A stretch of 64,000 nucleotides of DNA, taken from positions 44,491,810 to 44,555,809 of the forward strand of contig NC_052152.1 in the NCBI RefSeq assembly GCF_902713615.1. The letters are read 5' to 3'. The position numbers and the translations under genes were made by a program. The notes under the pieces were generated by a model. That model was not told the DNA's origin. It made no database searches and was given only the letters and a program-made list of their open reading frames with translations. Every line of letters starts with the position of its first letter. The first letter of the stretch is position 1. Of the stretch, positions 1-64,000 are shown piece by piece. Source of the DNA: Scyliorhinus canicula (taxonomy: Eukaryota).

Positions 1-3000
1 TATCGTTTCAGACGGTCGTAACAATATAGGAGTCATTAACAATGCATAGGCAAGGGTTCTGTCTCCTCTAGTATCTATTTTATTAGTTCTTTTTAATTGT
101 GTGTTTATTTTAATTAGGTCTGTTGTACAGGCCTATTTGTTTCATAAAGGTGTTTATATCATGTATAAATAGCATGGGTTTCTTTAACTGGTACAGTTTA
201 GGCAGGCCTGTACTTGGGATGCTTGTGCATCTTTTTTTCCCCTGTGTATACCGTTAAAAAAATTACATTGGGTTTTTATTTTTTTCTTCTTGTTAATGTC
301 TCTTGAAATGGTATCCTTTCTTTAAAAAAAAAGGTTGTTCCTTGTCGGGTACACTGTAGATTTATGCACCGTTTGTATAAAGTGGTTTACTGTTGGTTAT
401 TTTTGTAGGAAAGATTCAAAGGTAGAAGCTTTGAGACAAAAGTTCACAAACTGGTGGTTTTAAAAACATTCTTGGTTTTTAAAATGGCTTAGTATGTCTG
501 TCCGATGTTAGCAAATGTTATACCGTCAGAGATATTGATCCACATGACTAAACAACTGGAAATAGAGGAGACTTTGTAGTCAGTGGATCATAGGTATCTT
601 GTGAAGTTTTTGTCTTTGCTCAGATACTGAAGCCAGTTGGAACCATCATGGAATATGGTAGAGATAAGCAAACTACAAATGAACTAGGCTAACCAATGGG
701 GAAAATTCATTATCTAGTTTCCTGAAACTGATTTATTTATAGAAACTTAATAATATTTGTTCCCCGTAGATTGATAACATATCTAATGTTGGCTGAGTTT
801 GGGGTTTGTTTATCTTTAATGGAAAATAGGGTTGTTTTTAGTCAAGAGGCTTACAGTATGCACAATATGGGTTGAACCATTGCTGTAAGCGTATTAAAAC
901 CAAAAATTAAAGGACTGGAGTAGAGCATTGCAGTTCACATGGAGTAAAAATGGTGCCTGTCATTTCCTTTCAGTGCTTGTGTAAGTGTGAAACTAGGATT
1001 GCATTACAAACTAGAATGATTACTGTAGCCACACTAACCATCATGCCTAATTGGTTAATAAACAACACATTTAGTTACCTATTACATACATACATTGTGC
1101 TGAGTTGCCCACTGGAGGCGAATGTGGGTTATAATTTTCTTCAGTCTGGAAGCACATGGTATTTTCTTATAAACACATTGCTGATTCTTTAACAGATAAT
1201 GTGCTTGAATCAAGCAAGTGTTCATCAGGACATCTCTGTGCTCTGTTACTGACTATTCACCCATATTTGCTGCACTGAGACAATGTGTATATTTGCTTAA
1301 ACCAACTAGGTACTTGAGTTCAGTTTATCATTAGAATTTACTTGGGTTTGTGTTGTTCTTTGTGCTGGTAATAATGATTGGATGCAATTAAACCAATTTC
1401 TTAATCTTAAAAATAATGACAGCCACCATTTTTCCCTGTTAGTAACTACATTTATCTCCTTTTCAAGACGTAAAAATTGCAGTATTGATGGGGTTACTCT
1501 ACCAAACTGCAAATAAAATGAATATGGCTGCCTACCAAATATGGACAGCTATTAAAAGCTTGAACCAAAGTCAGTTTTACCTAGCTGCTGTACCAATGAC
1601 ATTGTTTGCATGAGTGCAGTTAATAGGCATCAGTAATTTAGTTGCTCCTGTTCATAAAAGGTAAACAGTTACTATTTTCTACTTTTTAATGTCGTTTTTC
1701 AGGTAAAGGAACCTTCAAACATGAACTTTACATTGTGCAGAGTAGTAACCATTTTGTCAAGAGTCTGGTGCAACCAGTTTTCATTGGGCAATTCAAAGTT
1801 ACTGGATGGCTAAATGCAGACTGGTGTTAGTGATATTATGGAAGTTGAAAATATTATTTCATGATTTACAAACCCTAAGATTGGTTAAATGTACAAAATA
1901 GATCCTGTGACAGATTGTACTGCTGCAGTACTTGTATCCTTCTAGTTTATGTACTCTTGTACTACTTTCACTGGATTGTCAGAATCAAACTTTAGAGGAA
2001 TACTGTTATTGTCCTAATAGTAGGTTCTGGACTTTAGACCAGTGGGAAATGTTTGGACCCCATGCACAAATGTAAACTGAAATCCTTTGGTCCTCTGAGA
2101 CAAGTTTTTACAATTTTTCCAGGTCTTTCTGCAATTCCACCACCCACCCAACCCCAGTCCTATGTATGAAACCTCTGCCCTCATTGCGGTTGACTCTCAT
2201 TGCACTATATTTTAATGGCACCCAAAATACAAAAATGTGCGTAATACTTGTGCATGGAAAGACTTAATGATGCATCAGTAGTACAAACTATGCAATGGAA
2301 GCTACCTTATAGACTAGTTGTCAACAGTTGCATCAGTGCCAATAATAAATTGGTCCTCACATATAATGTGCCATGCAGCAAAAAGATTTTCCCATGATGC
2401 TAGCTGAGTGTTCAAGTGAAGGCAAGATGCTTTTTTAGAGATGACCTTCTTCTTTGCTTCCTCTCGTATTTCGTACTCGTTGAATGGCATGGCTTAAGTC
2501 TTGGAAACAGGTTGCCCAACTAGTTATACATTGAGGGAATAATCTTTACAGAGAAAGTAAATTGGCCAGGTGAGTTGTGACATTCAACCAATGTTGGTAC
2601 AACTGATGTCAGCCTAGTGTATTTTGAGTACAGCTTCATTGCATGCTGTTTCACGTTAAGCAGATTTGAGTTAAAGGATAAAACTGGTTAACTAGTTTAT
2701 TGTTAACTTTTTGAATGGCTGAAGGCGTTTACAATTTCTGAGAACCTTTAGTTGCTCCTAATTCTCCACTTAAGGAATTTGCTCCTTCAATAACAAAATG
2801 TTCCAAAAAGCAGCAAGAAGAAAAATACGCATTCAGGTGTATCCAAGATAGTTATATTAGTTTTAAATGCAAAACAAAACTGAATGCTGGTCATTGACAG
2901 AGGTAGTAAGCAGATGTTGAGGAAATGTTCCCGTAGAATTTTTTTAAATAATGCTTGGTATCTGATCTCAGACCACAGTTCATATTTTGAACCTAACTGG

Positions 3001-5254
3001 GCTAGTTTTAATTGTGTCTCTAAATAAGGCAACTGAAAATTAATTGGGGCAGAATTATTAATTTTGTACTCCTCTTTAATGGGTTAATATTTTGTTTCAG
3101 AGGTGACGGTATATCACTGAACTAGTCTGTTGCAAAGAAAATTTTGCTTTAATGGGGTGTTCTAGTTTGAGGTTGAAGCAATCAAAACATGATTTTTATT
3201 CAGGATTATTTTTGCTCTTGTACAAATTGGAGCTGGGCAGTACCTTTTGCACCAACATTGCAAGCTGATGGCTGATGTGACATTGAGGTTTGTGTGTAGA
3301 ATGGATGGTATTAGCAGGTTTTTGGAACTGAATATACATAGATAAATATAAGAAATAGTTTAACACTAAAATGAGTAATTTTAATTGGAAGCAGAAAGTG
3401 ATTCAGAGTGGTTATAGTTACAGTTCATAACTGAGTAAAACTACCATTTATACCATTGTCCTATTTTGCCATCTTTCTATTACTTCAAATAAAGTCACAC
3501 ACACGTGCTGATTTATTCCATCAATCCACTTGAATCTAAGTTGACTTTTTTCGCATTAAATAAAGCTGGTAAAATGCAAGTTGCTAATTAATATAGGATA
3601 ATTATTTTACACCATATAACATTCATTTTCAAAATCTGGAAGTGCTCTTACTGATAATTAACCAAATTTCTCTTCATGAAAAATACTTTATCTGTTTTTC
3701 TAAATTCATCTGTTTTAAAGAAATTTCTAAAATGCTGACTTAAGCTTAGTATTTTCAGTTATACAATTTTATGCAGCAATTGTTTTTGCATCTTTTTCTT
3801 TTAAAAGTGTTGGATGCAAGAGGATGAAATTTCAAACCTAAATATGTAAAATCCAGATGCTAGCAAACTTTTCTAATTGAGACATTTCAATAGCATTACC
3901 AAATTCAAATGTACCTTGTTGCCTTTGACACGTGCTTAAATATTGCCCCCCTTGAACTGTTGAGGGTTGTGAATGGGAAAACTATTGGCAATTTCAATAC
4001 ATTTCTTGAGTTCAGTCTAAAATTAATCCTCTGGTACAATTTGTATATTTTTATTGAATATGCCCATAAAGGTCATCCACTAAAATAAGCCAGGCTAAAT
4101 ATGCTTGTTCACATGGGAAAATAGATCAGATGGAATATATCTTTTTATTCCTGGTCATGCTTTATATGTTGTATAAATACTTGAATGTCAAAATTTTAAT
4201 TACAAAATATTGAATGCAATTAGTGCATACATTTGATATATTTTCAGCGCATTTATATGCAGTTTCCAGCTTTAAGTAACAAGCTTTTGGCTTTGATAGT
4301 CAAAGGCTTGACATGAAAACTAAATTTCAAGATGCATAAATGTACTTTCAACTAAACCAAATAATTTTGATGTATATTAAGTAACATTGCAACATAAATA
4401 ACCAAAGTAAACCTCTCAGTCTAAGCATTTTATTAGGTCTTAATTCCATGGTGAAGATTTTTTTTGCCCAGTTCTAGTACAAGAGCTTCTCGCATTTTAA
4501 CGGCTTAATTAGCTAAAAGCTGTTTATTTCCTAAAAGTCCCCAAAAAGTTATTTTAGTTTAATATTTTGCCATAAATAATGTGCCCTCGTTCTGACATAA
4601 CTTTAGAATGAAATCAACATTTTTGCATTGTTTGAAAAAGCAAGTACACTTTTATTGTATTGCTCTCTAACTTTTCAAGACTCTTGTTTGGGGATATGAC
4701 CAGTGTCTCAGTTAAAATATGTATCTACAGTTTTTTTGAGTACCAAAATTGCCACAACAGTCATGACAGGCATCATCAACCAGGTGAAAGCAGTTATAAT
4801 GGTCCTTTAGGAGATATGCCTTATCCAGTTTTTAGAAATTGACTTCAGTGAAGTGGAGAATGTGTAACCCTGTAGGCACTTATAATGTATTTACAAACAC
4901 AGTTTAGATCATGGTTTATTGACTCCTAATAATCAAATTCACGCTTAATTGATACAGATTTATATTTTTTTCTGTATAGTGTAGAACTCTCTTTCTCCCC
5001 TCGCTTTTCCCACTTCCACCCCACATCCCTCAAAAAAACTGGCGGTGCAACTCTTTGTTGAGGATTCAGTTCCCTATTTCTTCAAATATTGACAGCACTA
5101 TTGAACCAAGAGCTATGGAATAAAGCTTTGATTAAGGTCCAGATATAAGTTATTACTAAAAGTCGGTTGTTAAAAACATTGCACAGGATCTCTGTTGATT
5201 TGATGAGGTTGACCTCTGAATACAAAATGATCAAATTGTCCTTCGACAATACAC

Positions 5255-5530
5255 CATGGAATTACAGAACTGAAAGAGGCTATTTGGGCCATCTTGCCTG
5301 TGTGATTCTTGAAATGCCAACCAGTTGGTCCTACTTTCCTGTTATTTCCCCAGGAAATCTTTGCATGTGTATCAAATTCCCTTCGAAAAGTTGTTGTTCA
5401 ATTTTCCAGCACCTTTTCAGGCATTGGTTCCAGATCATATCATGCTGCGTAAAATTAAAACTCTCTTCCTCTTTCCTCTGATTCTTTAGGCAATTATCTT
5501 AAATCTGTGTTTCCTATTAGTGGTAATGTT
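5255..5530 (-). mobile_element. Old CR1 LINE 3' end remnant
   Basis: Diverged match to the reverse complement of the CR1 tail type (ggaattacagaactgaaagaggctatttgggccatc...) also seen at 25205 and 47181. Confidence 0.55.
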
Positions 5531-7786
5531 CTTTCATGGTGGATAGCCCTGCTGCTGGAATAATGGGTCACCGATTGTCATTGATATGATTAATAGGATA
5601 GGAATACCATATCAGGGAACTCCATGTCGGGCTAAAAGGAAAAAAACTGATTTTCTACCTAACCCAATTACAATTGTGCTTTCTTTAGAGGTTTATGGAG
5701 CTGTGATGTTGCAATCCTTTCTGAAAGCTGTATGGCATTGAGTAATTCCTGCTCAAGTGATAGGGAGACCAAATAATATATTTCCCCCATTTTAGATTAA
5801 CTAAATTGGGGGGCGGGGAAATCCCATTGGAACACTTTATTAATATTATTCACAATATTATGACCTTAAATTCTTTAAATTAAAAAAGATGACTTTAAGC
5901 AATTTGTGCAAACATTTTCATTGGGAAATGTGACAGATCTTGCACCCTATAAGTAGAACATGAGCAACATTTTCCATCATTGTAATCTTTCCATGAAAAA
6001 AATACCTCAGCATCGCTTAGCAATTACAGGCTTGCTTTACAAACGCAAAAACTATTCCTGGTGGATATGATTGTAGATTTAGAATGTAGTGGTTGATTTT
6101 TGGGTGATACTCTGTACTTTAAAAAAAAATGTTTATGGATTTAGTTTCTCTCTTTAAAAGGTGATCTTGATAACTAAAGAAAGAAATCAATTACTTGTGA
6201 TTCTATTTGCCAAAGCAAATGCCTTCTTTTGCAACTCAATTAAAATGTGGCCTAAGTTTTAGCATGCATCATCTCACTGTTTTGAAACTAGTTAATATTT
6301 GAATTCTATGTTTTTAAACAGTACCATACCATTCATCTTTCACTGGCCTTTTGTTAGAAAGAGGTTAGTTCAACCATGTCAGGGGATGGGAGAGGGTTCC
6401 ACTATAGAAAAGGTATTTCCTTTTTTTTAAAAAGTGAACATGTTTTATCTGTGTTGTAAATTGAATGTAGTGTTTGTCACACTAATAGTTGAGTAAGTTT
6501 TTTAACTTTGTATTATTATTATTGTTGATAGCAATGCTAAACAATTCAGTCTAGACCAAAAATATATCCTGCTCCTTGCACCTGCTTGACCGATCAAAGA
6601 ACAATTGAGTTGATGTGTGGCTGCGGTTGTCTCCGGTCATTTGGTTTGTGCTTTAGAATAACAAGAGGCTTAACACTTTGACTATCCTAGCTCTCATTTT
6701 TGTATGCAGTTTGTGGAATGAGAATTGGCAGCAATTTGGTAGTAATTTCAAGGTATCAAACTAGATTATGTCATACAAATAGATTCAGCAGCAATTTGTA
6801 ATCCGATATTTGGATTCTGAGATTGCTATGCAGCATCAATGACATGATTTAGACTTTTCTAAAATAAAGTTCTGTACTAGCAAATATTAGGGGTGTGCAA
6901 TAATGTTCTTTCTGTCATGAGGATGAGTTGGCTCTATAGCTGACTTTAAAGTGGCTGAAGCGGCATCTTTGCCAATCTTACCTTTTTTACATGTATTTTG
7001 GGCTGTAATTACTGTCATTATGTGTTTTAACTACACGAAGATATACTTGTCAAATTGGCTATTGTTAGTTTGTATTTTCCTGTCTGTCAGCTTTTTAAGT
7101 TTCATGAAATATAACACATCCAGCTGTGAAAACTGTCTGCAGTTTGAAATAGTTGACCTTTTGAATCCGGTTTGCTTTTCATAAAAAATTTAAATTCTAT
7201 GTTTATATTTTTAAGCATTGAAGTTTATTGTTAAATACTTTTTATTGCACACCCTTAAATATTATCATTAATTGAGTTACATTGCTACCCTCCAAAAACA
7301 GATGGCTACCACGTTTGTGTGCCAGTTGTGGCACAAGTGTAGGTTGAATATCAATAATATTGAAAGTTATTGTAAAACTTTGCAGTATTGCTAGAATTTT
7401 AAAATTCTAAGAGAGAGCAACAGTGGTGTCACTGAGGAACTACACTTGCGAACCCTGTATAACGAATGCCATTCTAATGTCATTACATAGAGCAGAAGTC
7501 TGGTGTTGATGCTAGTCTATCTATGACTGTTGATCAATGTTGGTATTCGCTGAGCTTTTGTATTAGAAATTTTAAAGTGGTACCAGGGTTGGACATTACA
7601 ATGCTCCAGACAAAAATTGTTGCGTCAAGATATTTGTTAACTTACCCCGCCAGACAAGGTTTTGTTTCCTAAAATATTGAGTTATTTTTGCCACAATTGT
7701 AGCTTGGCCATGTTAAAATAATACTTATAAATAATTAAGTCATTGTATCCTGTAGTGTGGGGATGAACAAAAGGTTTGGAGTATTT

Positions 7787-7824
7787 CCTGCTGAGTATTT
7801 CCAGCATTTTCTGTTTTTATTCCA
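7787..7824 (+). mobile_element. Short Penelope-like terminal fragment
   Basis: cctgctgagtatttccagcattttctgtttttatt matches the terminal repeat of the Penelope element at 48382-49880. Confidence 0.4.
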
Positions 7825-9875
7825 CTTGATATAGCTCCCAAACAACCTGTACTGCATTTACTTTTTGTCTAGCTCCCCCTCTATCAAAAGAAAATTTGAA
7901 ATATTCCAAAACTTTAGGTCATTCCTAGTGCAGTATTAAAAATGTTGCCCAGCTCTTGATGCTGTATTTATATGAAGCGCCCAATGAAAGCGTTGCAGCT
8001 AACTCAGATTTAAAGAAGCAAGTGATATCTGACCCATTTTGACTTTATTATGCTTTCTTTGATATGTCCCTATCTTTATTTGTGAAGAAGGAAAGTGAAA
8101 TTTTTGAGTTATGATCTGCTGCAAATATTCTCTGATAAAATTATTTCCGTTTACCATGAGCCAACTAGTTATTCTTTTTCTGTGCATTTCCTGGGCAACA
8201 AGATTTGATCAGCATATCATTATTTGCTTATATTTAACTCCTCAATTACTTATGGTAACAATTTATAATTAATCAAACTTTTCAACATTTGATAGATATA
8301 ATATTCACACAAATAAGTGATTTATATATAGGCAAGAATTATACACCTTATTCTATGTTTAATTCAAATCTGCTGTTACTCTTCACCCCCTCTTATTTTC
8401 ACCTCGGCAGTCTCAAAGAAAGCAAAATAAGATTGTTAGCTTTTAATTTTAAATTGGTAGATACTCACAGCTTCATGACTAGTATTAATGTCCTTGCTTT
8501 GAAGTGATAAGGAAAACCAGGAAAACCAATTTGTTGGTTCAATTAATAATTGATTAAATATTCACTTGGAGTCATTTAAAGTAGCAACAAACTAAATTAA
8601 GGATTCTGTAAGTACAGAGATTGGTTGCCTTGAGTTTTATGAATACAAAAAATGAAAAATTTACAACAAACTTGTCCTAATGGGTTATGCAGGTAGAATT
8701 GATTCTCATTTTAGTGGCTGGTTTTTTAAAGAGGTACATACTCTTGGAGAATGATGTAAAAAAAAAGAAAATCTTGATGTATCCATTCCAGTTATACAAG
8801 AAGAGCACTTGGAACAAAAGTATGGGTCAGTTTGTATAGTAAATTAATAAATGAAGGATCTCTGAGGAAGAAAATGAAATTCTGTCAGATTTATTCCCAT
8901 GGTTGGTATGAATGTCAGACAGGTTAATATATTTAACTTTGTATGATCTTTAAAGCAACCATATTAAAATATTGTATATAAAAGCCCCCATATAAGTGTA
9001 AAAACACATCTACCCTAGGACAATCATACAGTTGGTTACTTTTCTATAAGTTACTTTTGTACGGTGCGTTTGAGATAGTGTAACAATTTTAATCTGCATT
9101 GGAAATTACTGGTTAATTAGCGGATTTTGTTTTATTGTTAATTATAAACATTCTAATTGTGACAGAATAGCAATTTAGCTTTAGTAAAAATGATTTTCCT
9201 GGGGAAATAAATCTGGTACTCTCAGTAAAAATAACCTAACCTATTGTATTCCACCATATGTTGTATCAATACATTGAAATACCTTTAAAAAATATTATAA
9301 TGCCCGATTAACAGCTATTAATGTCTTGACTTGCAGCTCCCAAATAGAAGTTTAGAGATTTACAAATATCTGTGACTGCACCAATAACCCTAGGGATTGT
9401 CATGTCCAATGCAATGGTGGGTTTTGAAATTACATCTTATTCTATGGAATCATCAGTGCAGCAAGATTTTACACAATTGTTTTTGTTACTGAGCTACAAG
9501 GAGGATGAAAACTATAGTGTCTGGTAAATTATTTGCTTGAGCATCTTACAAATTTAAATGAAAATACTTCATACACTTGTCTACTCGCATGGTATGATTA
9601 TTTCATTTTCTTCCTCAGTTGCTTAAATGGTGCTGTCACCATCTGTTCTGTGTACAGGAGCTGTTGTATACCTCATTTCTAACTCATGACTGAGTAACTC
9701 GCTTTAATCTCCCCCCTCAGAGTGGCTGAACCTGCCACTAACTGTATACTTTAAAAACAAATCTGGCATGTATCAGCGCTAGCATGGCAGGAGAATAATG
9801 ACGGTCAGAATTGACAACTAAAGTTTAAGGAAGCAGTGGGCATATTGCAATCCTTTAACTTTTTCATTGTGTCCC

Positions 9876-9941
9876 TTCACAGGCATGGACAAGATGGGCC
9901 AAATGGCCCCCTTCTGTGCTGAATCTTCTCTATGGTTCTAT
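9876..9941 (+). mobile_element. CR1 LINE extreme 3' tail remnant
   Basis: caggcatggacaagatgggccaaatggccccttctgtgctg...ttctat is a typical CR1 terminal hairpin and tail. Confidence 0.55.
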
Positions 9942-11230
9942 CTTTTCATTGAACTTTTAGCCAAACCATTGAACCACCACCTTGTTCTTCGTAACCATGC
10001 CTCATGGCATATGAGGCAACTGATTATTGCTTCCCCTGCTGTACATCTGTGGATTGTTTCCATGACATTACCTGGACAAATTCTTGACCTGGCAACTCCT
10101 TACATGGACAACTGGTTAGTTATGATGAAAGGCTACCACCTTACTCCTACTGGGTGTGTGCACCCAGTTTGATTTCAGTGACTGAAATTTTCAACTCTGG
10201 TCATAGGGCCAGGCCTTTGAACCTTGATAAATGATTATGAGGCTGGCAATAGTGCTCAGAACCAAATATTGGTTGAATAATAAATGGCTGTTCAGTTTTG
10301 ACAATCTTTATCAGATCAGGTTAGGGTGTTGCGTCCATCATTAAAAATACCCTGAGAATAACACTCGCTCTCTGAATGTAAATATGAGTGATTGTCTTTC
10401 CTGCCATGCTTAGTGCTTTTATTACACGCCAGCAACCTTACATTGTGCTGATAAAACCAAAGACTTATTAATGATTGTATGAATTAAATTTTTTAAATGT
10501 CTTCAGTCCTACACTAATCTCATTTCAAAAGTGTGAATTGCTTACAGTGACAAAAGAATTGCATAAAGCAAAAGAAATATGCTTCATTCTGTCCACCAGA
10601 GGGACTGCTGAAAGTGGAGCCCATGTGCTATTTGATTGGTTAAAGGACTGGAGACTCCTGTGGTAGGATTGGCTCTTCTGAGGGGCAGTTATCCCTTTGG
10701 GCTGGGTGATCTGAATTAATACACACTGGGGTGCTATTCAGAACTGACTGTAACTCGCTGGACGCTGCCATTACATTTTGTGAAAGGAAAATGAAGACTA
10801 AGAAAGATGTAGCTTGCTTGCAAGGGTTCATCTCCTTTTCATAATACCACTGTGCAACTATGCATTGTATTCCTCAACCTTGTGTTAGATAGAGACTCGG
10901 TACTTTTTTGTGTGGAGAAGGGTGGATTTCTTTTTGTGTTCAGTGATTGTTTTTTGAGTACTAAATGGGGGTTGTAGGATCATACAAGCTCTATCCCAAA
11001 GCGAAATACAAATGTTAACATTCGCCTAATGCAGATACCAAAGATTTGTTTCTTCTTTGCAACCTTAATTGTGTATTAAATGCAATTACCCAGCAGGCAT
11101 TAGTCTAACCTCAGTAATTCCAAAGCTTAGATGTATATTTTGGTATATTTCTGGGATAAAAGGTTTTTTTTTTGTCAAATCCTTGTTCGTTTCAGTGTAT
11201 TGCTCTTAAGTCATGGCATGAGATAAAAAA

Positions 11231-11300
11231 AATAAATTGTCTTACTTGGTAGTTTAAGATATAGTATTTTTGTATGTTTTGGGTGTGTCTTTGTGTGTGA
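11231..11300 (+). terminator. Candidate polyadenylation signal with strong GU-rich downstream element
   Basis: AATAAA at 11231-11236, upstream TGTA motifs (about 11132 and 11196), and downstream tttttgtatgttttgggtgtgtctttgtgtgtga. Confidence 0.5.
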
Positions 11301-14300
11301 GAACATAACTGTTTTTCACTGCCTAGTTGTTCATAGTTTTAAAAGTGTACATATTATCCAATTTTGGACGTCCGCAGGCTTGTATTCTTTAGATGTGTTA
11401 TTTATTGGAACGTTTTATAAAAACAAGGTTTTTCAATAGGCAGTATTCCTTTCTTATATAAAAAATATCTACATAATATCTTTCAAAAAATTTTAAAACT
11501 TTATATCCATCTTATTCCCAACAAAGTAATTCGATTTGATGTGAAGAATCCCAAAATTTCCATTCAGATCAATATAAAAGATGGTTACAGGTGCCTACTG
11601 TAAACTTGTGTTAAATATAAAATCCTGGAAAGTAGGCAATATATTTTGCCTTTCCCAACATATTAGTTATTTTGATTCTGGGTATTCCATCCTTCCTTCT
11701 TTCTTGCCTTCTCATTCTCTGGTCTGGTCTTGCATGGCAGTGAGCCTCCTTTAACAAAAAAGCTAAACTGTTAACGTTCAAGCATATGATTCAGTGGGTG
11801 ACTGACAGAATAAAGAGTCCAGTTAAATCTGTACTTCAGTAATTCCACATGACCACATCACCAATATTTATATTCCTGAAGAATAAACCTGATGGTTACA
11901 TCTGTCCATATTTGCACTTCATTGTATCAAGAATTATGGAAACTAAAGCAAAAGAGCATAAAATAATATGTAGATATACTTTTCGGTGGTCTTTTACATG
12001 TTTTCTGTAGATGAATTCTGTATATGACCAAGAAAAAAGGGATACTGTTATCAATAAGTAAATTTCATGATTTATTAACTCATTATCTCTGATGTGTAAC
12101 AACTCAGTGGGTGTAACTAAGATTTTCAACTGCGTTGAACTATCCCCACATGTGCATGGTGTATTTCTTGTACAATAAGACTGCAGCACAGGTAACCTGC
12201 GGACGTCCCTGTATTCAGTGCACCTTAATGCAGTACCACAGTTGAGTGTGTTCACATTTATCCTAACAACAATTTTTTGAATTAACTTCTGATAGATGGT
12301 TACAAATGTCGGACCTTTACCAGTGCAAATATTCAAAAACAACTATACCTAATGTGAGGTGATATCATCTTCTACTAATTGCTATTAGTTCTTGGCAGGT
12401 TGGAATAACCAATCCTGTTTCAAAAAACCCTAAACTGAAATTTAATTGATGGCAACTGAAAAGCTGAAGGAAACTTCCATCATGGTGTCCTGAAGGGTTT
12501 GTTGCTCTGGGGCAGTTCTCCTGAAATAAATGCTGAACATTTCCACAGTAATAATAAACAAATCTATTGCTATTATGGTAGTTGAAATTGGTGATTTATA
12601 GAATGCTGTCTTCAGAAAAATCTAATAGACTCTGATAAATATAGTTTGCATAAACAAATGTTAAAAACCTGTTTGTCGGACTGTCACTTTTGTCAGAGTG
12701 AACTTTTTCAGCAATTTGAATAGAAGGTTTAAAAAAAGACCAGAATTTGTGTAAAAGCCAATATTTAATGGACGGGAGATGGTGCAGGATAGTGCAAAAT
12801 AAATCACTGTTTGATCTTGTGGAGGATTGCAATACTTGCTTTCCAGTTTCCCAAATTTACCAGTAGGTAATTGAGCTGGTCATAAGCCTCTATAATTAAG
12901 AACAGTTGCACTGAATTTGGTCCGTATATTTTTGCATCAGTCCAACACAAATTCAAAACTTGGTAATGAAGACAACTTCCTGTGATGTACTTCTGGGTGC
13001 ATGGCTTGAAGCTTTTCCAAAAAGCATCACAATCTTGATCTGTAATTGGAAACCTCTAGCCTTGATGAACTGTAGGTGAGATTTCAACTAATTTATAGCA
13101 GCATTACTTCTCATTGAGTGATGGCATTGCTTTATATGAAAACTGATGTAGCAAACATTTACAGTTCTCTATTTGTGAAAGTGTTGTCACAGAGCTATTT
13201 AGAAAGGACTGATCAAATTAGACAGATTTGTATGCTGCTTATTGAAAACCTCTTGAATGCTCTTTTACTCTTAATGGAAATTAAGCAGTTCTTGATAAAA
13301 CATTATACTGCATTGGAGAGATTATTACAGGAAGGGAATGTCAGGGCAAGGTGTAAGAGATTAACATATCCAGCAAACTAAAATTGTTACTGTTGGCTTT
13401 GTAAAGAGATCCAGTCCCTCCATTTACCAAATTAATGCATAAGTAAAGTTCTACATCTCCATTTAAGTAATAGTTTAAAGTTATAATCCGGTTCCTTATT
13501 TAATGTAACACAAGATGATTGTACAAAGTGGCTGTTCAAAACAGCTTGACAGATAGACCTTTATAAATTAGCCCATTATTGGGTAAAGCTCTCGCTGTTT
13601 AATTTGACCCTGTGCTTCCACTTTGTTCAGGTACCAATTCTGTTTTCCTGTTGCATTCTGACGATCAGGATCTCCCTGATGCTCTTATCACCTCGGCAGT
13701 CTGCTCCATTGAGTGTTAGTGTGATCTAAAAACCCTTGTCCTCAGAATGGGTTGATTTGTTACCTGCCGACCTTCAATGATTTCCCAAAACCACAGATCT
13801 AAAGAATTTCAAAACAATTTAAATGAGATCTTCACTTTTTATGTTAAACTGATCTTTTACAGAAGCAGTTTTATTAAAATGGTGAAAAATAATCACGGTT
13901 CCCAAGAAATGTTATTGTATTATCGGTGATTTTAAAATAAACCCAACAGAATAATTCTGACAAGGTACAGAATGGAGCACTAATTAATAATTTACAGAAA
14001 TAACACAACTTGTTTAAAATATCTAGTGTATAACGCTAGAATACAGCAAGTTTAACTAGTTTATAAGAAAAAGTATTACCACAGTAAAAATAGGTGGTAA
14101 AGTTTCAAATACTGCACCCATATGTGTACTGTCTATGAATATGAAAAACAAATTGTATTTGCCATTGATTTGCTCTTTGGCGCCTCTAGATGAACATCAA
14201 TGTCAGTTTGCTAGCAGAGAACTTATGAATAGACAATTGTTCATCAAGGTATGGCTGTGTTGCCTGATCTAAATTAATTTGTATATTAGCTATTGTGACT

Positions 14301-16714
14301 ATTAGATATTTCACTTGGTCAGTTAGCACTTTGTTTAAAATGGCTAAGAATGAAAATTTGGTAGGAGCAATAGTGAGTATGAAAGAGGCAAAATAAGAAA
14401 AAATGTTAGGTGAACATTTTACACATTTATATCAACAAGCTAGAGTCATCAAGGTCTATCCATTTTTAAAAAAAATCTGACTCCATGGGATTCAGAATTG
14501 TTACATCACAGGATGATATGTCTTTTTATTACTGATGCAGCAGTTTAACCCAGACCTAACTGCAACATTTACTGTGAACTTTTTAATACACTAAATGGCA
14601 TGATCCTTTTGAAGAGTGGTAATGAAAAATTTTAAATGGTTCTAGCCTTTGAGGTTAGAAGCAGGAATGTGAAATTACATTGTGTGTGAAGTATTTCCAA
14701 TGATAAACTGGTGTGAATGCACACTTCATTGTAATTGTCTACTGACACATTGCAACAGTAAGGCATTATTGTTAAGCATTGATTTGTATATTGCTGTGTA
14801 CTGGTATAACCATATGAACTTAAAATGTACAGTATCATTTCTGGCTCGTAATAAACTCAATTAGAAATGCAAAGGTTAACTTTTGGGCAACTGTAAGGAC
14901 TAAATTGTCAGGATATTAAATTTTACACTTTGACAAATTTAGTTATTTGATTTTATTTAGTGTTTTTGTTTATTTCTGTTACTAAATATTCTGCCCTGTT
15001 TGGTGTTAGGTTTTCTAAGTACTTCATTCATTCATTCATTCATGAATGACATAGGTACACATTTGCAGGTCTTTTCAGTTGTGTCTTTTTTCATTGTGTA
15101 TTTAATCTTTTAACACATTAGTATAAATTTAACTGGAATCGATTAATTAAATCTCAATGATGAAGGGACCTTTAGTATACTACTGATGACTTCAGAAAAA
15201 TATTTTTTGTCAAATTTAGTTGGGAATTTTTGGGAGATTTTTGCCTTTAAAGGGCTTCAACATTTTGAATAATGGCTGAACCTAAAACAGCGTTTGGGTT
15301 CAGAATGAACATTGAAGTAATTGATTATCATTTTTCAAGGCATCAGAAGTAGGCAATTACTTTCAACATTTAAAATTTAGTGGTTATGACATGATCATTT
15401 CACTAACAATAGCAATGTGGTTGAGCAAAAACAGTACCATTAATTAAGTTAGTTGGACGACTAATTTGGGAAGGAAATTGAATGTGATGAAAGATTATAT
15501 ACTTCAAAGGATTTTATATCAACAGATGTAAAGATTTACTGCTCTTGATTAAGAATCTATAACCAAGCTTTTATCAATTTTTACCTACCTTTTCAGATTT
15601 TAGTTTACAGATTCCTATCTATATTTTCCTCTAGTCAATTAGCTAACTCTGCAGGTCGGGAATGAATCTGCCTCCCTAACATGGAATGCTGTTACGTGCT
15701 TTATTTAGAAAATTGGTTCACAAAATATGCATAAGTAGTTAAATCATCAGCCAACATATAGGTAGAAGTTTGAACTGGAACTACGAACCTGTATCGGGAG
15801 TTTCAACACAGGAGCCAGAAAAACAAACTGATCTAAATTAGCAGATGACAACTATAACTGAGCATAATTTTCCATTATTCCTAATCAAGATGTGACAACA
15901 GCATTCCTTGAATATAATTTTTTTTTAATTGATTTGGCTGATTGCACATATTTCTGATTTTACATGATGCTGCCTGGTTTTAAGATCATGTTAAATGGCT
16001 ACTAGTCTGGTCTGCTGTACATTGGATAAATATTTGAGCTTTATGGTTTTAATTTATTCCCCACCCTTTTAATTTAAGAAAAAATATCTATTCAAACAAG
16101 AGCCTATTTTTCTAATTTATTATGAAACCGGATACACAGCGATAGGTATTCATGATGAACTGCTCAGTTGTATTAGAAATGCAAATTTAACAATATTGCT
16201 TCTGTCTGCATTAAGGCACTGTTTGGTTCTTTACTTCCCTTTTCAAAATCAGTTCCATTGTATAGTGAATAATTGCAGATAAAGCTGTCTTCAATAACTG
16301 CCATGAAATAATTCCATTGCAGCTAGATTTTTTTTGTATTGTAATGTGGTCATTTTATCTAATATTTTGTATTCATTTTTGTAATGGCGTCTTGATTCAT
16401 TAAAAATCTGACTCAAATGTTATGGTAAACTTAGTTATTTTCTGCCTACCTTCGTGCAGTCCGTTCTTTTGAAGTTGGCAAATATTGAGCACTTTATTTT
16501 ATTTTTTTAAATAATTAATCTTAAAACAGATTAATCATAAGAAAAACATGTACCTTATGCCTTCAGGCAGTTGAATTCAAATTTGAAAATATAGTTGAAA
16601 TAGTACCAGAATTAATCTTTTTTTTACCAGAGCAGCACTGTTTACAACAATCCATCCGCAAAACCTTCAGCACATCCTCAATTGTTACACTTTTAGCACA
16701 GTGCCAACTTTAAA

Positions 16715-18380
16715 AAAATTATTTTGCAGGATGTTGGTATTGCTGGTTAGGCCAGCATTGATTGGCCATCCCTAATCATCAAGAATGTGGTGTTGAGGTG
16801 CCTTTTTGAACCGCTCCAGTTCATGTGGTGCAGGTGCACCCACAGTGCTGTTAGGAAGGTTGTTCCACAATTTTGCCCTAACAACAGTGAAGGAACAGCA
16901 ATATGGTTCTAATTCAGGATGGCACATGGCTTGGAGAGGAGCTTGCAGGTGGTCATCTTCCCATGCGTTTGCTGCCTTTGCCCTTCTAGATGGTAGAGTC
17001 ACAGGTTTTGAAGTTGCTGCCGAATGAGCCTCAGGTCTGCAGTGCATTTTATAGATCGCACACCCTGGGAGTGAATGTTGAAGGTGGTGGATAGGGTGCC
17101 AATCAAGTGGACTGCTTTGCCTTCAGTTGTGTTCAGCTTCTTGAAATGTTTTTGGAACTATACTCATCTGGACAAGTGGAGAGTATTCCATCACAGTCCT
17201 GACTACTGCCTTGTAGATGGTGGACAGGCTTTGGTGAGTGAGGATGTGAGATATTCACCAGAGATTTCCGACTTCTGACCTCTCGCAGCCACAGTATTTA
17301 TATGGATGGTCCAGTTCAGTTTCCAGTTGATGGTGACCCTTTCCTTCCAGCCCCCGGCAAGATGTTGGTTGCAAGGGGTGATAATGCCACTGAATGTCAT
17401 GGGGAGATGGTTAGATCACCTCTTGTTGGATATGGTCATTGTCTAGCACTTGTGTGGAGAAAATGTAACTTGCCACTTGTCAGTTCAAGCCTGGGTATTT
17501 TCCAGGTCTTGCAGCATTTGGGCAGTGACTGCTTCAGTATCTGAGGAGTCGTGAATGGTTCTGAACATTGTGCAATCATCAGTGAACATCCCCACTCCTG
17601 ACCTTGTATAGAAGGAAGGTCTTTGGTCAAGCAAGTGAAGATGATTGGGTTTAGGACACTACCCTGAAGACGTCCTGAGACTGAGACGATTGACCTCCAA
17701 CAGCCACAATCATCTTCCTTTGTGCTAGGTATGACTCCAACCAGTGGAGAGTTTTCCCCCTCTTTCCCATTGACTCCAGTTTTGCAAGGGCTCCTTGATG
17801 CTATACTTGGTCTAATGCTGCCTTGATGCCAAGGGTGATCACTCTCACCTCACCACTTGAGGACCTCAACTCACTTGTCCATGTTTGGAGCAAGGCTCTG
17901 ATGAGGTCAGAAGCTGAGTGGCCCTGCCAGAACCCAAACTGAGCATCAGTGAGCAGGTTATAGCTGAGTAAATATTGTTAACAGCTTTGCCAATAACCGC
18001 TTCCTTTACTTTGCTGATGATCACGAGTAGACAGTAAGTGCAGTAATTGGTCAGGTTGGATTTTTCTTTTTTTTGAGGACAAGTCCTAAAAGTAAATTTT
18101 CCACATTGCCAAGTAGATGTCAGTGTTGTGGCTGTACTGGAACTGCTTGATTAGGGGCACAGCTATTTCCAGAGTACAAATCTTCATTAGTACTATTGCT
18201 GGAATATTGTCAGAGCCCGTAGTCTGCAATATCCAGTGCCTTCAGTCATTTCTTGATATCATGCGGAGGAAACTAAATTAGCTGAAAGCTGGCATTTGTG
18301 AACCTGGGAACCTCAGAAGGAGCAGAGATCAGTAATCAATCATCTGGCTGAAGATTGTTGCAAATTCAGGCTCATCTTTG
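16715..18380 (-). mobile_element. CR1/L2-group LINE, 3' portion (RT and 3'UTR), decayed
   Basis: Frameshifted RT remnants around the FADDC motif (ORF 17436-17630 region). The 3' end agggatggccaatcaatgctgg matches the copies at 34595, 57060 and 60960. Confidence 0.8.
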
Positions 18381-18404
18381 GCACTAATGTGCTGCCCCCC
18401 ATCA

Positions 18405-18810
18405 TTGAGAATCACGACCAATAGATGTCCCAAAGTGCTTTACAGCCAGTGAACTACTTTTTGAAGTGCAGTCACTGCTGTAATGTCGGAAACATGGCAT
18501 CCAACTTGCACACAGCAAACCCCACAAGCAACAATGTGATAATAACCAGATAATGTTTTTTGTCATGTTGATTGAGGGATAAATATTGGCCAGGGCACCA
18601 AGAATAACATCCCTGCTCTTCTTCAAAATAGTGTCATATAATCTTTTACATCCGGATGAGGAAGCAGAAAGGATCTCAGTCTGCTGCACATCTGACAGTG
18701 CAGCACTACCTCAGTACGGCACTGGAGTATCAGCCATGATTTTTGTGCCCAGGCCCTAGAGTGGGACTTGAACCCAGAACCTTATGACTCTCGATGAGAG
18801 TGCCAGCAAA
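18405..18810 (-). mobile_element. Deu-domain SINE (SacSINE1/AmnSINE1-like)
   Basis: tRNA-like head (gggttcaagtcccact) followed by the Deu core actattttgaagaagagcaggg...ggccaatatttatccctcaa...cacttcaaaaagtagttcactggctgtaaagcactttggga. Confidence 0.75.
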
Positions 18811-19399
18811 TGAGCCACATCTGACACATATCCACCTTCTTCCTATCCCACTTCTCCACAGCATGTGAAAATGTTAAAAATATTATGAGTAAAAGAAGTT
18901 CCAAAGGTTTTTGTGACCTTTCCTTAGGCCATTTGTCTATAATTTTAAGCAGCAAGCCATCATGTTCAATAAACACAAAACTGCACAGGGAGCATATGTA
19001 AATTATTAAAATTAGCTGACCCCATTAAATCTGGTGAGCTCCCTTTCCAGAATGTGTTTGCATGGACAATCTTGCGGTCATTTCTACCACTGAGCAGCTT
19101 CATTCTTCTGAAGTTATTTTCCAAAGAGTAAGTGTGCTTAAAAGTCATTCTGCTATTGCATCTTTGATTCAGTGCAATAGGTTAAGTTGCACTGCAATAA
19201 ATTATGATGCAAATTCCATAAAGGGAAATTATTGATGTCCTCATAAATGTATCCCTTTTCCACCATTCAAAAGATATTTTGGTTGACAATTGTAGAAGAG
19301 AACTAGAAACAATTTATTGGCTTAACTTCACAAGTATTTATTTCATGTTGTGCAATTGATAAATATGTAGCAAAGTAACCAAAAAACATGAAATCGTAC

Positions 19400-22300
19400 T
19401 AGATTCCAACAAATAGTCTGGCACTTGACCTTGTATCCCAGGGAGGCAGGCTGCTTGTGGTGCTCACAGCTTGTCTTTCCACCAAGACTATCCCAACTAA
19501 AACATACATGAGTTGAGCCTGCTACATTGATCTGGGCAGATCTAGAGTGGTGGGCCTAAATTAAAACACATTTTCAAGTCCTTTAACACCGGAACAGGCA
19601 GATGAATGAGTCTTGTGTGCACATCAATGGGTGTGGAGGTGGATGAAGACTACAGTGTGATTTGACACTCTCCAGACATCATGGTTTGCCATGCCATTTG
19701 GTAAAGGTTGCTAACCCATCAAGATTGTGCAGTTGTCACCTGCACACTGACTACCTCGTTGAAATATGTCATGTACAGTCCTCTGCCAGGAACACCAGAA
19801 ACCGCTTTGACGACAGGCAAGTGGCATCGGAAACATGGCTGTGAACTGTAGAACTTTAATTGCAAACCTGTATATCAGCAGTGGTTTCAAAATGTACCTC
19901 AAACATTGGCTTTCCCAAATTGTCCTGATTAGAAAATTGTACTCCGTGGAACCACTACCCTTGCAGTTGAGAGCGCACGAGTAAAAAATGCAAGAATTTC
20001 AGTACCCGGAATGTTGCTTTACAGACGAACAAAATAGCAAATGCCCTGAAAGGAAAGCCACTATAGATTCTCAGGAACTTGCAAAATATATCTACTGTTT
20101 CTGCTCTCAGTGAATCCTGACACCCAGCACAAGACCAGTTTAGAGAGGAAAGAGATGGGTACACTTTTTTTTCTGGAAGAAAAAACCAGAGAAGGATCAT
20201 CTTACCCACTGAGTTGGGTTCACCATCAAAAATAGAATCACAGATATATTCACAGAACATCCAACTGGAAGTGATGAACAGTTCATGACTCTATTGCTTT
20301 GACTTAATGGCTATCAACAGACCACAATCATAAGTGTCACTTTCAATTCCACTGACTAAACAAAATAACTCTTATGCAGATCTGTTCACGCAAGACAAAT
20401 TGATTCAACTGAGATTTTAATGCCAGAGTTGGAGTAACAGTACTGTCTGGATGGACACTATCTGGAAAAGAAGGGTGTGGACATCAAATGCAAAGATCTT
20501 CTCACCAAATGCACTGACCATAGCTCACCATCACAAACACACTCATCAGAAAGGTAAATAAAACACAATGTGGAAACATCCCCAATCCAAAAGCTCCTAG
20601 ACTATGTCATTGTCCATGGCCAGTGTAGGAAGGATAATGCAAATGTTTGCTGGACAGACCAAATACTTGTATCCTTTACCTTGAGCACAAACATGACACC
20701 CAAAAACTGAAGCTCCTCCAAGAAATTCAGTAGAAGATTTAACATCTTTCTCTGGGATATAAAAGCAACAGTTCCATCTGCATCTTTCTGCTCATCTCGC
20801 TCTCACAAACTCAAATGATGCCAGTGTGCAAGGGCTTTGGGGCAAGATCAGATCTGCAATCCAAGAGACATACACCCAGATCCTCAGATTGTAACCTCTC
20901 ATGCAATCAAGAATGGTGTGATGAGAAGAATTCTCGGTCAGAAATGGCAAGTCTTCAATACATGTCAAAATCTCTACTTCACCGCGGAAATGAAAAGAAT
21001 GCTTGCTACTCAAATCCAAAGTGCAGAAAATGATCTGCATCATTGCGACGTATGCGACGGGTAAAAGCCAGTGAAATCAAACACCACGCAGGCCAGCGTA
21101 GAGTCCCACTCCCTCCAAGTTGAAGATGGCAATGCCATTGTGACCTCCAATTTCTAGATTATAGAATAATGTTTGAACGCCCAACCCACAAAATACAAAG
21201 TTGTTTTATTTATCCAAATACTGTATCTTCCATGTTTTCAAAGCATTGCACTGTAGTAAAATGCCAATTGGCAAAGTCGCACTTTATGCTATAATAGGGG
21301 AGGCTAAGAATATGAAGATAGATTGGAGCTCAATCACAGAAGGTATCCTTCCCGCAAATACTCACCTACCAGGGTCCACACACTAAGCAGTCATTAAACA
21401 CTTATGACCATCATGGCCTCAGAAAGTTGTATCTCTGTCGGATGGTGTTGGGGAATATCCCCAACTACTCTGAAGAACGGCTTCCTGCTTATCACAGAAA
21501 ATAGTTTTGCCTCTACCACTTAAGATCGCCACTGTTTTGATTTCTTGACAACTAAATTCTGCCCAGGAAAGGAAATTACCTTTGCCATGTTAGACAGGTA
21601 GCTGCTCATTCCATGAAGAAGATCACTACTCTTTCCTTTCCAGGGGGACTTCACAATTCATAATCTTCCCAATTGAACCATATAAATAAAAATAAAACCC
21701 ACCAAACACCAAGGTTTTAACCTTACCTTCCTAGCGGAATCTGGGAGAGTAGACAGGTAAATGCCCCTTAACATCGGAACCCAGAGCAGGAAAATATAAG
21801 GTCACAGTTGCAGTGTCTCCAGTGATGCATCTGAGAGTTATGGTGCTTTTAAATTTGGGAAGCTGGTGTTTCTGGACTGGAGAGGTTACAGTGGACTCCT
21901 TTCTCAAAGATGATGCAGCCATCCAAGATAGTTTCAAGGAGCACTACCAGAAACACATCAATTGGGAGTCAAAAGTAGTGGACAATATCACCAACACACT
22001 CAACAGCGCAGGAGATCAAGTTTGGGTTTGCTGCTAACACTTAATGAGATACAGAAGGCTATCCAACAGATGAACAACAAGGCATGTGGTCCTGGCAACA
22101 TTCTTGGAGAGAGCTATGAGGCTGGTGGTCTAGTTTAAACTCTCGAAATTATTCGCAAAAGTTTGGGAAGAAGATACACTACATCACGACTTCTGCAATG
22201 CCATAATTATTTTATTCTTCAAGCAGAATGATTAAAACATTTGTGAAAACCTTTGAGGTTTATCCCTCTGTCCATTGTGGAAGATTCTAATGTGAATTCT

Positions 22301-24330
22301 CCTGACCCACCTCCTACCATTAGCAAAGATTTTCTTCCAGAGACCAAGTGTGGTTTCCAGCCATCCATGGGTATCATCGTTCTTCGACAAAGCCAAGAAA
22401 ATTGTCTGAAATGCCAGAGTGTCTACAAGGCCTTTATTAATTGGCCTTTGACTCCATTACCTGTGAAGTGATTTGGAGAGTTAAATAGAATCATAGACTC
22501 CTCCAGAGACGTGAATTTCCAGCAAAGTTTCTGACTATCTTGAGTCTCCTGAATGACAGTATGACAGCAAACATGTTTTGCAATGGATTAGGGACTGAGC
22601 CCCTTCATAGTGGGATGGGCAGAAAGCAAGGCTCTGTGATTGTGCCAACATTCAGACAACCCTCAGCCTTGTAATTGAAAATATGGAAAGATGTGTCATT
22701 TGAAACATGGAAGTCTGGCAATATCTGGTCTGAGGGAAACATGAGAGGATACAGGGAAAGATCCCACGAAGGGTTAATAGCAGCTGCAAAGAACAGGATT
22801 ATAAAATGCAGATTCCTTCTCCCAAAAAAGCAAACACAGGATTTTTGTATGAAGCTAAAAACAATTGGCTCACACTTTCATTGAAAGTAACTATCTTAGT
22901 AAGCATCTGGAAAAGCATGGATGAGAGTTTCAGTTGAGCTAAGTGATAAATGTAAACCTTTCAAGTTATAACCAAGTGATTTTTTAGCATACAGCTAAAA
23001 GCAATGTTTCACACCTTCATTGAAATTAACTATCTTAGTAAGCAGCTGGAAAGGGAAGGATAAGGTTCAGTTGAATTTGGTGACAATTCTAGGTGTGAGG
23101 TTCTGCCAATATCAGGTAAGAGACTATCAGTCTACGAGAAACATAATTTAAAGTCAAAATCAAAGTCAAAATTATGAGCTGAGAACACAATTGAAAAATA
23201 AAACTATAGAAATGACAGGAATTAAAAGTAACACCTCTTGAAACCAAAGCATCTTTGAATATCACAAAGGAACTTTGAACATCACAAAGGAAACCATGTA
23301 ATCAGAGACCTGAGAGGTGAGGTCATGTCAAAATGAATACTTAGTTGTATTAGAATGTTTATATCAAAGATACTTTTTACATTCAAAATGAAATAATAGT
23401 TACTTTACAATAAAGTCATAAAAACTTCATAACTGTTAGAAAGAGAATATAAACCCAGAGACCAGAGCAGGAAGAACCAGAACTCGGAGAGAAGTAACAA
23501 GAGAAGCAAGCAGATTCAGCTTGCAGCCAGCTCGGTCATGGGAAAGATAAGACATAGCAGCCGAGCTAAAACAGCTAATACATCTAAGGAAGACTAGAAT
23601 TTAAAGAGGAGGCAAAGTCAGCTCAGAGATAGCCAGCTCTCATAGCTCAGTACATGGGATCGACAAGACATAGCAACCGAGCTAACCAGCGAATACGTCT
23701 AAAGAAGACCAGACTTTAAAGAAGATTGATTGTCAAGTTGGGCCTGAAGGTCCTTTCAACCAACCAGAAGGATCCAGAAGCAAGATCTTTTTACCTTTCT
23801 GTAAAGAAAGTGATTGCAGCTTTTAAAAGAAAAAACATAATAAAATAACTTAATTTAACTTGAAACAGTGGTTATTCCTAAGTCTACTTTACTTAGCAAT
23901 GCGGGACCCAGGATCGATGTACTAAGTGGTAAGTAGATGAAATCTTCAGTGAAGGTATGGGTTATATCGGGGGATAACTTGAAAATATAGTTTGACCTGA
24001 ATAGCACCCACTGAAGCCTGCATCGGAGTCAGGGAGTGAGAATCCCTGTTCACCATTTAGAATTTTGGCCCTTTTTAGTATAGGGGGAATTCTAAGAATA
24101 GTGGTGAGTTTTCAACAATAGCCTCCAGCTCCCAATATAAAAGGTTTGCTTTCTCAATCAACAAAACCAAAATCCTCCACTGGCCGTCCACCAGACAAGC
24201 ACCTATTGTTATTGATGGGGTGACTTTATAAGTTGTTAATCATTTCCCATATCTCAGCAGCTACCTTTTTATCAAAAGTTCACCATCTCAAGAGCATATT
24301 ATTTAAGTCTTGCCTGTTTCAGAATTTATG
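19400..24330 (+). mobile_element. RTE-clade LINE, decayed, interrupted by an LTR-like insert
   Basis: Endonuclease remnants (ELAKY...FFWKKKPEKDH..VGFTIKN at about 20070-20250). RT remnants (LPETKCGFQPS...KAFI at 22330-22450; NKTKIL...VVNHFPYL at 24150-24260). Confidence 0.75.
22847..24119 (+). mobile_element. LTR-like insertion with internal direct repeats
   Basis: Splits the RTE. It has TG...CA ends, a TATA-like motif (23447), AATAAA (about 23840) and internal duplications (22866/23005, 23253/23273, 23535/23650). No clear TSD. Confidence 0.4.
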
Positions 24331-25204
24331 CTATTCAGTGGAAATACATCAATTTACATTACACATTCTGTATACAATGCTTTCGTAGCTCACAGTCAAT
24401 TTACCAAAAAGCATTTTGATATTCTAACTGTTCTAAAATTTGCATTGATTTTGAAGTTATGTCAACTAATTGGAACAGCTGTTGAGCTTCACTAAAAAGG
24501 ATTTCCAGATAATACTCCTTGGGAATAAAAAATCAAAGAACTATTAATATTCAAATCAACATTGTTAGCTACCCTTTTTTAATACAGGATGGTTGACAGG
24601 CATTACAGACAAAACATCTTAAATACATAAAACTGTAAAATTAACAATGACTAAAAATTATTTTAAACAACTGAAAAATGACGCAGAAAATTAATCATAT
24701 CTCACTCAGTTAGGCCCACATTCAAAATAAGTTAACAAATAGCATCCTGGAGTCCCTGTTCAAACTAACAATCAGATGGGGCGTTACATTTCCTAAGAAT
24801 TAACATTTTATGTTAATTTCACCATTTGTAGATGTTCAGGTTGCCCATTCATTTCCAAACAATAAATGAATCATTCTGCCTTTCTCGATCTGCCTGTGTG
24901 TTAATTTAGTTATGAATAAATCTTTGATTTGTTCATGGATATGGCTTTTCAAAGCTCTTTTTACTGAGTATTGAAAATATAATGCTAAGATTATGGTTGA
25001 CGTGATCTGATTGCTGCAATTATTCATAAACAAAGGAAGCTGCTTTTAAAAACAACCAGGAACTTTCAGAATGGAAAACAGAGCATTAAAGTAATTAGTG
25101 GTAGCTGTAGTTGAGTCATCTACTCATTATGAAAATGTTGCCCTGAAGCAAAAACTGAACCTTAATTAGTAAATTAATTTTAAATCTTGATGCGACCATA
25201 ATAA

Positions 25205-25760
25205 TCGTTGAATTTTAAAGCACAGAAACATGCCGTCCAACCCATCATGTCGATACCGACTGAAAAAGACCTATCTGACCTAATCACACTTTCCACTTCT
25301 TGGTCTGTAGCCTGTAAGCCACAGCACCTCAAGTGCAAAGTGAAGTATTATTTAAATGCAATCTGGACTTCTGCCTCGACCACCCTTTCAGGCAGTGAGT
25401 TCCAGAGTCTCACTCCCTCTTGCTGAAAAACAATTTACTTCACCCTACTCTCTTCCCTCCACCTATAATAAATCTATGCCCTTGGTTATAGACCTATCTG
25501 CCGAGGGAAATAAGTCTTTCCCACTCTCTTTATTTAGGACCCTTATAATACACCTCAATTAAATCTCCCCTTAGCTTCCTCTGTTCCGAAGAAAACTGAA
25601 AGAGCTATCCAATTAGTCCCACTTCCCCGCTCTTTCCTCATAGCCTTACAAACTTTCCTTTTCAAGTAAATTTCTTTTGAAAGTCACTATTGAATATGTT
25701 CCATTGCCCTTTCAGGCAGTGTATTTCAGGTCCTCATAACTTGTGCATTAAAAGAAATGA
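25205..25760 (-). mobile_element. CR1 LINE 3' end remnants (probably two)
   Basis: Reverse complement of a CR1 tail (aaagcacagaaacatgccgtccaacccatcatgtc...) with RT C-terminal remnants. Confidence 0.7.
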
Positions 25761-25865
25761 CGCGTACATGAGCTCAGTAGCCATTGCATTTCTTGTATTG
25801 AATACATGGGCAACAACTAGAACATTTGGCCAAAGATCCCATGAGTAGCAGAAAATACTGATACA

Positions 25866-25916
25866 ATAAAGACACACAACTCTGAAAAGCACTTGGGTGA
25901 TTTGAAAAGTTTTATT
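25866..25916 (-). terminator. Likely CD247 polyadenylation signal with GU-rich downstream element
   Basis: AATAAA (minus, 25916-25911) is followed about 30-45 nt later by gttgtgtgtctttat. Other minus-strand AATAAA at 26644, 26121 and 26084 lack such a clear element. Confidence 0.55.
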
Positions 25917-26979
25917 CTTTTTCTTGCATTTTTGAATATTCCTGATAATTTCTCAACTATTTTTAAATAAATATGTATTCATTAAAAATGCGTTGTCTAT
26001 ATCTTTGTTACTTTGTTAGCCAAGTTCAAAGCCAAGGTGTTGAAACAATGGATGGAATTAGAACTAATGCTTAAAGCTTTTATTGTGGCTAAATACTTAT
26101 TAGGAACTCTAAATATTTATTTTTTAAATTCTCAATGCTGAAGTCATTTACTTAACACTATATTGTATTTAGCCAACTTAAAGTTTTGAGGACTTTGGAT
26201 AAATTATGCTTTGCCTACCAACCCAAGTGCTTTACTTTGTCACAAGAAAAGTGAGCCTAAAATGTGCAAGGTAACATCTAAAAACCTATTCTCAGACAAT
26301 TTCACTGAAAGATATACAATCTCACTGAAGTAAATGAATTCAATTACTAGCTAGAAAAATGTTTACAATTGAAAAAATCTTGTTTCTATGCATTTATAAT
26401 ATTTACATTGTTCTTTATCTGTATAATTGTTTTCATACTCGACCATTCCAAAAATGTCTGTTCAGATTCGGATTCAATTGATTTTTCATAAAGGGATTGA
26501 AATCCCTAATTCTGCTTTGATGTCATCTCTTTACTTTTTACACTGTTAGAAACTGTTTATCTTGTAAAACACCTGTTTACATTTAGATATATTTGTTTCT
26601 TATATTTTAATATTTTCAGTTCCAGTATAGCATAGCATTTTATTATGACCGCCTATGCAAAAATGCAACAAAAAATGTAACTTCCAAACATTCGTGTAGG
26701 CTTAGCCTATCTTTTCCACGTTACCTGAAAAGCTTCAACCAACACAATATGACCCACAGAGGCAAGTCAGCTTGCAGGTGCTGGCACAGTTATTGTAAAG
26801 TACTTTTACAATATATTTTTTTAAGATAATGTAAAAAAAAAAATTTTAAATAGGTTTTGTTGGTAAATAATATTGTTGGGAACAATTTCCAGATTAGCAA
26901 TAACGTTCTGCTGGTCGAATTGAGTTAATCTGAAAGGCTTTCCACTCTTGGTTGTCCTTGCAATAACAATCTCAGAATC
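25890..26979 (-). other. CD247: CD247 3'UTR (about 1.1 kb; end inferred)
   Basis: Follows the stop codon, is free of transposons and carries several ATTTA motifs. The end is inferred from AATAAA at 25916-25911. Confidence 0.6.
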
Positions 26980-27063
26980 TCAGCGACGAGGATGTGGAGG
27001 CACGGTTGGTAATTGCTGCATTTGCAGTTGGTCATATGTGTCTTGTGTAGCTGCACTCAGTCC
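26980..27063 (-). CDS. CD247: CD247 exon 8 coding part, GLSAATQDTYDQLQMQQLPTVPPHPRR* (completes ITAM3)
   Basis: Acceptor gctaacaatttaatgcaattatttttag| with a ctaac branch point. Matches human [21 protein letters not shown]. TGA stop at 26982-26980. Confidence 0.97.
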   Translation of the reverse strand, partial: GLSAATQDTYDQLQMQQLPTVPPHPRR

Positions 27064-27139
27064 CTAAAAATAATTGCATTAAATTGTTAGCTGATTGGGT
27101 GTATCAAAAAGAAATACTTTCATATTAATGTCCACAATG

Positions 27140-27818
27140 TTCATGTCCACAGATCTCTGAAGGTTGCCACTCAAGTGGATAGAGCCATGAAGAAGGCTTA
27201 TCGTGTGTTAGCGTTTATTAACAGGGGGCTTGAGTTTAAGAGCTGCGGGGTTATGCTGCAACTATATATGACCCTGGTGAGATCACATTTGGAGTATTGT
27301 GTGCAGTTCTGGCCACCTCATTATAGGAAGGATGTGGAAGCACTGGAAAGGGTGCAAAGGAGATTTACCAGGATGCTGCCTGGTTTGCAGGATAGGTATT
27401 ATGAGGAAAGGTTGAGGGAGCTAGGGCTTTTCTCTTTGGAGCGGAGGAGGATGAGAGGTGACTTAATAGAGGTTTATAAGATGATGAGGGGGATAGATAG
27501 AGTGGACGTTCAGAGACTATTTCATCGGGTGGATGTAGCTGTTACAAGGGGGCATAAGTATAAGATTCAGAGTGGGAGATATAGGAGGGATATCCGAGGT
27601 AGGTTCTTTACTCAAGAGAGTGGTTAGGGTGTGCAATGGACTGCCTGCTGTGATAGTGGAGTCGCACACTTTAGGAACTTTCAAGTGGTTATTGGATAGG
27701 CACGTGGAGCACACCAGAATGACAGGGAGTGGATAGCTTGATCTTGGTTTCGGACAATGCTCGGCACAACATAGAGGGCCGAAGGGCCTGTTCTGTGCTG
27801 TACTGTTTTATGTTCTAT
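27140..27818 (+). mobile_element. Young 5'-truncated CR1 LINE (HER1-like) in CD247 intron 7
   Basis: Nearly intact RT C-terminus (ORF 27175-27627, LVRSHLEYCVQFWPPHYRKDVEALERVQRRFTRMLPG). Its tail gctcggcacaac...gggccgaagggcctgttctgtgctgtactg is shared with the HE1 SINEs. Confidence 0.9.
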
Positions 27819-29562
27819 TAAATTATTTTTCACTGCAGGGATAATCCATTGATGCCCTGTAGGAAACTCAGGCTTGCAGAGAATGTTGGTCAGAGATAAC
27901 TACAGGTGTATAGCCCTGATTTTCCACCAGACAATTCCTACAGGGGCATATCACACCACCATGAGCACAGGATTACAAAACGTTACTTTGTTTAAGGAGT
28001 TTCTAATTTTAATTCTTAATATTGGGCTGGATTACAAAGTTTTCCAATTCAATTCACTGTGGAGCAAGTATGTGAAGAATGTAGTGTAAAGTGCGTAAGT
28101 CAGGAATTTGGTGAGAATCAGAATTCGGTGCAGAACGAGAAGCTGATCAATTGCTTCTAATAGATTGATTTATGTAAGCTTCCCGCAGCAAGTATTTAAA
28201 GATTTTGGCCAGTGTTGAAGTTAAATGCTTAATGCACGTTAGTCTGTAGACAAAGAAACGACTTAACAACAAACTAAAAAGCGAAATATAAATAATCTGT
28301 CAAGAAATAGCAGAGCATGTTGTGTGTCTGTGGTAGTTTGTGGACAGCAAGACTGTCCCAAGTGAACATGTCTGCAGCAGATGTCTCTATCTCTAATCTG
28401 CAGCTCCAGCTCAACACATACAGAACAGTCGGCAAGAGATCAGGTTTGGCGATTGCCAGGAGCTAATTTGAAGAATAGAACCTTAAAGGGTTATAAACCC
28501 TGGATTATTACCCGAGACACATGCAAATTGGCATTGAGGCAAGTATATTGGGGAGGCGAACACCTGATTTAAGGAGTGGTGTGAGAAAGAATATTTCCAT
28601 TTCATGGGACGCTGGCACCAGTACTGGGACAGTAAGGGAGCACTATGCTGGGTTCCACTTGCAACAGGCTGGCACCAGAGTCCAAACAAAAAGAATAGAT
28701 TAGGCAGGTGCAAGGATTTAAACTAGTAAATGTGCCGGGGGTGGGGCTTGGGCAAAGGTGTTAGAGACAGCACAAATAATTGTTCAAAACCAATCAAAAG
28801 TGTAAAGAGTAGAGTAACCTTGGAAATTTATGTTTTAGGCACTACAGTTAAAAGAAAAACTAACTGATGTAAACTGTTTAAACCAGAAGAGACAAATCAG
28901 AAATAGAGGTGAAACAAAACATTAGAACAGAAGCACAAGTTAGGGTATATGGCCCAAGTAAACATTCTTGTACAAATATTTGGCCAAAAGGAACACACTG
29001 AGTGAATTGCAGTTGCAAGGACTATATTATTCATGCAAAACAGTAAGATCCTAGTATATTTTGTTTCCAACCATAAGGTCTATGGGGAAGGCAGGATAAA
29101 CAAGCTGGGGGTGAGTAGCCTTGGTGATTAAGGATGAAAATATTTCAAGTAAGAGGATCTATCAAGTGATAAGCAAACAGAGGAGACTGGACAATATTAA
29201 GAAATTGAAAGGGATTTAACACTGTAATGGGAGTTGTTTATAGGCCCCGTGGTAGCTGCTGTAAATTAATAGATTGTGTAAATACAGACATTACACGAAC
29301 GTATAGTCACGGCTAAGTGGTTTTAATGGGAGATGTAACTCATACAGACTGAATAAACAATAGCACATGACAGAAAAATGGTGAGTTTTGTGTGTGTCTG
29401 GGATAGCTTTCTGTAACAATAAGGGGCAGGCTAAATTAGATTTTGCATTGAGTCACATTTAATTAATAGCCTAATAGTGCATGAACATTTGTCTAATAGT
29501 AAACAGAACATGGTGGGGCTCAACATAGTTTTTGAAAGGGAGAAACACAAAACAGTTACTAA

Positions 29563-30445
29563 GGGCGCTATCTACCAGCCTCCCAGTGGCAGTGTTTAAC
29601 ACTGGTTTCCACAACCGTGGAGCAGGCATACAGCACTTGGGGGGAAGGAGGGTGTCCCAGGTAATTGGGGCCTCTGGACAGGCTGTTTCTCCCAATGCCA
29701 CCTGGGCACTGTGGCCCTGCCAACCTGGCACCCTTGCAGTGTCACCTGGGCACCCTGGTGATGGCAAACTGGGCAGAGCCAAGGTACCCAGAAGGCATCT
29801 TGCTCAGGACGGAGATTGGGCGGTGGGGTGTGGAGGACTCTCAGAGTCCCTAATTAGTATATTGGGCATTGCGGGAGTCCAGAGGCCGGGAAATCAGGGT
29901 GTCATCTCCTGCACTGACGGAGCCTTAAGTGTAGCCTTGCCGAGGCCCAGTTAATAATGGGGTCGTTCTTGGTGTTCCAAGCACCTTGCTAAATACACCC
30001 AAAACGGGGCTTTTTTTTTCCATTCGATCTCTCTCACTCTAAAGGTGCGATCCAATGGCTATGCTGTGCCTAAAAAGCAGCTTGCCACGGCATAGCCGAT
30101 GAAAGGTGTGGGGTGCCCTGCATGAGTGTTGGGGCAGTGCCGGAGGGACCAGGGAACCTCCCGTACTGCATTCTGGGGGTGGGTCGGGGGTCGCTTCAGG
30201 TGCCTCAGAGATCAGGGTGCCATTTTTAAATGGTGTCCCGATCTCTTGCTACACCGGAGAGTTCTGGTGAATGGAGCTCTCCAGTACACATGTGCGGCCT
30301 CGGCTGTGCAATCCCCACTGAGGGTCTGTATACAATGCGATTCGCATTCTGCAGACATGTATTTCATGGTGCTACGAGCGTCAGGGAACACGTGGCTAAA
30401 CGCACTTGCTGTGGGACTCTGTTCCTAATTAGTTGAATTGAGCCC
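29563..30445. mobile_element. PIF/Harbinger-like MITE or two abutting MITEs
   Basis: TAA TSD at 29560-29562 and 30446-30448. Imperfect terminal inverted repeats (TIRs) GGGCGCTATC / GGGCTCAATT. Internal TIR-like ends at about 30020-30060. Confidence 0.65.
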
Positions 30446-31021
30446 TAAGGTACAGGTGAGGTGACTTTCATGGAATGTGACTGACACTCCACGGACAATG
30501 GGCAAATCCAAAACAGGTTAAATGACAAGATAACAGATGTTTTAAATCAGAACCAGTTCATTCCTGAAGAGACAGGTGCTCTATCTGCAAAAGAAAACAC
30601 AGCCATGGCAACTAAAGATAAAGAGACAACATAAAACTAAAAAAGCATGCAAAAGTACAAAAGCAAAGCGTAGACCCTGACCAATTGAAAAGACACAAAG
30701 AACAGGAAAGGATGAAACCACATATTGAGCTATAAAAAGAGTATAATATAAAAACCTTGCAATGGATACCAAAATCAACACAAAAATATTTTAGTGATGT
30801 TCAAAAGATAATTTCTTGAAAATTGATGTGATATTTTCAATAAAAATATGGTAATGGTGGACACACTGAATAATTAGATGGTGGACACACTGAATAATTA
30901 CTTTGCATCGATATTAACAGTTGAAAAAGAGGTCAGCGTACCAGACATTCAAAAAAAAATCCAAGATTGAATCAGATATTAAACAAAATTAATGTAAACT
31001 AACAATAATGTAGGAAATAAT

Positions 31022-31692
31022 GGGCTGCATTTAACAAAACGGTGTACTTCTCACACCTGCCTCGGAAAGAAAGTTGATCGGCAGCGGCCAATAAGCCCGC
31101 CACGCAACCATAACATGCTGGAGAGGGACTAAACTAGCTAAGAGTGGGACTTCTGCCCCTCATTGGGAAGAAGTCCCGCCTTTGAGAGCTGTGGTCGGAA
31201 GCTCTTGCATTCCTGGCAGCCCCAGGGCTCCGTAGTGGCCGCTGGCAGGACTACAGGAAAGAGTGTAATGATAACTGCAGATCAGTAAGTCCTGGGCTTT
31301 TAGTGTGGGGATGGATCCGAGACCCCAGGGATCTGGGTTTTGGAAGGCAGATGGTGATGGTGGGGATGTTCCTGATGCATACCCCTCCCCAAATGAGATG
31401 TCCCCTTTCCTGCCGTTTTTCATCAAAGCCACAAAAAACAGCCTGCACGTTCCCGCCCATGCCAACTGCATTATGGTGTGGGCAACATAAGCCCGTGAAT
31501 AGGCAAATTAATCTTTGATTAATCATGTAAATATAGTAGGCAGATGACCAATTTTGGCACTAACTCATTAGTGTATTCTGGGGGTCAGTTTGGGGGTGGG
31601 CAAGAGATCGTGGGCTAGCCGCATAATATATTATGAGGCCACCCACCATGCAACTGAAATCACATCCAGCAGGGGGCTGTAGAATCCAGCCC
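31022..31692. mobile_element. Harbinger-like MITE
   Basis: TIRs GGGCTGCATT / GGGCTGGATT (reverse complement of aatccagccc). Interrupts the old CR1 RT. Confidence 0.6.
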
Positions 31693-32607
31693 AAATGCCA
31701 GGTACAGATGGTTTCCATCCCAGAGTTTTAAAGGAAGTGAGGAAATTGCAGATGTCCTAATTATACCAAAGTTTCATTGATTTAGGAAATGTTACTTTAG
31801 GTTGGAAAATTGTGCATGTCACTCTCCTTTTTTCAGAAAGGCGAGAGAGAAATCAGTAAAATATAGACCAGTTGGCCTAACATCTGATATTCGGTAATTA
31901 CTAACATACACAATGAAGGATAGGTAGGGTAACTGACCGCCTTGAAAATGTTCAGTTCATCAAAATGAACCAGTATGGATATGTGCAAAATGGTTGATGC
32001 CTGCCAAAACTGATTAAATATTGTGAAGAGGTGACTGAAGGAGTGAAGCAGGAGAGTGTCCATGTGCATTAGTTATATGTATTTCCAGAAGGCATGTGAG
32101 AAAGTCCCTCATACAGACATGGCTGAAGTTGTAACTCATGAAATTGGTTATTGAAGATCCAAAGAAACTTGGAAACCAGCTACATGGGTCATCATTTATT
32201 GTGCCTGTTCATGATATTTTTTATCATAAAGGCTAATAGAATACTGGCATCTAGAGGACTGGAATAAAAGGAGGTGGAAGTCCTGTTTCAGCTATTGCAA
32301 CGTCCTGCTTAGACCATATCTAAAGTACTGTGAGCAATTCCGAGCACCATATATTAGAAATAATATATTGAATGAGGTTAAAGACATTGGGAGTTGCAAT
32401 GTTCGAGAGAAATTTGAAAATGAGAATTTTTAAATTGAGGTATCGCTTAACCAGGAACCAGTGTAGCACAAGGGTGATTGATGAATGGGGCACAGTGCAT
32501 GTTAGTTAAGTTTCCACTAGGTGGAAGATGAGAGGGCAGCCTAATGGCTTATTTATCAATTGTATGTCTTCTTCTGAAGGCAGCAACTCTATTAATTTAT
32601 TTCCTAC

Positions 32608-32643
32608 CTGGTAAATATCATTCCCTCCTTTGCCTCTTCGCTT
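32608..32643 (-). CDS. CD247: CD247 exon 7, KRRGKGGNDIYQ (basic stretch and first Tyr of ITAM3)
   Basis: Acceptor tgtttttcttcctgaacag| and donor CAG|gtagga. 36 nt like human exon 7 (RRRGKGHDGLYQ). Confidence 0.95.
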
Positions 32644-32929
32644 CTGTTCAGGAAGAAAAACATACAAATTATTCCTAAAGTGCATATTTATCAGTTTCAC
32701 GGCTAAATCTCTGCTAAATTTCACATGAACACACTTGAGGATAGATTGTCCAAAGTTTTTGCTCACATGTGACAACTTGCATCTTATGAACATCTACCAG
32801 AAAATCAGAATGAGGTACAGACAAGGTCCTTGAATAATTTACCCTTTGTGGTTTTCACTGAATCCTAAAAGCGCAGAAAGCCGTTCTACCCATAATGTCT
32901 GCATCGGGTCTCCAAATGAGCAATTCACA

Positions 32930-33762
32930 TAGTGCCTTTTTCTATAGGTCCTCCATATTTTTCCTTTTCAGATAACAGTCTGAAAGATGTTTCTGCAGAT
33001 GTGCCATAGAGAGCATCCTCTCCGGCTGCATCACAGCTTGGTATGGCAACTGTTCGGTCCAAGATCGCAAGAAACTGCAGAGTGTGGTGAACTCGGCCCA
33101 AAGCATCACACAAGCTTGCCACCCTCACATTGATTCTGTCTACACCTCCCGCTGCCTCAGGAAGGCAGACAGCATTATCAGAGACCCCTCCCACCCAGGC
33201 ATTGCCTTCTTCCAGACCCTTCCATCAGGCAGCAGGTACAGAAGTCCGAAGACCCACACATCCAGACATAGAGGAACAGTTTCTTTCCCACAGCTACAAG
33301 ACTCAACGACTGCCCCTCAGACTGATCTGTTCCCTGTAAGAACACTACTCACGATGCCCTATGCTGCTCGTGCTCATGTATTTTCTTTGTTTGGCCCCTT
33401 GTTCCATACTGTCACCAATCACTGTTTGTCGATGTACCATTTGTCAATGTACTCTGTTGCTTATTCTTTTTGTCTACTCTGTACGTACTGGGGCTGGTTT
33501 AGCTCACAAGGCTAAATCGCTGGCTTACCAAGCAGGCCAGCAGCACGGTTCGATTCCCGTACCAGCCTCCCCGGACAGGCGCCGGAATGTGGCGACTAGG
33601 GGCTTTTCACAGTAACTTCATTGAAGCCTACTCGTGACAATAAGCGATTTTCATTTCATTTCATTCATTTCATTTCATTTCATTACTGTGTACATTCTCC
33701 GGTCGCAAAAAAATACTTTTCACTGTATTTCGGTACATGTGACAATAAATCAAATCAAATCA
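32930..33762 (+). mobile_element. Rex-Babar LINE 3' end in intron 6
   Basis: RT C-terminus ...ESILSGCITAWYGNCSVQDRKKLQSVVNSAQSITQ...IIRDPSHPG. Tail gtgacaataa(atcaa)n. Confidence 0.8.
33491..33683 (+). mobile_element. tRNA-derived SINE family B, (ttcat)n tail
   Basis: Box A/B head (gggctggtttagctca...ggttcgattccc). TSD tactg. Near-identical to four other copies in the window. Confidence 0.9.
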
Positions 33763-34479
33763 GTCTAATTTATTTTTTATTGCACCCGTCACACTCTTGT
33801 TCCCTTTCCTTTCTATTCTTTATTCTTATTTCTTAGTCCACGCCATGCCTGCCTGTTAAGCTTTTCAGTTGTATTGTTGCATTTTCTCTTATCATCTTTC
33901 CCAGCATCCACAATTAATTTGAAAGCATCCTATCAATATTATAGGAAGCAAGCAGTCTGCTGAGATTATTGGTGCATGGAGGCACAATTTGTGGTCCTGG
34001 CCTTGCTAGACCTGCTATCTAGCTTTCAAGACTGAACATCTCTTATCTGGGATTTCTTGGTGTTGAAAGATCTGCTAACTGAAATAAATTAATAGTGACA
34101 TAAATAATGAAGTAGTATGTGTGCATATCATACAAAAACGACACTATCTGCACTGGAGGCAGTGATCTGTACACATTTGCACTGGAGATGTAGGCTGTGC
34201 AATATTTATTCAGTTGGTAACATAAGCTGAACAAATTAAAACTGTCTTTGTCACTAAAATAATTTCTTCTTCCCTCCAAACTCAATCCTTCTGCTTTGAT
34301 GGGAATGCAACTTATTTATTTTGTAATACGCAAATGCATTGATAGTGAGAAAGACAGAATTAGACATGGTAAATAGCTTTTAACGTGATGGACTAAGTGA
34401 CCATATAATTTATAATTGGTCATAATTATTTACAGGAAGTTACTATAATCTATGCATGAATCAGTACTTCTGATCATAC

Positions 34480-34536
34480 CTGCTGAGTTGGTTTGAGTTC
34501 ACCATAAGGCTCACTTCTGTTCTTGGGATTCAGTTT
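34480..34536 (-). CDS. CD247: CD247 exon 6, KLNPKNRSEPYGELKPTQQ (completes ITAM2)
   Basis: Acceptor atttattttgtttgcag| and donor CAG|gtatga. 57 nt, the same length as human exon 6. Gives YSKL-x8-YGEL. Confidence 0.93.
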
Positions 34537-34594
34537 CTGCAAACAAAATAAATTTTGACCCTCCGGTTAAAATGCAGATCAATTACAAATGAAT

Positions 34595-34895
34595 GTACCT
34601 GTCAATGCAATTCTACCTCGAAGGACAAAGGCAGCAGATGCGCTGGAATACTGCCATCTGAGTTTCCCTCCAAGCCACACCATCCTGACTTGGGACTATA
34701 ACTCAGTTCCGTCAGTGTCGTTGGGTCAAAACCTTGGAACTCCCTTCCGAACAGCACTGTGAGTGTACCGACTGTCTGCATCGGTTCAAGAAGGTGGCTC
34801 ACCACCACTTTCTTAAGGGAAATTAGGGATGGGCAATAAATGCTGGTACTGGCCTAGCAAGTGACACCCACATCCCATGAAAGGATTTTTAAAAA
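34595..34895 (+). mobile_element. CR1/L2-group LINE 3' end
   Basis: Tail ggttcaagaaggtggctcaccaccac...agggatgggcaataaatgctgg, the same family as 16715-18380. Confidence 0.75.
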
Positions 34896-35785
34896 CACAC
34901 GTTAAGAGATGTGCAAAACAAGTGCAAGCTCATTTTGTTCTATTGAATGCCAATTGTTTTACATGGCATCTTCTTCAAACATGATCAAGAATTACAATGT
35001 AGATGGTCATTGGTATAGCTGTACTAATCTATGACACCTGGTGGATGATGCACACAGCTGATTGACTTGAGAGCTGACAGGGAATTGTGCTACAGGGATC
35101 ATTAGGGTATTTTGAATGGGGCAGGTGAATAGGGGTGGAGGGGTGATTAGATTAAAATTTCAAAAATCTACCCAACTCTTTCAGGCCTCAAATATACCCA
35201 CTTGCAGTTTTGATAGTGAAGGGTTCAGGGACACGGGCAGCTCACAAGATGATCCAGATATGCTAATGAGACTGCATGCTTCAAATTTTGACCCTTATGT
35301 CTGCAGAGTGGGTTTCACAGGGTTTGGAAAACCCAGCAGCTAAAGTGAGGTGAGAAGAACCAGCTCCATCAGAAATGAGCACGGAATGTAGAACAGGAGT
35401 GCATCCCCAAACTCACTTTCCTTCCCTGTGATCGACCTCCCAACCCACATTCAAATCATACTTCCCCATTTCAATCAATGATTCCCACTTCTCCCCTCCC
35501 CAGCTGTAGCCTTCCATCTAATGTCTTCCCACCTGTCAGCCAGCCAAACTCTCAATGTGGTTGGACGCCAGCCGGAAAACAGAGAGAGAAAAAAATTCAG
35601 TAGGACCAACATTACTCCTATTTCAAAGATTTCCCAGCCATCATTACGCCCCATAATTCTCAGAATGAGATTTGAATTAAGTTCCACAACTTGCAATATT
35701 CTGCACATGCCCCTCGGGGGTAGGTGATGATGAATAGGTTTTACATCAGAATCAAAACATACTTTTGATCACATCCTTCACACTT

Positions 35786-36015
35786 CAGTGGTATAGGGGT
35801 ATTGTAACTGAAGTAGTATTCCGGAGACCCAGGGTAATACCATGACGACCCACATGGCAGATAGTAAAATTCGAATTGAATAAAATCTGGAATTAAAAGT
35901 CTAACAAAGACCATGAAACCAATGTCGTAAAAAGCCACCTGGTTCACTAATGCACTTTAGTTGACTCTTAAATGCCCCCTCAAGGGGCAGTAAATGCTGC
36001 CCCAGAGTAACAAAT
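35786..36015 (+). mobile_element. tRNA-derived SINE family D, decayed
   Basis: Head cagtggtatagggg...ccagggtaat, core aataaaatctggaattaaaagtctaa...catgaaacc...ggttcactaatg, and a tail resembling the CR1/L2-group LINE end. Confidence 0.6.
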
Positions 36016-36246
36016 ATTTGGGATCGGGAGTCCAGCCAACAGATTCTGCTCCTTCCCACGTTAGTCACAATCCAGCAGAATATCTTCATTACAAGTCAGT
36101 TGGTAGATGATTCAACTTTGTGCCAGCTAAATACTAAGAGTTAAAAGTGTGTGCTATTATTATGTTGTTTTACTAGGGAGGGACTAGTTTAGACAGTAAA
36201 GATTCTGCAGCATGCATAGTCATTTCTTAAATTCCGAACTACTTAC

Positions 36247-36288
36247 GGAGTAGGTGTCATTATGAGCCGCATCATCTCTCCTTTGGTT
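36247..36288 (-). CDS. CD247: CD247 exon 5, NQRRDDAAHNDTYS (first Tyr of ITAM2)
   Basis: Acceptor tttatttatttttctcttaacag| and donor TCC|gtaagt. 42 nt, phase 0-0. Positional homolog of human QRRKNPQEGLYN. Confidence 0.92.
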
Positions 36289-36893
36289 CTGTTAAGAGAA
36301 AAATAAATAAATGTTATATATTTAACAATGTTTTGCGCAGTTAATACATTGCGTACAGAAAATGAGACTGTTGACTCCCTGGCTACCTTAAGGGATACTG
36401 CAGCACTTGCATGTTTCTGGTAGCATGCCCCATTTATATGTATATCAGCATCCTAGGACTGCAATTTGCTATTATTGGTTGGAAATGGTCAGAGCGTGCA
36501 CTAGGGGTGATAGAACCAAAATGGTGCCCTGCAAAGGTAAGTTTGTAATTTTGCCCTATTCAAAGATCCACCCTCCACATTAATGACCAACTCCTGCATT
36601 TACATTGCTGTCAAATGGGACAGTCCGATATCGGCCTGGCCTACTACTGTGAATAACATCAGAATACCTGTTTGGCTCCTCGCAGCTCATAAAAGCCATG
36701 AGACATGGAAAGCAATGCTTTGGGTGGACTGCTGTAGGTAAAATCAGACTATTTTGCACCATTGGGACTACATAATCCTTTAATCTGGAACAGGAATTGG
36801 ACCAGCCAACATCCAGTTTTAACAAAGATGTGATAGGTGAGCAACCAATCACTCACGGGAAACAGGTTGATTATTTAAATATTATAATGAGGT

Positions 36894-37262
36894 ACATAGA
36901 ACATAGAACAGTACAGCACAGAACAGGCCCTTCGGCCCTCGATGTTGTGCCGAGCAATGATCACCCTACTCAAACCCATGTATCCACCTATACCCGTAAC
37001 CCAACAACCCCCCCCAACCCCACTTAACCTTACTTTTAAGGACACTACGGGCAATTTAGCATGGCCAATCCACCTAACCCGCACATCTTTGGACTGTGGG
37101 AGGAAACCGGAGCACCCGGAGGAAACCCACGCACACACGGGGAGGACGTGCAGACTCCGCACAGACAGTGACCCAGCCGGGAACCGAACCTGGGACCCTG
37201 GAGCTGTGAAGCATTTATGCTAACCACCGTGCTACTGTGCTGCCCCTGCTACCGTGCTGCCC
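36894..37262 (-). mobile_element. HE1-type V-SINE (family A), full length, intron 4
   Basis: tRNA head, V-domain (gtttcctccgggtgctccggtttcctcccaca) and a CR1/HER1-type tail ending (ttcta)n. Short tandem duplication of its 5' end. Confidence 0.92.
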
Positions 37263-38487
37263 CACAGGTATGTGCCTTCACTTTACCAGTCAATCTACCA
37301 GAGGCAGCCAGGTTTTTCGGGAATCTCAGCATCTCAAAGCAGGTGACAGGGTCTGAATCCATGAAGTAAATGACTTCATAGTGCTGCTTTTGGGTCAGAG
37401 CAAGAGTGTTTACTGGATTAGTTTGTTCGCTGCCCTACCAACGCTACCATCAAAACCACCATGGGACCCTCCCCCACTTCCCACAATCAGGACTCCCCCA
37501 ATACAACTATTGCTGATCAGCCCTGCAAAGAAGACTTAATGCTCGAAAGGCCTAGGGCCTGTCAACCTGGCTGCTTGAGAGCAAGAATTTCATTTACAGG
37601 AACCGTGGAATGATACATTCAGGAAATACACTCTTCCTCGTTTCCCAAACCCTTCCCCCTAACACTAAACAGCTCAGCTTCAGGCTAAAGTAACCTGCTT
37701 TCCCCAGATGTGAGGTACACACACCGCTCTCTCCCCGCATTCCACTGTGGTTTATGGTTAGATGGGGGTTAGGTGTGCACAACTTAGTATTGATTTTTGT
37801 GTATAATGTCTGTTCTTTCTACATTTTCCGCTCTTGACATACTCAAATAGGTAAACACTGAATTACTCAAGAATTTACTAATGAAAAGACAGCTGAAAGT
37901 AAGAAACAGTGACACTGCCCCATTAGTCACCGAAACCAATATTTTAAAATTGATTTACATGCATATCTTTTGTCTTGTTAACTAGAACACGCTGGGAGAA
38001 ATTAAATTTTCAATTTGCATTTTCCGTATTATCCGTCATCTCATGTGGGACTGAGCAAAAATCTGCTGTTCTTTCTTTCAAGGGCAAGAATCTATTTCCA
38101 GATCCATTGTCCTTCACTTACTGCTGACTTCACCTCCTTTTCTAATTTCATCTTTTGCCAATCTCCTCTGACCTTCCCATCTGATAATTCAAACAATCCA
38201 TCCTCAGCTTCATCCACGTTCACGCCAGCTCAATGAATGCATGCTCAGTACAAATGCTGAACTATTCTGCTGCCTTTGCTTCCACAACACTCTTCAGCCT
38301 CTCTGCTTCATCTGGATCCTCTCTTTGGCCTGTAACACTCTCCGTCTTTTTATCGAGAACTGTCAGTGTGATAATCAACCGCTTGTCAATTCCATCATGC
38401 AATTGCTCTGGTCTTTTTTCCTCTGAACTTTGGCAAGGATATCTATTCCCCATTGCTTTCCAGTGCCTGTCACTGAAAGTAGATAAA

Positions 38488-38725
38488 TGTGATGATCCAA
38501 CCACTGTATATATGTGTGCTTGCAGTAGGGGGATGTATGGCCGTACCTGTATTACAGGTTTCTATAGCCCCTACCGGCTAGCTCCGCCCACAGGGAGCTG
38601 TATTAATATTCGTAAGTTTCACTGAGATGCCATTCTACAGCTGCCGCCGGAGGAATAGCATCTCACTGTAATAAAGCCTCTCTTGTACTTCACTCGAGTC
38701 TTTGTGTACAATTGTTAGCGCCACA
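38488..38725 (+). mobile_element. Solo LTR
   Basis: TG...CA ends, GC box (ctccgccc), TATA-like tattaata and AATAAA near the 3' end. TSD unclear. Confidence 0.65.
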
Positions 38726-39491
38726 ATACCTTTGAAAACTGGATGATGATATCCCTTGTGGAGTAACTGATCTGAAGTCACATAGATAAATATTGTCTAC
38801 TGAGCAAACATAGTAGATGGTTCCTAGTATGCTCTGGAGGAACAAAGGAACAGTGCTTTCTTTTCCAGCAGTTCAATATCTCCATACAAATAAGAACTAC
38901 CTGTGAATCACTCTAAATCTTTTTTTCTGAATAATGGAGCAATTGTTGTTATGGAATAAAACCCCTTTGCACTGGCCCTGTCAAAAGCCGTGGTTATCTA
39001 TTATTTGGAGGCATTCATGTTTAGTGGGTTACATATGGCCAGTACCTTGGCCTGAAATTCTTGCATGTTATAGAATCTTAATGGGCTAAAACAAGACCTG
39101 GAAGCTCAAAATAACCAGATCTTTCTCTTCAAAAGGGACTACAGAGATTATCATTAAGTCCTTTGCTGGAATCTTGTGAAGGATTTGTTTCACAACGCAG
39201 CTGGAAACCTGGGAATCTACAATGGTATATATCAGAACTGCATGTTATCCTCTGCAGTCACCTGAGCTCTCCAGCAACTGGATATCTTACTAGGAAACAA
39301 TGTCATTAATATGCTACTAATTGAATCAGCACAATATTTCATCTAATTTACTCTCGGAGAGGCTGTTTTGTGCTTTGCAGCAGTTTCAGAACTCGCTGAC
39401 ATGCAAATATACTGTGAATATGAACATTTATGTTGTACACGATTTGAAAGTTCAGGGAAATGTTGCAATGGAATTATTTTGAAAATATTCA

Positions 39492-39792
39492 GTAGCACAG
39501 TGGGTAGCACTGTTGCTTCACAGCACCAGGGTCCCCATTTCGATTCCCGGCTTGGGTCACTATCTGTGCGAAGTCTGCATGTTCTCTTCGTGTCTGCATC
39601 GGTTTCCTCCGGGTGCTTCGGTTTCCTCCCACAAGTCCCGAAAGATGTGCTATTAGGTAATTTGGACATTCTAAATTCTCCCTCTGTGTACCTGAACAGG
39701 AGCCGGAATATGGCAACTCGGGGATTTTCACAGTCACTTCATTGCAGTGTTAATATAAGCCTACTTGTGACACTAAGATTACTATTAATATA
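39492..39792 (+). mobile_element. V-SINE family C (HE1-type head, different tail)
   Basis: Same head and V-domain as HE1. Tail caggagccggaatatggcaactcggggattttcacag...ctacttgtgacac, ending (att)n. Confidence 0.88.
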
Positions 39793-40388
39793 TTCAACCT
39801 TTTCAGCTTGCCAAATAACTTGCTGTAATTATGCAAAGGTTCCTAAAATGCCTTCTAGATATTTTAGAAAATTCACATATATAGAAATTTGAACACCCAT
39901 CCTCTTCTACCTCCCAATGAGTACTGATTGTAGTGTTGCTGTGGTCCAGTTAATTCAGGGAGTTAGCATAGCCTTGGCGGCATGTGCTTTTACATGCATG
40001 CTGTGGTCTGGAGCTAGGGATATTGATGGTTGAGGTTCCAACATACTTTCCATCACGTGGCTGACCAATAATTTCTCCCATTCTTATCGCTTGCTATTAG
40101 TGTGTGATCGAAAAATCTGCAAGTTGACACTTAACATGGCCAAATAGGTCCTGGGGTGGAAGTTGAGCCCGGAGATTCTGGCTCCAAGGCAGCAAAGCTA
40201 CCCATTGTGCCACAGGAACCCCTTAGTACTGTTTGTGCAAATAACAATTATAGATAACCCTAAGCATCCCAGAAATTGTTATCTCAACATTTAGCAAGAT
40301 TGCTTTTAATTTTCCAGTTGTAAAATTGTTGTTTGCCTGTCTTTGGAATCGATTATTGCTTTACAAAAGATAGGTTAAAACAACATAC

Positions 40389-40478
40389 CCTTTTTGCTCC
40401 AATTCCAGCCTCTGTGTCTTGGTTCCTGTTCTTCAACCTGAGGTGCGAATAGTCATCTTGATCTTTCTTCTGCAAGGG
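40389..40478 (-). CDS. CD247: CD247 exon 4, PLQKKDQDDYSHLRLKNRNQDTEAGIGAKR (completes ITAM1)
   Basis: Acceptor cttctatcatttttgcag| and donor AGG|gtatgt. 90 nt, phase 0-0. Completes YQPL-x7-YSHL. Confidence 0.92.
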
Positions 40479-40907
40479 CTGCAAAAATGATAGAAGTTCT
40501 GATTACCCTGACAAATTCTCCCAACTATAATAAAATCTATTTCTCGGAGGTTCAGATCAATCATGTTAACCATCTAAATATTATCCTCGGGCTTGTTACT
40601 CCATTAAAATTTGATAAATAAACCGAAGAGTATTTTTGTTTCAAATTGAGCAATGACTGAGAGAAGCTGACTTCTAATGCCAGTGTTCTGTCAAATGACG
40701 TCTACTAAACTTTCAGCAGATCTCCTGTTGAAAATTTTTATAAACCATGTTTGACACTACACTGGCATTAGAAGTCAGCTTCTCCACTCTCTGTTTTTCG
40801 GCAGATTACTTGGATCTGTGTGTGTCAGTGGTTTGCCATAGGGTGTTGCTATCTTTACTTGCTCTAAATATGGCAGTCAATAAGGTTGCCCTTCTTTTAT
40901 CTAGATA

Positions 40908-41150
40908 TTGATATTATATTGCTTTCAGAGTCGCCAGGTATAAAATGATACCGCCACAAGGTTCAACCGGGTATCGATCAAAGAGCCAAACAACCAGTTA
41001 GTTAGTTCAAGATCAATGGTACTTTATTTACACAAGATTAACTTACACATGCAACATTAACATTACGAGCTAAACTACACCTAACAGCTATGACAACCTG
41101 TACTTAACTTCAGGCACCTGGCTTAGGTCAGAGGAATAGTGCCCTTTATT
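40908..41150 (-). mobile_element. LTR fragment
   Basis: Minus-strand AATAAA and a terminal ...aatatca. Composition differs from the flanks. Truncated next to a SINE head. Confidence 0.5.
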
Positions 41151-41154
41151 CAAA

Positions 41155-41262
41155 TCGGGAGAATGTGCAAACTCCACATGGACAGTTACCCAGGGCCGGG
41201 ATTCAAACCCGGGTCCTCAGCACCGTAGTCCCAGTATTAACCACTGCGCCACATGCCACCCC
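41155..41262 (-). mobile_element. V-SINE 5' head fragment
   Basis: Reverse complement gives ggggtggcatgtggcgcagtggttaatac...gggtttgaatcccggccctgggtaactgtccatgtggagtttgcac. Confidence 0.7.
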
Positions 41263-41682
41263 TAGGGATCCTATCCTGACAAGGTACCAAATGGGTACCA
41301 AAAAGTGACAATTCTCCAGCTTGGAAGCTGGGATTTTAGACCTCTGTCCTAGCATGTGTGTTGAGTTGACCACTAGCTGTAATGTACCACTAGCTGTCTC
41401 CAGTGCCTTTGTCTTTCCCAAGCTGGGCCCATGGCAGTAGATATTTTGTGACCCACAGCTGTGACCTGGTTGGTAAACATCAAGGCATGTCCAGACAATG
41501 TGCATAAGATGGCATTTTGTGAGTTAAGCAAGTTCAACATCAACATTACTGCTCTCTTAGAGACCAGACTGGCTGACACTAGATCAAATAATGAAGCCAA
41601 TTATTCCTTCTACTTCCATGGCAAAAGTGCAGGTGATCATCGTAAACATGGAATAGGCATTACTGTCAACAACATACAAGAC

Positions 41683-44600
41683 CATAAGACATAGGAGCAG
41701 AATTAGGCCACTTGGCCCATCGAGTCTGCTCTGCCATTCAATTATGGCTGATATTTTCTCATCCCCATTCTCCTGCCTTCTCCCCATAACCCCTGATCCC
41801 CTTATTAATCAAGAACCTATCTATCTCTGTCTTAAAGACACTCAGTGAATTGACCTCCACAGCCTTCTGTGGCAAAGAGTTCCACAGATTCATCACCCTT
41901 TGGCTGAAGAAATTCCTCCTCATCTCTGTTTTAAAGGATCGTAGCTTTAATCTGAGATGGTGTCCTCTTGTTCTAATTTTTCCTACAACTGGAAACATCC
42001 ATCCACATCCACTCTATCCAGGCCTCGCAGTATCCTGTACATTTCAATAAGATCCCCTCTCATCCTTCTAAACTCCAACAAGTACAGATCCAGAGTCCTC
42101 AACCGTTCCTCATACGACAAGTTCTTCATTCCAGGGATCATTCTTGTGAACCTCCTCTAGACCCTTTCCAAGGCCAGCACATCCTTCCTTAGATATGGGG
42201 AAATTCCTCCTTCCAAAGTGCATAACCTCACACTTTTCCACATTGTATTTCATTCGCCACTTCATTGCCCACTTTCCTAGCTTGTCCAAGTCCTTCTGCA
42301 GCCCCCTTGCTTCCTCAATACTACCTGTCCCTCTACAGATCTTTGTATCATCTGCAAACCTTGCAACAGTGCCTTCAGTACCTTCTTCCAGATCATTAAT
42401 GTATATTGTAAAAAGTTGTGGTCCCAGCACAGATCCCTGAGGCACACCACTAGTCACCGGCTGCAATCCTGAAAAATACCCCTTTATCCCCACACTTTGC
42501 CTTTTGCCAGTCAGCCAATCCTCTATTCATGCCAGGATCTTACCCTGAACACCATGAGCTCTTAACCTATTTAACAGTCTCCTAAGCGGCACCTTGTCAA
42601 AGGCTTTCTAAATAAGTCACGTCCACTTGTTCTCCTTTGTCTCACTTCCTTGTTACCTCCTCAAAGAACTCTAATAGATTTGTCAGACATGACTTCCCTT
42701 TGACAAAGCCGTGCTGACTCAGTCCTATTTTACCATGCACTTCCAAGTACTCCGCGATCTCATCTTTAATAACAGACTCTAAAATCTTACCAATGACCGA
42801 AGTCAGGCTAACCGGCCTATAATTTCCCATCTTCTGCCTCCCTCCCTTCTTAAACAGTAGTGTTACATTAGCCACTTTCCAGTCCCCTGGGACACTTCCT
42901 GCCTCCAGTGATTCCTGAAATATCATCACCAATGCCTCCACAATTTCCTCAGTTATCTCTTTTAGGACCCTGGGGTGTAGTCCATCCGGTCCAGGTGACT
43001 TATCCACCTTCAGACCTTTCAGTTACCACAGAACCTTCTCCTTAGTAATGGTCACTGCACTCACCTTTGCCCCCTGGTTCTCCTGGAGCTCTGGCATCCC
43101 ACTGGTTTCTTCCACCGTGAAAACTGATACAAAGTAAATATTCAGTTTGTCTGCCATTTCTTTGTTTCCTATTATTACTTCTCCAGCCCCATTTTCTAGT
43201 GGTCCAATGTCTATTTTTGCCTCTCTCTTACCTTTTATTTAATGAAAAAATCTCTTCTTATCTTCCTTTATATTACTAGCTAGCTTGCACTCGTACTTCA
43301 TCTTCTCCCCCCTTATTGCTTTTTTAGTTGTCCTCTGCTCGCTTTTAAAGGCTTCCCAATCCTCTATTTCCCACTAATCCTTGCCACTCTGTGTGCTTTT
43401 TCTTTAGCTTTTCTGCTGTCGACATCCCTCATCAGCCATGGCTGCCTTGTCCTCCCCTTAGTATGTTTCCTCCTCCTTGGGGTGAATTTCTGTTGTGCCT
43501 CCCTAATAACCCCCAAAAACTCCTGCCATTGCTGTTCCACTGTCTTCCCTGCTCGGCTCCTTTTCCAATCAACTCTGGCCGGCTCCTCCCTCGTGTCTTT
43601 GTAGTTACCCTTATTTAATTGTAATACCGTTACATCTGATTGCAGCTTCTGCCTCTCAAACTGCAGGTTAAATTCTATCATATTGTGGTCACTGCTCCCT
43701 AAGGGTTCCTTCACCTTTAGTTCCCTAATCAAGTCTGCCTTATTACACATCACCAAATCCAGAATTGCCTGTTCCTTAGTGAGCTCTGTCACAATCTCTT
43801 AGACATTCCACAAATTCCATTTCTTGGGATCCACTACCAACCTGATTTTCCCAGTCCACCTGCATATTGAAGTCCCCCATGATTATTGCAATATTGCCAT
43901 TTTTACATGCATTTCCTATCTCCTGATTTATTTTCTGCCCCAGGAGACAGGACTGCTGCTAGGGGGCCTGTACATAACTCCCATCAGGATCTTTTTACAT
44001 TTGCGATTCCTCAACTCTACCCACAGAGATTCTATGTCTTCTGATCCTATATCGCTCCTTGCTATCAATTTAACTTCATTTCTTATGAACAATGCAACTC
44101 CGCCCCCTTTGCCCATCTGCCTGTCATTTCGATAGGACATATATCCTTGGATATTTAGATCCCAGCCCTATCCCCTTGCAACCACGTCTCTGTGGTGCCC
44201 ACACCATCGTACTGGCCAATTTCAATGAGCGCAACAAGCTCATTTACCTTGTTCTGTATACTGCGCGCATTTAGGTACAACACCCTCAATCCTGCATTGG
44301 CCACCTCCCTTTTCACACTCTCTTCAGTCACTGTACCCTGTACTGTGGCCCTTTTTGATTTTTGACTATGGTTTCACTGCCTTACACTTTCCCCCTTACT
44401 GCTTTCTGTTTCTGGCCCCATTTTACTTCCCTCCGACTTCCTGCATCGGTTCCCATCCTCCTGCCACATTAGTTTAAACCCTCCCCAACAGCTCTAGCAA
44501 GCACCCACCCAGGACATCGGTTCCACTCCTGTCCAGGTGCAGACCATCCAGTTTGTACTGGTCCCACCTCCCCCAGAACCGGTCCCAATGCCCCAGGAAT

Positions 44601-45180
44601 TTGAATCCCTCCCTCTTGCACCATCTCTCGAGCCATGCATTCATCCTATCTATCCTGACATTACTACTCTGACTAGCTCGTGGCACTGGTAGCAATCCTG
44701 AGATTACTACCTTTGAGGTCCTACTTTTTAGTTTAACTCCTAACTCCCTGAATTCAGCTTGTAGGACCTCGTCCCTTTTTCGCGTATGTGCACCACGACA
44801 GCTGGCTGTTCTCCACCCCCCCCCCCCCCCCCCCTCCCCCAGAATGTCCTGCAGCCGCTCCGAGACATCCTTGACCCTTGCACCAGGAAGGCAACATACC
44901 ATCCTGGAGTCTCAATTACGTCCGCAGAACCACCTGTCTATTCCCCTTACGATTGAGTCCCCTACCACTATAGCCCTACCATTCTTCTTCCTGCCCTCCT
45001 GCGCAAAGAGCCAGCCACGGTGCCATGAACCTGGCTGCTGCTGCCTTCCCCTGGTGAGCCAACTCCCTCAACAGTATCCAAAGCGGTATATCTGTTTTGC
45101 AGGGAGATAACCGCAGGGGGCACCTGCACTGCCTTCCTACTCTTGCTCCTTCTTTTGGTCACCCATTTTCTATCTCCCTA
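41683..45180 (-). mobile_element. Near-full-length CR1 LINE with internal deletions, sense to CD247
   Basis: ORF1 SGNH esterase (44474-44902), endonuclease (43364-44140), RT (KSPGPDGLHPRVLKE 42642-43007; GVPQGSVLGP...FADDTK 42110-42493) and a ...tcctatgtcttatg tail. Confidence 0.92.
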
Positions 45181-45964
45181 TATTGATGTAGGTATCTGGG
45201 ATGCCTGTCGTAATCTCTAAATGCCTCCTATCTCTTTGTCTATCAGGTGTAGGTTTCGTCACCATCATCTGCACTTATCCACCAACCTTCTATTGCAATG
45301 GTGAAATCAAAGATTGCTTCTCCAGCACGCTAGATGATGTTCTGGAATATCTCCCACATGGAGAAAAGTTATTTGTCCTGGGACATTTTAGCGTAAGAGT
45401 TGGATCAGACTGAGTTTCATGGCAAAGGTCCCTCAGTCACCATGGTGTTGGCAAGATAAACGGAAACAGACGTGGCTATTGAACTTTGTGCACAATGTAG
45501 ATTTTGTGTTGCTAACAGGTGTCATGATGAAATCCTAGATCTGGTCACTGGCACCAACTTGATCTGATAATCACAACAGAAGTCTGATCTGTCCAGCATT
45601 CTTCACACACTTATCACAGTTCAAACTGTGATACTGATCATTTGTCAGCAGCATTACTGAAAGTGCAATCACAAAAAATACACAAGTCTAAGCACAATAG
45701 CGTTTCACATATCAACATTCCATACTCAAGCGAAGACGATAAATGTCAGAAGCTCTTGGGCAATCCCTTTCTCCTGAGGGCTCACCAGGTAACTCTGATG
45801 AAGCATGGAACTGTGCAGTCAATCATCATTGAATCTGCAATAACCACGTTTGACAAAGGAAGAAACAGGAACAAAGATTGGTTTAAGACTCGCCTTGCAG
45901 AAATTACTACTGTTCTTGAAGCAAAGACGGCAATTCACCTGGCTTGCAATATGCCTCCTAATCA

Positions 45965-46309
45965 GGGTAGCATGGTGGTTAGCATAAATGCTTCACAGCT
46001 CCAGGGTCCCAGGTTCGATTCCCGGCTGGGTCACTGTCTGTGTGGAGTCTGCACGTCCTCCCCCTGTGTGTGTGGATTTCCTCCGGGTGCTCCGGTTTCC
46101 TCCCACAGTCCAAAGATGTGCGGGTTAGGTGGATTGGCCATGCTAAATTGCCCGTAGTGTCCTAATAAAAGTAAGGTTAAGTGGGGGGGGTTGTTGGGTT
46201 ACGGGTATAGGGTGGATACGTGGGTTGAGTAGGGTGATCATGGCTCGGCACAACATTGAGGGCCGAAGGGCCTGTTCTGTGCTGTACTGTTCTATGTTCT
46301 ATGTTCTAT
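45965..46309 (+). mobile_element. HE1-type V-SINE (family A), full length, intron 3
   Basis: Head, V-domain and HER1-type tail with (ttcta)n. Highly similar to 36894-37262 in the opposite orientation. Confidence 0.92.
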
Positions 46310-47180
46310 ATGTCGCAATCTTATGCTAGCCAAAGCACTTCTGCAAAAAAACAGCCAAGTACCGAGCCAATAAGTATAGGATCAATCTATATGAAGAAAT
46401 GCTGCTGTTAGTGGCACCAGTAATCTTTCTATGACAGTATCAAAAGAGCACTGTCACACCATCACCAAGGTTGCTCCTTTCAAATCTGCAACTGGGGAGG
46501 TATTCACTAACAGGGACAAGCAAATGACCCGCTGGTTAGAGCACTACTCTGAGTTATACTTAAATGAGACTGATATCTCTCTGCCTGTGCTTGATGATCT
46601 TCTACGTCTACCTGTCACGCATGAGCTTGATGCAGAATCCTCAATACTTGAGCTCCACAAGGCAATTGACTCCCTAGTAGAAAGGAAAACACCTGAAAAG
46701 GATAGAATATCAACTCAGCTGCACAAGTATGCAAAGTTCCACCTGCTGTCATACCTCCACGACCACCTCCTCTGCTGGAGAGAAGGTTCTGTCACACCGG
46801 ATATGCATGACACAAGCACCATCATGTTATACACCAACATAGGTGCTCCAGGGAATTGCAACAACTACTGGGACATCTCACTCTTCAGCGTTACTTGGAA
46901 GATCTTTACAAGGGTCAAGGTAATGAGGTTTTATTGACTAACGAGAAGAATATTCCCAGAGGTAGAATGTGGCTTCGGAGCAGTAGATCCACTGTAGACA
47001 TGACAGATGATCAGGTGGGAAACGCCAAAACCTATCAAGATTGAAAGCCAAGACTAAAGTGCAGCATAGCCTGATAAGAGAACTTCTGTATTCAAATGAT
47101 ACTGAACTAGTTGTCCAGACAGATGACCAACTCCAAGGTCTCATGAATCGCCTGTCCCATGCTTGTGTGATGTCCTCCTT

Positions 47181-47676
47181 CATAAAGTCATAGAGGTTTA
47201 CAGCATGATAACAGGCCCTTTGGCCCAGCTTGTCCATGCCACCCAGTTTTTACCACTAAGCTAATCCCAATTTCCCACATTTGGCCCATGTCCCACTACA
47301 CCCATCTGGCCCATATAACTGTCTAAATGCTTATTAAGAAACAAATTGTACCCGTCTCTACCACTGCCGCTGGCAGCTTGTTCCAGACACTCACCACCAT
47401 CTGTGTGAAAAAAGTGCCCCGCTGGACCCTTTTGTATCTCACCTTAAACCTCTGCCCTCTAGCATTAGACTCCCTACTTTTGGGAAAGTTGTTGACTATC
47501 TTATCTATGCATCTTATTATTTTATAGACCTCTAAAAGATCACCCCTAAGCCTCCTACGGGAATAAAGTCGCAGTCTATCCAGCCTCTCCTTATAACTCA
47601 AACCATCAAGGCCCGGTAGCATCTCAGTAAATCTTTTCTGCACTCTTTCTAGTTTAATAATATCCTTTCTATAATA
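47181..47676 (-). mobile_element. CR1 LINE 3' end
   Basis: ORF 47323-47688 (YRKDIIKLERVQKRFTEMLPGL) plus a CR1 terminal hairpin. Confidence 0.85.
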
Positions 47677-48156
47677 GGCCAGTTTCACTGTGTTGACAAA
47701 ACACTTAAGTCATTTGAGAGATTTGTGCAATAACAGGATGGGAACTGGTGAACACGGGGAAACAGTGAAAAACGCAGATCTATTTTGGATTCCTCAAAGC
47801 AGATGGAATTGTGTTGGTCCAATTAATTTTCAGCAGTAAATATTACAAACAATACTCTGTATGTACGTTTGCCCCACCTTTATCTAGAGCCATCACCAAA
47901 ATGGTGAGTAATATTTCCGGTAAAGGTGAATGATTTCTGGGTGACAAGCAACTGAACACTGATGCAGCTCAGTGTAAAAATGCACCTCAATACACTCAGG
48001 GTTCAGGCCCTTTATTAGTAGTGGGACACAATACCTTCATGATGTGCATAGCCACAGGGATAACAGCATTCTGATTTGCGTTAGGTCTAATAAATTGTAT
48101 AACACAGCAACAGTCAAAGAGCTAACCGATTTAAGGAAATGAAAACACATGCTTAC

Positions 48157-48225
48157 TTGATATTGGTCTTCTACCTGCATTTGGTTTGCAGGAACATCTT
48201 CATTTTTACCTTTTACTTTGGAGAA
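48157..48225 (-). CDS. CD247: CD247 exon 3, FSKVKGKNEDVPANQMQVEDQYQ (first Tyr of ITAM1)
   Basis: Polypyrimidine acceptor ttctttttcattttgttctcaaag| and donor CAA|gtaagc. 69 nt, phase 0-0. Begins FS like human exon 3 and ends one codon after the ITAM Tyr. Confidence 0.92.
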
Positions 48226-48500
48226 CTTTGAGAACAAAATGAAAAAGAACATTTTGCAAAAATTAATTGAATTTACTAATCCCATTGCCTGCTGTAAATA
48301 TGTTGCTAATGTAACTAATGAAAATAACCAGTTGGATCCTCATGCTCCAAGAAATTCTAAGTAAAGTCCAAATTTTGCAATAAGAGCAAAATATTGTTGA
48401 TACTGGAAAACTGAAATAAATAGAAAATGCAGGAAGTACTCAGCAGGTCTGGCAACATCTGTGGACAGAACCAGAGATAACGTTCTGTGTCTGCATGACT

Positions 48501-48676
48501 TTAGCTCACTGGGCTAAATCGCTGGCTTTTAAAGCAGACCAAGCAGGCCAGCAGTACGGTTCGATTCCCGTACCAGCCTCCCCGGACAGGTGCTGGAATG
48601 TGGCGACTAGGGGCTTTTCACAGTAACTTCATTGAAGCCTACTCGTGACAATAAGTGATTTTCATTTCATTTCATT
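48501..48676 (+). mobile_element. SINE family B
   Basis: Near-identical to 33491-33683, slightly 5'-truncated. Confidence 0.88.
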
Positions 48677-48820
48677 TCTTCTGAGTTAAAGAGAAATGTG
48701 ATGGACTATATACTCTTTGAATGGGGGGGGGGGGTTGGAGCAAAATAAAAGGTCGGGGGAGTTGGGAGAGATTGACAAAGGTGTCATGGGCAGAAGATAA
48801 AAGGAGTGGTAATGGTGGCA

Positions 48821-49135
48821 TATGGGCGATACGGTAGCACAGTGGTTAGCACTGTTGCTTCACAGCATCAGGGACCCAGGTTCCTGGCTTGGGTCACTGT
48901 CTGTGCGTAGTCTGCATGTTCCCCCCGTGTCTGCGTGGGTTTCTCCCACAAGTCCCAAAAGACATGCTTGTTAGGTGAATTGGACATTCTGAATTTCCCC
49001 CCAAGTGTACCCGAACAGGCACCGGAGTGTGGCAACTAGTGGTTTTCTTAACTTAATTGTAACTTAACACAATAACTTAATTGCAGTGTTAGTGTAAGCC
49101 AACTTGTGACACTAATAAAGTTTATTATTGTTATA
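48821..49135 (+). mobile_element. V-SINE family C
   Basis: Head, V-domain and family C tail. Confidence 0.85.
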
Positions 49136-51118
49136 AAGTTAAGATGGCAGAATGTGTTCATAGCAGAACAAAGGTCAGCACTCTGTGAAAGCAAAACGTC
49201 AAAACAAGTGACCGCTGTGGGGTGCCAAACATTCCTTTTAGGTGAAGCAGTGGTTCACTTGCACCTTCTTCAGTTTGGTCTGATGTATACTCACCGTCCG
49301 GCTCTCATGCCCATACGCCCATCCTTGACCTGCTGCAGTGTTCCAGTGAATCCCAACACAAACTGGAGGAGCAGCATTTCATCTTCCGATTCGGCACTTT
49401 ACAGCCTACTGGAATCATCATTGAGTTCAAGAACTTCAGAGGGCGAGCTCCCTCCTCCATCTTCACCACCTTTTTTCATCCAATTTTTAGTCCCACCCCC
49501 AGACAACCACCCACAAGACTTCCTCTCACTTTTTCTGAAGTTTCGCTTTCACAGACCACAGACCTTTGTTCTTCTCTTAACACATTCTGCTCTCTTACCT
49601 TTATGTCACGATGTGCACCTTCTGTAATTTTTAACACTGCTATTAACACAGCCTTTGTCTTGTGCTCATGGCACCTTGTCAATCTCTACCGAGCTCCCAC
49701 CTTCCCCTGACCTTTTATTTTGCTCCACCTGCTCCACCCCACCTTAAACATCCATCACATTTCTTCCTCTTTTTCGCTCTGAAGGAGTCATATTGACTCT
49801 AAACGTTAACTCTGTTTATCACTTCATACATGCTTCCAGAGCTACTCATGCATTTTCTGTTTTAATTCCAGATTTTTCAATTTGTTTTATGTAATGAAAA
49901 ACCAGTATCCCAACAGGCACAGTCTTCCACACTTCCGCATTACCAACAGTTATCAACAGTTATGCTTATATGGGAAGGTGGGGGTGGGAGAGAATTTGAA
50001 AATACATTTAAATTAGGCCACTTTCCTGTTACTTCTTACAACCAGCGTAAGGGGTGGAAAAGAACTGGTCATGTTTACCCTTTCAACCCCAATTCCTATG
50101 TGGCCCATGGAGTGCTGATAGGATAAAATAATTGGGAAATTACAATAAACCGTGCACTTTCACAAAATATCTTGCACTAAAAAGGCATTGTGTTCAGGGG
50201 GGGGGTGAAATTTGAAAAGTCTCCAAACATCCTGATTGGATTTTGAGTGATGATAAATAAGTTTTTTTCTTTCACGAGTGCTATCTTGGGTCTGTAATAC
50301 AATGTAAAAAGAAGTATTTTTCTGCTAAAATGAATGTGTTAATTGTTGTTGACTGATGATGAGGTCCCGGGTCTACTTGCTAGCTTGTCAGAGATACTAA
50401 CCTGCACCAGGAAGGGAACAAAATACTCCCATCGATGAATGGGCAATCATCCCCTTTTTGTTTTGAAACAAATGTACTTTTAATCTGTATGGTTTTTGTT
50501 AGTTTAATACTCGGGAAGAGGTGAAGCACTGAAACCTCAGGATAAATACTCTTTGTGCACTAGTAATTGCCACAGCTGCCTTTGGGGGGGAAGAAATCAG
50601 CAGGACTAAATCATGCTGCAATAAAGCAGGAAAAATGAAAAATATATCTAATTAAAAAAGAATGCTTTATGTGCTTCGGGCCACATTCACATTGTTTGAA
50701 ACATCTATACAATAATTGGAGCAATTGAGGGAGTTTACTTTTACATTTTAAATATTCTTTGCTCTGATGTCTTGTTTCAAGTTAGATTACAAAATTCACA
50801 AAATCAAAAGAACCAGAGAGCCTCACTACCTGGATAATTTCATTAAGGAATCACCGTGCTCTCCCACTCAATGCTGCAGCACATCAACATCTAGATTGTG
50901 ACATCCACTGGGAATACTGCACATGAATCATGGGAGCGATGTCGATTGATTTTCTCCCCATACATTTTGAACTAGTACATTGTCTGTCCATTAGAACAAA
51001 TTCACAATGATGCTGTAGAATGACCTGGAGACATGTGCACTGTTCCTCGTTTCTAACAAATATTTAATTTATGGTTCCTGTAAAACTCAACAATAGCATA
51101 TAATGGCAAATGACTTAC

Positions 51119-51222
51119 CCTCAGTTTGAGGTAGAGAGCGGTGATTATAATCCCATACACAAAGAGAATTCCATCGAGAATATAACACAATCTAGGGTCA
51201 CTCAGCTCCATAACTTCCGCAT
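51119..51222 (-). CDS. CD247: CD247 (CD3 zeta) exon 2: short ectodomain plus transmembrane helix, (D)[34 protein letters not shown]
   Basis: Acceptor ...gccatttcgacag| and donor AGG|gtaagt. Length 104 nt, phase 1 to 0, the same length and phase as human exon 2. The [16 protein letters not shown] motif closely matches human DPKLCYLLDGILFIYG, including the dimerisation Cys and TM Asp. Confidence 0.97.
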
Positions 51223-51449
51223 CTGTCGAAATGGCAAACAGTAAGCCCAGTCAGCCATATTTTCAAGTGTTTTTTTTATATTAATTGATATCTGGAAACC
51301 TTCTTCACTAAATATCCCCAGTATCCTGTCCATTTTAAGCTTATAACAGATTGAAATACATTTGCGAATGCATTGAATATTTAAAGCTAACTCGAATGTG
51401 ATGATTGTTCACACAGTATCAGATGATATCACTTGATCATAGTGAAATA

Positions 51450-51638
51450 GGGGCTGGTTTAGCTCACTCAGCTAAATCGCTGGCTTTTAAAGCAGACCAA
51501 GCAGGCCAGCAGCACGGCTCGATTCCCGTACCAGCCTCCCCGGACAGGCGCCGGAATGTGGCGACTAGGGGCTTTTCACAGTAACTTCATTGAAGCCTAC
51601 TTGTGACAATAAGCGATTTTCATTTCATTTATCATTTC
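51450..51638 (+). mobile_element. SINE family B
   Basis: Full head and tail. TSD aaataggg at 51445-51452 and 51639-51646. Confidence 0.92.
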
Positions 51639-53189
51639 AAATAGGGAACTCTGGTTAAGGCAACGTACACAGCAAGATACAAAGTAGATGGCATTTGGCA
51701 TTTCCACAAGTAGGTTAAAAACAAGGAGCATTGTTCATGGAGAGATACACTTAAAAGTGCGCTTCGCCATGGGGCAGGCTTGATGGACCAGCTGCCCATC
51801 CAATTTGTATACATGTATTTCCATGTCCGTAATATAATCTGCTTCTGCCCTTGCATTATCCTGTCTGCTGCTGAGACCCTCATTCACCCTCATCTGTTCC
51901 GAACTTTTCCAGAAGACTCGCCCATATTCTATAAATTTACACTTATCCTAAACAATGTTTTTTTGCAAACATTTTATTGAGGTATTTATGATTTTATAAC
52001 AATAACAGAAGAAACAGTGTACATACAAATATAAACACAATGCAAAGGCCGTCTTCCTCTCTCACAGGTCCCACCTTTCTTACACACTAATCTAAGCTAA
52101 ACTGGACCCTAAACCACCCCCCTCTCTGCTGACAGTTAATTTTCCCTAAAGAAGTCGACAAACGGCTGCCACTTCCGGACGAACCCTAACATTGACCCTC
52201 TCGTGGCGAACTTGATTTTCTCCAGACAGAAAAAGCTAGCCATGTCCGATAGCCAGGTCTCCGTCTTCGGGGGCTTTGAGACCTTCCAAGCTCTAATAAA
52301 TCCATCTCCGGGCTACCAGGGACGCAAAGCCCAGAATGTCTGCCTCTTTCTCCTCCTGGATTCCCGGATCTTCCGAAACCTGGAAAATCGCCAGCTCTGG
52401 ACTCAGTGCCACCCTTGTTTTTAACACCTTGGACATGACATCCGCAAATCCCTGCCAAATTCCCCTAAGCTTCGGGCATGCCCAGAACATATGAACATGG
52501 TTCGCTGGTCCTCCCACATACCTTACGCAGCTGTCTTCTACCCCGAAGAACCAGCTCATCCGGTCCACTGTCATGTGAGCCCGGTGAACGACCTTGAATT
52601 GTATCAGGCTGAGCCTGGCACATGCTGTGGACGTGTTGACTCTACTCAACGCATCCGCCCAGAGACCATCCTCTATCTCTCCTCCCAGCTCCTCCTCCCA
52701 TTTGTGTTTCAGCTCCTCGGTCTGCGTCTCCTCTGACCCCATGGGTTATTTACAAATGTCCAAAACCCTCCCTTCTCCCACCCACATTCTGAAAACTACC
52801 CTGTCCTGTATCCCCCTTGGTAGTAGGAGCGGGAAGGTTGAGACCTGCCTGTGAAGGAAATCTGCAGGTACCTAAACTCATTCCCTCCCATCAATTCAAA
52901 GTTATCCTCCAACTCCCTCAGGCTGGGAAAGCTCCCCTCTATAAACAGATCTCCCATCCTCTCGATCCCTGCTCTTTGCCATCTCCGAAACCCTCCATCC
53001 AGCCTCCCCGGGGCAAACCGCTGATTATTGCAGATTGGGGACCAGACCGATGCTTCCTCTGCTCCCATATATTTCCTCCATTGCCCCCAAACTCAGGGCC
53101 GCCACCACCATGGGGCTGGTGGAGTACCGTGCCGGCAGGAACGGCACAGGCCAATGCCCCCAAACTGGTGCCCTTACATGATGCTGCCT

Positions 53190-54359
53190 CTACTCGCTGC
53201 CACATCGACCCCCCCCCCCCCCCCCCCCCCCCCCCGCGCCCTCCACCCACTTCCTGGCTATATTTGCTGCCCAATAATAATTACTAAAGTTCGGCAGTGC
53301 CAGCCCGCCTTCCTCCCAGCTATGTTCCAGCATCACCTTTTTTACTCGCGGGGTCTTACCCCCCCCCCCCCATACAAAGCCAGAGATCACCTTATTTACC
53401 TGTTTAAAAAAGGCCTGTGGGATAAAGATGGAGAAACACTGAAAAACAGACAAGAATCTCGGGAGGGCCGTCATTTTCGCTGTCTGTACCCTACCAGCTA
53501 GTGATAGCGGGAGCATGTCCCACCTTCGGAAGTCTTCCTTCATTTGGTCTACTAATCGGGTCAAATTTAACTTATGTAGCCGTTCCCATTCCCGTGCCAC
53601 CTGGATGCCTAGGTACCAAAAGCTTCCCCCTACCACTCTAAACGGCAGATCCCCCAATCGCCTCTCCTGCCCCCGTGCCTGGATCGCGAACATCTCACTT
53701 TTCCCCATGTTCAATTTATAACCCGAAAACCAGCCAAATTCCCCCAGAATCCTCATAATTTCTCCCATCCCCTCCAGTTGGTCAGAAACATATAGGAGCA
53801 GGTCATTTGCGTATAACGAGACTCTGTGTTCCATCCCCCCCCCCCCCCCTCCCCCGGAGCAGCCCCTTGAGGCTCTCAGCGCAATTACCAGTGGCTCTAT
53901 GGCCATTGCAAACAGCAGTGGGGAGAGGGGGCATTCCTGCCTCGTCCCCCGGTGCAGCCTGAAATAGCCCAATGTCAATCTGTTCATCCGTACACTCGCC
54001 ACAGGCGCCTGATACAGCAGCCTAACCCAGTCGATGAAGCCCCGTCCAAATCCAAACCTCCCCAGCACTTCCCACAGATAGGTCCATTCCACCCGATCAA
54101 ATGCCTTCTCTGCATCTATTGTGACCACTACCTCTACGTCACTACCCTCTGGGGGCATCATGATCACATTCCGCAACCTTTTTACGTTGGCCGCCAACTG
54201 CCTACCCTTAATGAATCCTGTGTGGTCCGCCCCAATCACGTCCGGAACGCAGTCTTCTATCCTTGAGGACAAGAATTTAGCCAATAGTTTGGCATCAATA
54301 TTTAATAAGGAGATTGGTCTGTTGGACCCGTATAGCTCCAGGTCCTTATCCCGCTTCAA
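53190..54359 (-). pseudogene. L1 ORF2 reverse transcriptase domain, disabled by flanking frameshifts
   Basis: The 389-aa ORF carries canonical non-LTR RT motifs. Neighbouring ORF2 parts are in other frames. Confidence 0.9.
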
Positions 54360-55791
54360 GATCAGTGAGATTGTGGCCTATGACATAATAGGGGGAAGCG
54401 CCCCTCTCTCCCTAGCCTCATTGAATGTCCTCATCAGCAGGGACCCCAGCATCCCAGAGAACTTTTTATAAAACTCCACTGGGTACCCGTTTGGTCCTGG
54501 GGCTTTACCCTACTGCATGGCCTTCAGCCTTTCTTCCATCCCAATCGGGGCCCCCAGCCCTTCTACCAACCCTTCATCCACCTTCGGGAGCCTCAGCCCC
54601 CCTAAGAATTGCCTCATCCCTTCCGGCCCAGCTGGGGGTTCCGACTCATACAGCCTGCTATAAACTCCTTAAGCGCCATATTAACCCCTGCTGAATCTCC
54701 GACCAGGTTCCCATCTCTGTCCCTCATTTTCCCAATCTCCCTGGCTGCCTCCCTCTTTCTGAGCTGCTGTGCAAGCATTCTGCTGGCCTTCTCTCCATAT
54801 TCATATATCGCCCCCCTCACCTTCCTCAGCTGCTCCACCGCCCTCCCTGTGGTTAACAAGCCAAACTCAGCCTGTAGCCTCCGTCGTTCCCTTAAAAGCC
54901 CTGCCTCTGGGGTCTCCACATATCTCCTGTCGACCTGAAGTATTTCCCTTTTCAGTCAGTCCATCTCTGTTCTGTCTACCTTCTCCCTGGGGGCCCGTAT
55001 CAAAATCAGCTCCCCTCTGGCCACTGCCTTCAGCGCTTCCCAGACCATTGCAGAAGAGACTTCCCCCGTGTCATTAACTTCCAGAAAGTTCTGGATACAT
55101 TTCCTCACCCACCCACACACCTCCTCATTCGCTCACAGTCCGACATCCACTCTCCTTGCCCACCTTTAGGTACCCTCCTTGCCCACCTGTGGGTCCACCC
55201 AGTGCGGGGCATGATCCAAGACCGTGATCGCTGAACACTCAGTGTCCACTACCCCATCAGTAAAGCCCTGTTCAAGATGAAAAATTCAATCCGGGAGTAC
55301 ACTTTATGCACGTGTGAGTAAAAGGAGAACTTCTTCACTCTCGGCCGCCCAAACCTCTACCGGTCCACTCCCTCCATCTGCTCCATCAATCCCTTTAGCT
55401 CCTTTGCCATTGCTGGCACCCTGCCTGTCCTTGAGCTCGACCAGTCTAGCCTTGGGTCAATGACTGTGTTGAAGTCCCTCCACATGGCCAACATATGCGA
55501 GTCCAGGTCCGGGATCTTCCTCAACATCCTCCTTATGAACTCCACATCATCCCAATTTGGCACATACACATTCATGAGTCCCACCGCCAGCCCTTCCAGC
55601 TTCCCACTAACCATGATGTAATGGTCTCCCACATCTGCAACTATTCTTCCCACATCGAATGACACTCGTTTATTAATCAGGATCGCGACTCCTCTAGTCT
55701 TTGAGTCCAGCCCCGAGTGAAATACCTGTCCAACCCATTCCTTCCTTAATCAAATCTGATCGGTTACCCTAAGATGCGTCTCCTGTAACAT

Positions 55792-55909
55792 TGAAATGAA
55801 ATGAAAATCGCTTATTGTCACGAGTATCCTTCAATGAAGTTACTGTGAAAAGCCCCTAGTCGCCACATTCCGGCGCCTGTCCGGGGAGGCTGGTACGGGG
55901 GGCTGCCAC
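55792..55909 (-). mobile_element. 5'-truncated SINE family B inside the L1 endonuclease
   Basis: Interrupts DVA|MLQETHL. Matches the family B 3' half. Confidence 0.9.
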
Positions 55910-57059
55910 ATCCGCCTTCAATCCCCTCAAATGCACGAACATGCGTGCCCTCTTAACCGGGCCATTTAGCCCTCTTAAATTCCATGTGATCATCCTGGTT
56001 GGAAGCTTCTCCCCCCCCCTCGCGCTGATCAGCCATCACCTCCTTGGGCCAGTCTCCACCTCATGCCCCGCGTATTCGCAGGCCTGCCCCCAGGCAGCCT
56101 CCGTCCCCGACCTCCCTTTTGTCTCTATTCTCTAGGTCCTCTACCTTCTCCTGGAGCCTTTTCTGCTGGTCTCTCAGCATCCCCACCTCCACCTTCACTG
56201 CTGTTTGGTGTTCCTCCTGGTCAGCCAGCGCCTTCTCTACTTTCTGGATCACCCGATCTTGAGCATCCAGACAATGTTCCAGCCGAGAACTCGATTCCCT
56301 AATCGGGTCCAAGCATTCCTGTTTCTGCTTGACGAAGCCCTCCTGAATAAACTGCATCAACTGCTCTGTCGACTGCTGGGTCGTCGAGCCAGGACTCCGG
56401 TCATCCACCATGCTTTCTCCCGCTGCAGCTTCAACCCAGGCCTTCTCTGTTTGCCTATTTCTTCCTTTGCGAGCACTCCTGGTCCACCTCTCCATGCACT
56501 GGTGTGGGACTCGTCCTCACAGTTACGTCCACTATCAGTTTTCCAAGTAAAATCCGAGAAAAAATCGGGGAAAAGGTCCAAAGGTCCGACCCGAGCGGGA
56601 GCCACCAAATATGCGACCTACTCCTTCATGGCCGCCACTGGAAGTCTATCCTAAACAATTCTATCTGTATCCTATCCTGAAACAGTTTCATTCACTAACA
56701 ATCCTCTTCTTTCTGACCTACACGAGCCCCCAGTTCGCCAACTCCACAGAAATTAAAAATTCTCATCCTCATGTTTAAATCCATTCATGGCCTTGCTCAT
56801 CCCTGTGTCCGTAACTCCCGAACTCGCTATTCCTCTGACTCTAGCCTTTCATATATCCTTCCCTACTTCACCTCATCTTTGGCAGTCATGTCTTCAGCCA
56901 CCTAGGCTCTGTGCTCTGGAATTCACTCTCTGAACCTAACCACCTCTTCTTCTACTCTTTTAACTCATTCCTTAAAACATTCACTAATCAAGGATGTGAT
57001 CACCTCTCCTAATACTTCCCTTTTTGGCTTGGTGTCCATTTCTCTTATTGCAACACTGC

Positions 57060-57600
57060 ATTCTTTATTGATTTGTTTCTGGAACGTTAGCATCATTGGT
57101 GACACCATCATTACCATTCCTAATTGTCCTCAAAGGTGGGGGTGAGCTGCCTTCTTGAACCTCTGCGGTCCACACGGTGTAGGTACATCCACAGTGTTGT
57201 TCGGAAGGGAGTTCCAGGATTTTGACCCAGCGAGAGTGAGGGAATGGCAATATGCCAGGGGCTGGTTTAGCTCACTCGGCTAAATCGCTGGCTTTTAAAG
57301 CAGGCCAGCAGCACGGTTCGATTGCTGTACCAGCCTCCCCGGACAGGCGCCGGAATGTGGCGACTAGGGGCTTTTCACAGTAACTTCATTGAAGCCTACT
57401 CGTGACAATAAGCGATTTTCATTTTTCATTTCATTTCATTTCATTTTCATTTTCATATGCTTCCAAGTCACAGTGGTTTGTAGCTTGAAGGGAAACCTGC
57501 AAATGTAGGTGTTCCTGTGTGCCTACTGTCCTTGTCCTAGATTGCAGAGGTCACTGGTTTGGGAGGTGCTGTTGAAGCAATCTCGTGAAACACTTCAGGA
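57060..57600 (-). mobile_element. CR1/L2-group LINE 3' end
   Basis: Reverse complement of the tail family at 34595. Confidence 0.7.
57257..57454 (+). mobile_element. SINE family B
   Basis: Full length. TSD atatgc at 57250-57255 and 57455-57460. Confidence 0.9.
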
Positions 57601-58509
57601 TGGTTTTCTATGTTAAAGGTCCTTATATTTGTGACATTTATTGGCAAAGCTACTTGGGAAGTATTTGGTGGAGGGGATGATGGTCTTACCCAATAGCTGA
57701 ATAGCTGGCAAGAGCTCCATGTGACCACTGTATTAAGTGCCACTCGGGCACTGAACTGCCCGAGGGTGGGCTTTCCCTGGAATCAAGAACCTTGGAGGTG
57801 GAAGTCCCTCTGCTGAGGGCTGCCAGCATATCAGAGTTTGGCAACTTTATAGAATAGTAGTGCCATCAGGAGGTGATGGCTACTGCTGGTAGGGCACCGA
57901 CTTAAGGTCTAGTATCCTCGCCCGATACCAGGTCACTGTTGAGTTGCAGGGTAGGGTTCACAAGGGAGGGCATACACGAAGGGTCAACAGCAAGGACAGG
58001 GGTGTGGTTCTCGGTAGCTACCTCGTCCCTGAGCCAGGTCCCTCAATTAGGGCAACGTTGTACTTTGTATAAAGTACCTTTGAATGAGGGACCTCCCCGA
58101 GGAGGCCTTAAGCAGCCCTGCACACGTTTGCTTGTCATGTCCCCTACATGGCAAGCCCCCCCCCCCCCCCCCCACCTGCTGCGTGGCCCCTACCAGCTGG
58201 ACCAGTCATATAAATACTGTTGCTACTCTACTGATCCGCCTGCCATTGCTGAAGGCTCATGCTCCTAATCTGGATGTAAATTCTGCTGCAGGTGATTTAG
58301 CTCCTTATTTCCCAAAGCCACCCCACCATCTACAAGGCTCGCCAGGAGTGTGATGGAATACTCTCCACTTTCCTGCATAAACATGCAAGCTGTGCCCAGC
58401 ATACCCTCTAATTCTATCTTTTACTCTCGTTCTATGCTTCTAAAACTTAATTCTAACTCTTTTAAACTCTCTAACAATGTTCTTATTCAATTACTTACAG
58501 ATTTAGCAA

Positions 58510-58917
58510 CAAAAGGTTGTGAATGTAGCCCAGTCCATCACGCAAACCAGCTTCCCATCTATTGACTCTATCTATAATTCCCGCTGCCTCAGAAAGGCAG
58601 CCAGCATAATTAAGGACCCCACGCACCCCGGACATACTCTCTTCCACCTTCTTCCGTCAGGAAAAATATACCAAAGTTTGAGGTCACGTACCAACCGACT
58701 CAAGAACAGCTTCTTCCCTACAGCCAAAGACTTTTGAATGGACCTACCTCGTATTAAGTTGATCTTTTCTCTACACCTTGCTATAACTGTAACATTATAT
58801 TCTGCAGTCTCTCCTTCCTTCCCTATGTACGGTATGCATTGTTTGTACAGCATGCAAGAAACAATACTTTTCACTGTATACTAATACATGTGACAATAAT
58901 AAATCAAATCAAATCAA
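58510..58917 (+). mobile_element. Rex-Babar LINE 3' end
   Basis: ORF 58519-58737 (VAQSITQ...IIKDPTHPGH...RLKNSFFP). Tail gtgacaataat(aaatc)n. Confidence 0.85.
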
Positions 58918-59179
58918 TGCCACTTGATTGACACATTATCCACTGCTTTAAACAATGACTCTCTCCAACACTGACTCATGGTGGCAATGGTGTGTACCGT
59001 CAACAAGATTTGCTAAGACTCCTTTGATAGCACCTTCCAAACACAATCTCTACCACCTAGAAGTATAAGGGCAGGAGGCAAATGGGAACACCACTGTGTG
59101 CGTATTTCCTTTTATGTCTGAATCATTCTGGCTTTGAGCTATATCACCATTGCTTCACTGCCACTGGAGTAAAAGTCAG

Positions 59180-60881
59180 TGTTATATAGCGAGGTGATCG
59201 ACAAGACAGTGTTGAAACACAAAAGAACTAAGGCAAACTATATACACCAGACAGCAAACCAAATACAAGGGTCCTGTTCACATGACTCCCGAGCTAACTC
59301 TAATCAAGCCCCAATGGCCAGAATCGTGCCTAAACTCCAGATAGGCTTACATTCGCCTGCTGTGTCCCCATAGGCTCTAGGTCCGTCACGTGACCTGTAA
59401 AGTATCGGCCTTTCAACGGTCCATGCTACCATATTACTCCCCCCTGAAGTTCCCTTTCAGATCCCTGAATTACAGAAACAGATATAATCTCCTTTACGTG
59501 CAAAATAGTTACAGTAAAGGTGCTTAAAACAAAGTTCATAAGGTAAGTCTATCAGGTGACTTCCTAACTCTTGCCAAAGGTCTCAACTTGCTTTTCCAGA
59601 TTAGGAGCATGAGCCTTCAGCAATGGCAGGCAGAGTACAGTTCACAGGAGGTTGTGCTGACAACCACATCAGCTCCCTCCGTGGCTCTTGAAGAATCCTC
59701 TTGAGAGGATCTCTCATCTAACGCACCGCTGCGGTAAGTGGTACACAGATAACTGGGTCTGAGTCCACAGGCTCCTTTTCAGGGATGGTGGATTCACTCC
59801 CCAGATGATCAGCATGCTTTCTAGCCTCAAGGCCCTTTAGGTATATGACATAGCATACTAGCCCAGTCCTTTTAACAACTCTTCCAGGCAACCATTCCAG
59901 TCCTCCACCAATGTTCCACACATTTACTAAATTGTCTAGAACATAGAACAGTACAGCACAGAACAGGCCCTTCGGCCTTCGATGTTGTGCCGAGCAATGA
60001 TCACCTTACTGAAGCCAACGTATCCGCCCAATACCAGTAACCCCCCCATTAACCTTATTTTTTTAGGACACTAAGGGCAATTTAGCATGGCCAATCCACC
60101 TAACCCGCACATCTTTGGACTGTGGGAGGAAACCGGAGCACCCGGAGGAAACCCACGCACACACGGGGAGGATGTGCAGACTCCGCACAGACAGTGACCC
60201 AGCCGGGAACTGAACTACAGTCTACTTGGAACGATCAGTCCATCTTGGGTGTATTGTGACGGGTGTGCTGTGAAGCTTGCTTAGCCTCCACCCTCCCCGA
60301 CAAATTGTGAAACATAATGCCGAGCCAGGTCCTGAGATGCCGAGGTTGTAGGGTTGTGGCCCACAAACAGTAAGTAATATAACTTTTTGTTTCTCTTCCG
60401 TCATTATTTCATTGGCAGTGAAAAAGTCTTTTGACATATTAGCTCCAGCTTTCGACCTCCAGATCAAATGGATCAATTTTTACGACAGTGGTGTCACTAT
60501 CAACTGCAGTCGATCTTTTACTTTAATATTCTGAGAGAGCTTTTTTCACCAACCCCCCACCCCACATCCAAATTTTTGATGATTTCCTTTGACTAGTTTG
60601 TTTTATTCTTGTCGCCAATGTTATAATGCGAAATGATCAATGAGGCAGCGTTGCAACAGAAAATAAGTTTATTGAACTAAGGCGAACCTTATACACTGGA
60701 TAGCACAACTAATATATACACAGGTCTTGTTCCCATGACTCCCGGGCTAACTCTCACTAAGCCACAAAGGTCAAAATCACCCCTAAACCTGATAGGCTTA
60801 TGTTTGTGCGTTGTGTCCCCATAGGCTCGAGGCTTGTCACGTGGCCAGTGAAATATTGCCCTTAAAGGGGCCACGTTACCA
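59180..60881 (-). mobile_element. Internally deleted Gypsy LTR retrotransposon
   Basis: Two related TG...CA LTRs (60619-60881 and 59180-59431). Primer-binding site (PBS) tggcgacaag (60617-60608) and polypurine tract (PPT) agggggagtaa (59444-59434). Gag N-terminal remnant (KVILLTVCGP) and integrase C-terminal remnant (WLPGRVVKRTGLVCY). Confidence 0.8.
59937..60215 (-). mobile_element. HE1-type V-SINE (family A), 5'-truncated, inside the Gypsy element
   Basis: V-domain and HER1-type tail. Confidence 0.9.
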
Positions 60882-61039
60882 CAATATGGAACTTCTGTAT
60901 TAAAAACACTGTGGTTCTACCTACACTGTAGACTGTAGAGGTTCAAGAAGGCAGCTCACTACCCCTTCCCGAGAGCAATTAGGGATGGGCAATGATTGCT
61001 GGAGCTGCTGGAAATGCACACTTCTCACGAACAAATGAA

Positions 61040-61410
61040 AAGAGATAAAATGGCTGTGACCACATGCCGAGCAGTTGGTGAGGGAACCCCATCTGCCCCA
61101 CAAACACCGCCTTCCCTTGACGTACCTGGAAATCAGGGTTATCACTTCCAACTCTGCATTTGTTGTTCTGAATTTAAAAAGGTGCTACCCATCTCCCTTT
61201 CTTCCTTGTTTTCTCTTTTCTGTTGGCTGGTGACACCAGGAATTTGGAGGAAGTAAATGGGAAGCCCCAAGACGAAGCACAGGGACTAGGAAGAGAAAAT
61301 TTGAGTCATCAAAGGAGTTTACTGCGATTGGAAACGAATGGTTTTGAACCACTGAAGAAGAGAGAGTGTGTCATCTAAACCTCAAAGGGGGAGGAAATAT
61401 GTGGTGGATC
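61040..61410. promoter_or_regulatory. Candidate T-cell enhancer in CD247 intron 1
   Basis: Non-repetitive stretch with clustered GATA, RUNX (x2), ETS (x2), CRE half-site, NFAT, AP-1, TCF/LEF and E-box motifs. Motif evidence only. Confidence 0.35.
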
Positions 61411-62003
61411 CCAAATTAAAATGATAATGAAGTGCATGTGGGTGTCTGCTGAGAGGAGCAGCAAGAACCATTGCATATTAGTATTATTCAAATTAAATTT
61501 ATTTTGGACCATTGATTTGGTTGTTTCCAGCCTGTGCTTTGTAGATGCTTTGTGACCCACCAGAACCAGTCTGCAAGCATTGCGAGCATAGTGTTCACTT
61601 TAAATGTCTTCTTCCATGACAATTCTGCTTTCTCTTCCTCCTTTAATGGAAGACAACTCCGAGAGCCATCTTCCTATATCTTACAAAATGAACATTACTC
61701 GAGTGTAAACCTCGGTGGTAAGTGCCAACAGACTATTCACAAGACCAAGCTTGCCCACACATAGGAATCCCAATACGAATCACTGGATATCGCCTCCCTA
61801 AACCAGGAGTTTGTAGACTAATTGTGGCACCTTTACATTTGCCCCAGCTGAAATTTGTTGCATCAGAAAGTTTTGGCTCAGCAGTTAACTACGTAAATAC
61901 ACTAAACCAGAAAGATATTTCTAAGAGAATGAACAGTACAATGTCCACAAGGAACACACTTAGAGATATAGGTAGATGGTGCAATCATTTGGATTGGTCC
62001 TTT

Positions 62004-62380
62004 GGGCAGAATTCTACATCCTCATCGCACCCAACTTGGAGTCGAGACACGACGGTTGAATCCTGTTCACAAGCTTCACCCAGCGCCTGGGATTCAACGG
62101 CTGCGCCTGCGAGACCTCAACCAGGTGCTGTTTAGTATTGGTTCACACAAACGTGAACCAGGCTTGATGGCACCGTGGGGCGGTGGGGGGGGGGGGGGGG
62201 GGGGGGGGGGGGTGGAGCAGGCCTCGTAGGCGATTGGGGGCCTCTGGGTGGTCGGGGACAGGGCAGGGTGGCACCATAGAACTCACCCAGGCATCCTGGC
62301 ACTGCCAGCCTAGCACCTTGCCACGAGCACCCTTCTCTCAGCAGACACCCACATGCACTTCATTATCATTTTAATTTGGG
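62004..62380. mobile_element. Harbinger-like MITE remnant with a long G tract
   Basis: Starts GGGCAGAATTCT. The interior resembles 29640-29760. The second TIR was not found. Confidence 0.5.
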
Positions 62381-63010
62381 CTCCACCACATATTTCCTCC
62401 CCCTTTGAAGTTTAGATGACCCACTCTCTCTTCTTCAGTGGCTCAAAACCATTTGTTTCCAATTGCAGTGAACTCCTTTTATGACTCAAATTTTCTCTTC
62501 CTAGTCCCTGTGTTGTCAACCTTTATCGTTGAATCCCGCCCTTTATTTCAGATGGCCTCTTGAGCTTATTGATCCACAGTAACAAAGCAACAGTTCTGAA
62601 TTTCCATACCCTTCTCCAGATCTTCCACATTAACTTTACGGAAACCCCGCAGAAACCGTACCAACAGACCATTTTAATCTTCTACTATTTCTGTGGGGAA
62701 GGAGCCCCATTGATTTCCTGCTGGAGAACTCCTGAGGAAGTTCCAAGCCTCCAAATCTTAAGGCTCAGAAATCACATCATCATTTTGGTCAAAAGATATG
62801 AAAGAGCCAAATTGAATGTAATCTGAAAGATTTTCATAAGGCTTATATGAATCAGAGGTTAATCTGTAAGGGTTAATTTTTTGGGACATATTCTAGAAGC
62901 TGCTGTTCAGAGAGATTCTAACCTTCATTCTACATAAACCATATTTGAGAATATCATAACCACAACTAGATATTTATTGTTTTCTGTTGGGCTCTATCCT
63001 GTTAATCTTT

Positions 63011-63305
63011 AACGGTAGCACTGTGGTTAACATTGTTTCTTCACAGCGCCAGGGTCCCAGGTTCGATTCCTGGCTTGGTTACTGCCTGTGCTGAGTCTGC
63101 ACGTTCTCCCTGTGTCTGTGTGGGTTTCCTCCGGGTGCTCCGGTTTCTTCCCACAAGTCCCGAAAGACGTGCTGTTAGGTCATTTGGACATTCTGAATTC
63201 CCCGTCCGTCTACCCGAACAGATGCCGGAATGCGACGACTACTGTGAAAAGTCACAGTAACTTCATTGTAAACCTACTTGTAACAATAAAGATTATTAAT
63301 TATTA
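63011..63305 (+). mobile_element. V-SINE family C
   Basis: Head, V-domain and tail ...tcacagtaacttcattgtaaacctacttgtaacaataaagattatt. Confidence 0.88.
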
Positions 63306-64000
63306 AATTAAAAGAAAAAGGATTAATTAGCCTTAAATGTACAAAGTCCTATCTGAATTTGCTGACCATGTAATGTTGCAGGATGCTCGTGTACTGCGAG
63401 CTCCTGGCTCCTTGTCTGTCAGAATGTTATTGTTCCAATAGAGCCAATCTGACCTTCAGCCATCTTCAAAGTGGCGACTGAGCATTTGTAATAAATCTTA
63501 TGCAATGGGTGACGTTCCAAAACTGTAATGTGTTGGAATCATATTGAGCTTCTTTCCTGCATTTTATATCACTGAAATTTCTCAATTAAATAAGCTCTGA
63601 ATCACTGTTAGCTATTCACAATTGTATGTAGAACATTGGAAAATATTCATTTTGAACATATATATGGCATAAATATACAAGCATTGCATGATTAAAGGAC
63701 ATATCGAGAGGCTATATGATTGGGGAACATATACTTTTAAAGCAATTCAGGAAACCCGAACAATGGGTTTTTCAGACTCAAGCAACCACATCCTTTTACC
63801 AAATAATAGTGTTATATCTCTGCCTCCATGCTGCTAGTCTTTTTAACTTGTGTCTTTGATGTAAACCTGTCCATCAAAGTGGCCGGAAATACAAAGTCAG
63901 TATGTTTAGCTGACTGTTTCTTTCTTCAACAGACAGATTATGCTACAGATAGCGTCCAACGATATATGCTAGTGTCATACAGCTGAGAATGAGGCCAACT

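Follow-up and report, generated by a model that had tools for sequence, protein, structure and literature searches.

The window, which denotes here the whole stretch of 64,000 nucleotides from the catshark Scyliorhinus canicula that was analysed, contains seven coding exons of the CD247 gene, all on the minus strand and running from 51222 down to 26980. Exon 2 (51222-51119, 104 nt, entered in phase 1) encodes a short outer stalk, the dimerising cysteine and the membrane span with its aspartate (LCYILDG...). Exon 3 (48225-48157, 69 nt), identical to the corresponding part of the RefSeq protein XP_038657830.1, encodes the membrane-proximal part and the first half of ITAM1, ending in ...YQ, and exon 4 (40478-40389, 90 nt) encodes the second half of this motif (PL...YSHL) and a linker. 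ITAM2 is divided between exon 5 (36288-36247, 42 nt), which ends in ...YS, and exon 6 (34536-34480, 57 nt; KL...YGEL). Exon 7 (32643-32608, 36 nt) provides a basic RRGKG stretch and the first half of ITAM3, ending in ...YQ, while the coding part of exon 8 (27063-26980, 84 nt including the TGA) provides its second half (GL...YDQL) and a proline-rich tail. The borders of exons 2-8 are AG/GT throughout, the internal acceptors being pyrimidine-rich AG and the donors GTA or GTG. The spliced exons amount to 482 nt, comprising a split first codon, 159 codons and the stop, and the product carries three ITAMs, YQPL-7-YSHL, YSKL-8-YGEL and YQGL-7-YDQL, with spacers of 7, 8 and 7 residues.

The original prediction, made from the sequence alone, had described seven minus-strand segments of 36-104 nt with splice signals, a CYILD motif in the membrane span followed by three ITAMs, and about 0.5 kb of coding sequence spread over 24 kb. 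Every segment lies where it had been placed and has canonical borders, both protein features are present in the spliced product, and the 482 coding nucleotides are distributed across 24,243 bases. It had also held that the open reading frame track does not resolve the exons; the open frames around the exons are only 23-100 codons long and therefore a bacterial-style ORF list fails to assemble CD247.

Over 159 residues (21-179), the spliced product shows 100% identity to XP_038657830.1, annotated in RefSeq as CD3 zeta isoform X1 of Scyliorhinus canicula, and the exon assembly is therefore not a product of chance. Residues 21-179 of this record, identical to the spliced product, were used for the whole-protein comparisons, together with the exon pieces and local BLAST. 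The zeta chain of S. torazame shows 97% identity to the window product. The Pfam family TCR_zetazeta (PF11628, cut-off 25) is matched with 60.5 bits by exon 2 alone and with 62.8 bits by the whole protein, which also matches the ITAM family (24.9 bits, cut-off 22.2). CD3-zeta is the best solved-structure match for exon 2 alone (44.7 bits), exon 8 aligns with human zeta residues 144-162, beginning at the identical exon border, and Cys32, Asp36 and the six ITAM tyrosines are invariant in an alignment of 13 vertebrates. The identification as CD247 (TCR zeta) in the original prediction thus agrees with the RefSeq annotation and with the placement of the product in the zeta clade, outside the FcR-gamma clade. 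The window almost certainly contains the body of the Scyliorhinus canicula CD247 gene, a single-copy gene encoding CD3-zeta, in the form of exons 2-8 out of a total of eight, and there is nothing in the evidence that contradicts this identity.

Teleosts have zeta-like duplicates, and on that account a lineage-specific zeta-like paralogue, rather than an orthologue of mammalian CD247, was considered for the locus. This is very improbable: the protein search gave a single zeta cluster per cartilaginous-fish species, the window product falls within a chondrichthyan zeta clade (support 100/99) whose internal branching mirrors the species tree, with chimaera, then rays, then sharks, and the exons are organised as in mammalian CD247, including lengths of 58 and 104 nt for exons 1 and 2. 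No gene next to CD247 was recognised in the window; in a gene model of the bichir, zeta is fused with a PF13883 domain, probably of the CREG family, a hint that a neighbouring gene may be conserved elsewhere.

The possibility that the locus encodes another ITAM adaptor, FcR-gamma (FCER1G), draws on the match of exon 2 alone to FcR-gamma (37.8 bits against the 44.7 for zeta) and on the CYILD spelling, which is the one found in FcR-gamma-like proteins. Over the full length, however, human CD3-zeta is matched with 107 bits (E 1e-29, residues 24-163) and FcR-gamma with 42.8 bits, and the best match is therefore not a non-zeta adaptor in this comparison, which the original prediction had proposed as a check. 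Exon 8 matches the zeta C-terminus only, the protein has three ITAMs in 179 residues, whereas members of the gamma-like set have one ITAM and a length of about 86-95 residues, and the tree separates zeta from FcR-gamma-like proteins at 100/100 with the window product on the zeta side. An FcR-gamma identity is refuted by the full-length scores and the tree, leaving it a negligible probability.

Assignment to CD247 is accompanied by transcript data. The joints between exons 7 and 6 (32643>34480) and between exons 6 and 5 (34536>36247) are exact, with CT..AC intron ends, in assembled contigs of three RNA-like runs from three studies, and one contig extends from exon 5 directly into 40389-40419 of exon 4 and also into exon 8. 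The RNA nature of these runs is presumed; their cover lies on the exons with none on unique intron sequence, which fits an RNA origin. A cDNA contig from another shark maps in order onto all seven exons, its alignment to exon 3 beginning at 48226. Among the predicted junctions, exon 5-6 and 6-7 (three runs) and 4-5 and 7-8 (one contig) are supported by S. canicula contigs, while exon 2-3 and 3-4 fall outside these contigs and are based on RefSeq identity and the cross-species cDNA rather than on reads from S. canicula. One raw-read RNA run contained no reads on the CD247 exons, which is no evidence against expression because the tissue of that run is unknown. Although this empty run could be taken to favour an untranscribed or decaying pseudogene that retains an open frame, the chance of such a locus is minimal in view of the intact frame with canonical splice sites throughout, the spliced contigs from three studies with their exon-restricted cover, the 3' untranslated region present in many runs and the invariant functional residues.

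The 3' untranslated part of exon 8 occupies at least 26100-26979 on the minus strand. RNA-like runs contain 82-94% of the words sampled from 26100-27063, and the cDNA contig of the other shark aligns to 27065-26350 at 75%. The AATAAA motifs at 26121 and 26084 are putative sites, judging by sequence.

LINE and SINE remnants are present in the introns. A decayed LINE on the minus strand of intron 3 (42113-44902), outside the coding gene, retains reverse-transcriptase pieces and an esterase-like ORF; the Pfam matches are to RVT_1 (one of 54.4 bits and another that, with 28.5 bits, narrowly misses the cut-off of 29.6 bits) and to Lipase_GDSL_2 (25.9 bits, under its cut-off). A Pfam search of 20 long ORFs gave only these LINE reverse-transcriptase pieces and the one weak esterase match, and an Rfam search of the entire window at gathering score gave no family match. 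Repeats internal to the window, as identified by self-BLAST, cover 12.4% of the gene span, and about one third of 32450-36450 is covered by high-copy transcripts. Together with the LINE of about 3 kb, these bring the share of the introns that is demonstrably repeat-derived without a repeat library to between a quarter and a third. The original prediction had called the introns mostly transposon-derived, which goes beyond this demonstrated share.

The signal-peptide exon had been expected beyond the window. A scan of 51223-64000 on the minus strand for an ATG followed by 14-31 codons, one nucleotide and GT, in which either a hydrophobic core or an MK.. start was required, yielded no credible candidate. 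The annotated range of CD247 in GCA_902713615.2 is 164 kb; exon 1 should therefore lie about 140 kb upstream, and its absence from the window fits this range. Exon 1 would supply the 19 initial codons plus one base, as deduced from XP_038657830.1 only.

A second feature of the 5' end concerns the methionine of exon 2, a candidate internal start (MELSDPRL..., at about 51211) three residues past the start of the exon, which is conserved in all six of the chondrichthyans aligned. NCBI gene models include an isoform X2 with this start in the catshark and in at least seven other species, and one shark transcript contig has another 5' exon, which contains a stop in frame and finds no match within the window. 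It is conceivable, but rather doubtful, that cartilaginous fishes regularly produce a second, leaderless zeta chain (156 residues in the catshark) through an alternative 5' exon, with translation starting at this methionine. An acidic N-terminal tail of seven residues and a strongly basic stretch past the membrane span could then allow N-out insertion without a signal peptide, and the mature protein would be nearly unchanged. The transcript with the alternative 5' exon may equally represent transcriptional noise or a non-productive transcript.

CD3-zeta is the chain with the main signalling role in the T-cell receptor, and the catshark protein should, by homology, function as its mammalian counterpart does. 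From what holds for the family, the very short outer stalk with its single cysteine would support a disulfide-linked homodimer, which the membrane-span aspartate would dock onto the T-cell receptor and probably also onto NK-type receptors. Phosphorylation of the six tyrosines in the three cytoplasmic ITAMs would be expected to recruit a kinase of the ZAP-70/Syk type.

Catshark CD247 is an ordinary gene, already annotated in public databases, and the present analysis provides nothing new and touches no open question; the statement of the original prediction that the gene itself is not novel agrees with the presence of the protein in RefSeq. As cited in PMC6795676, the cloning of CD3 chains of S. 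canicula was reported in 2017 by Pettinello et al. The outcome also means that a seven-exon vertebrate gene was rebuilt correctly from raw sequence without tools.

Comparison with known genes places the catshark exons in an old framework. XP_038657830.1 represents the same gene, with no difference in the covered part, and the record adds exon 1. The eight-exon phases (1,0,0,0,0,0,0) are the same in the catshark, with exon 1 taken from the protein, and in chinchilla, a bat and bowfin, and in all four every ITAM is cut as Yx|xL by an exon border. The original prediction had cited human CD247 for the exon lengths; the comparison was made on chinchilla and a bat in place of human DNA. Chinchilla exons 2, 6 and 7 (104, 57 and 36 nt) have the same lengths as in the catshark, and exon 2 also agrees in length in the bat and bowfin zeta genes, whereas catshark exons 3, 4, 5 and 8 exceed those of chinchilla by 12, 9, 6 and 18 nt. 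The eight-exon, three-ITAM layout with a phase-0 intron after each Yx was already present when the jawed vertebrates last shared an ancestor, and later changes are limited to the size of the introns and a few codons, a conclusion that only restates existing genome annotation. Mammalian CD247, as represented by the human chains in solved T-cell receptor structures such as 6jxr and 7fjd and by the chinchilla and bat genes, has the same ITAM spacers of 7, 8 and 7 and carries Cys and Asp at the same positions of the membrane span, but its identity to the catshark protein is only about 40-45%, and the catshark C-terminus has an extra proline-rich tail (..TVPPHPRR against mammalian ..PPR). Introns 2-7 measure 1.7-7.7 kb in the catshark and 0.4-1.9 kb in the mammalian comparison; for intron 1 the lengths are about 140 kb and about 60 kb, respectively. 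FcR-gamma has a related membrane span, shares the Cys and Asp with catshark zeta and has its ITAM split likewise, but with one ITAM and about 86 residues it forms a clade of its own (100/100), in contrast to the three ITAMs and 179 residues of catshark zeta.

In a six-frame scan the motifs CYILD, YSHL, YGEL and YDQL came out at the minus-strand positions reported in the original prediction, and the gaps were then searched for open segments bounded by AG and GT and ending in YQ or YS. The CD247 (CD3-zeta) exons thus found, all on the minus strand, are exon 2 (51222-51119, 104 nt), exon 3 (48225-48157, 69 nt), exon 4 (40478-40389, 90 nt), exon 5 (36288-36247, 42 nt), exon 6 (34536-34480, 57 nt), exon 7 (32643-32608, 36 nt) and the coding part of exon 8 with its TGA stop (27063-26980, 84 nt). 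All acceptors have a pyrimidine-rich tract followed by AG, all donors are GTA or GTG, and introns 2 to 7 measure 2893, 7678, 4100, 1710, 1836 and 5544 nt, in that order. The spliced coding sequence of 482 nt opens with a split codon, continues for 159 codons and ends in a stop, and the ITAM spacers are 7, 8 and 7. The prediction, made from sequence alone, of seven minus-strand segments with splice signals, forming one frame with CYILD and three ITAMs, was right wherever these searches could check it, as was its remark that the ORF track misses the gene; a prokaryote-style ORF list is blind to CD247 because the open frames surrounding the exons span only 23-100 codons. The exon 7 acceptor (32640-32646) is a tandem CAG-AAG, use of whose second AG would remove one lysine; one additional residue is present at this border in the whale shark, the bamboo shark and a houndshark, and human CD247 isoforms likewise vary by a single residue at an exon border.

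Exon 2 alone matches the Pfam TCR_zetazeta family with 60.5 bits (cut-off 25) and retrieved elephant-shark CD3-zeta from 1.84 billion representative proteins, while exon 8 matches human zeta residues 144-162 in an alignment that starts exactly at the exon border. In a local BLAST against the collected proteins, the spliced peptide matched the RefSeq catshark zeta chain (XP_038657830.1, isoform X1) with 100% identity across 159 residues, the next-best identities being 85% (great white shark), 67% (elephant shark) and at most 49% (bony vertebrates); identity to S. torazame is 97%, which assigns the window to the small-spotted catshark. The related adaptor FcR-gamma (FCER1G), the alternative to be weighed, scores 37.8 bits with exon 2 against 44.7 bits for the human CD3-zeta chains of solved T-cell receptor structures, and 43 bits with a stored protein identical to the window product against 107 bits for human zeta (E 1e-29, residues 24-163). 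A maximum-likelihood tree built from the window product, 15 named zeta chains and 12 FcR-gamma-like proteins (one of which, P0110, is FcR-gamma with 157 bits) separates the two families at 100/100 and puts the window product within a chondrichthyan zeta clade (100/99) that agrees with the species tree. The peptide comparison is thus decided in favour of zeta. An alignment of 13 vertebrates shows no variation at Cys32, Asp36 or any of the six ITAM tyrosines; by analogy with the family, Cys32 would link zeta chains into a disulfide-linked dimer, Asp36 in the membrane span would dock that dimer onto the receptor and the six phosphorylatable tyrosines would carry the signal.

Many runs labelled with the same organism contain 82-94% of the words sampled from 26100-27063 (exon 8 and 3' untranslated sequence) against just 6-18% of those from the mostly intronic 32400-36500, a pattern that RNA would give. 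Sequences from three such contig runs, each of a different study, and from a raw-read RNA run were mapped to 32450-36450. Depth in the contig runs lies in the bins with exons 5, 6 and 7, plus repeats, and all three carry the joints 32643>34480 and 34536>36247, which have CT..AC ends (GT..AG on the minus strand) and equal the predicted introns to the base. In a contig of one run (X1), the letters that overhang past 32607 and 36289 each have a unique placement, at 27033-27062 and 40390-40419, and this contig therefore joins exons 7-8 and 5-4 at the predicted bases. Junctions in these RNA-like runs bear out four of the predicted joins, 7-6 and 6-5 in three runs and 8-7 and 5-4 in X1, while the raw-read run (tissue unstated) has no reads on exons 5-7. 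The support for the exon 2-3 and 3-4 joins comes from the RefSeq identity and from L004, a transcript contig of another shark, which aligns to the seven exons in their order, its alignments ending at the exon borders or a few bases off.

A credible signal-peptide exon was not found in 51223-64000. In GCA_902713615.2 the gene is annotated over 164,056 bases, which gives intron 1 an expected length of about 140 kb; the RefSeq protein predicts 19 codons and one base (58 nt) for exon 1, the length found in chinchilla, bat and bowfin. For the catshark and at least seven further cartilaginous fishes, NCBI lists a 156-residue isoform X2 that begins with a Met within exon 2 (about 51211) and has no signal peptide. 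This Met is conserved in all six aligned chondrichthyans and the coelacanth. L004 supports the leaderless isoform: ahead of exon 2 it carries (L004:1-120) a spliced-on alternative 5' exon, which contains an in-frame stop and has no match anywhere in the window. Isoform X2 is the sole loose thread in an otherwise known and unsurprising gene.

The 3' untranslated sequence (26350-26979) is about 75% identical over about 650 nt to L004:580-1169, nearly the identity of the coding exons between the two sharks, for which slow evolution of shark sequences or a constraint on regulation could account. Downstream, 1-16000 is markedly A+T-rich (G+C 32-36%) with just 2.4% intra-window repeats; its long ORFs gave no Pfam match and a neighbouring gene was not identified there. 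Intra-window repeats account for 12.4% of the gene span; taken with the LINE and SINE-like elements below, they show about a quarter to a third of the intron sequence, which the prediction called mostly transposon-derived, to come from repeats. In intron 3 lies a decayed minus-strand LINE (42113-44902) with reverse-transcriptase pieces (42113-43007) and an esterase-like ORF (44477-44902, a weak GDSL-esterase match), reminiscent of the first ORF of CR1/L2-type elements, which bears an esterase. A LINE remnant in intron 1 (minus strand, the orientation of CD247; 389-codon reverse-transcriptase ORF at 53193-54359, RVT_1 93.8 bits) sits in a G+C-rich stretch (about 52%, 52296-56500) with strongly negative GC skew. 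A SINE-like repeat (about 33522-33655) shows enormous depth on both strands in all the runs mapped (hundreds of thousands in the contig runs, about 700 reads per strand in the raw RNA run), with several variant positions common to different runs.

The finding is right and well read, and the gene was rightly called not novel: RefSeq already contains catshark zeta as isoforms X1 and X2, and cloning of catshark CD3 chains was reported in 2017 (Pettinello et al., as cited in PMC6795676).

For comparison, proteins were mapped exactly onto the DNA of three other CD247 loci, and the exons assembled for each locus again yield its protein on translation. Coding exons 1-8 measure 58, 104, 57, 81, 36, 57, 36 and 66 nt in chinchilla, 58, 104, 57, 81, 33, 57, 42 and 66 nt in the bat Eptesicus, 58, 104, 45, 75, 30, 60, 30 and 66 nt in the bowfin Amia and, with exon 1 taken from the RefSeq protein, (58), 104, 69, 90, 42, 57, 36 and 84 nt in the catshark. 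The phases are 1,0,0,0,0,0,0 in all four species, and each ITAM is split after Yx. The claim that human CD247 shares these phases and the lengths of exons 2, 6 and 7 (104, 57 and 36 nt) holds in chinchilla and is, by extension, credible for human. The catshark gene differs in a few additional codons in exons 3, 4, 5 and 8, those of exon 8 forming a proline-rich C-terminal tail common to elasmobranchs, and in its introns 2-7, which are 1.7-7.7 kb long whereas those of the mammals (chinchilla and bat) are 0.4-1.9 kb.

What the first reader, a model, noticed from the sequence alone, without database searches (positions are those of the whole stretch)
26980..27015. Proline-rich C-terminal extension on zeta (LPTVPPHPRR), a possible SH3 docking site
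Seen: the tail after ITAM3 reads QMQQLPTVPPHPRR*, against HMQALPPR* in human. It contains PxxP (PTVP) and a class II SH3 consensus PxxPxR (PPHPRR). Established: in mammals the TCR complex recruits Nck through the proline-rich sequence of CD3-epsilon. I recall a report that catshark CD3-epsilon lacks that sequence; this is from memory and needs verifying. Inference: sharks may carry the SH3-recruiting function on the zeta tail instead, which would be a different wiring of TCR signalling.
Basis: partly seen in the sequence, partly recalled or inferred. Interest (0 to 1): 0.7.

Follow-up and report, generated by a model that had tools for sequence, protein, structure and literature searches.

The report
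Conserved proline-rich end of shark CD3-zeta
The last coding exon of the small-spotted catshark T-cell receptor zeta chain (CD247) ends in a proline/arginine-rich tail that is expressed and kept across sharks and rays, and it is a longer form of a short PLPPR ending found in nearly all jawed vertebrates; it fits an SH3-docking consensus, but no binding has been shown and the proposed link to a missing CD3-epsilon motif could not be checked.

Summary
On the minus strand, 27063..26983 encodes GLSAATQDTYDQLQMQQLPTVPPHPRR, followed by TGA. This is exon 8 of CD247. Exons 2-8 in the window are 100% identical to NCBI's Scyliorhinus canicula CD3 zeta isoform X1. RNA contigs from three runs splice exon 7 to this exon.

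The tail is not a catshark oddity. All 14 elasmobranch zeta chains recovered end in a near-identical 12-14-residue tail (consensus QMQPLPAVPPPPRR). Mean pairwise identity is 0.80, like ITAM3 (0.82) and well above the two loose linkers (0.57-0.59). Proline codons vary at third positions.

A strict class II SH3 consensus, PxxPx[R/K], is present in 13 of 14 elasmobranchs. It is absent from the chimaera and from all 12 bony vertebrates sampled, most of which end in MQPLPPR. The tail is therefore an elasmobranch elaboration of an ancestral proline ending, not a new appendage.

The rewiring idea stays untested. The tail lacks the PxxDY signature that Nck SH3.1 reads on CD3-epsilon. No shark CD3-epsilon sequence could be reached, and the 2017 catshark paper is not held. 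There are no binding data. Modest interest. The scan also holds this same stretch as s1-253680.

The parts
26983..27063 (-). CD247 exon 8, coding part: second half of ITAM3 (YDQL) plus the 14-residue tail QMQQLPTVPPHPRR
   Evidence: Translation. 100% match to residues 153-179 of P0151, S. canicula CD3 zeta X1. Spliced to exon 7 in RNA contigs.
26980..26982 (-). Stop codon TGA
26983..27024 (-). The C-terminal tail after ITAM3 (codons Q166-R179 of the protein)
   Evidence: mean pairwise identity 0.80 among 14 elasmobranchs
26983..27000 (-). PPHPRR, which fits the class II SH3 consensus PxxPx[R/K]; the final Arg is the last residue of the protein
   Evidence: the same register matches in 13 of 14 elasmobranchs (PPPPRR or PPHPRR)
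26998..27009 (-). PTVP (PxxP); positions 2-3 are the variable part of the tail (AV, AA, SM, TV; deleted in Mustelus)
26651..26979 (-). Start of the 3' UTR. The covering 2088-nt contig runs about 1.27 kb beyond 26651, so the UTR probably reaches about 25.4 kb.
   Evidence: table 8, record 1 (X1); the far end is an inference from the record's coordinates
27064..32607 (-). Intron 7 (GT..AG on the minus strand). It contains a repeated LINE-like reverse-transcriptase fragment at about 27135-27830.
   Evidence: joint 27062->32607 (cut +1) in X1, X4 and X6, ORF 27175..27627
32608..32643 (-). Exon 7: KRRGKGGNDIYQ (first half of ITAM3, split Yx|xL)
34480..34536 (-). Exon 6: KLNPKNRSEPYGELKPTQQ (second half of ITAM2)
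   Evidence: the loose end in X4 at 32646 reads into this exon
36247..36288 (-). Exon 5: NQRRDDAAHNDTYS (first half of ITAM2)
40389..40478 (-). Exon 4: PLQKKDQDDYSHL... (second half of ITAM1)
48157..48225 (-). Exon 3: FSKVKGKNEDVPANQMQVEDQYQ (first half of ITAM1)
51119..51222 (-). Exon 2: short ectodomain with Cys, plus the transmembrane helix with Asp ([10 protein letters not shown]...)
   Evidence: exon 1 lies outside the window

Best explanation
This is the C-terminal end of the small-spotted catshark TCR zeta chain (CD247). The tail is a selectively maintained short linear motif. It is the elasmobranch form (consensus QMQPLPAVPPPPRR) of an ancestral jawed-vertebrate ending (MQPLPPR), lengthened by about six residues that add prolines and a second arginine. 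The most likely way it works is as follows. The unstructured end forms a polyproline-II stretch followed by Arg-Arg, just after the last ITAM tyrosine. It serves as a low-affinity docking site for a proline-recognition domain, and by consensus the best fit is a class II SH3 ligand (PxxPxR). This would add an adaptor or kinase contact to zeta independent of tyrosine phosphorylation. Shown: the sequence, its expression and splicing, orthology, conservation and motif match. Inferred: disorder and PPII conformation, and any binding. The partner is unknown, and Nck SH3.1 in particular is not favoured.
For: Identity: exons 2-8 match P0151 (NCBI S. canicula CD3 zeta X1) at 100%. Pfam TCR_zetazeta and ITAM are recorded for it. 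The best PDB hits are CD3 zeta, E = 7e-32. Expression: the exon 7-8 joint is seen in three RNA runs, and a full mRNA contig exists from another shark (L003). Constraint: the tail is present in 14 of 14 elasmobranchs. Tail identity is 0.80, against 0.57-0.59 for linkers 1 and 2 and 0.82 for ITAM3. In four species' DNA the Pro codons differ at third positions while staying Pro; for the Pro/Arg core, Chiloscyllium versus Leucoraja shows 4 synonymous and 0 non-synonymous differences, and pN/pS is below 1 in all pairs. A close relative's tail differs only at the two variable positions, Q17P and T20A. Motif: strict PxxPx[R/K] is found in 13 of 14 elasmobranchs, 0 of 1 chimaera and 0 of 12 bony vertebrates.
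Against: No binding evidence of any kind. The whole C-terminal half of zeta (ITAM2 to the end) is highly conserved in elasmobranchs (0.82-0.93), so the tail may be carried by a broader constraint. The pN/pS counts are tiny (2-6 changes per pair) and one pair reaches 0.90. The whale shark breaks the strict consensus (PPPSRR). The key Arg is the very last residue, so a free carboxylate sits beside it, which may disfavour an acidic SH3 specificity pocket (inference). The short mammalian PLPPR ending has no SH3 partner in the papers I could search, despite decades of work on zeta.
Confidence: 0.4

Rival explanations
1. The tail is constrained but is not a docking site. In this reading it is a stiff proline cap plus two basic residues. 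These would tune how ITAM3 sits on the inner leaflet or is reached by Lck and ZAP-70, or protect the C-terminus. No dedicated partner is involved.
For: Conservation is continuous with the very conserved stretch from ITAM2 to the end. Zeta and CD3-epsilon are described as binding the inner leaflet through basic-rich stretches (PMC10681901). The ancestral ending PLPPR does not meet the strict SH3 consensus yet is conserved from bichir to mammals. No SH3 partner of the zeta end was found in the literature search.
Against: This does not explain why the spacing P-x-x-P-x-R is kept in 13 of 14 elasmobranchs while the residues between vary. Two arginines add little to an already basic domain.
Confidence: 0.28
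2. One reading: in sharks the zeta tail has taken over Nck (or equivalent SH3 adaptor) recruitment because CD3-epsilon lacks the proline-rich sequence. This would be a different wiring of the TCR.
For: The strict class II consensus is confined to elasmobranchs among the taxa sampled. The CD3-epsilon PRS core PPVPNPDYEP is present in mammals, birds, a lizard, frogs and sturgeon. These are exactly the lineages whose zeta keeps the short ending. If shark CD3-epsilon really lacks the PRS, the two features would be complementary.
Against: The premise is unverified here. Nck SH3.1 reads an uncommon PxxDY motif overlapping the ITAM tyrosine (PMC2661883), and the zeta tail has no DY. Complementarity would rest on a single evolutionary contrast. 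The chimaera tail (PLPPPPRH) is intermediate and fails the strict consensus. The CD3-epsilon PRS is dispensable for much of T-cell development in mice (cited in PMC2661883), so a need for compensation is not obvious.
Confidence: 0.1
3. The tail binds another kind of reader of proline or C-terminal arginine, for example a WW domain, EVH1/profilin, a GYF domain, or a C-terminal-Arg degron receptor controlling zeta turnover.
For: A run of 4-5 prolines followed by Arg fits several proline-recognition classes (my own knowledge, not tested). A terminal Arg, or Arg next to the end, is nearly invariant across jawed vertebrates (R178 is nearly invariant in A1). One shark (P0164) and some squamates end in PPxY or PxY.
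Against: No specific consensus other than the class II SH3 one is kept across elasmobranchs. Turtles end in PPH and lizards in PY, so the terminal Arg is not universal. Nothing here tests any of these partners.
Confidence: 0.12
4. The tail has no function. It is a lineage-specific insertion that persists only because cartilaginous fishes evolve slowly.
For: Some positions vary (Q/P at 17, P/S at 19, A/T/S at 20, V/A/M at 21, P/H at 24). A 2-residue deletion occurred in Mustelus and P0164. pN/pS for one pair is 0.90.
Against: In the same proteins the two linkers have fallen to 0.57-0.59 identity while the tail stays at 0.80. Pro codons show synonymous turnover without loss of Pro. The stop codon position relative to PRR is fixed in 13 of 14 elasmobranchs.
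Confidence: 0.1

Closest known systems
Mammalian and bony-vertebrate CD3 zeta (CD247) C-terminus, ...[12 protein letters not shown] / ...QMQPLPPR
   Same: Orthologous gene with the same eight-exon plan, each ITAM split Yx|xL. The last exon is the same, GLSxATxDTYDxLxMQ, followed by a Leu-Pro-Pro...Arg ending.
   Different: Elasmobranchs carry about 6 more residues (P-A/T/S-V-P-P plus a second Arg). This creates a strict PxxPx[R/K], whereas the bony-vertebrate ending has only PLPP directly followed by R.
CD3-epsilon proline-rich sequence (PRS), the Nck SH3.1 docking site
   Same: A proline-rich motif in the cytoplasmic tail of a TCR signalling subunit, next to an ITAM, able in principle to recruit an SH3 adaptor without phosphorylation.
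   Different: The PRS is RPPPVPNPDY, read as PxxDY, and lies before the first ITAM tyrosine, which it includes; phosphorylation switches it off (PMC2661883; sequences). The zeta tail lies after the second ITAM tyrosine, has no DY and ends in RR.
Canonical class II SH3 ligands (PxxPxR, for example the Sos1 sites bound by the Grb2 N-terminal SH3; recalled, not tested)
   Same: The spacing P-x-x-P-x-R with a proline-rich N-terminal flank; consensus VPPPPRR resembles Sos-type PPVPPRRR (from memory, a lead only).
   Different: Here the specificity Arg is the C-terminal residue of the protein. No affinity or structure is known.
Fc receptor gamma chain (FCER1G), the paralogue of zeta
   Same: Same transmembrane dimer module and a last exon of the form Y-x-G-L-S-x-x-x-Q-E-T-Y-E-T-L, followed by a short tail with PP (KHEKPPQ).
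   Different: One ITAM only; the tail is Lys/Glu-rich, with no PxxP and no terminal Arg.

Membership tests
CD3 zeta / CD247 (TCR_zetazeta family) | Very short ectodomain with a Cys for the disulfide-linked dimer, and a transmembrane helix carrying Asp (LCYxLDG) | tested here: met
   Exon 2 reads [27 protein letters not shown]. PF11628 is recorded for the identical protein P0151. PDB CD3 zeta hits have E = 7e-32.
CD3 zeta / CD247 (TCR_zetazeta family) | Three ITAMs in the cytoplasmic domain, each encoded by two exons | tested here: met
   YQ|PL..YSHL, YS|KL..YGEL and YQ|GL..YDQL lie on exons 3-8.
CD3 zeta / CD247 (TCR_zetazeta family) | Orthology rather than the paralogue FCER1G | tested here: met
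   100% identity to NCBI's S. canicula CD3 zeta X1. PDB zeta scores 114 bits against 43 bits for FcR gamma. In the white shark the gene lies tail-to-tail with POU2F1, its neighbour in human by my recollection.
CD3 zeta / CD247 (TCR_zetazeta family) | Expression in T cells or thymus | tested here: inconclusive
   Spliced RNA contigs exist, but their tissue is not known. Cloudy catshark and nurse shark CD3Z are highest in thymus according to PMC10768021.
Class II SH3 ligand (PxxPx[R/K]) | Sequence consensus PxxPx[R/K] | tested here: met
   PPHPRR at 27000..26983; the same register matches in 13 of 14 elasmobranchs.
Class II SH3 ligand (PxxPx[R/K]) | Evolutionary conservation of the motif positions | tested here: met
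   exceptions are Rhincodon (PPPSRR) and the chimaera (PPPPRH).
Class II SH3 ligand (PxxPx[R/K]) | Physical, proline- and arginine-dependent binding to an SH3 domain | not testable with these tools
   No shark SH3 sequence could be obtained. No wet data are available.
CD3-epsilon-type PRS (Nck SH3.1 ligand) | PxxDY: a proline motif ending in Asp-Tyr, with the Tyr being an ITAM tyrosine | tested here: not met
   The tail is ...PTVPPHPRR*, with no D-Y after the prolines, and it lies after the last ITAM tyrosine. The motif definition is from PMC2661883.

The most novel reading that the evidence does not exclude
Elasmobranch TCRs recruit an SH3 adaptor or kinase constitutively through the zeta C-terminus (PxxPxR-COOH), while their CD3-epsilon lacks the PRS that bony vertebrates use. 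The phosphorylation-independent proline switch of the TCR would then sit on a different subunit in cartilaginous fishes. The universal PLPPR ending of zeta in other vertebrates, including the zeta domain used in CAR constructs, would be a vestige or weak version of that site.
Probability: 0.1. Interest if true: 0.65.

Novelty: new variant of a known kind. Interest (0 to 1): 0.4.

Why it matters
Zeta is the main signalling chain of the T-cell receptor, and its cytoplasmic domain is the core of most CAR designs. Apart from its ITAMs and basic stretches, almost nothing is assigned to its last residues. This comparison shows that a Pro-Pro-Arg ending is kept from sharks to mammals. It also shows that sharks and rays keep a longer version, meeting a full SH3-ligand consensus, across all the shark and ray orders sampled. 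That makes a small but concrete question testable with peptides: does the zeta end bind anything? If it does, this would bear on how phosphorylation-independent steps of TCR triggering evolved. If it does not, the tail is just a conserved cap and the finding is ordinary annotation of a known gene.

Tried and rejected
1. I first took KLNPKNRSEPYGELKPTQQ for exon 5 and searched 32.7-34.5 kb in vain for the second half of ITAM2. The orthologue alignment showed it is exon 6, and the true exon 5 is at 36288..36247.

2. Pettinello et al. 2017 (catshark TCR/CD3) is not held by DOI or PMID. Six full-text searches for any statement on a shark CD3-epsilon PRS found none. Papers citing it say nothing about the PRS.

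I then searched with a profile of the four fragments found. This gave mammal, bird, lizard, frog and sturgeon CD3-epsilon but no shark. The length filter (at most 159 aa) probably excludes full-length shark proteins, so this blank says nothing.

4. Earlier scan notes hold no CD3-epsilon window for this genome.

5. The look-up of encoding contigs failed for a shorter isoform and for genes longer than 100 kb. Codon data therefore come from only four species.

6. Complex prediction was not run, because no SH3-domain sequence was available under its rules.

7. ORFs in 1-26.5 kb gave no sign of the expected POU2F1 neighbour. Synteny was not established in this window.

8. A literature search for SH3 binding to the zeta C-terminus found nothing relevant.

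Full report
**1. What is at the coordinates**

The finding lies on the minus strand. Reverse-complementing 26900-27120 shows a splice acceptor (tttttag) followed by an open frame. Translating 27063..26983 gives GLSAATQDTYDQLQMQQLPTVPPHPRR, then TGA at 26982..26980. The reported interval 26980-27015 is therefore the last eleven codons plus the stop. PTVP and PPHPRR are there as described. The tail after the last ITAM leucine is 14 residues with 4 prolines. The rest of the cytoplasmic domain has 5 prolines in 111 residues (binomial P = 0.003).

**2. The gene**

- I found the other exons by hand and then by tblastn with the orthologue. They are exon 2 (51222..51119), exon 3 (48225..48157), exon 4 (40478..40389), exon 5 (36288..36247), exon 6 (34536..34480), exon 7 (32643..32608) and exon 8 (27063..26983).
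- Exon 1 is outside the window.
- Each ITAM is cut Yx|xL by a phase-0 intron.
- A search of 1.84 billion representative proteins with exon 2 gave zeta and Fc-receptor-gamma family members. The chimaera zeta found there (P0001) then retrieved named CD3 zeta chains from 14 elasmobranchs and many bony vertebrates.
- The window's exons 2-8 are identical, residue for residue, to P0151, named by NCBI 'T-cell surface glycoprotein CD3 zeta chain isoform X1 [Scyliorhinus canicula]'.
- Pfam TCR_zetazeta and ITAM are recorded for that protein.
- The best solved-structure matches are CD3 zeta (E = 7e-32), with Fc receptor gamma far behind (E = 3e-10).
- The gene is thus the already annotated, already cloned catshark CD247.

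**3. Expression and splicing**

- Contigs from likely RNA runs were laid on 26651-32650. In two runs of the same species (two studies) and one run of a close relative, a contig joins 27063 to 32608. The skipped part starts with GT and ends with AG on the minus strand.
- One contig reads on from exon 7 into exon 6.
- The longest contig (2088 nt) continues about 1.27 kb beyond 26651, so the 3' UTR is long.
- An independent mRNA contig from another shark (L003) encodes a complete zeta with the same kind of tail.
- The tail-coding exon is therefore in mature mRNA. The tissue of these runs is not known to me. Published work reports shark CD3Z highest in thymus (PMC10768021).

**4. Is the extension conserved?**

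The tails are:

| Species | Tail |
|---|---|
| Scyliorhinus | QMQQLPTVPPHPRR |
| Carcharodon | QLQPLPAVPPPPRR |
| Heterodontus, Pristis, Narcine | QMQPLPAVPPPPRR |
| Pristiophorus, Chiloscyllium | QMQQLPAVPPPPRR |
| Heptranchias, Mobula | QMQPLSAVPPPPRR |
| Leucoraja | QMQPLPSMPPPPRR |
| Rhinoraja | QMQPLPTVPPHPRR |
| Rhincodon | QMQPLPAAPPPSRR |
| Mustelus | KMQPLPPPPPRR |
| Unnamed shark transcript (P0164) | HMQPIPPPPPRY |
| Callorhinchus (chimaera) | KMGPLPPPPRH |

- In alignment A1, mean pairwise identity among the 14 elasmobranchs is 0.80 for the tail. It is 0.82 for ITAM3, 0.88 for ITAM2 and 0.70 for ITAM1, and only 0.57 and 0.59 for the two long linkers.
- DNA of the last exon from little skate (L001), bamboo shark (L002), the unnamed shark (L003) and the window shows the proline codons changing at third positions (CCA/CCG; CCT/CCC/CCG; CCT/CCA/CCG) while remaining proline.
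- For the Pro/Arg core, bamboo shark against skate has 4 synonymous and 0 non-synonymous differences. pN/pS is below 1 in every pair: 0.31-0.90 for the tail and 0-0.65 for the core. The counts are very small, so this is supportive rather than decisive.
- The close relative seen in the reads has QMQPLPAVPPHPRR. Its two amino-acid differences from the window (27014 T>G, Gln to Pro; 27006 T>C, Thr to Ala) fall on the two most variable positions.
- The prolines therefore do not 'vary freely'. The refutation criterion is not met.

**5. The tail is not a shark invention from nothing**

- Coelacanth, bichir, sturgeon, bowfin, newts, caecilians, tuatara and mammals end in (Q/H)MQ(P/A/T)LPPR. Gar has PLPIPPR, lungfish IAPPPLPK, turtles PLPPH, and some squamates end in PxY.
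- The alignment places the elasmobranch extra residues as an insertion between PL and PPR, plus one more Arg.
- A strict scan for PxxPx[R/K] is positive in 13 of 14 elasmobranchs (not the whale shark). It is negative in the chimaera and in all 12 bony vertebrates sampled.
- The accurate description is this: an ancient Pro-Pro-Arg ending of zeta, elaborated in the elasmobranch lineage into a full class II SH3 consensus and then held across every shark and ray order sampled.
- Which state is ancestral cannot be decided, because no outgroup has zeta. The paralogue Fc receptor gamma ends in KHEKPPQ.

**6. How it most likely works**

- Shown: a conserved, expressed, proline/arginine-rich C-terminus directly after the last ITAM.
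- Inferred: it is disordered, adopts a polyproline-II conformation and is read by a proline-recognition domain. The consensus that is actually conserved is the class II SH3 one.
- I put this at about 0.4.
- The main rival (about 0.28) is that the end is constrained for a biophysical reason without a dedicated partner: a stiff cap and extra basic charge next to ITAM3, affecting membrane association or kinase access.
- Other readers (WW, EVH1/profilin, GYF, a C-terminal-arginine degron receptor) together get about 0.12. Pure drift gets about 0.1.

**7.

Three points weaken it and one keeps it alive.

- First, the site on CD3-epsilon that Nck SH3.1 reads is an uncommon PxxDY motif that includes the first ITAM tyrosine and is switched off by its phosphorylation (PMC2661883). 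The zeta tail has no Asp-Tyr and lies after the ITAM, so it is not the same kind of site.
- Second, zeta's proline ending coexists with an intact CD3-epsilon PRS. The fragments I could recover show RPPPVPNPDYEP in mammals, birds, a lizard and frogs, and APPVPNPDYEP in sturgeon.
- Third, the premise that catshark CD3-epsilon lacks the PRS could not be checked. The 2017 paper is not held, no other paper states it, and the protein search cannot see full-length shark CD3-epsilon from the short seeds available.
- What keeps the idea alive: the lineages shown here to have the PRS are exactly those with the short zeta ending, and the strict SH3 consensus on zeta is confined to elasmobranchs.
- If shark CD3-epsilon truly lacks the PRS, the two features would be complementary, although that would be one evolutionary contrast only. 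I give the full hypothesis about 0.1.

**8. Novelty and verdict**

- The gene, the protein and its sequence are known and annotated. The tail's deep conservation, its relation to the universal PLPPR ending and its SH3-consensus status in elasmobranchs are not described in any paper I could search. I could not read the one paper most likely to have shown the alignment.
- I class it as a new variant of a known kind.
- Interest is 0.4: a tidy, testable small question about a very well-studied molecule, not a surprise.
- The same stretch is also on record in this scan as s1-253680.

Noticed in passing
window 40389-40478 and 48157-48225 (minus strand): ITAM1 of catshark zeta reads YQPLQKKDQDDYSHL. 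From memory this is the YQPL...YSHL pattern of CD3 gamma/delta rather than the mammalian zeta ITAM1 (YNEL...YDVL). Sharks mostly keep YQPL, while rays have YE(P/A/R)L. This is already flagged as s1-253776.
   Followed up: partly
window 27135-27830 (intron 7; ORF 27175..27627 on the plus strand): A fragment resembling the C-terminal part of a LINE reverse transcriptase. RNA contigs pile up on it at very high summed depth with many variant letters in all four runs, including other species, so it is an abundant, transcribed repeat family.
   Followed up: no
window 32643-32649 and 34480-34485 (exon 6/7 junction): Exon 6 ends CAGCAG and the exon 7 acceptor is aaCAG|AAG. Orthologues differ by one residue exactly here (QQ-KRR in most, QQQKRR in Mustelus, QQPKRR in Rhincodon and Chiloscyllium). 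This junction may be a hot spot for a one-codon indel or alternative acceptor. From memory, mammalian zeta also has a one-Gln splice variant.
   Followed up: no
window 26983-27009; P0163: The skate Rhinoraja longicauda and the catshark share the exact ending PTVPPHPRR. Their nearer relatives have PSMPPPPRR (Leucoraja) and PAVPPHPRR (the catshark's close relative). The same two substitutions (Ala/Ser to Thr, Pro to His) seem to have arisen in parallel, which suggests few alternatives are tolerated at these positions.
   Followed up: partly
P0216-P0219, P0310-P0313 (CD3-epsilon fragments from other vertebrates): The CD3-epsilon PRS core PPVPNPDYEP is identical from mammals to birds, a lizard, frogs and a sturgeon. 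It therefore predates the split of ray-finned and lobe-finned fishes.
   Followed up: partly
locus of P0154 (white shark): In the white shark, CD247 spans about 138 kb and its 3' part overlaps POU2F1 on the opposite strand in the annotation. No POU2F1-like ORF was seen in window 1-26500.
   Followed up: partly
window above 51222: Exon 1 (signal peptide MKFKWICATICLVTEFHLA) is not within the window, so intron 1 is longer than 12.7 kb.
   Followed up: yes
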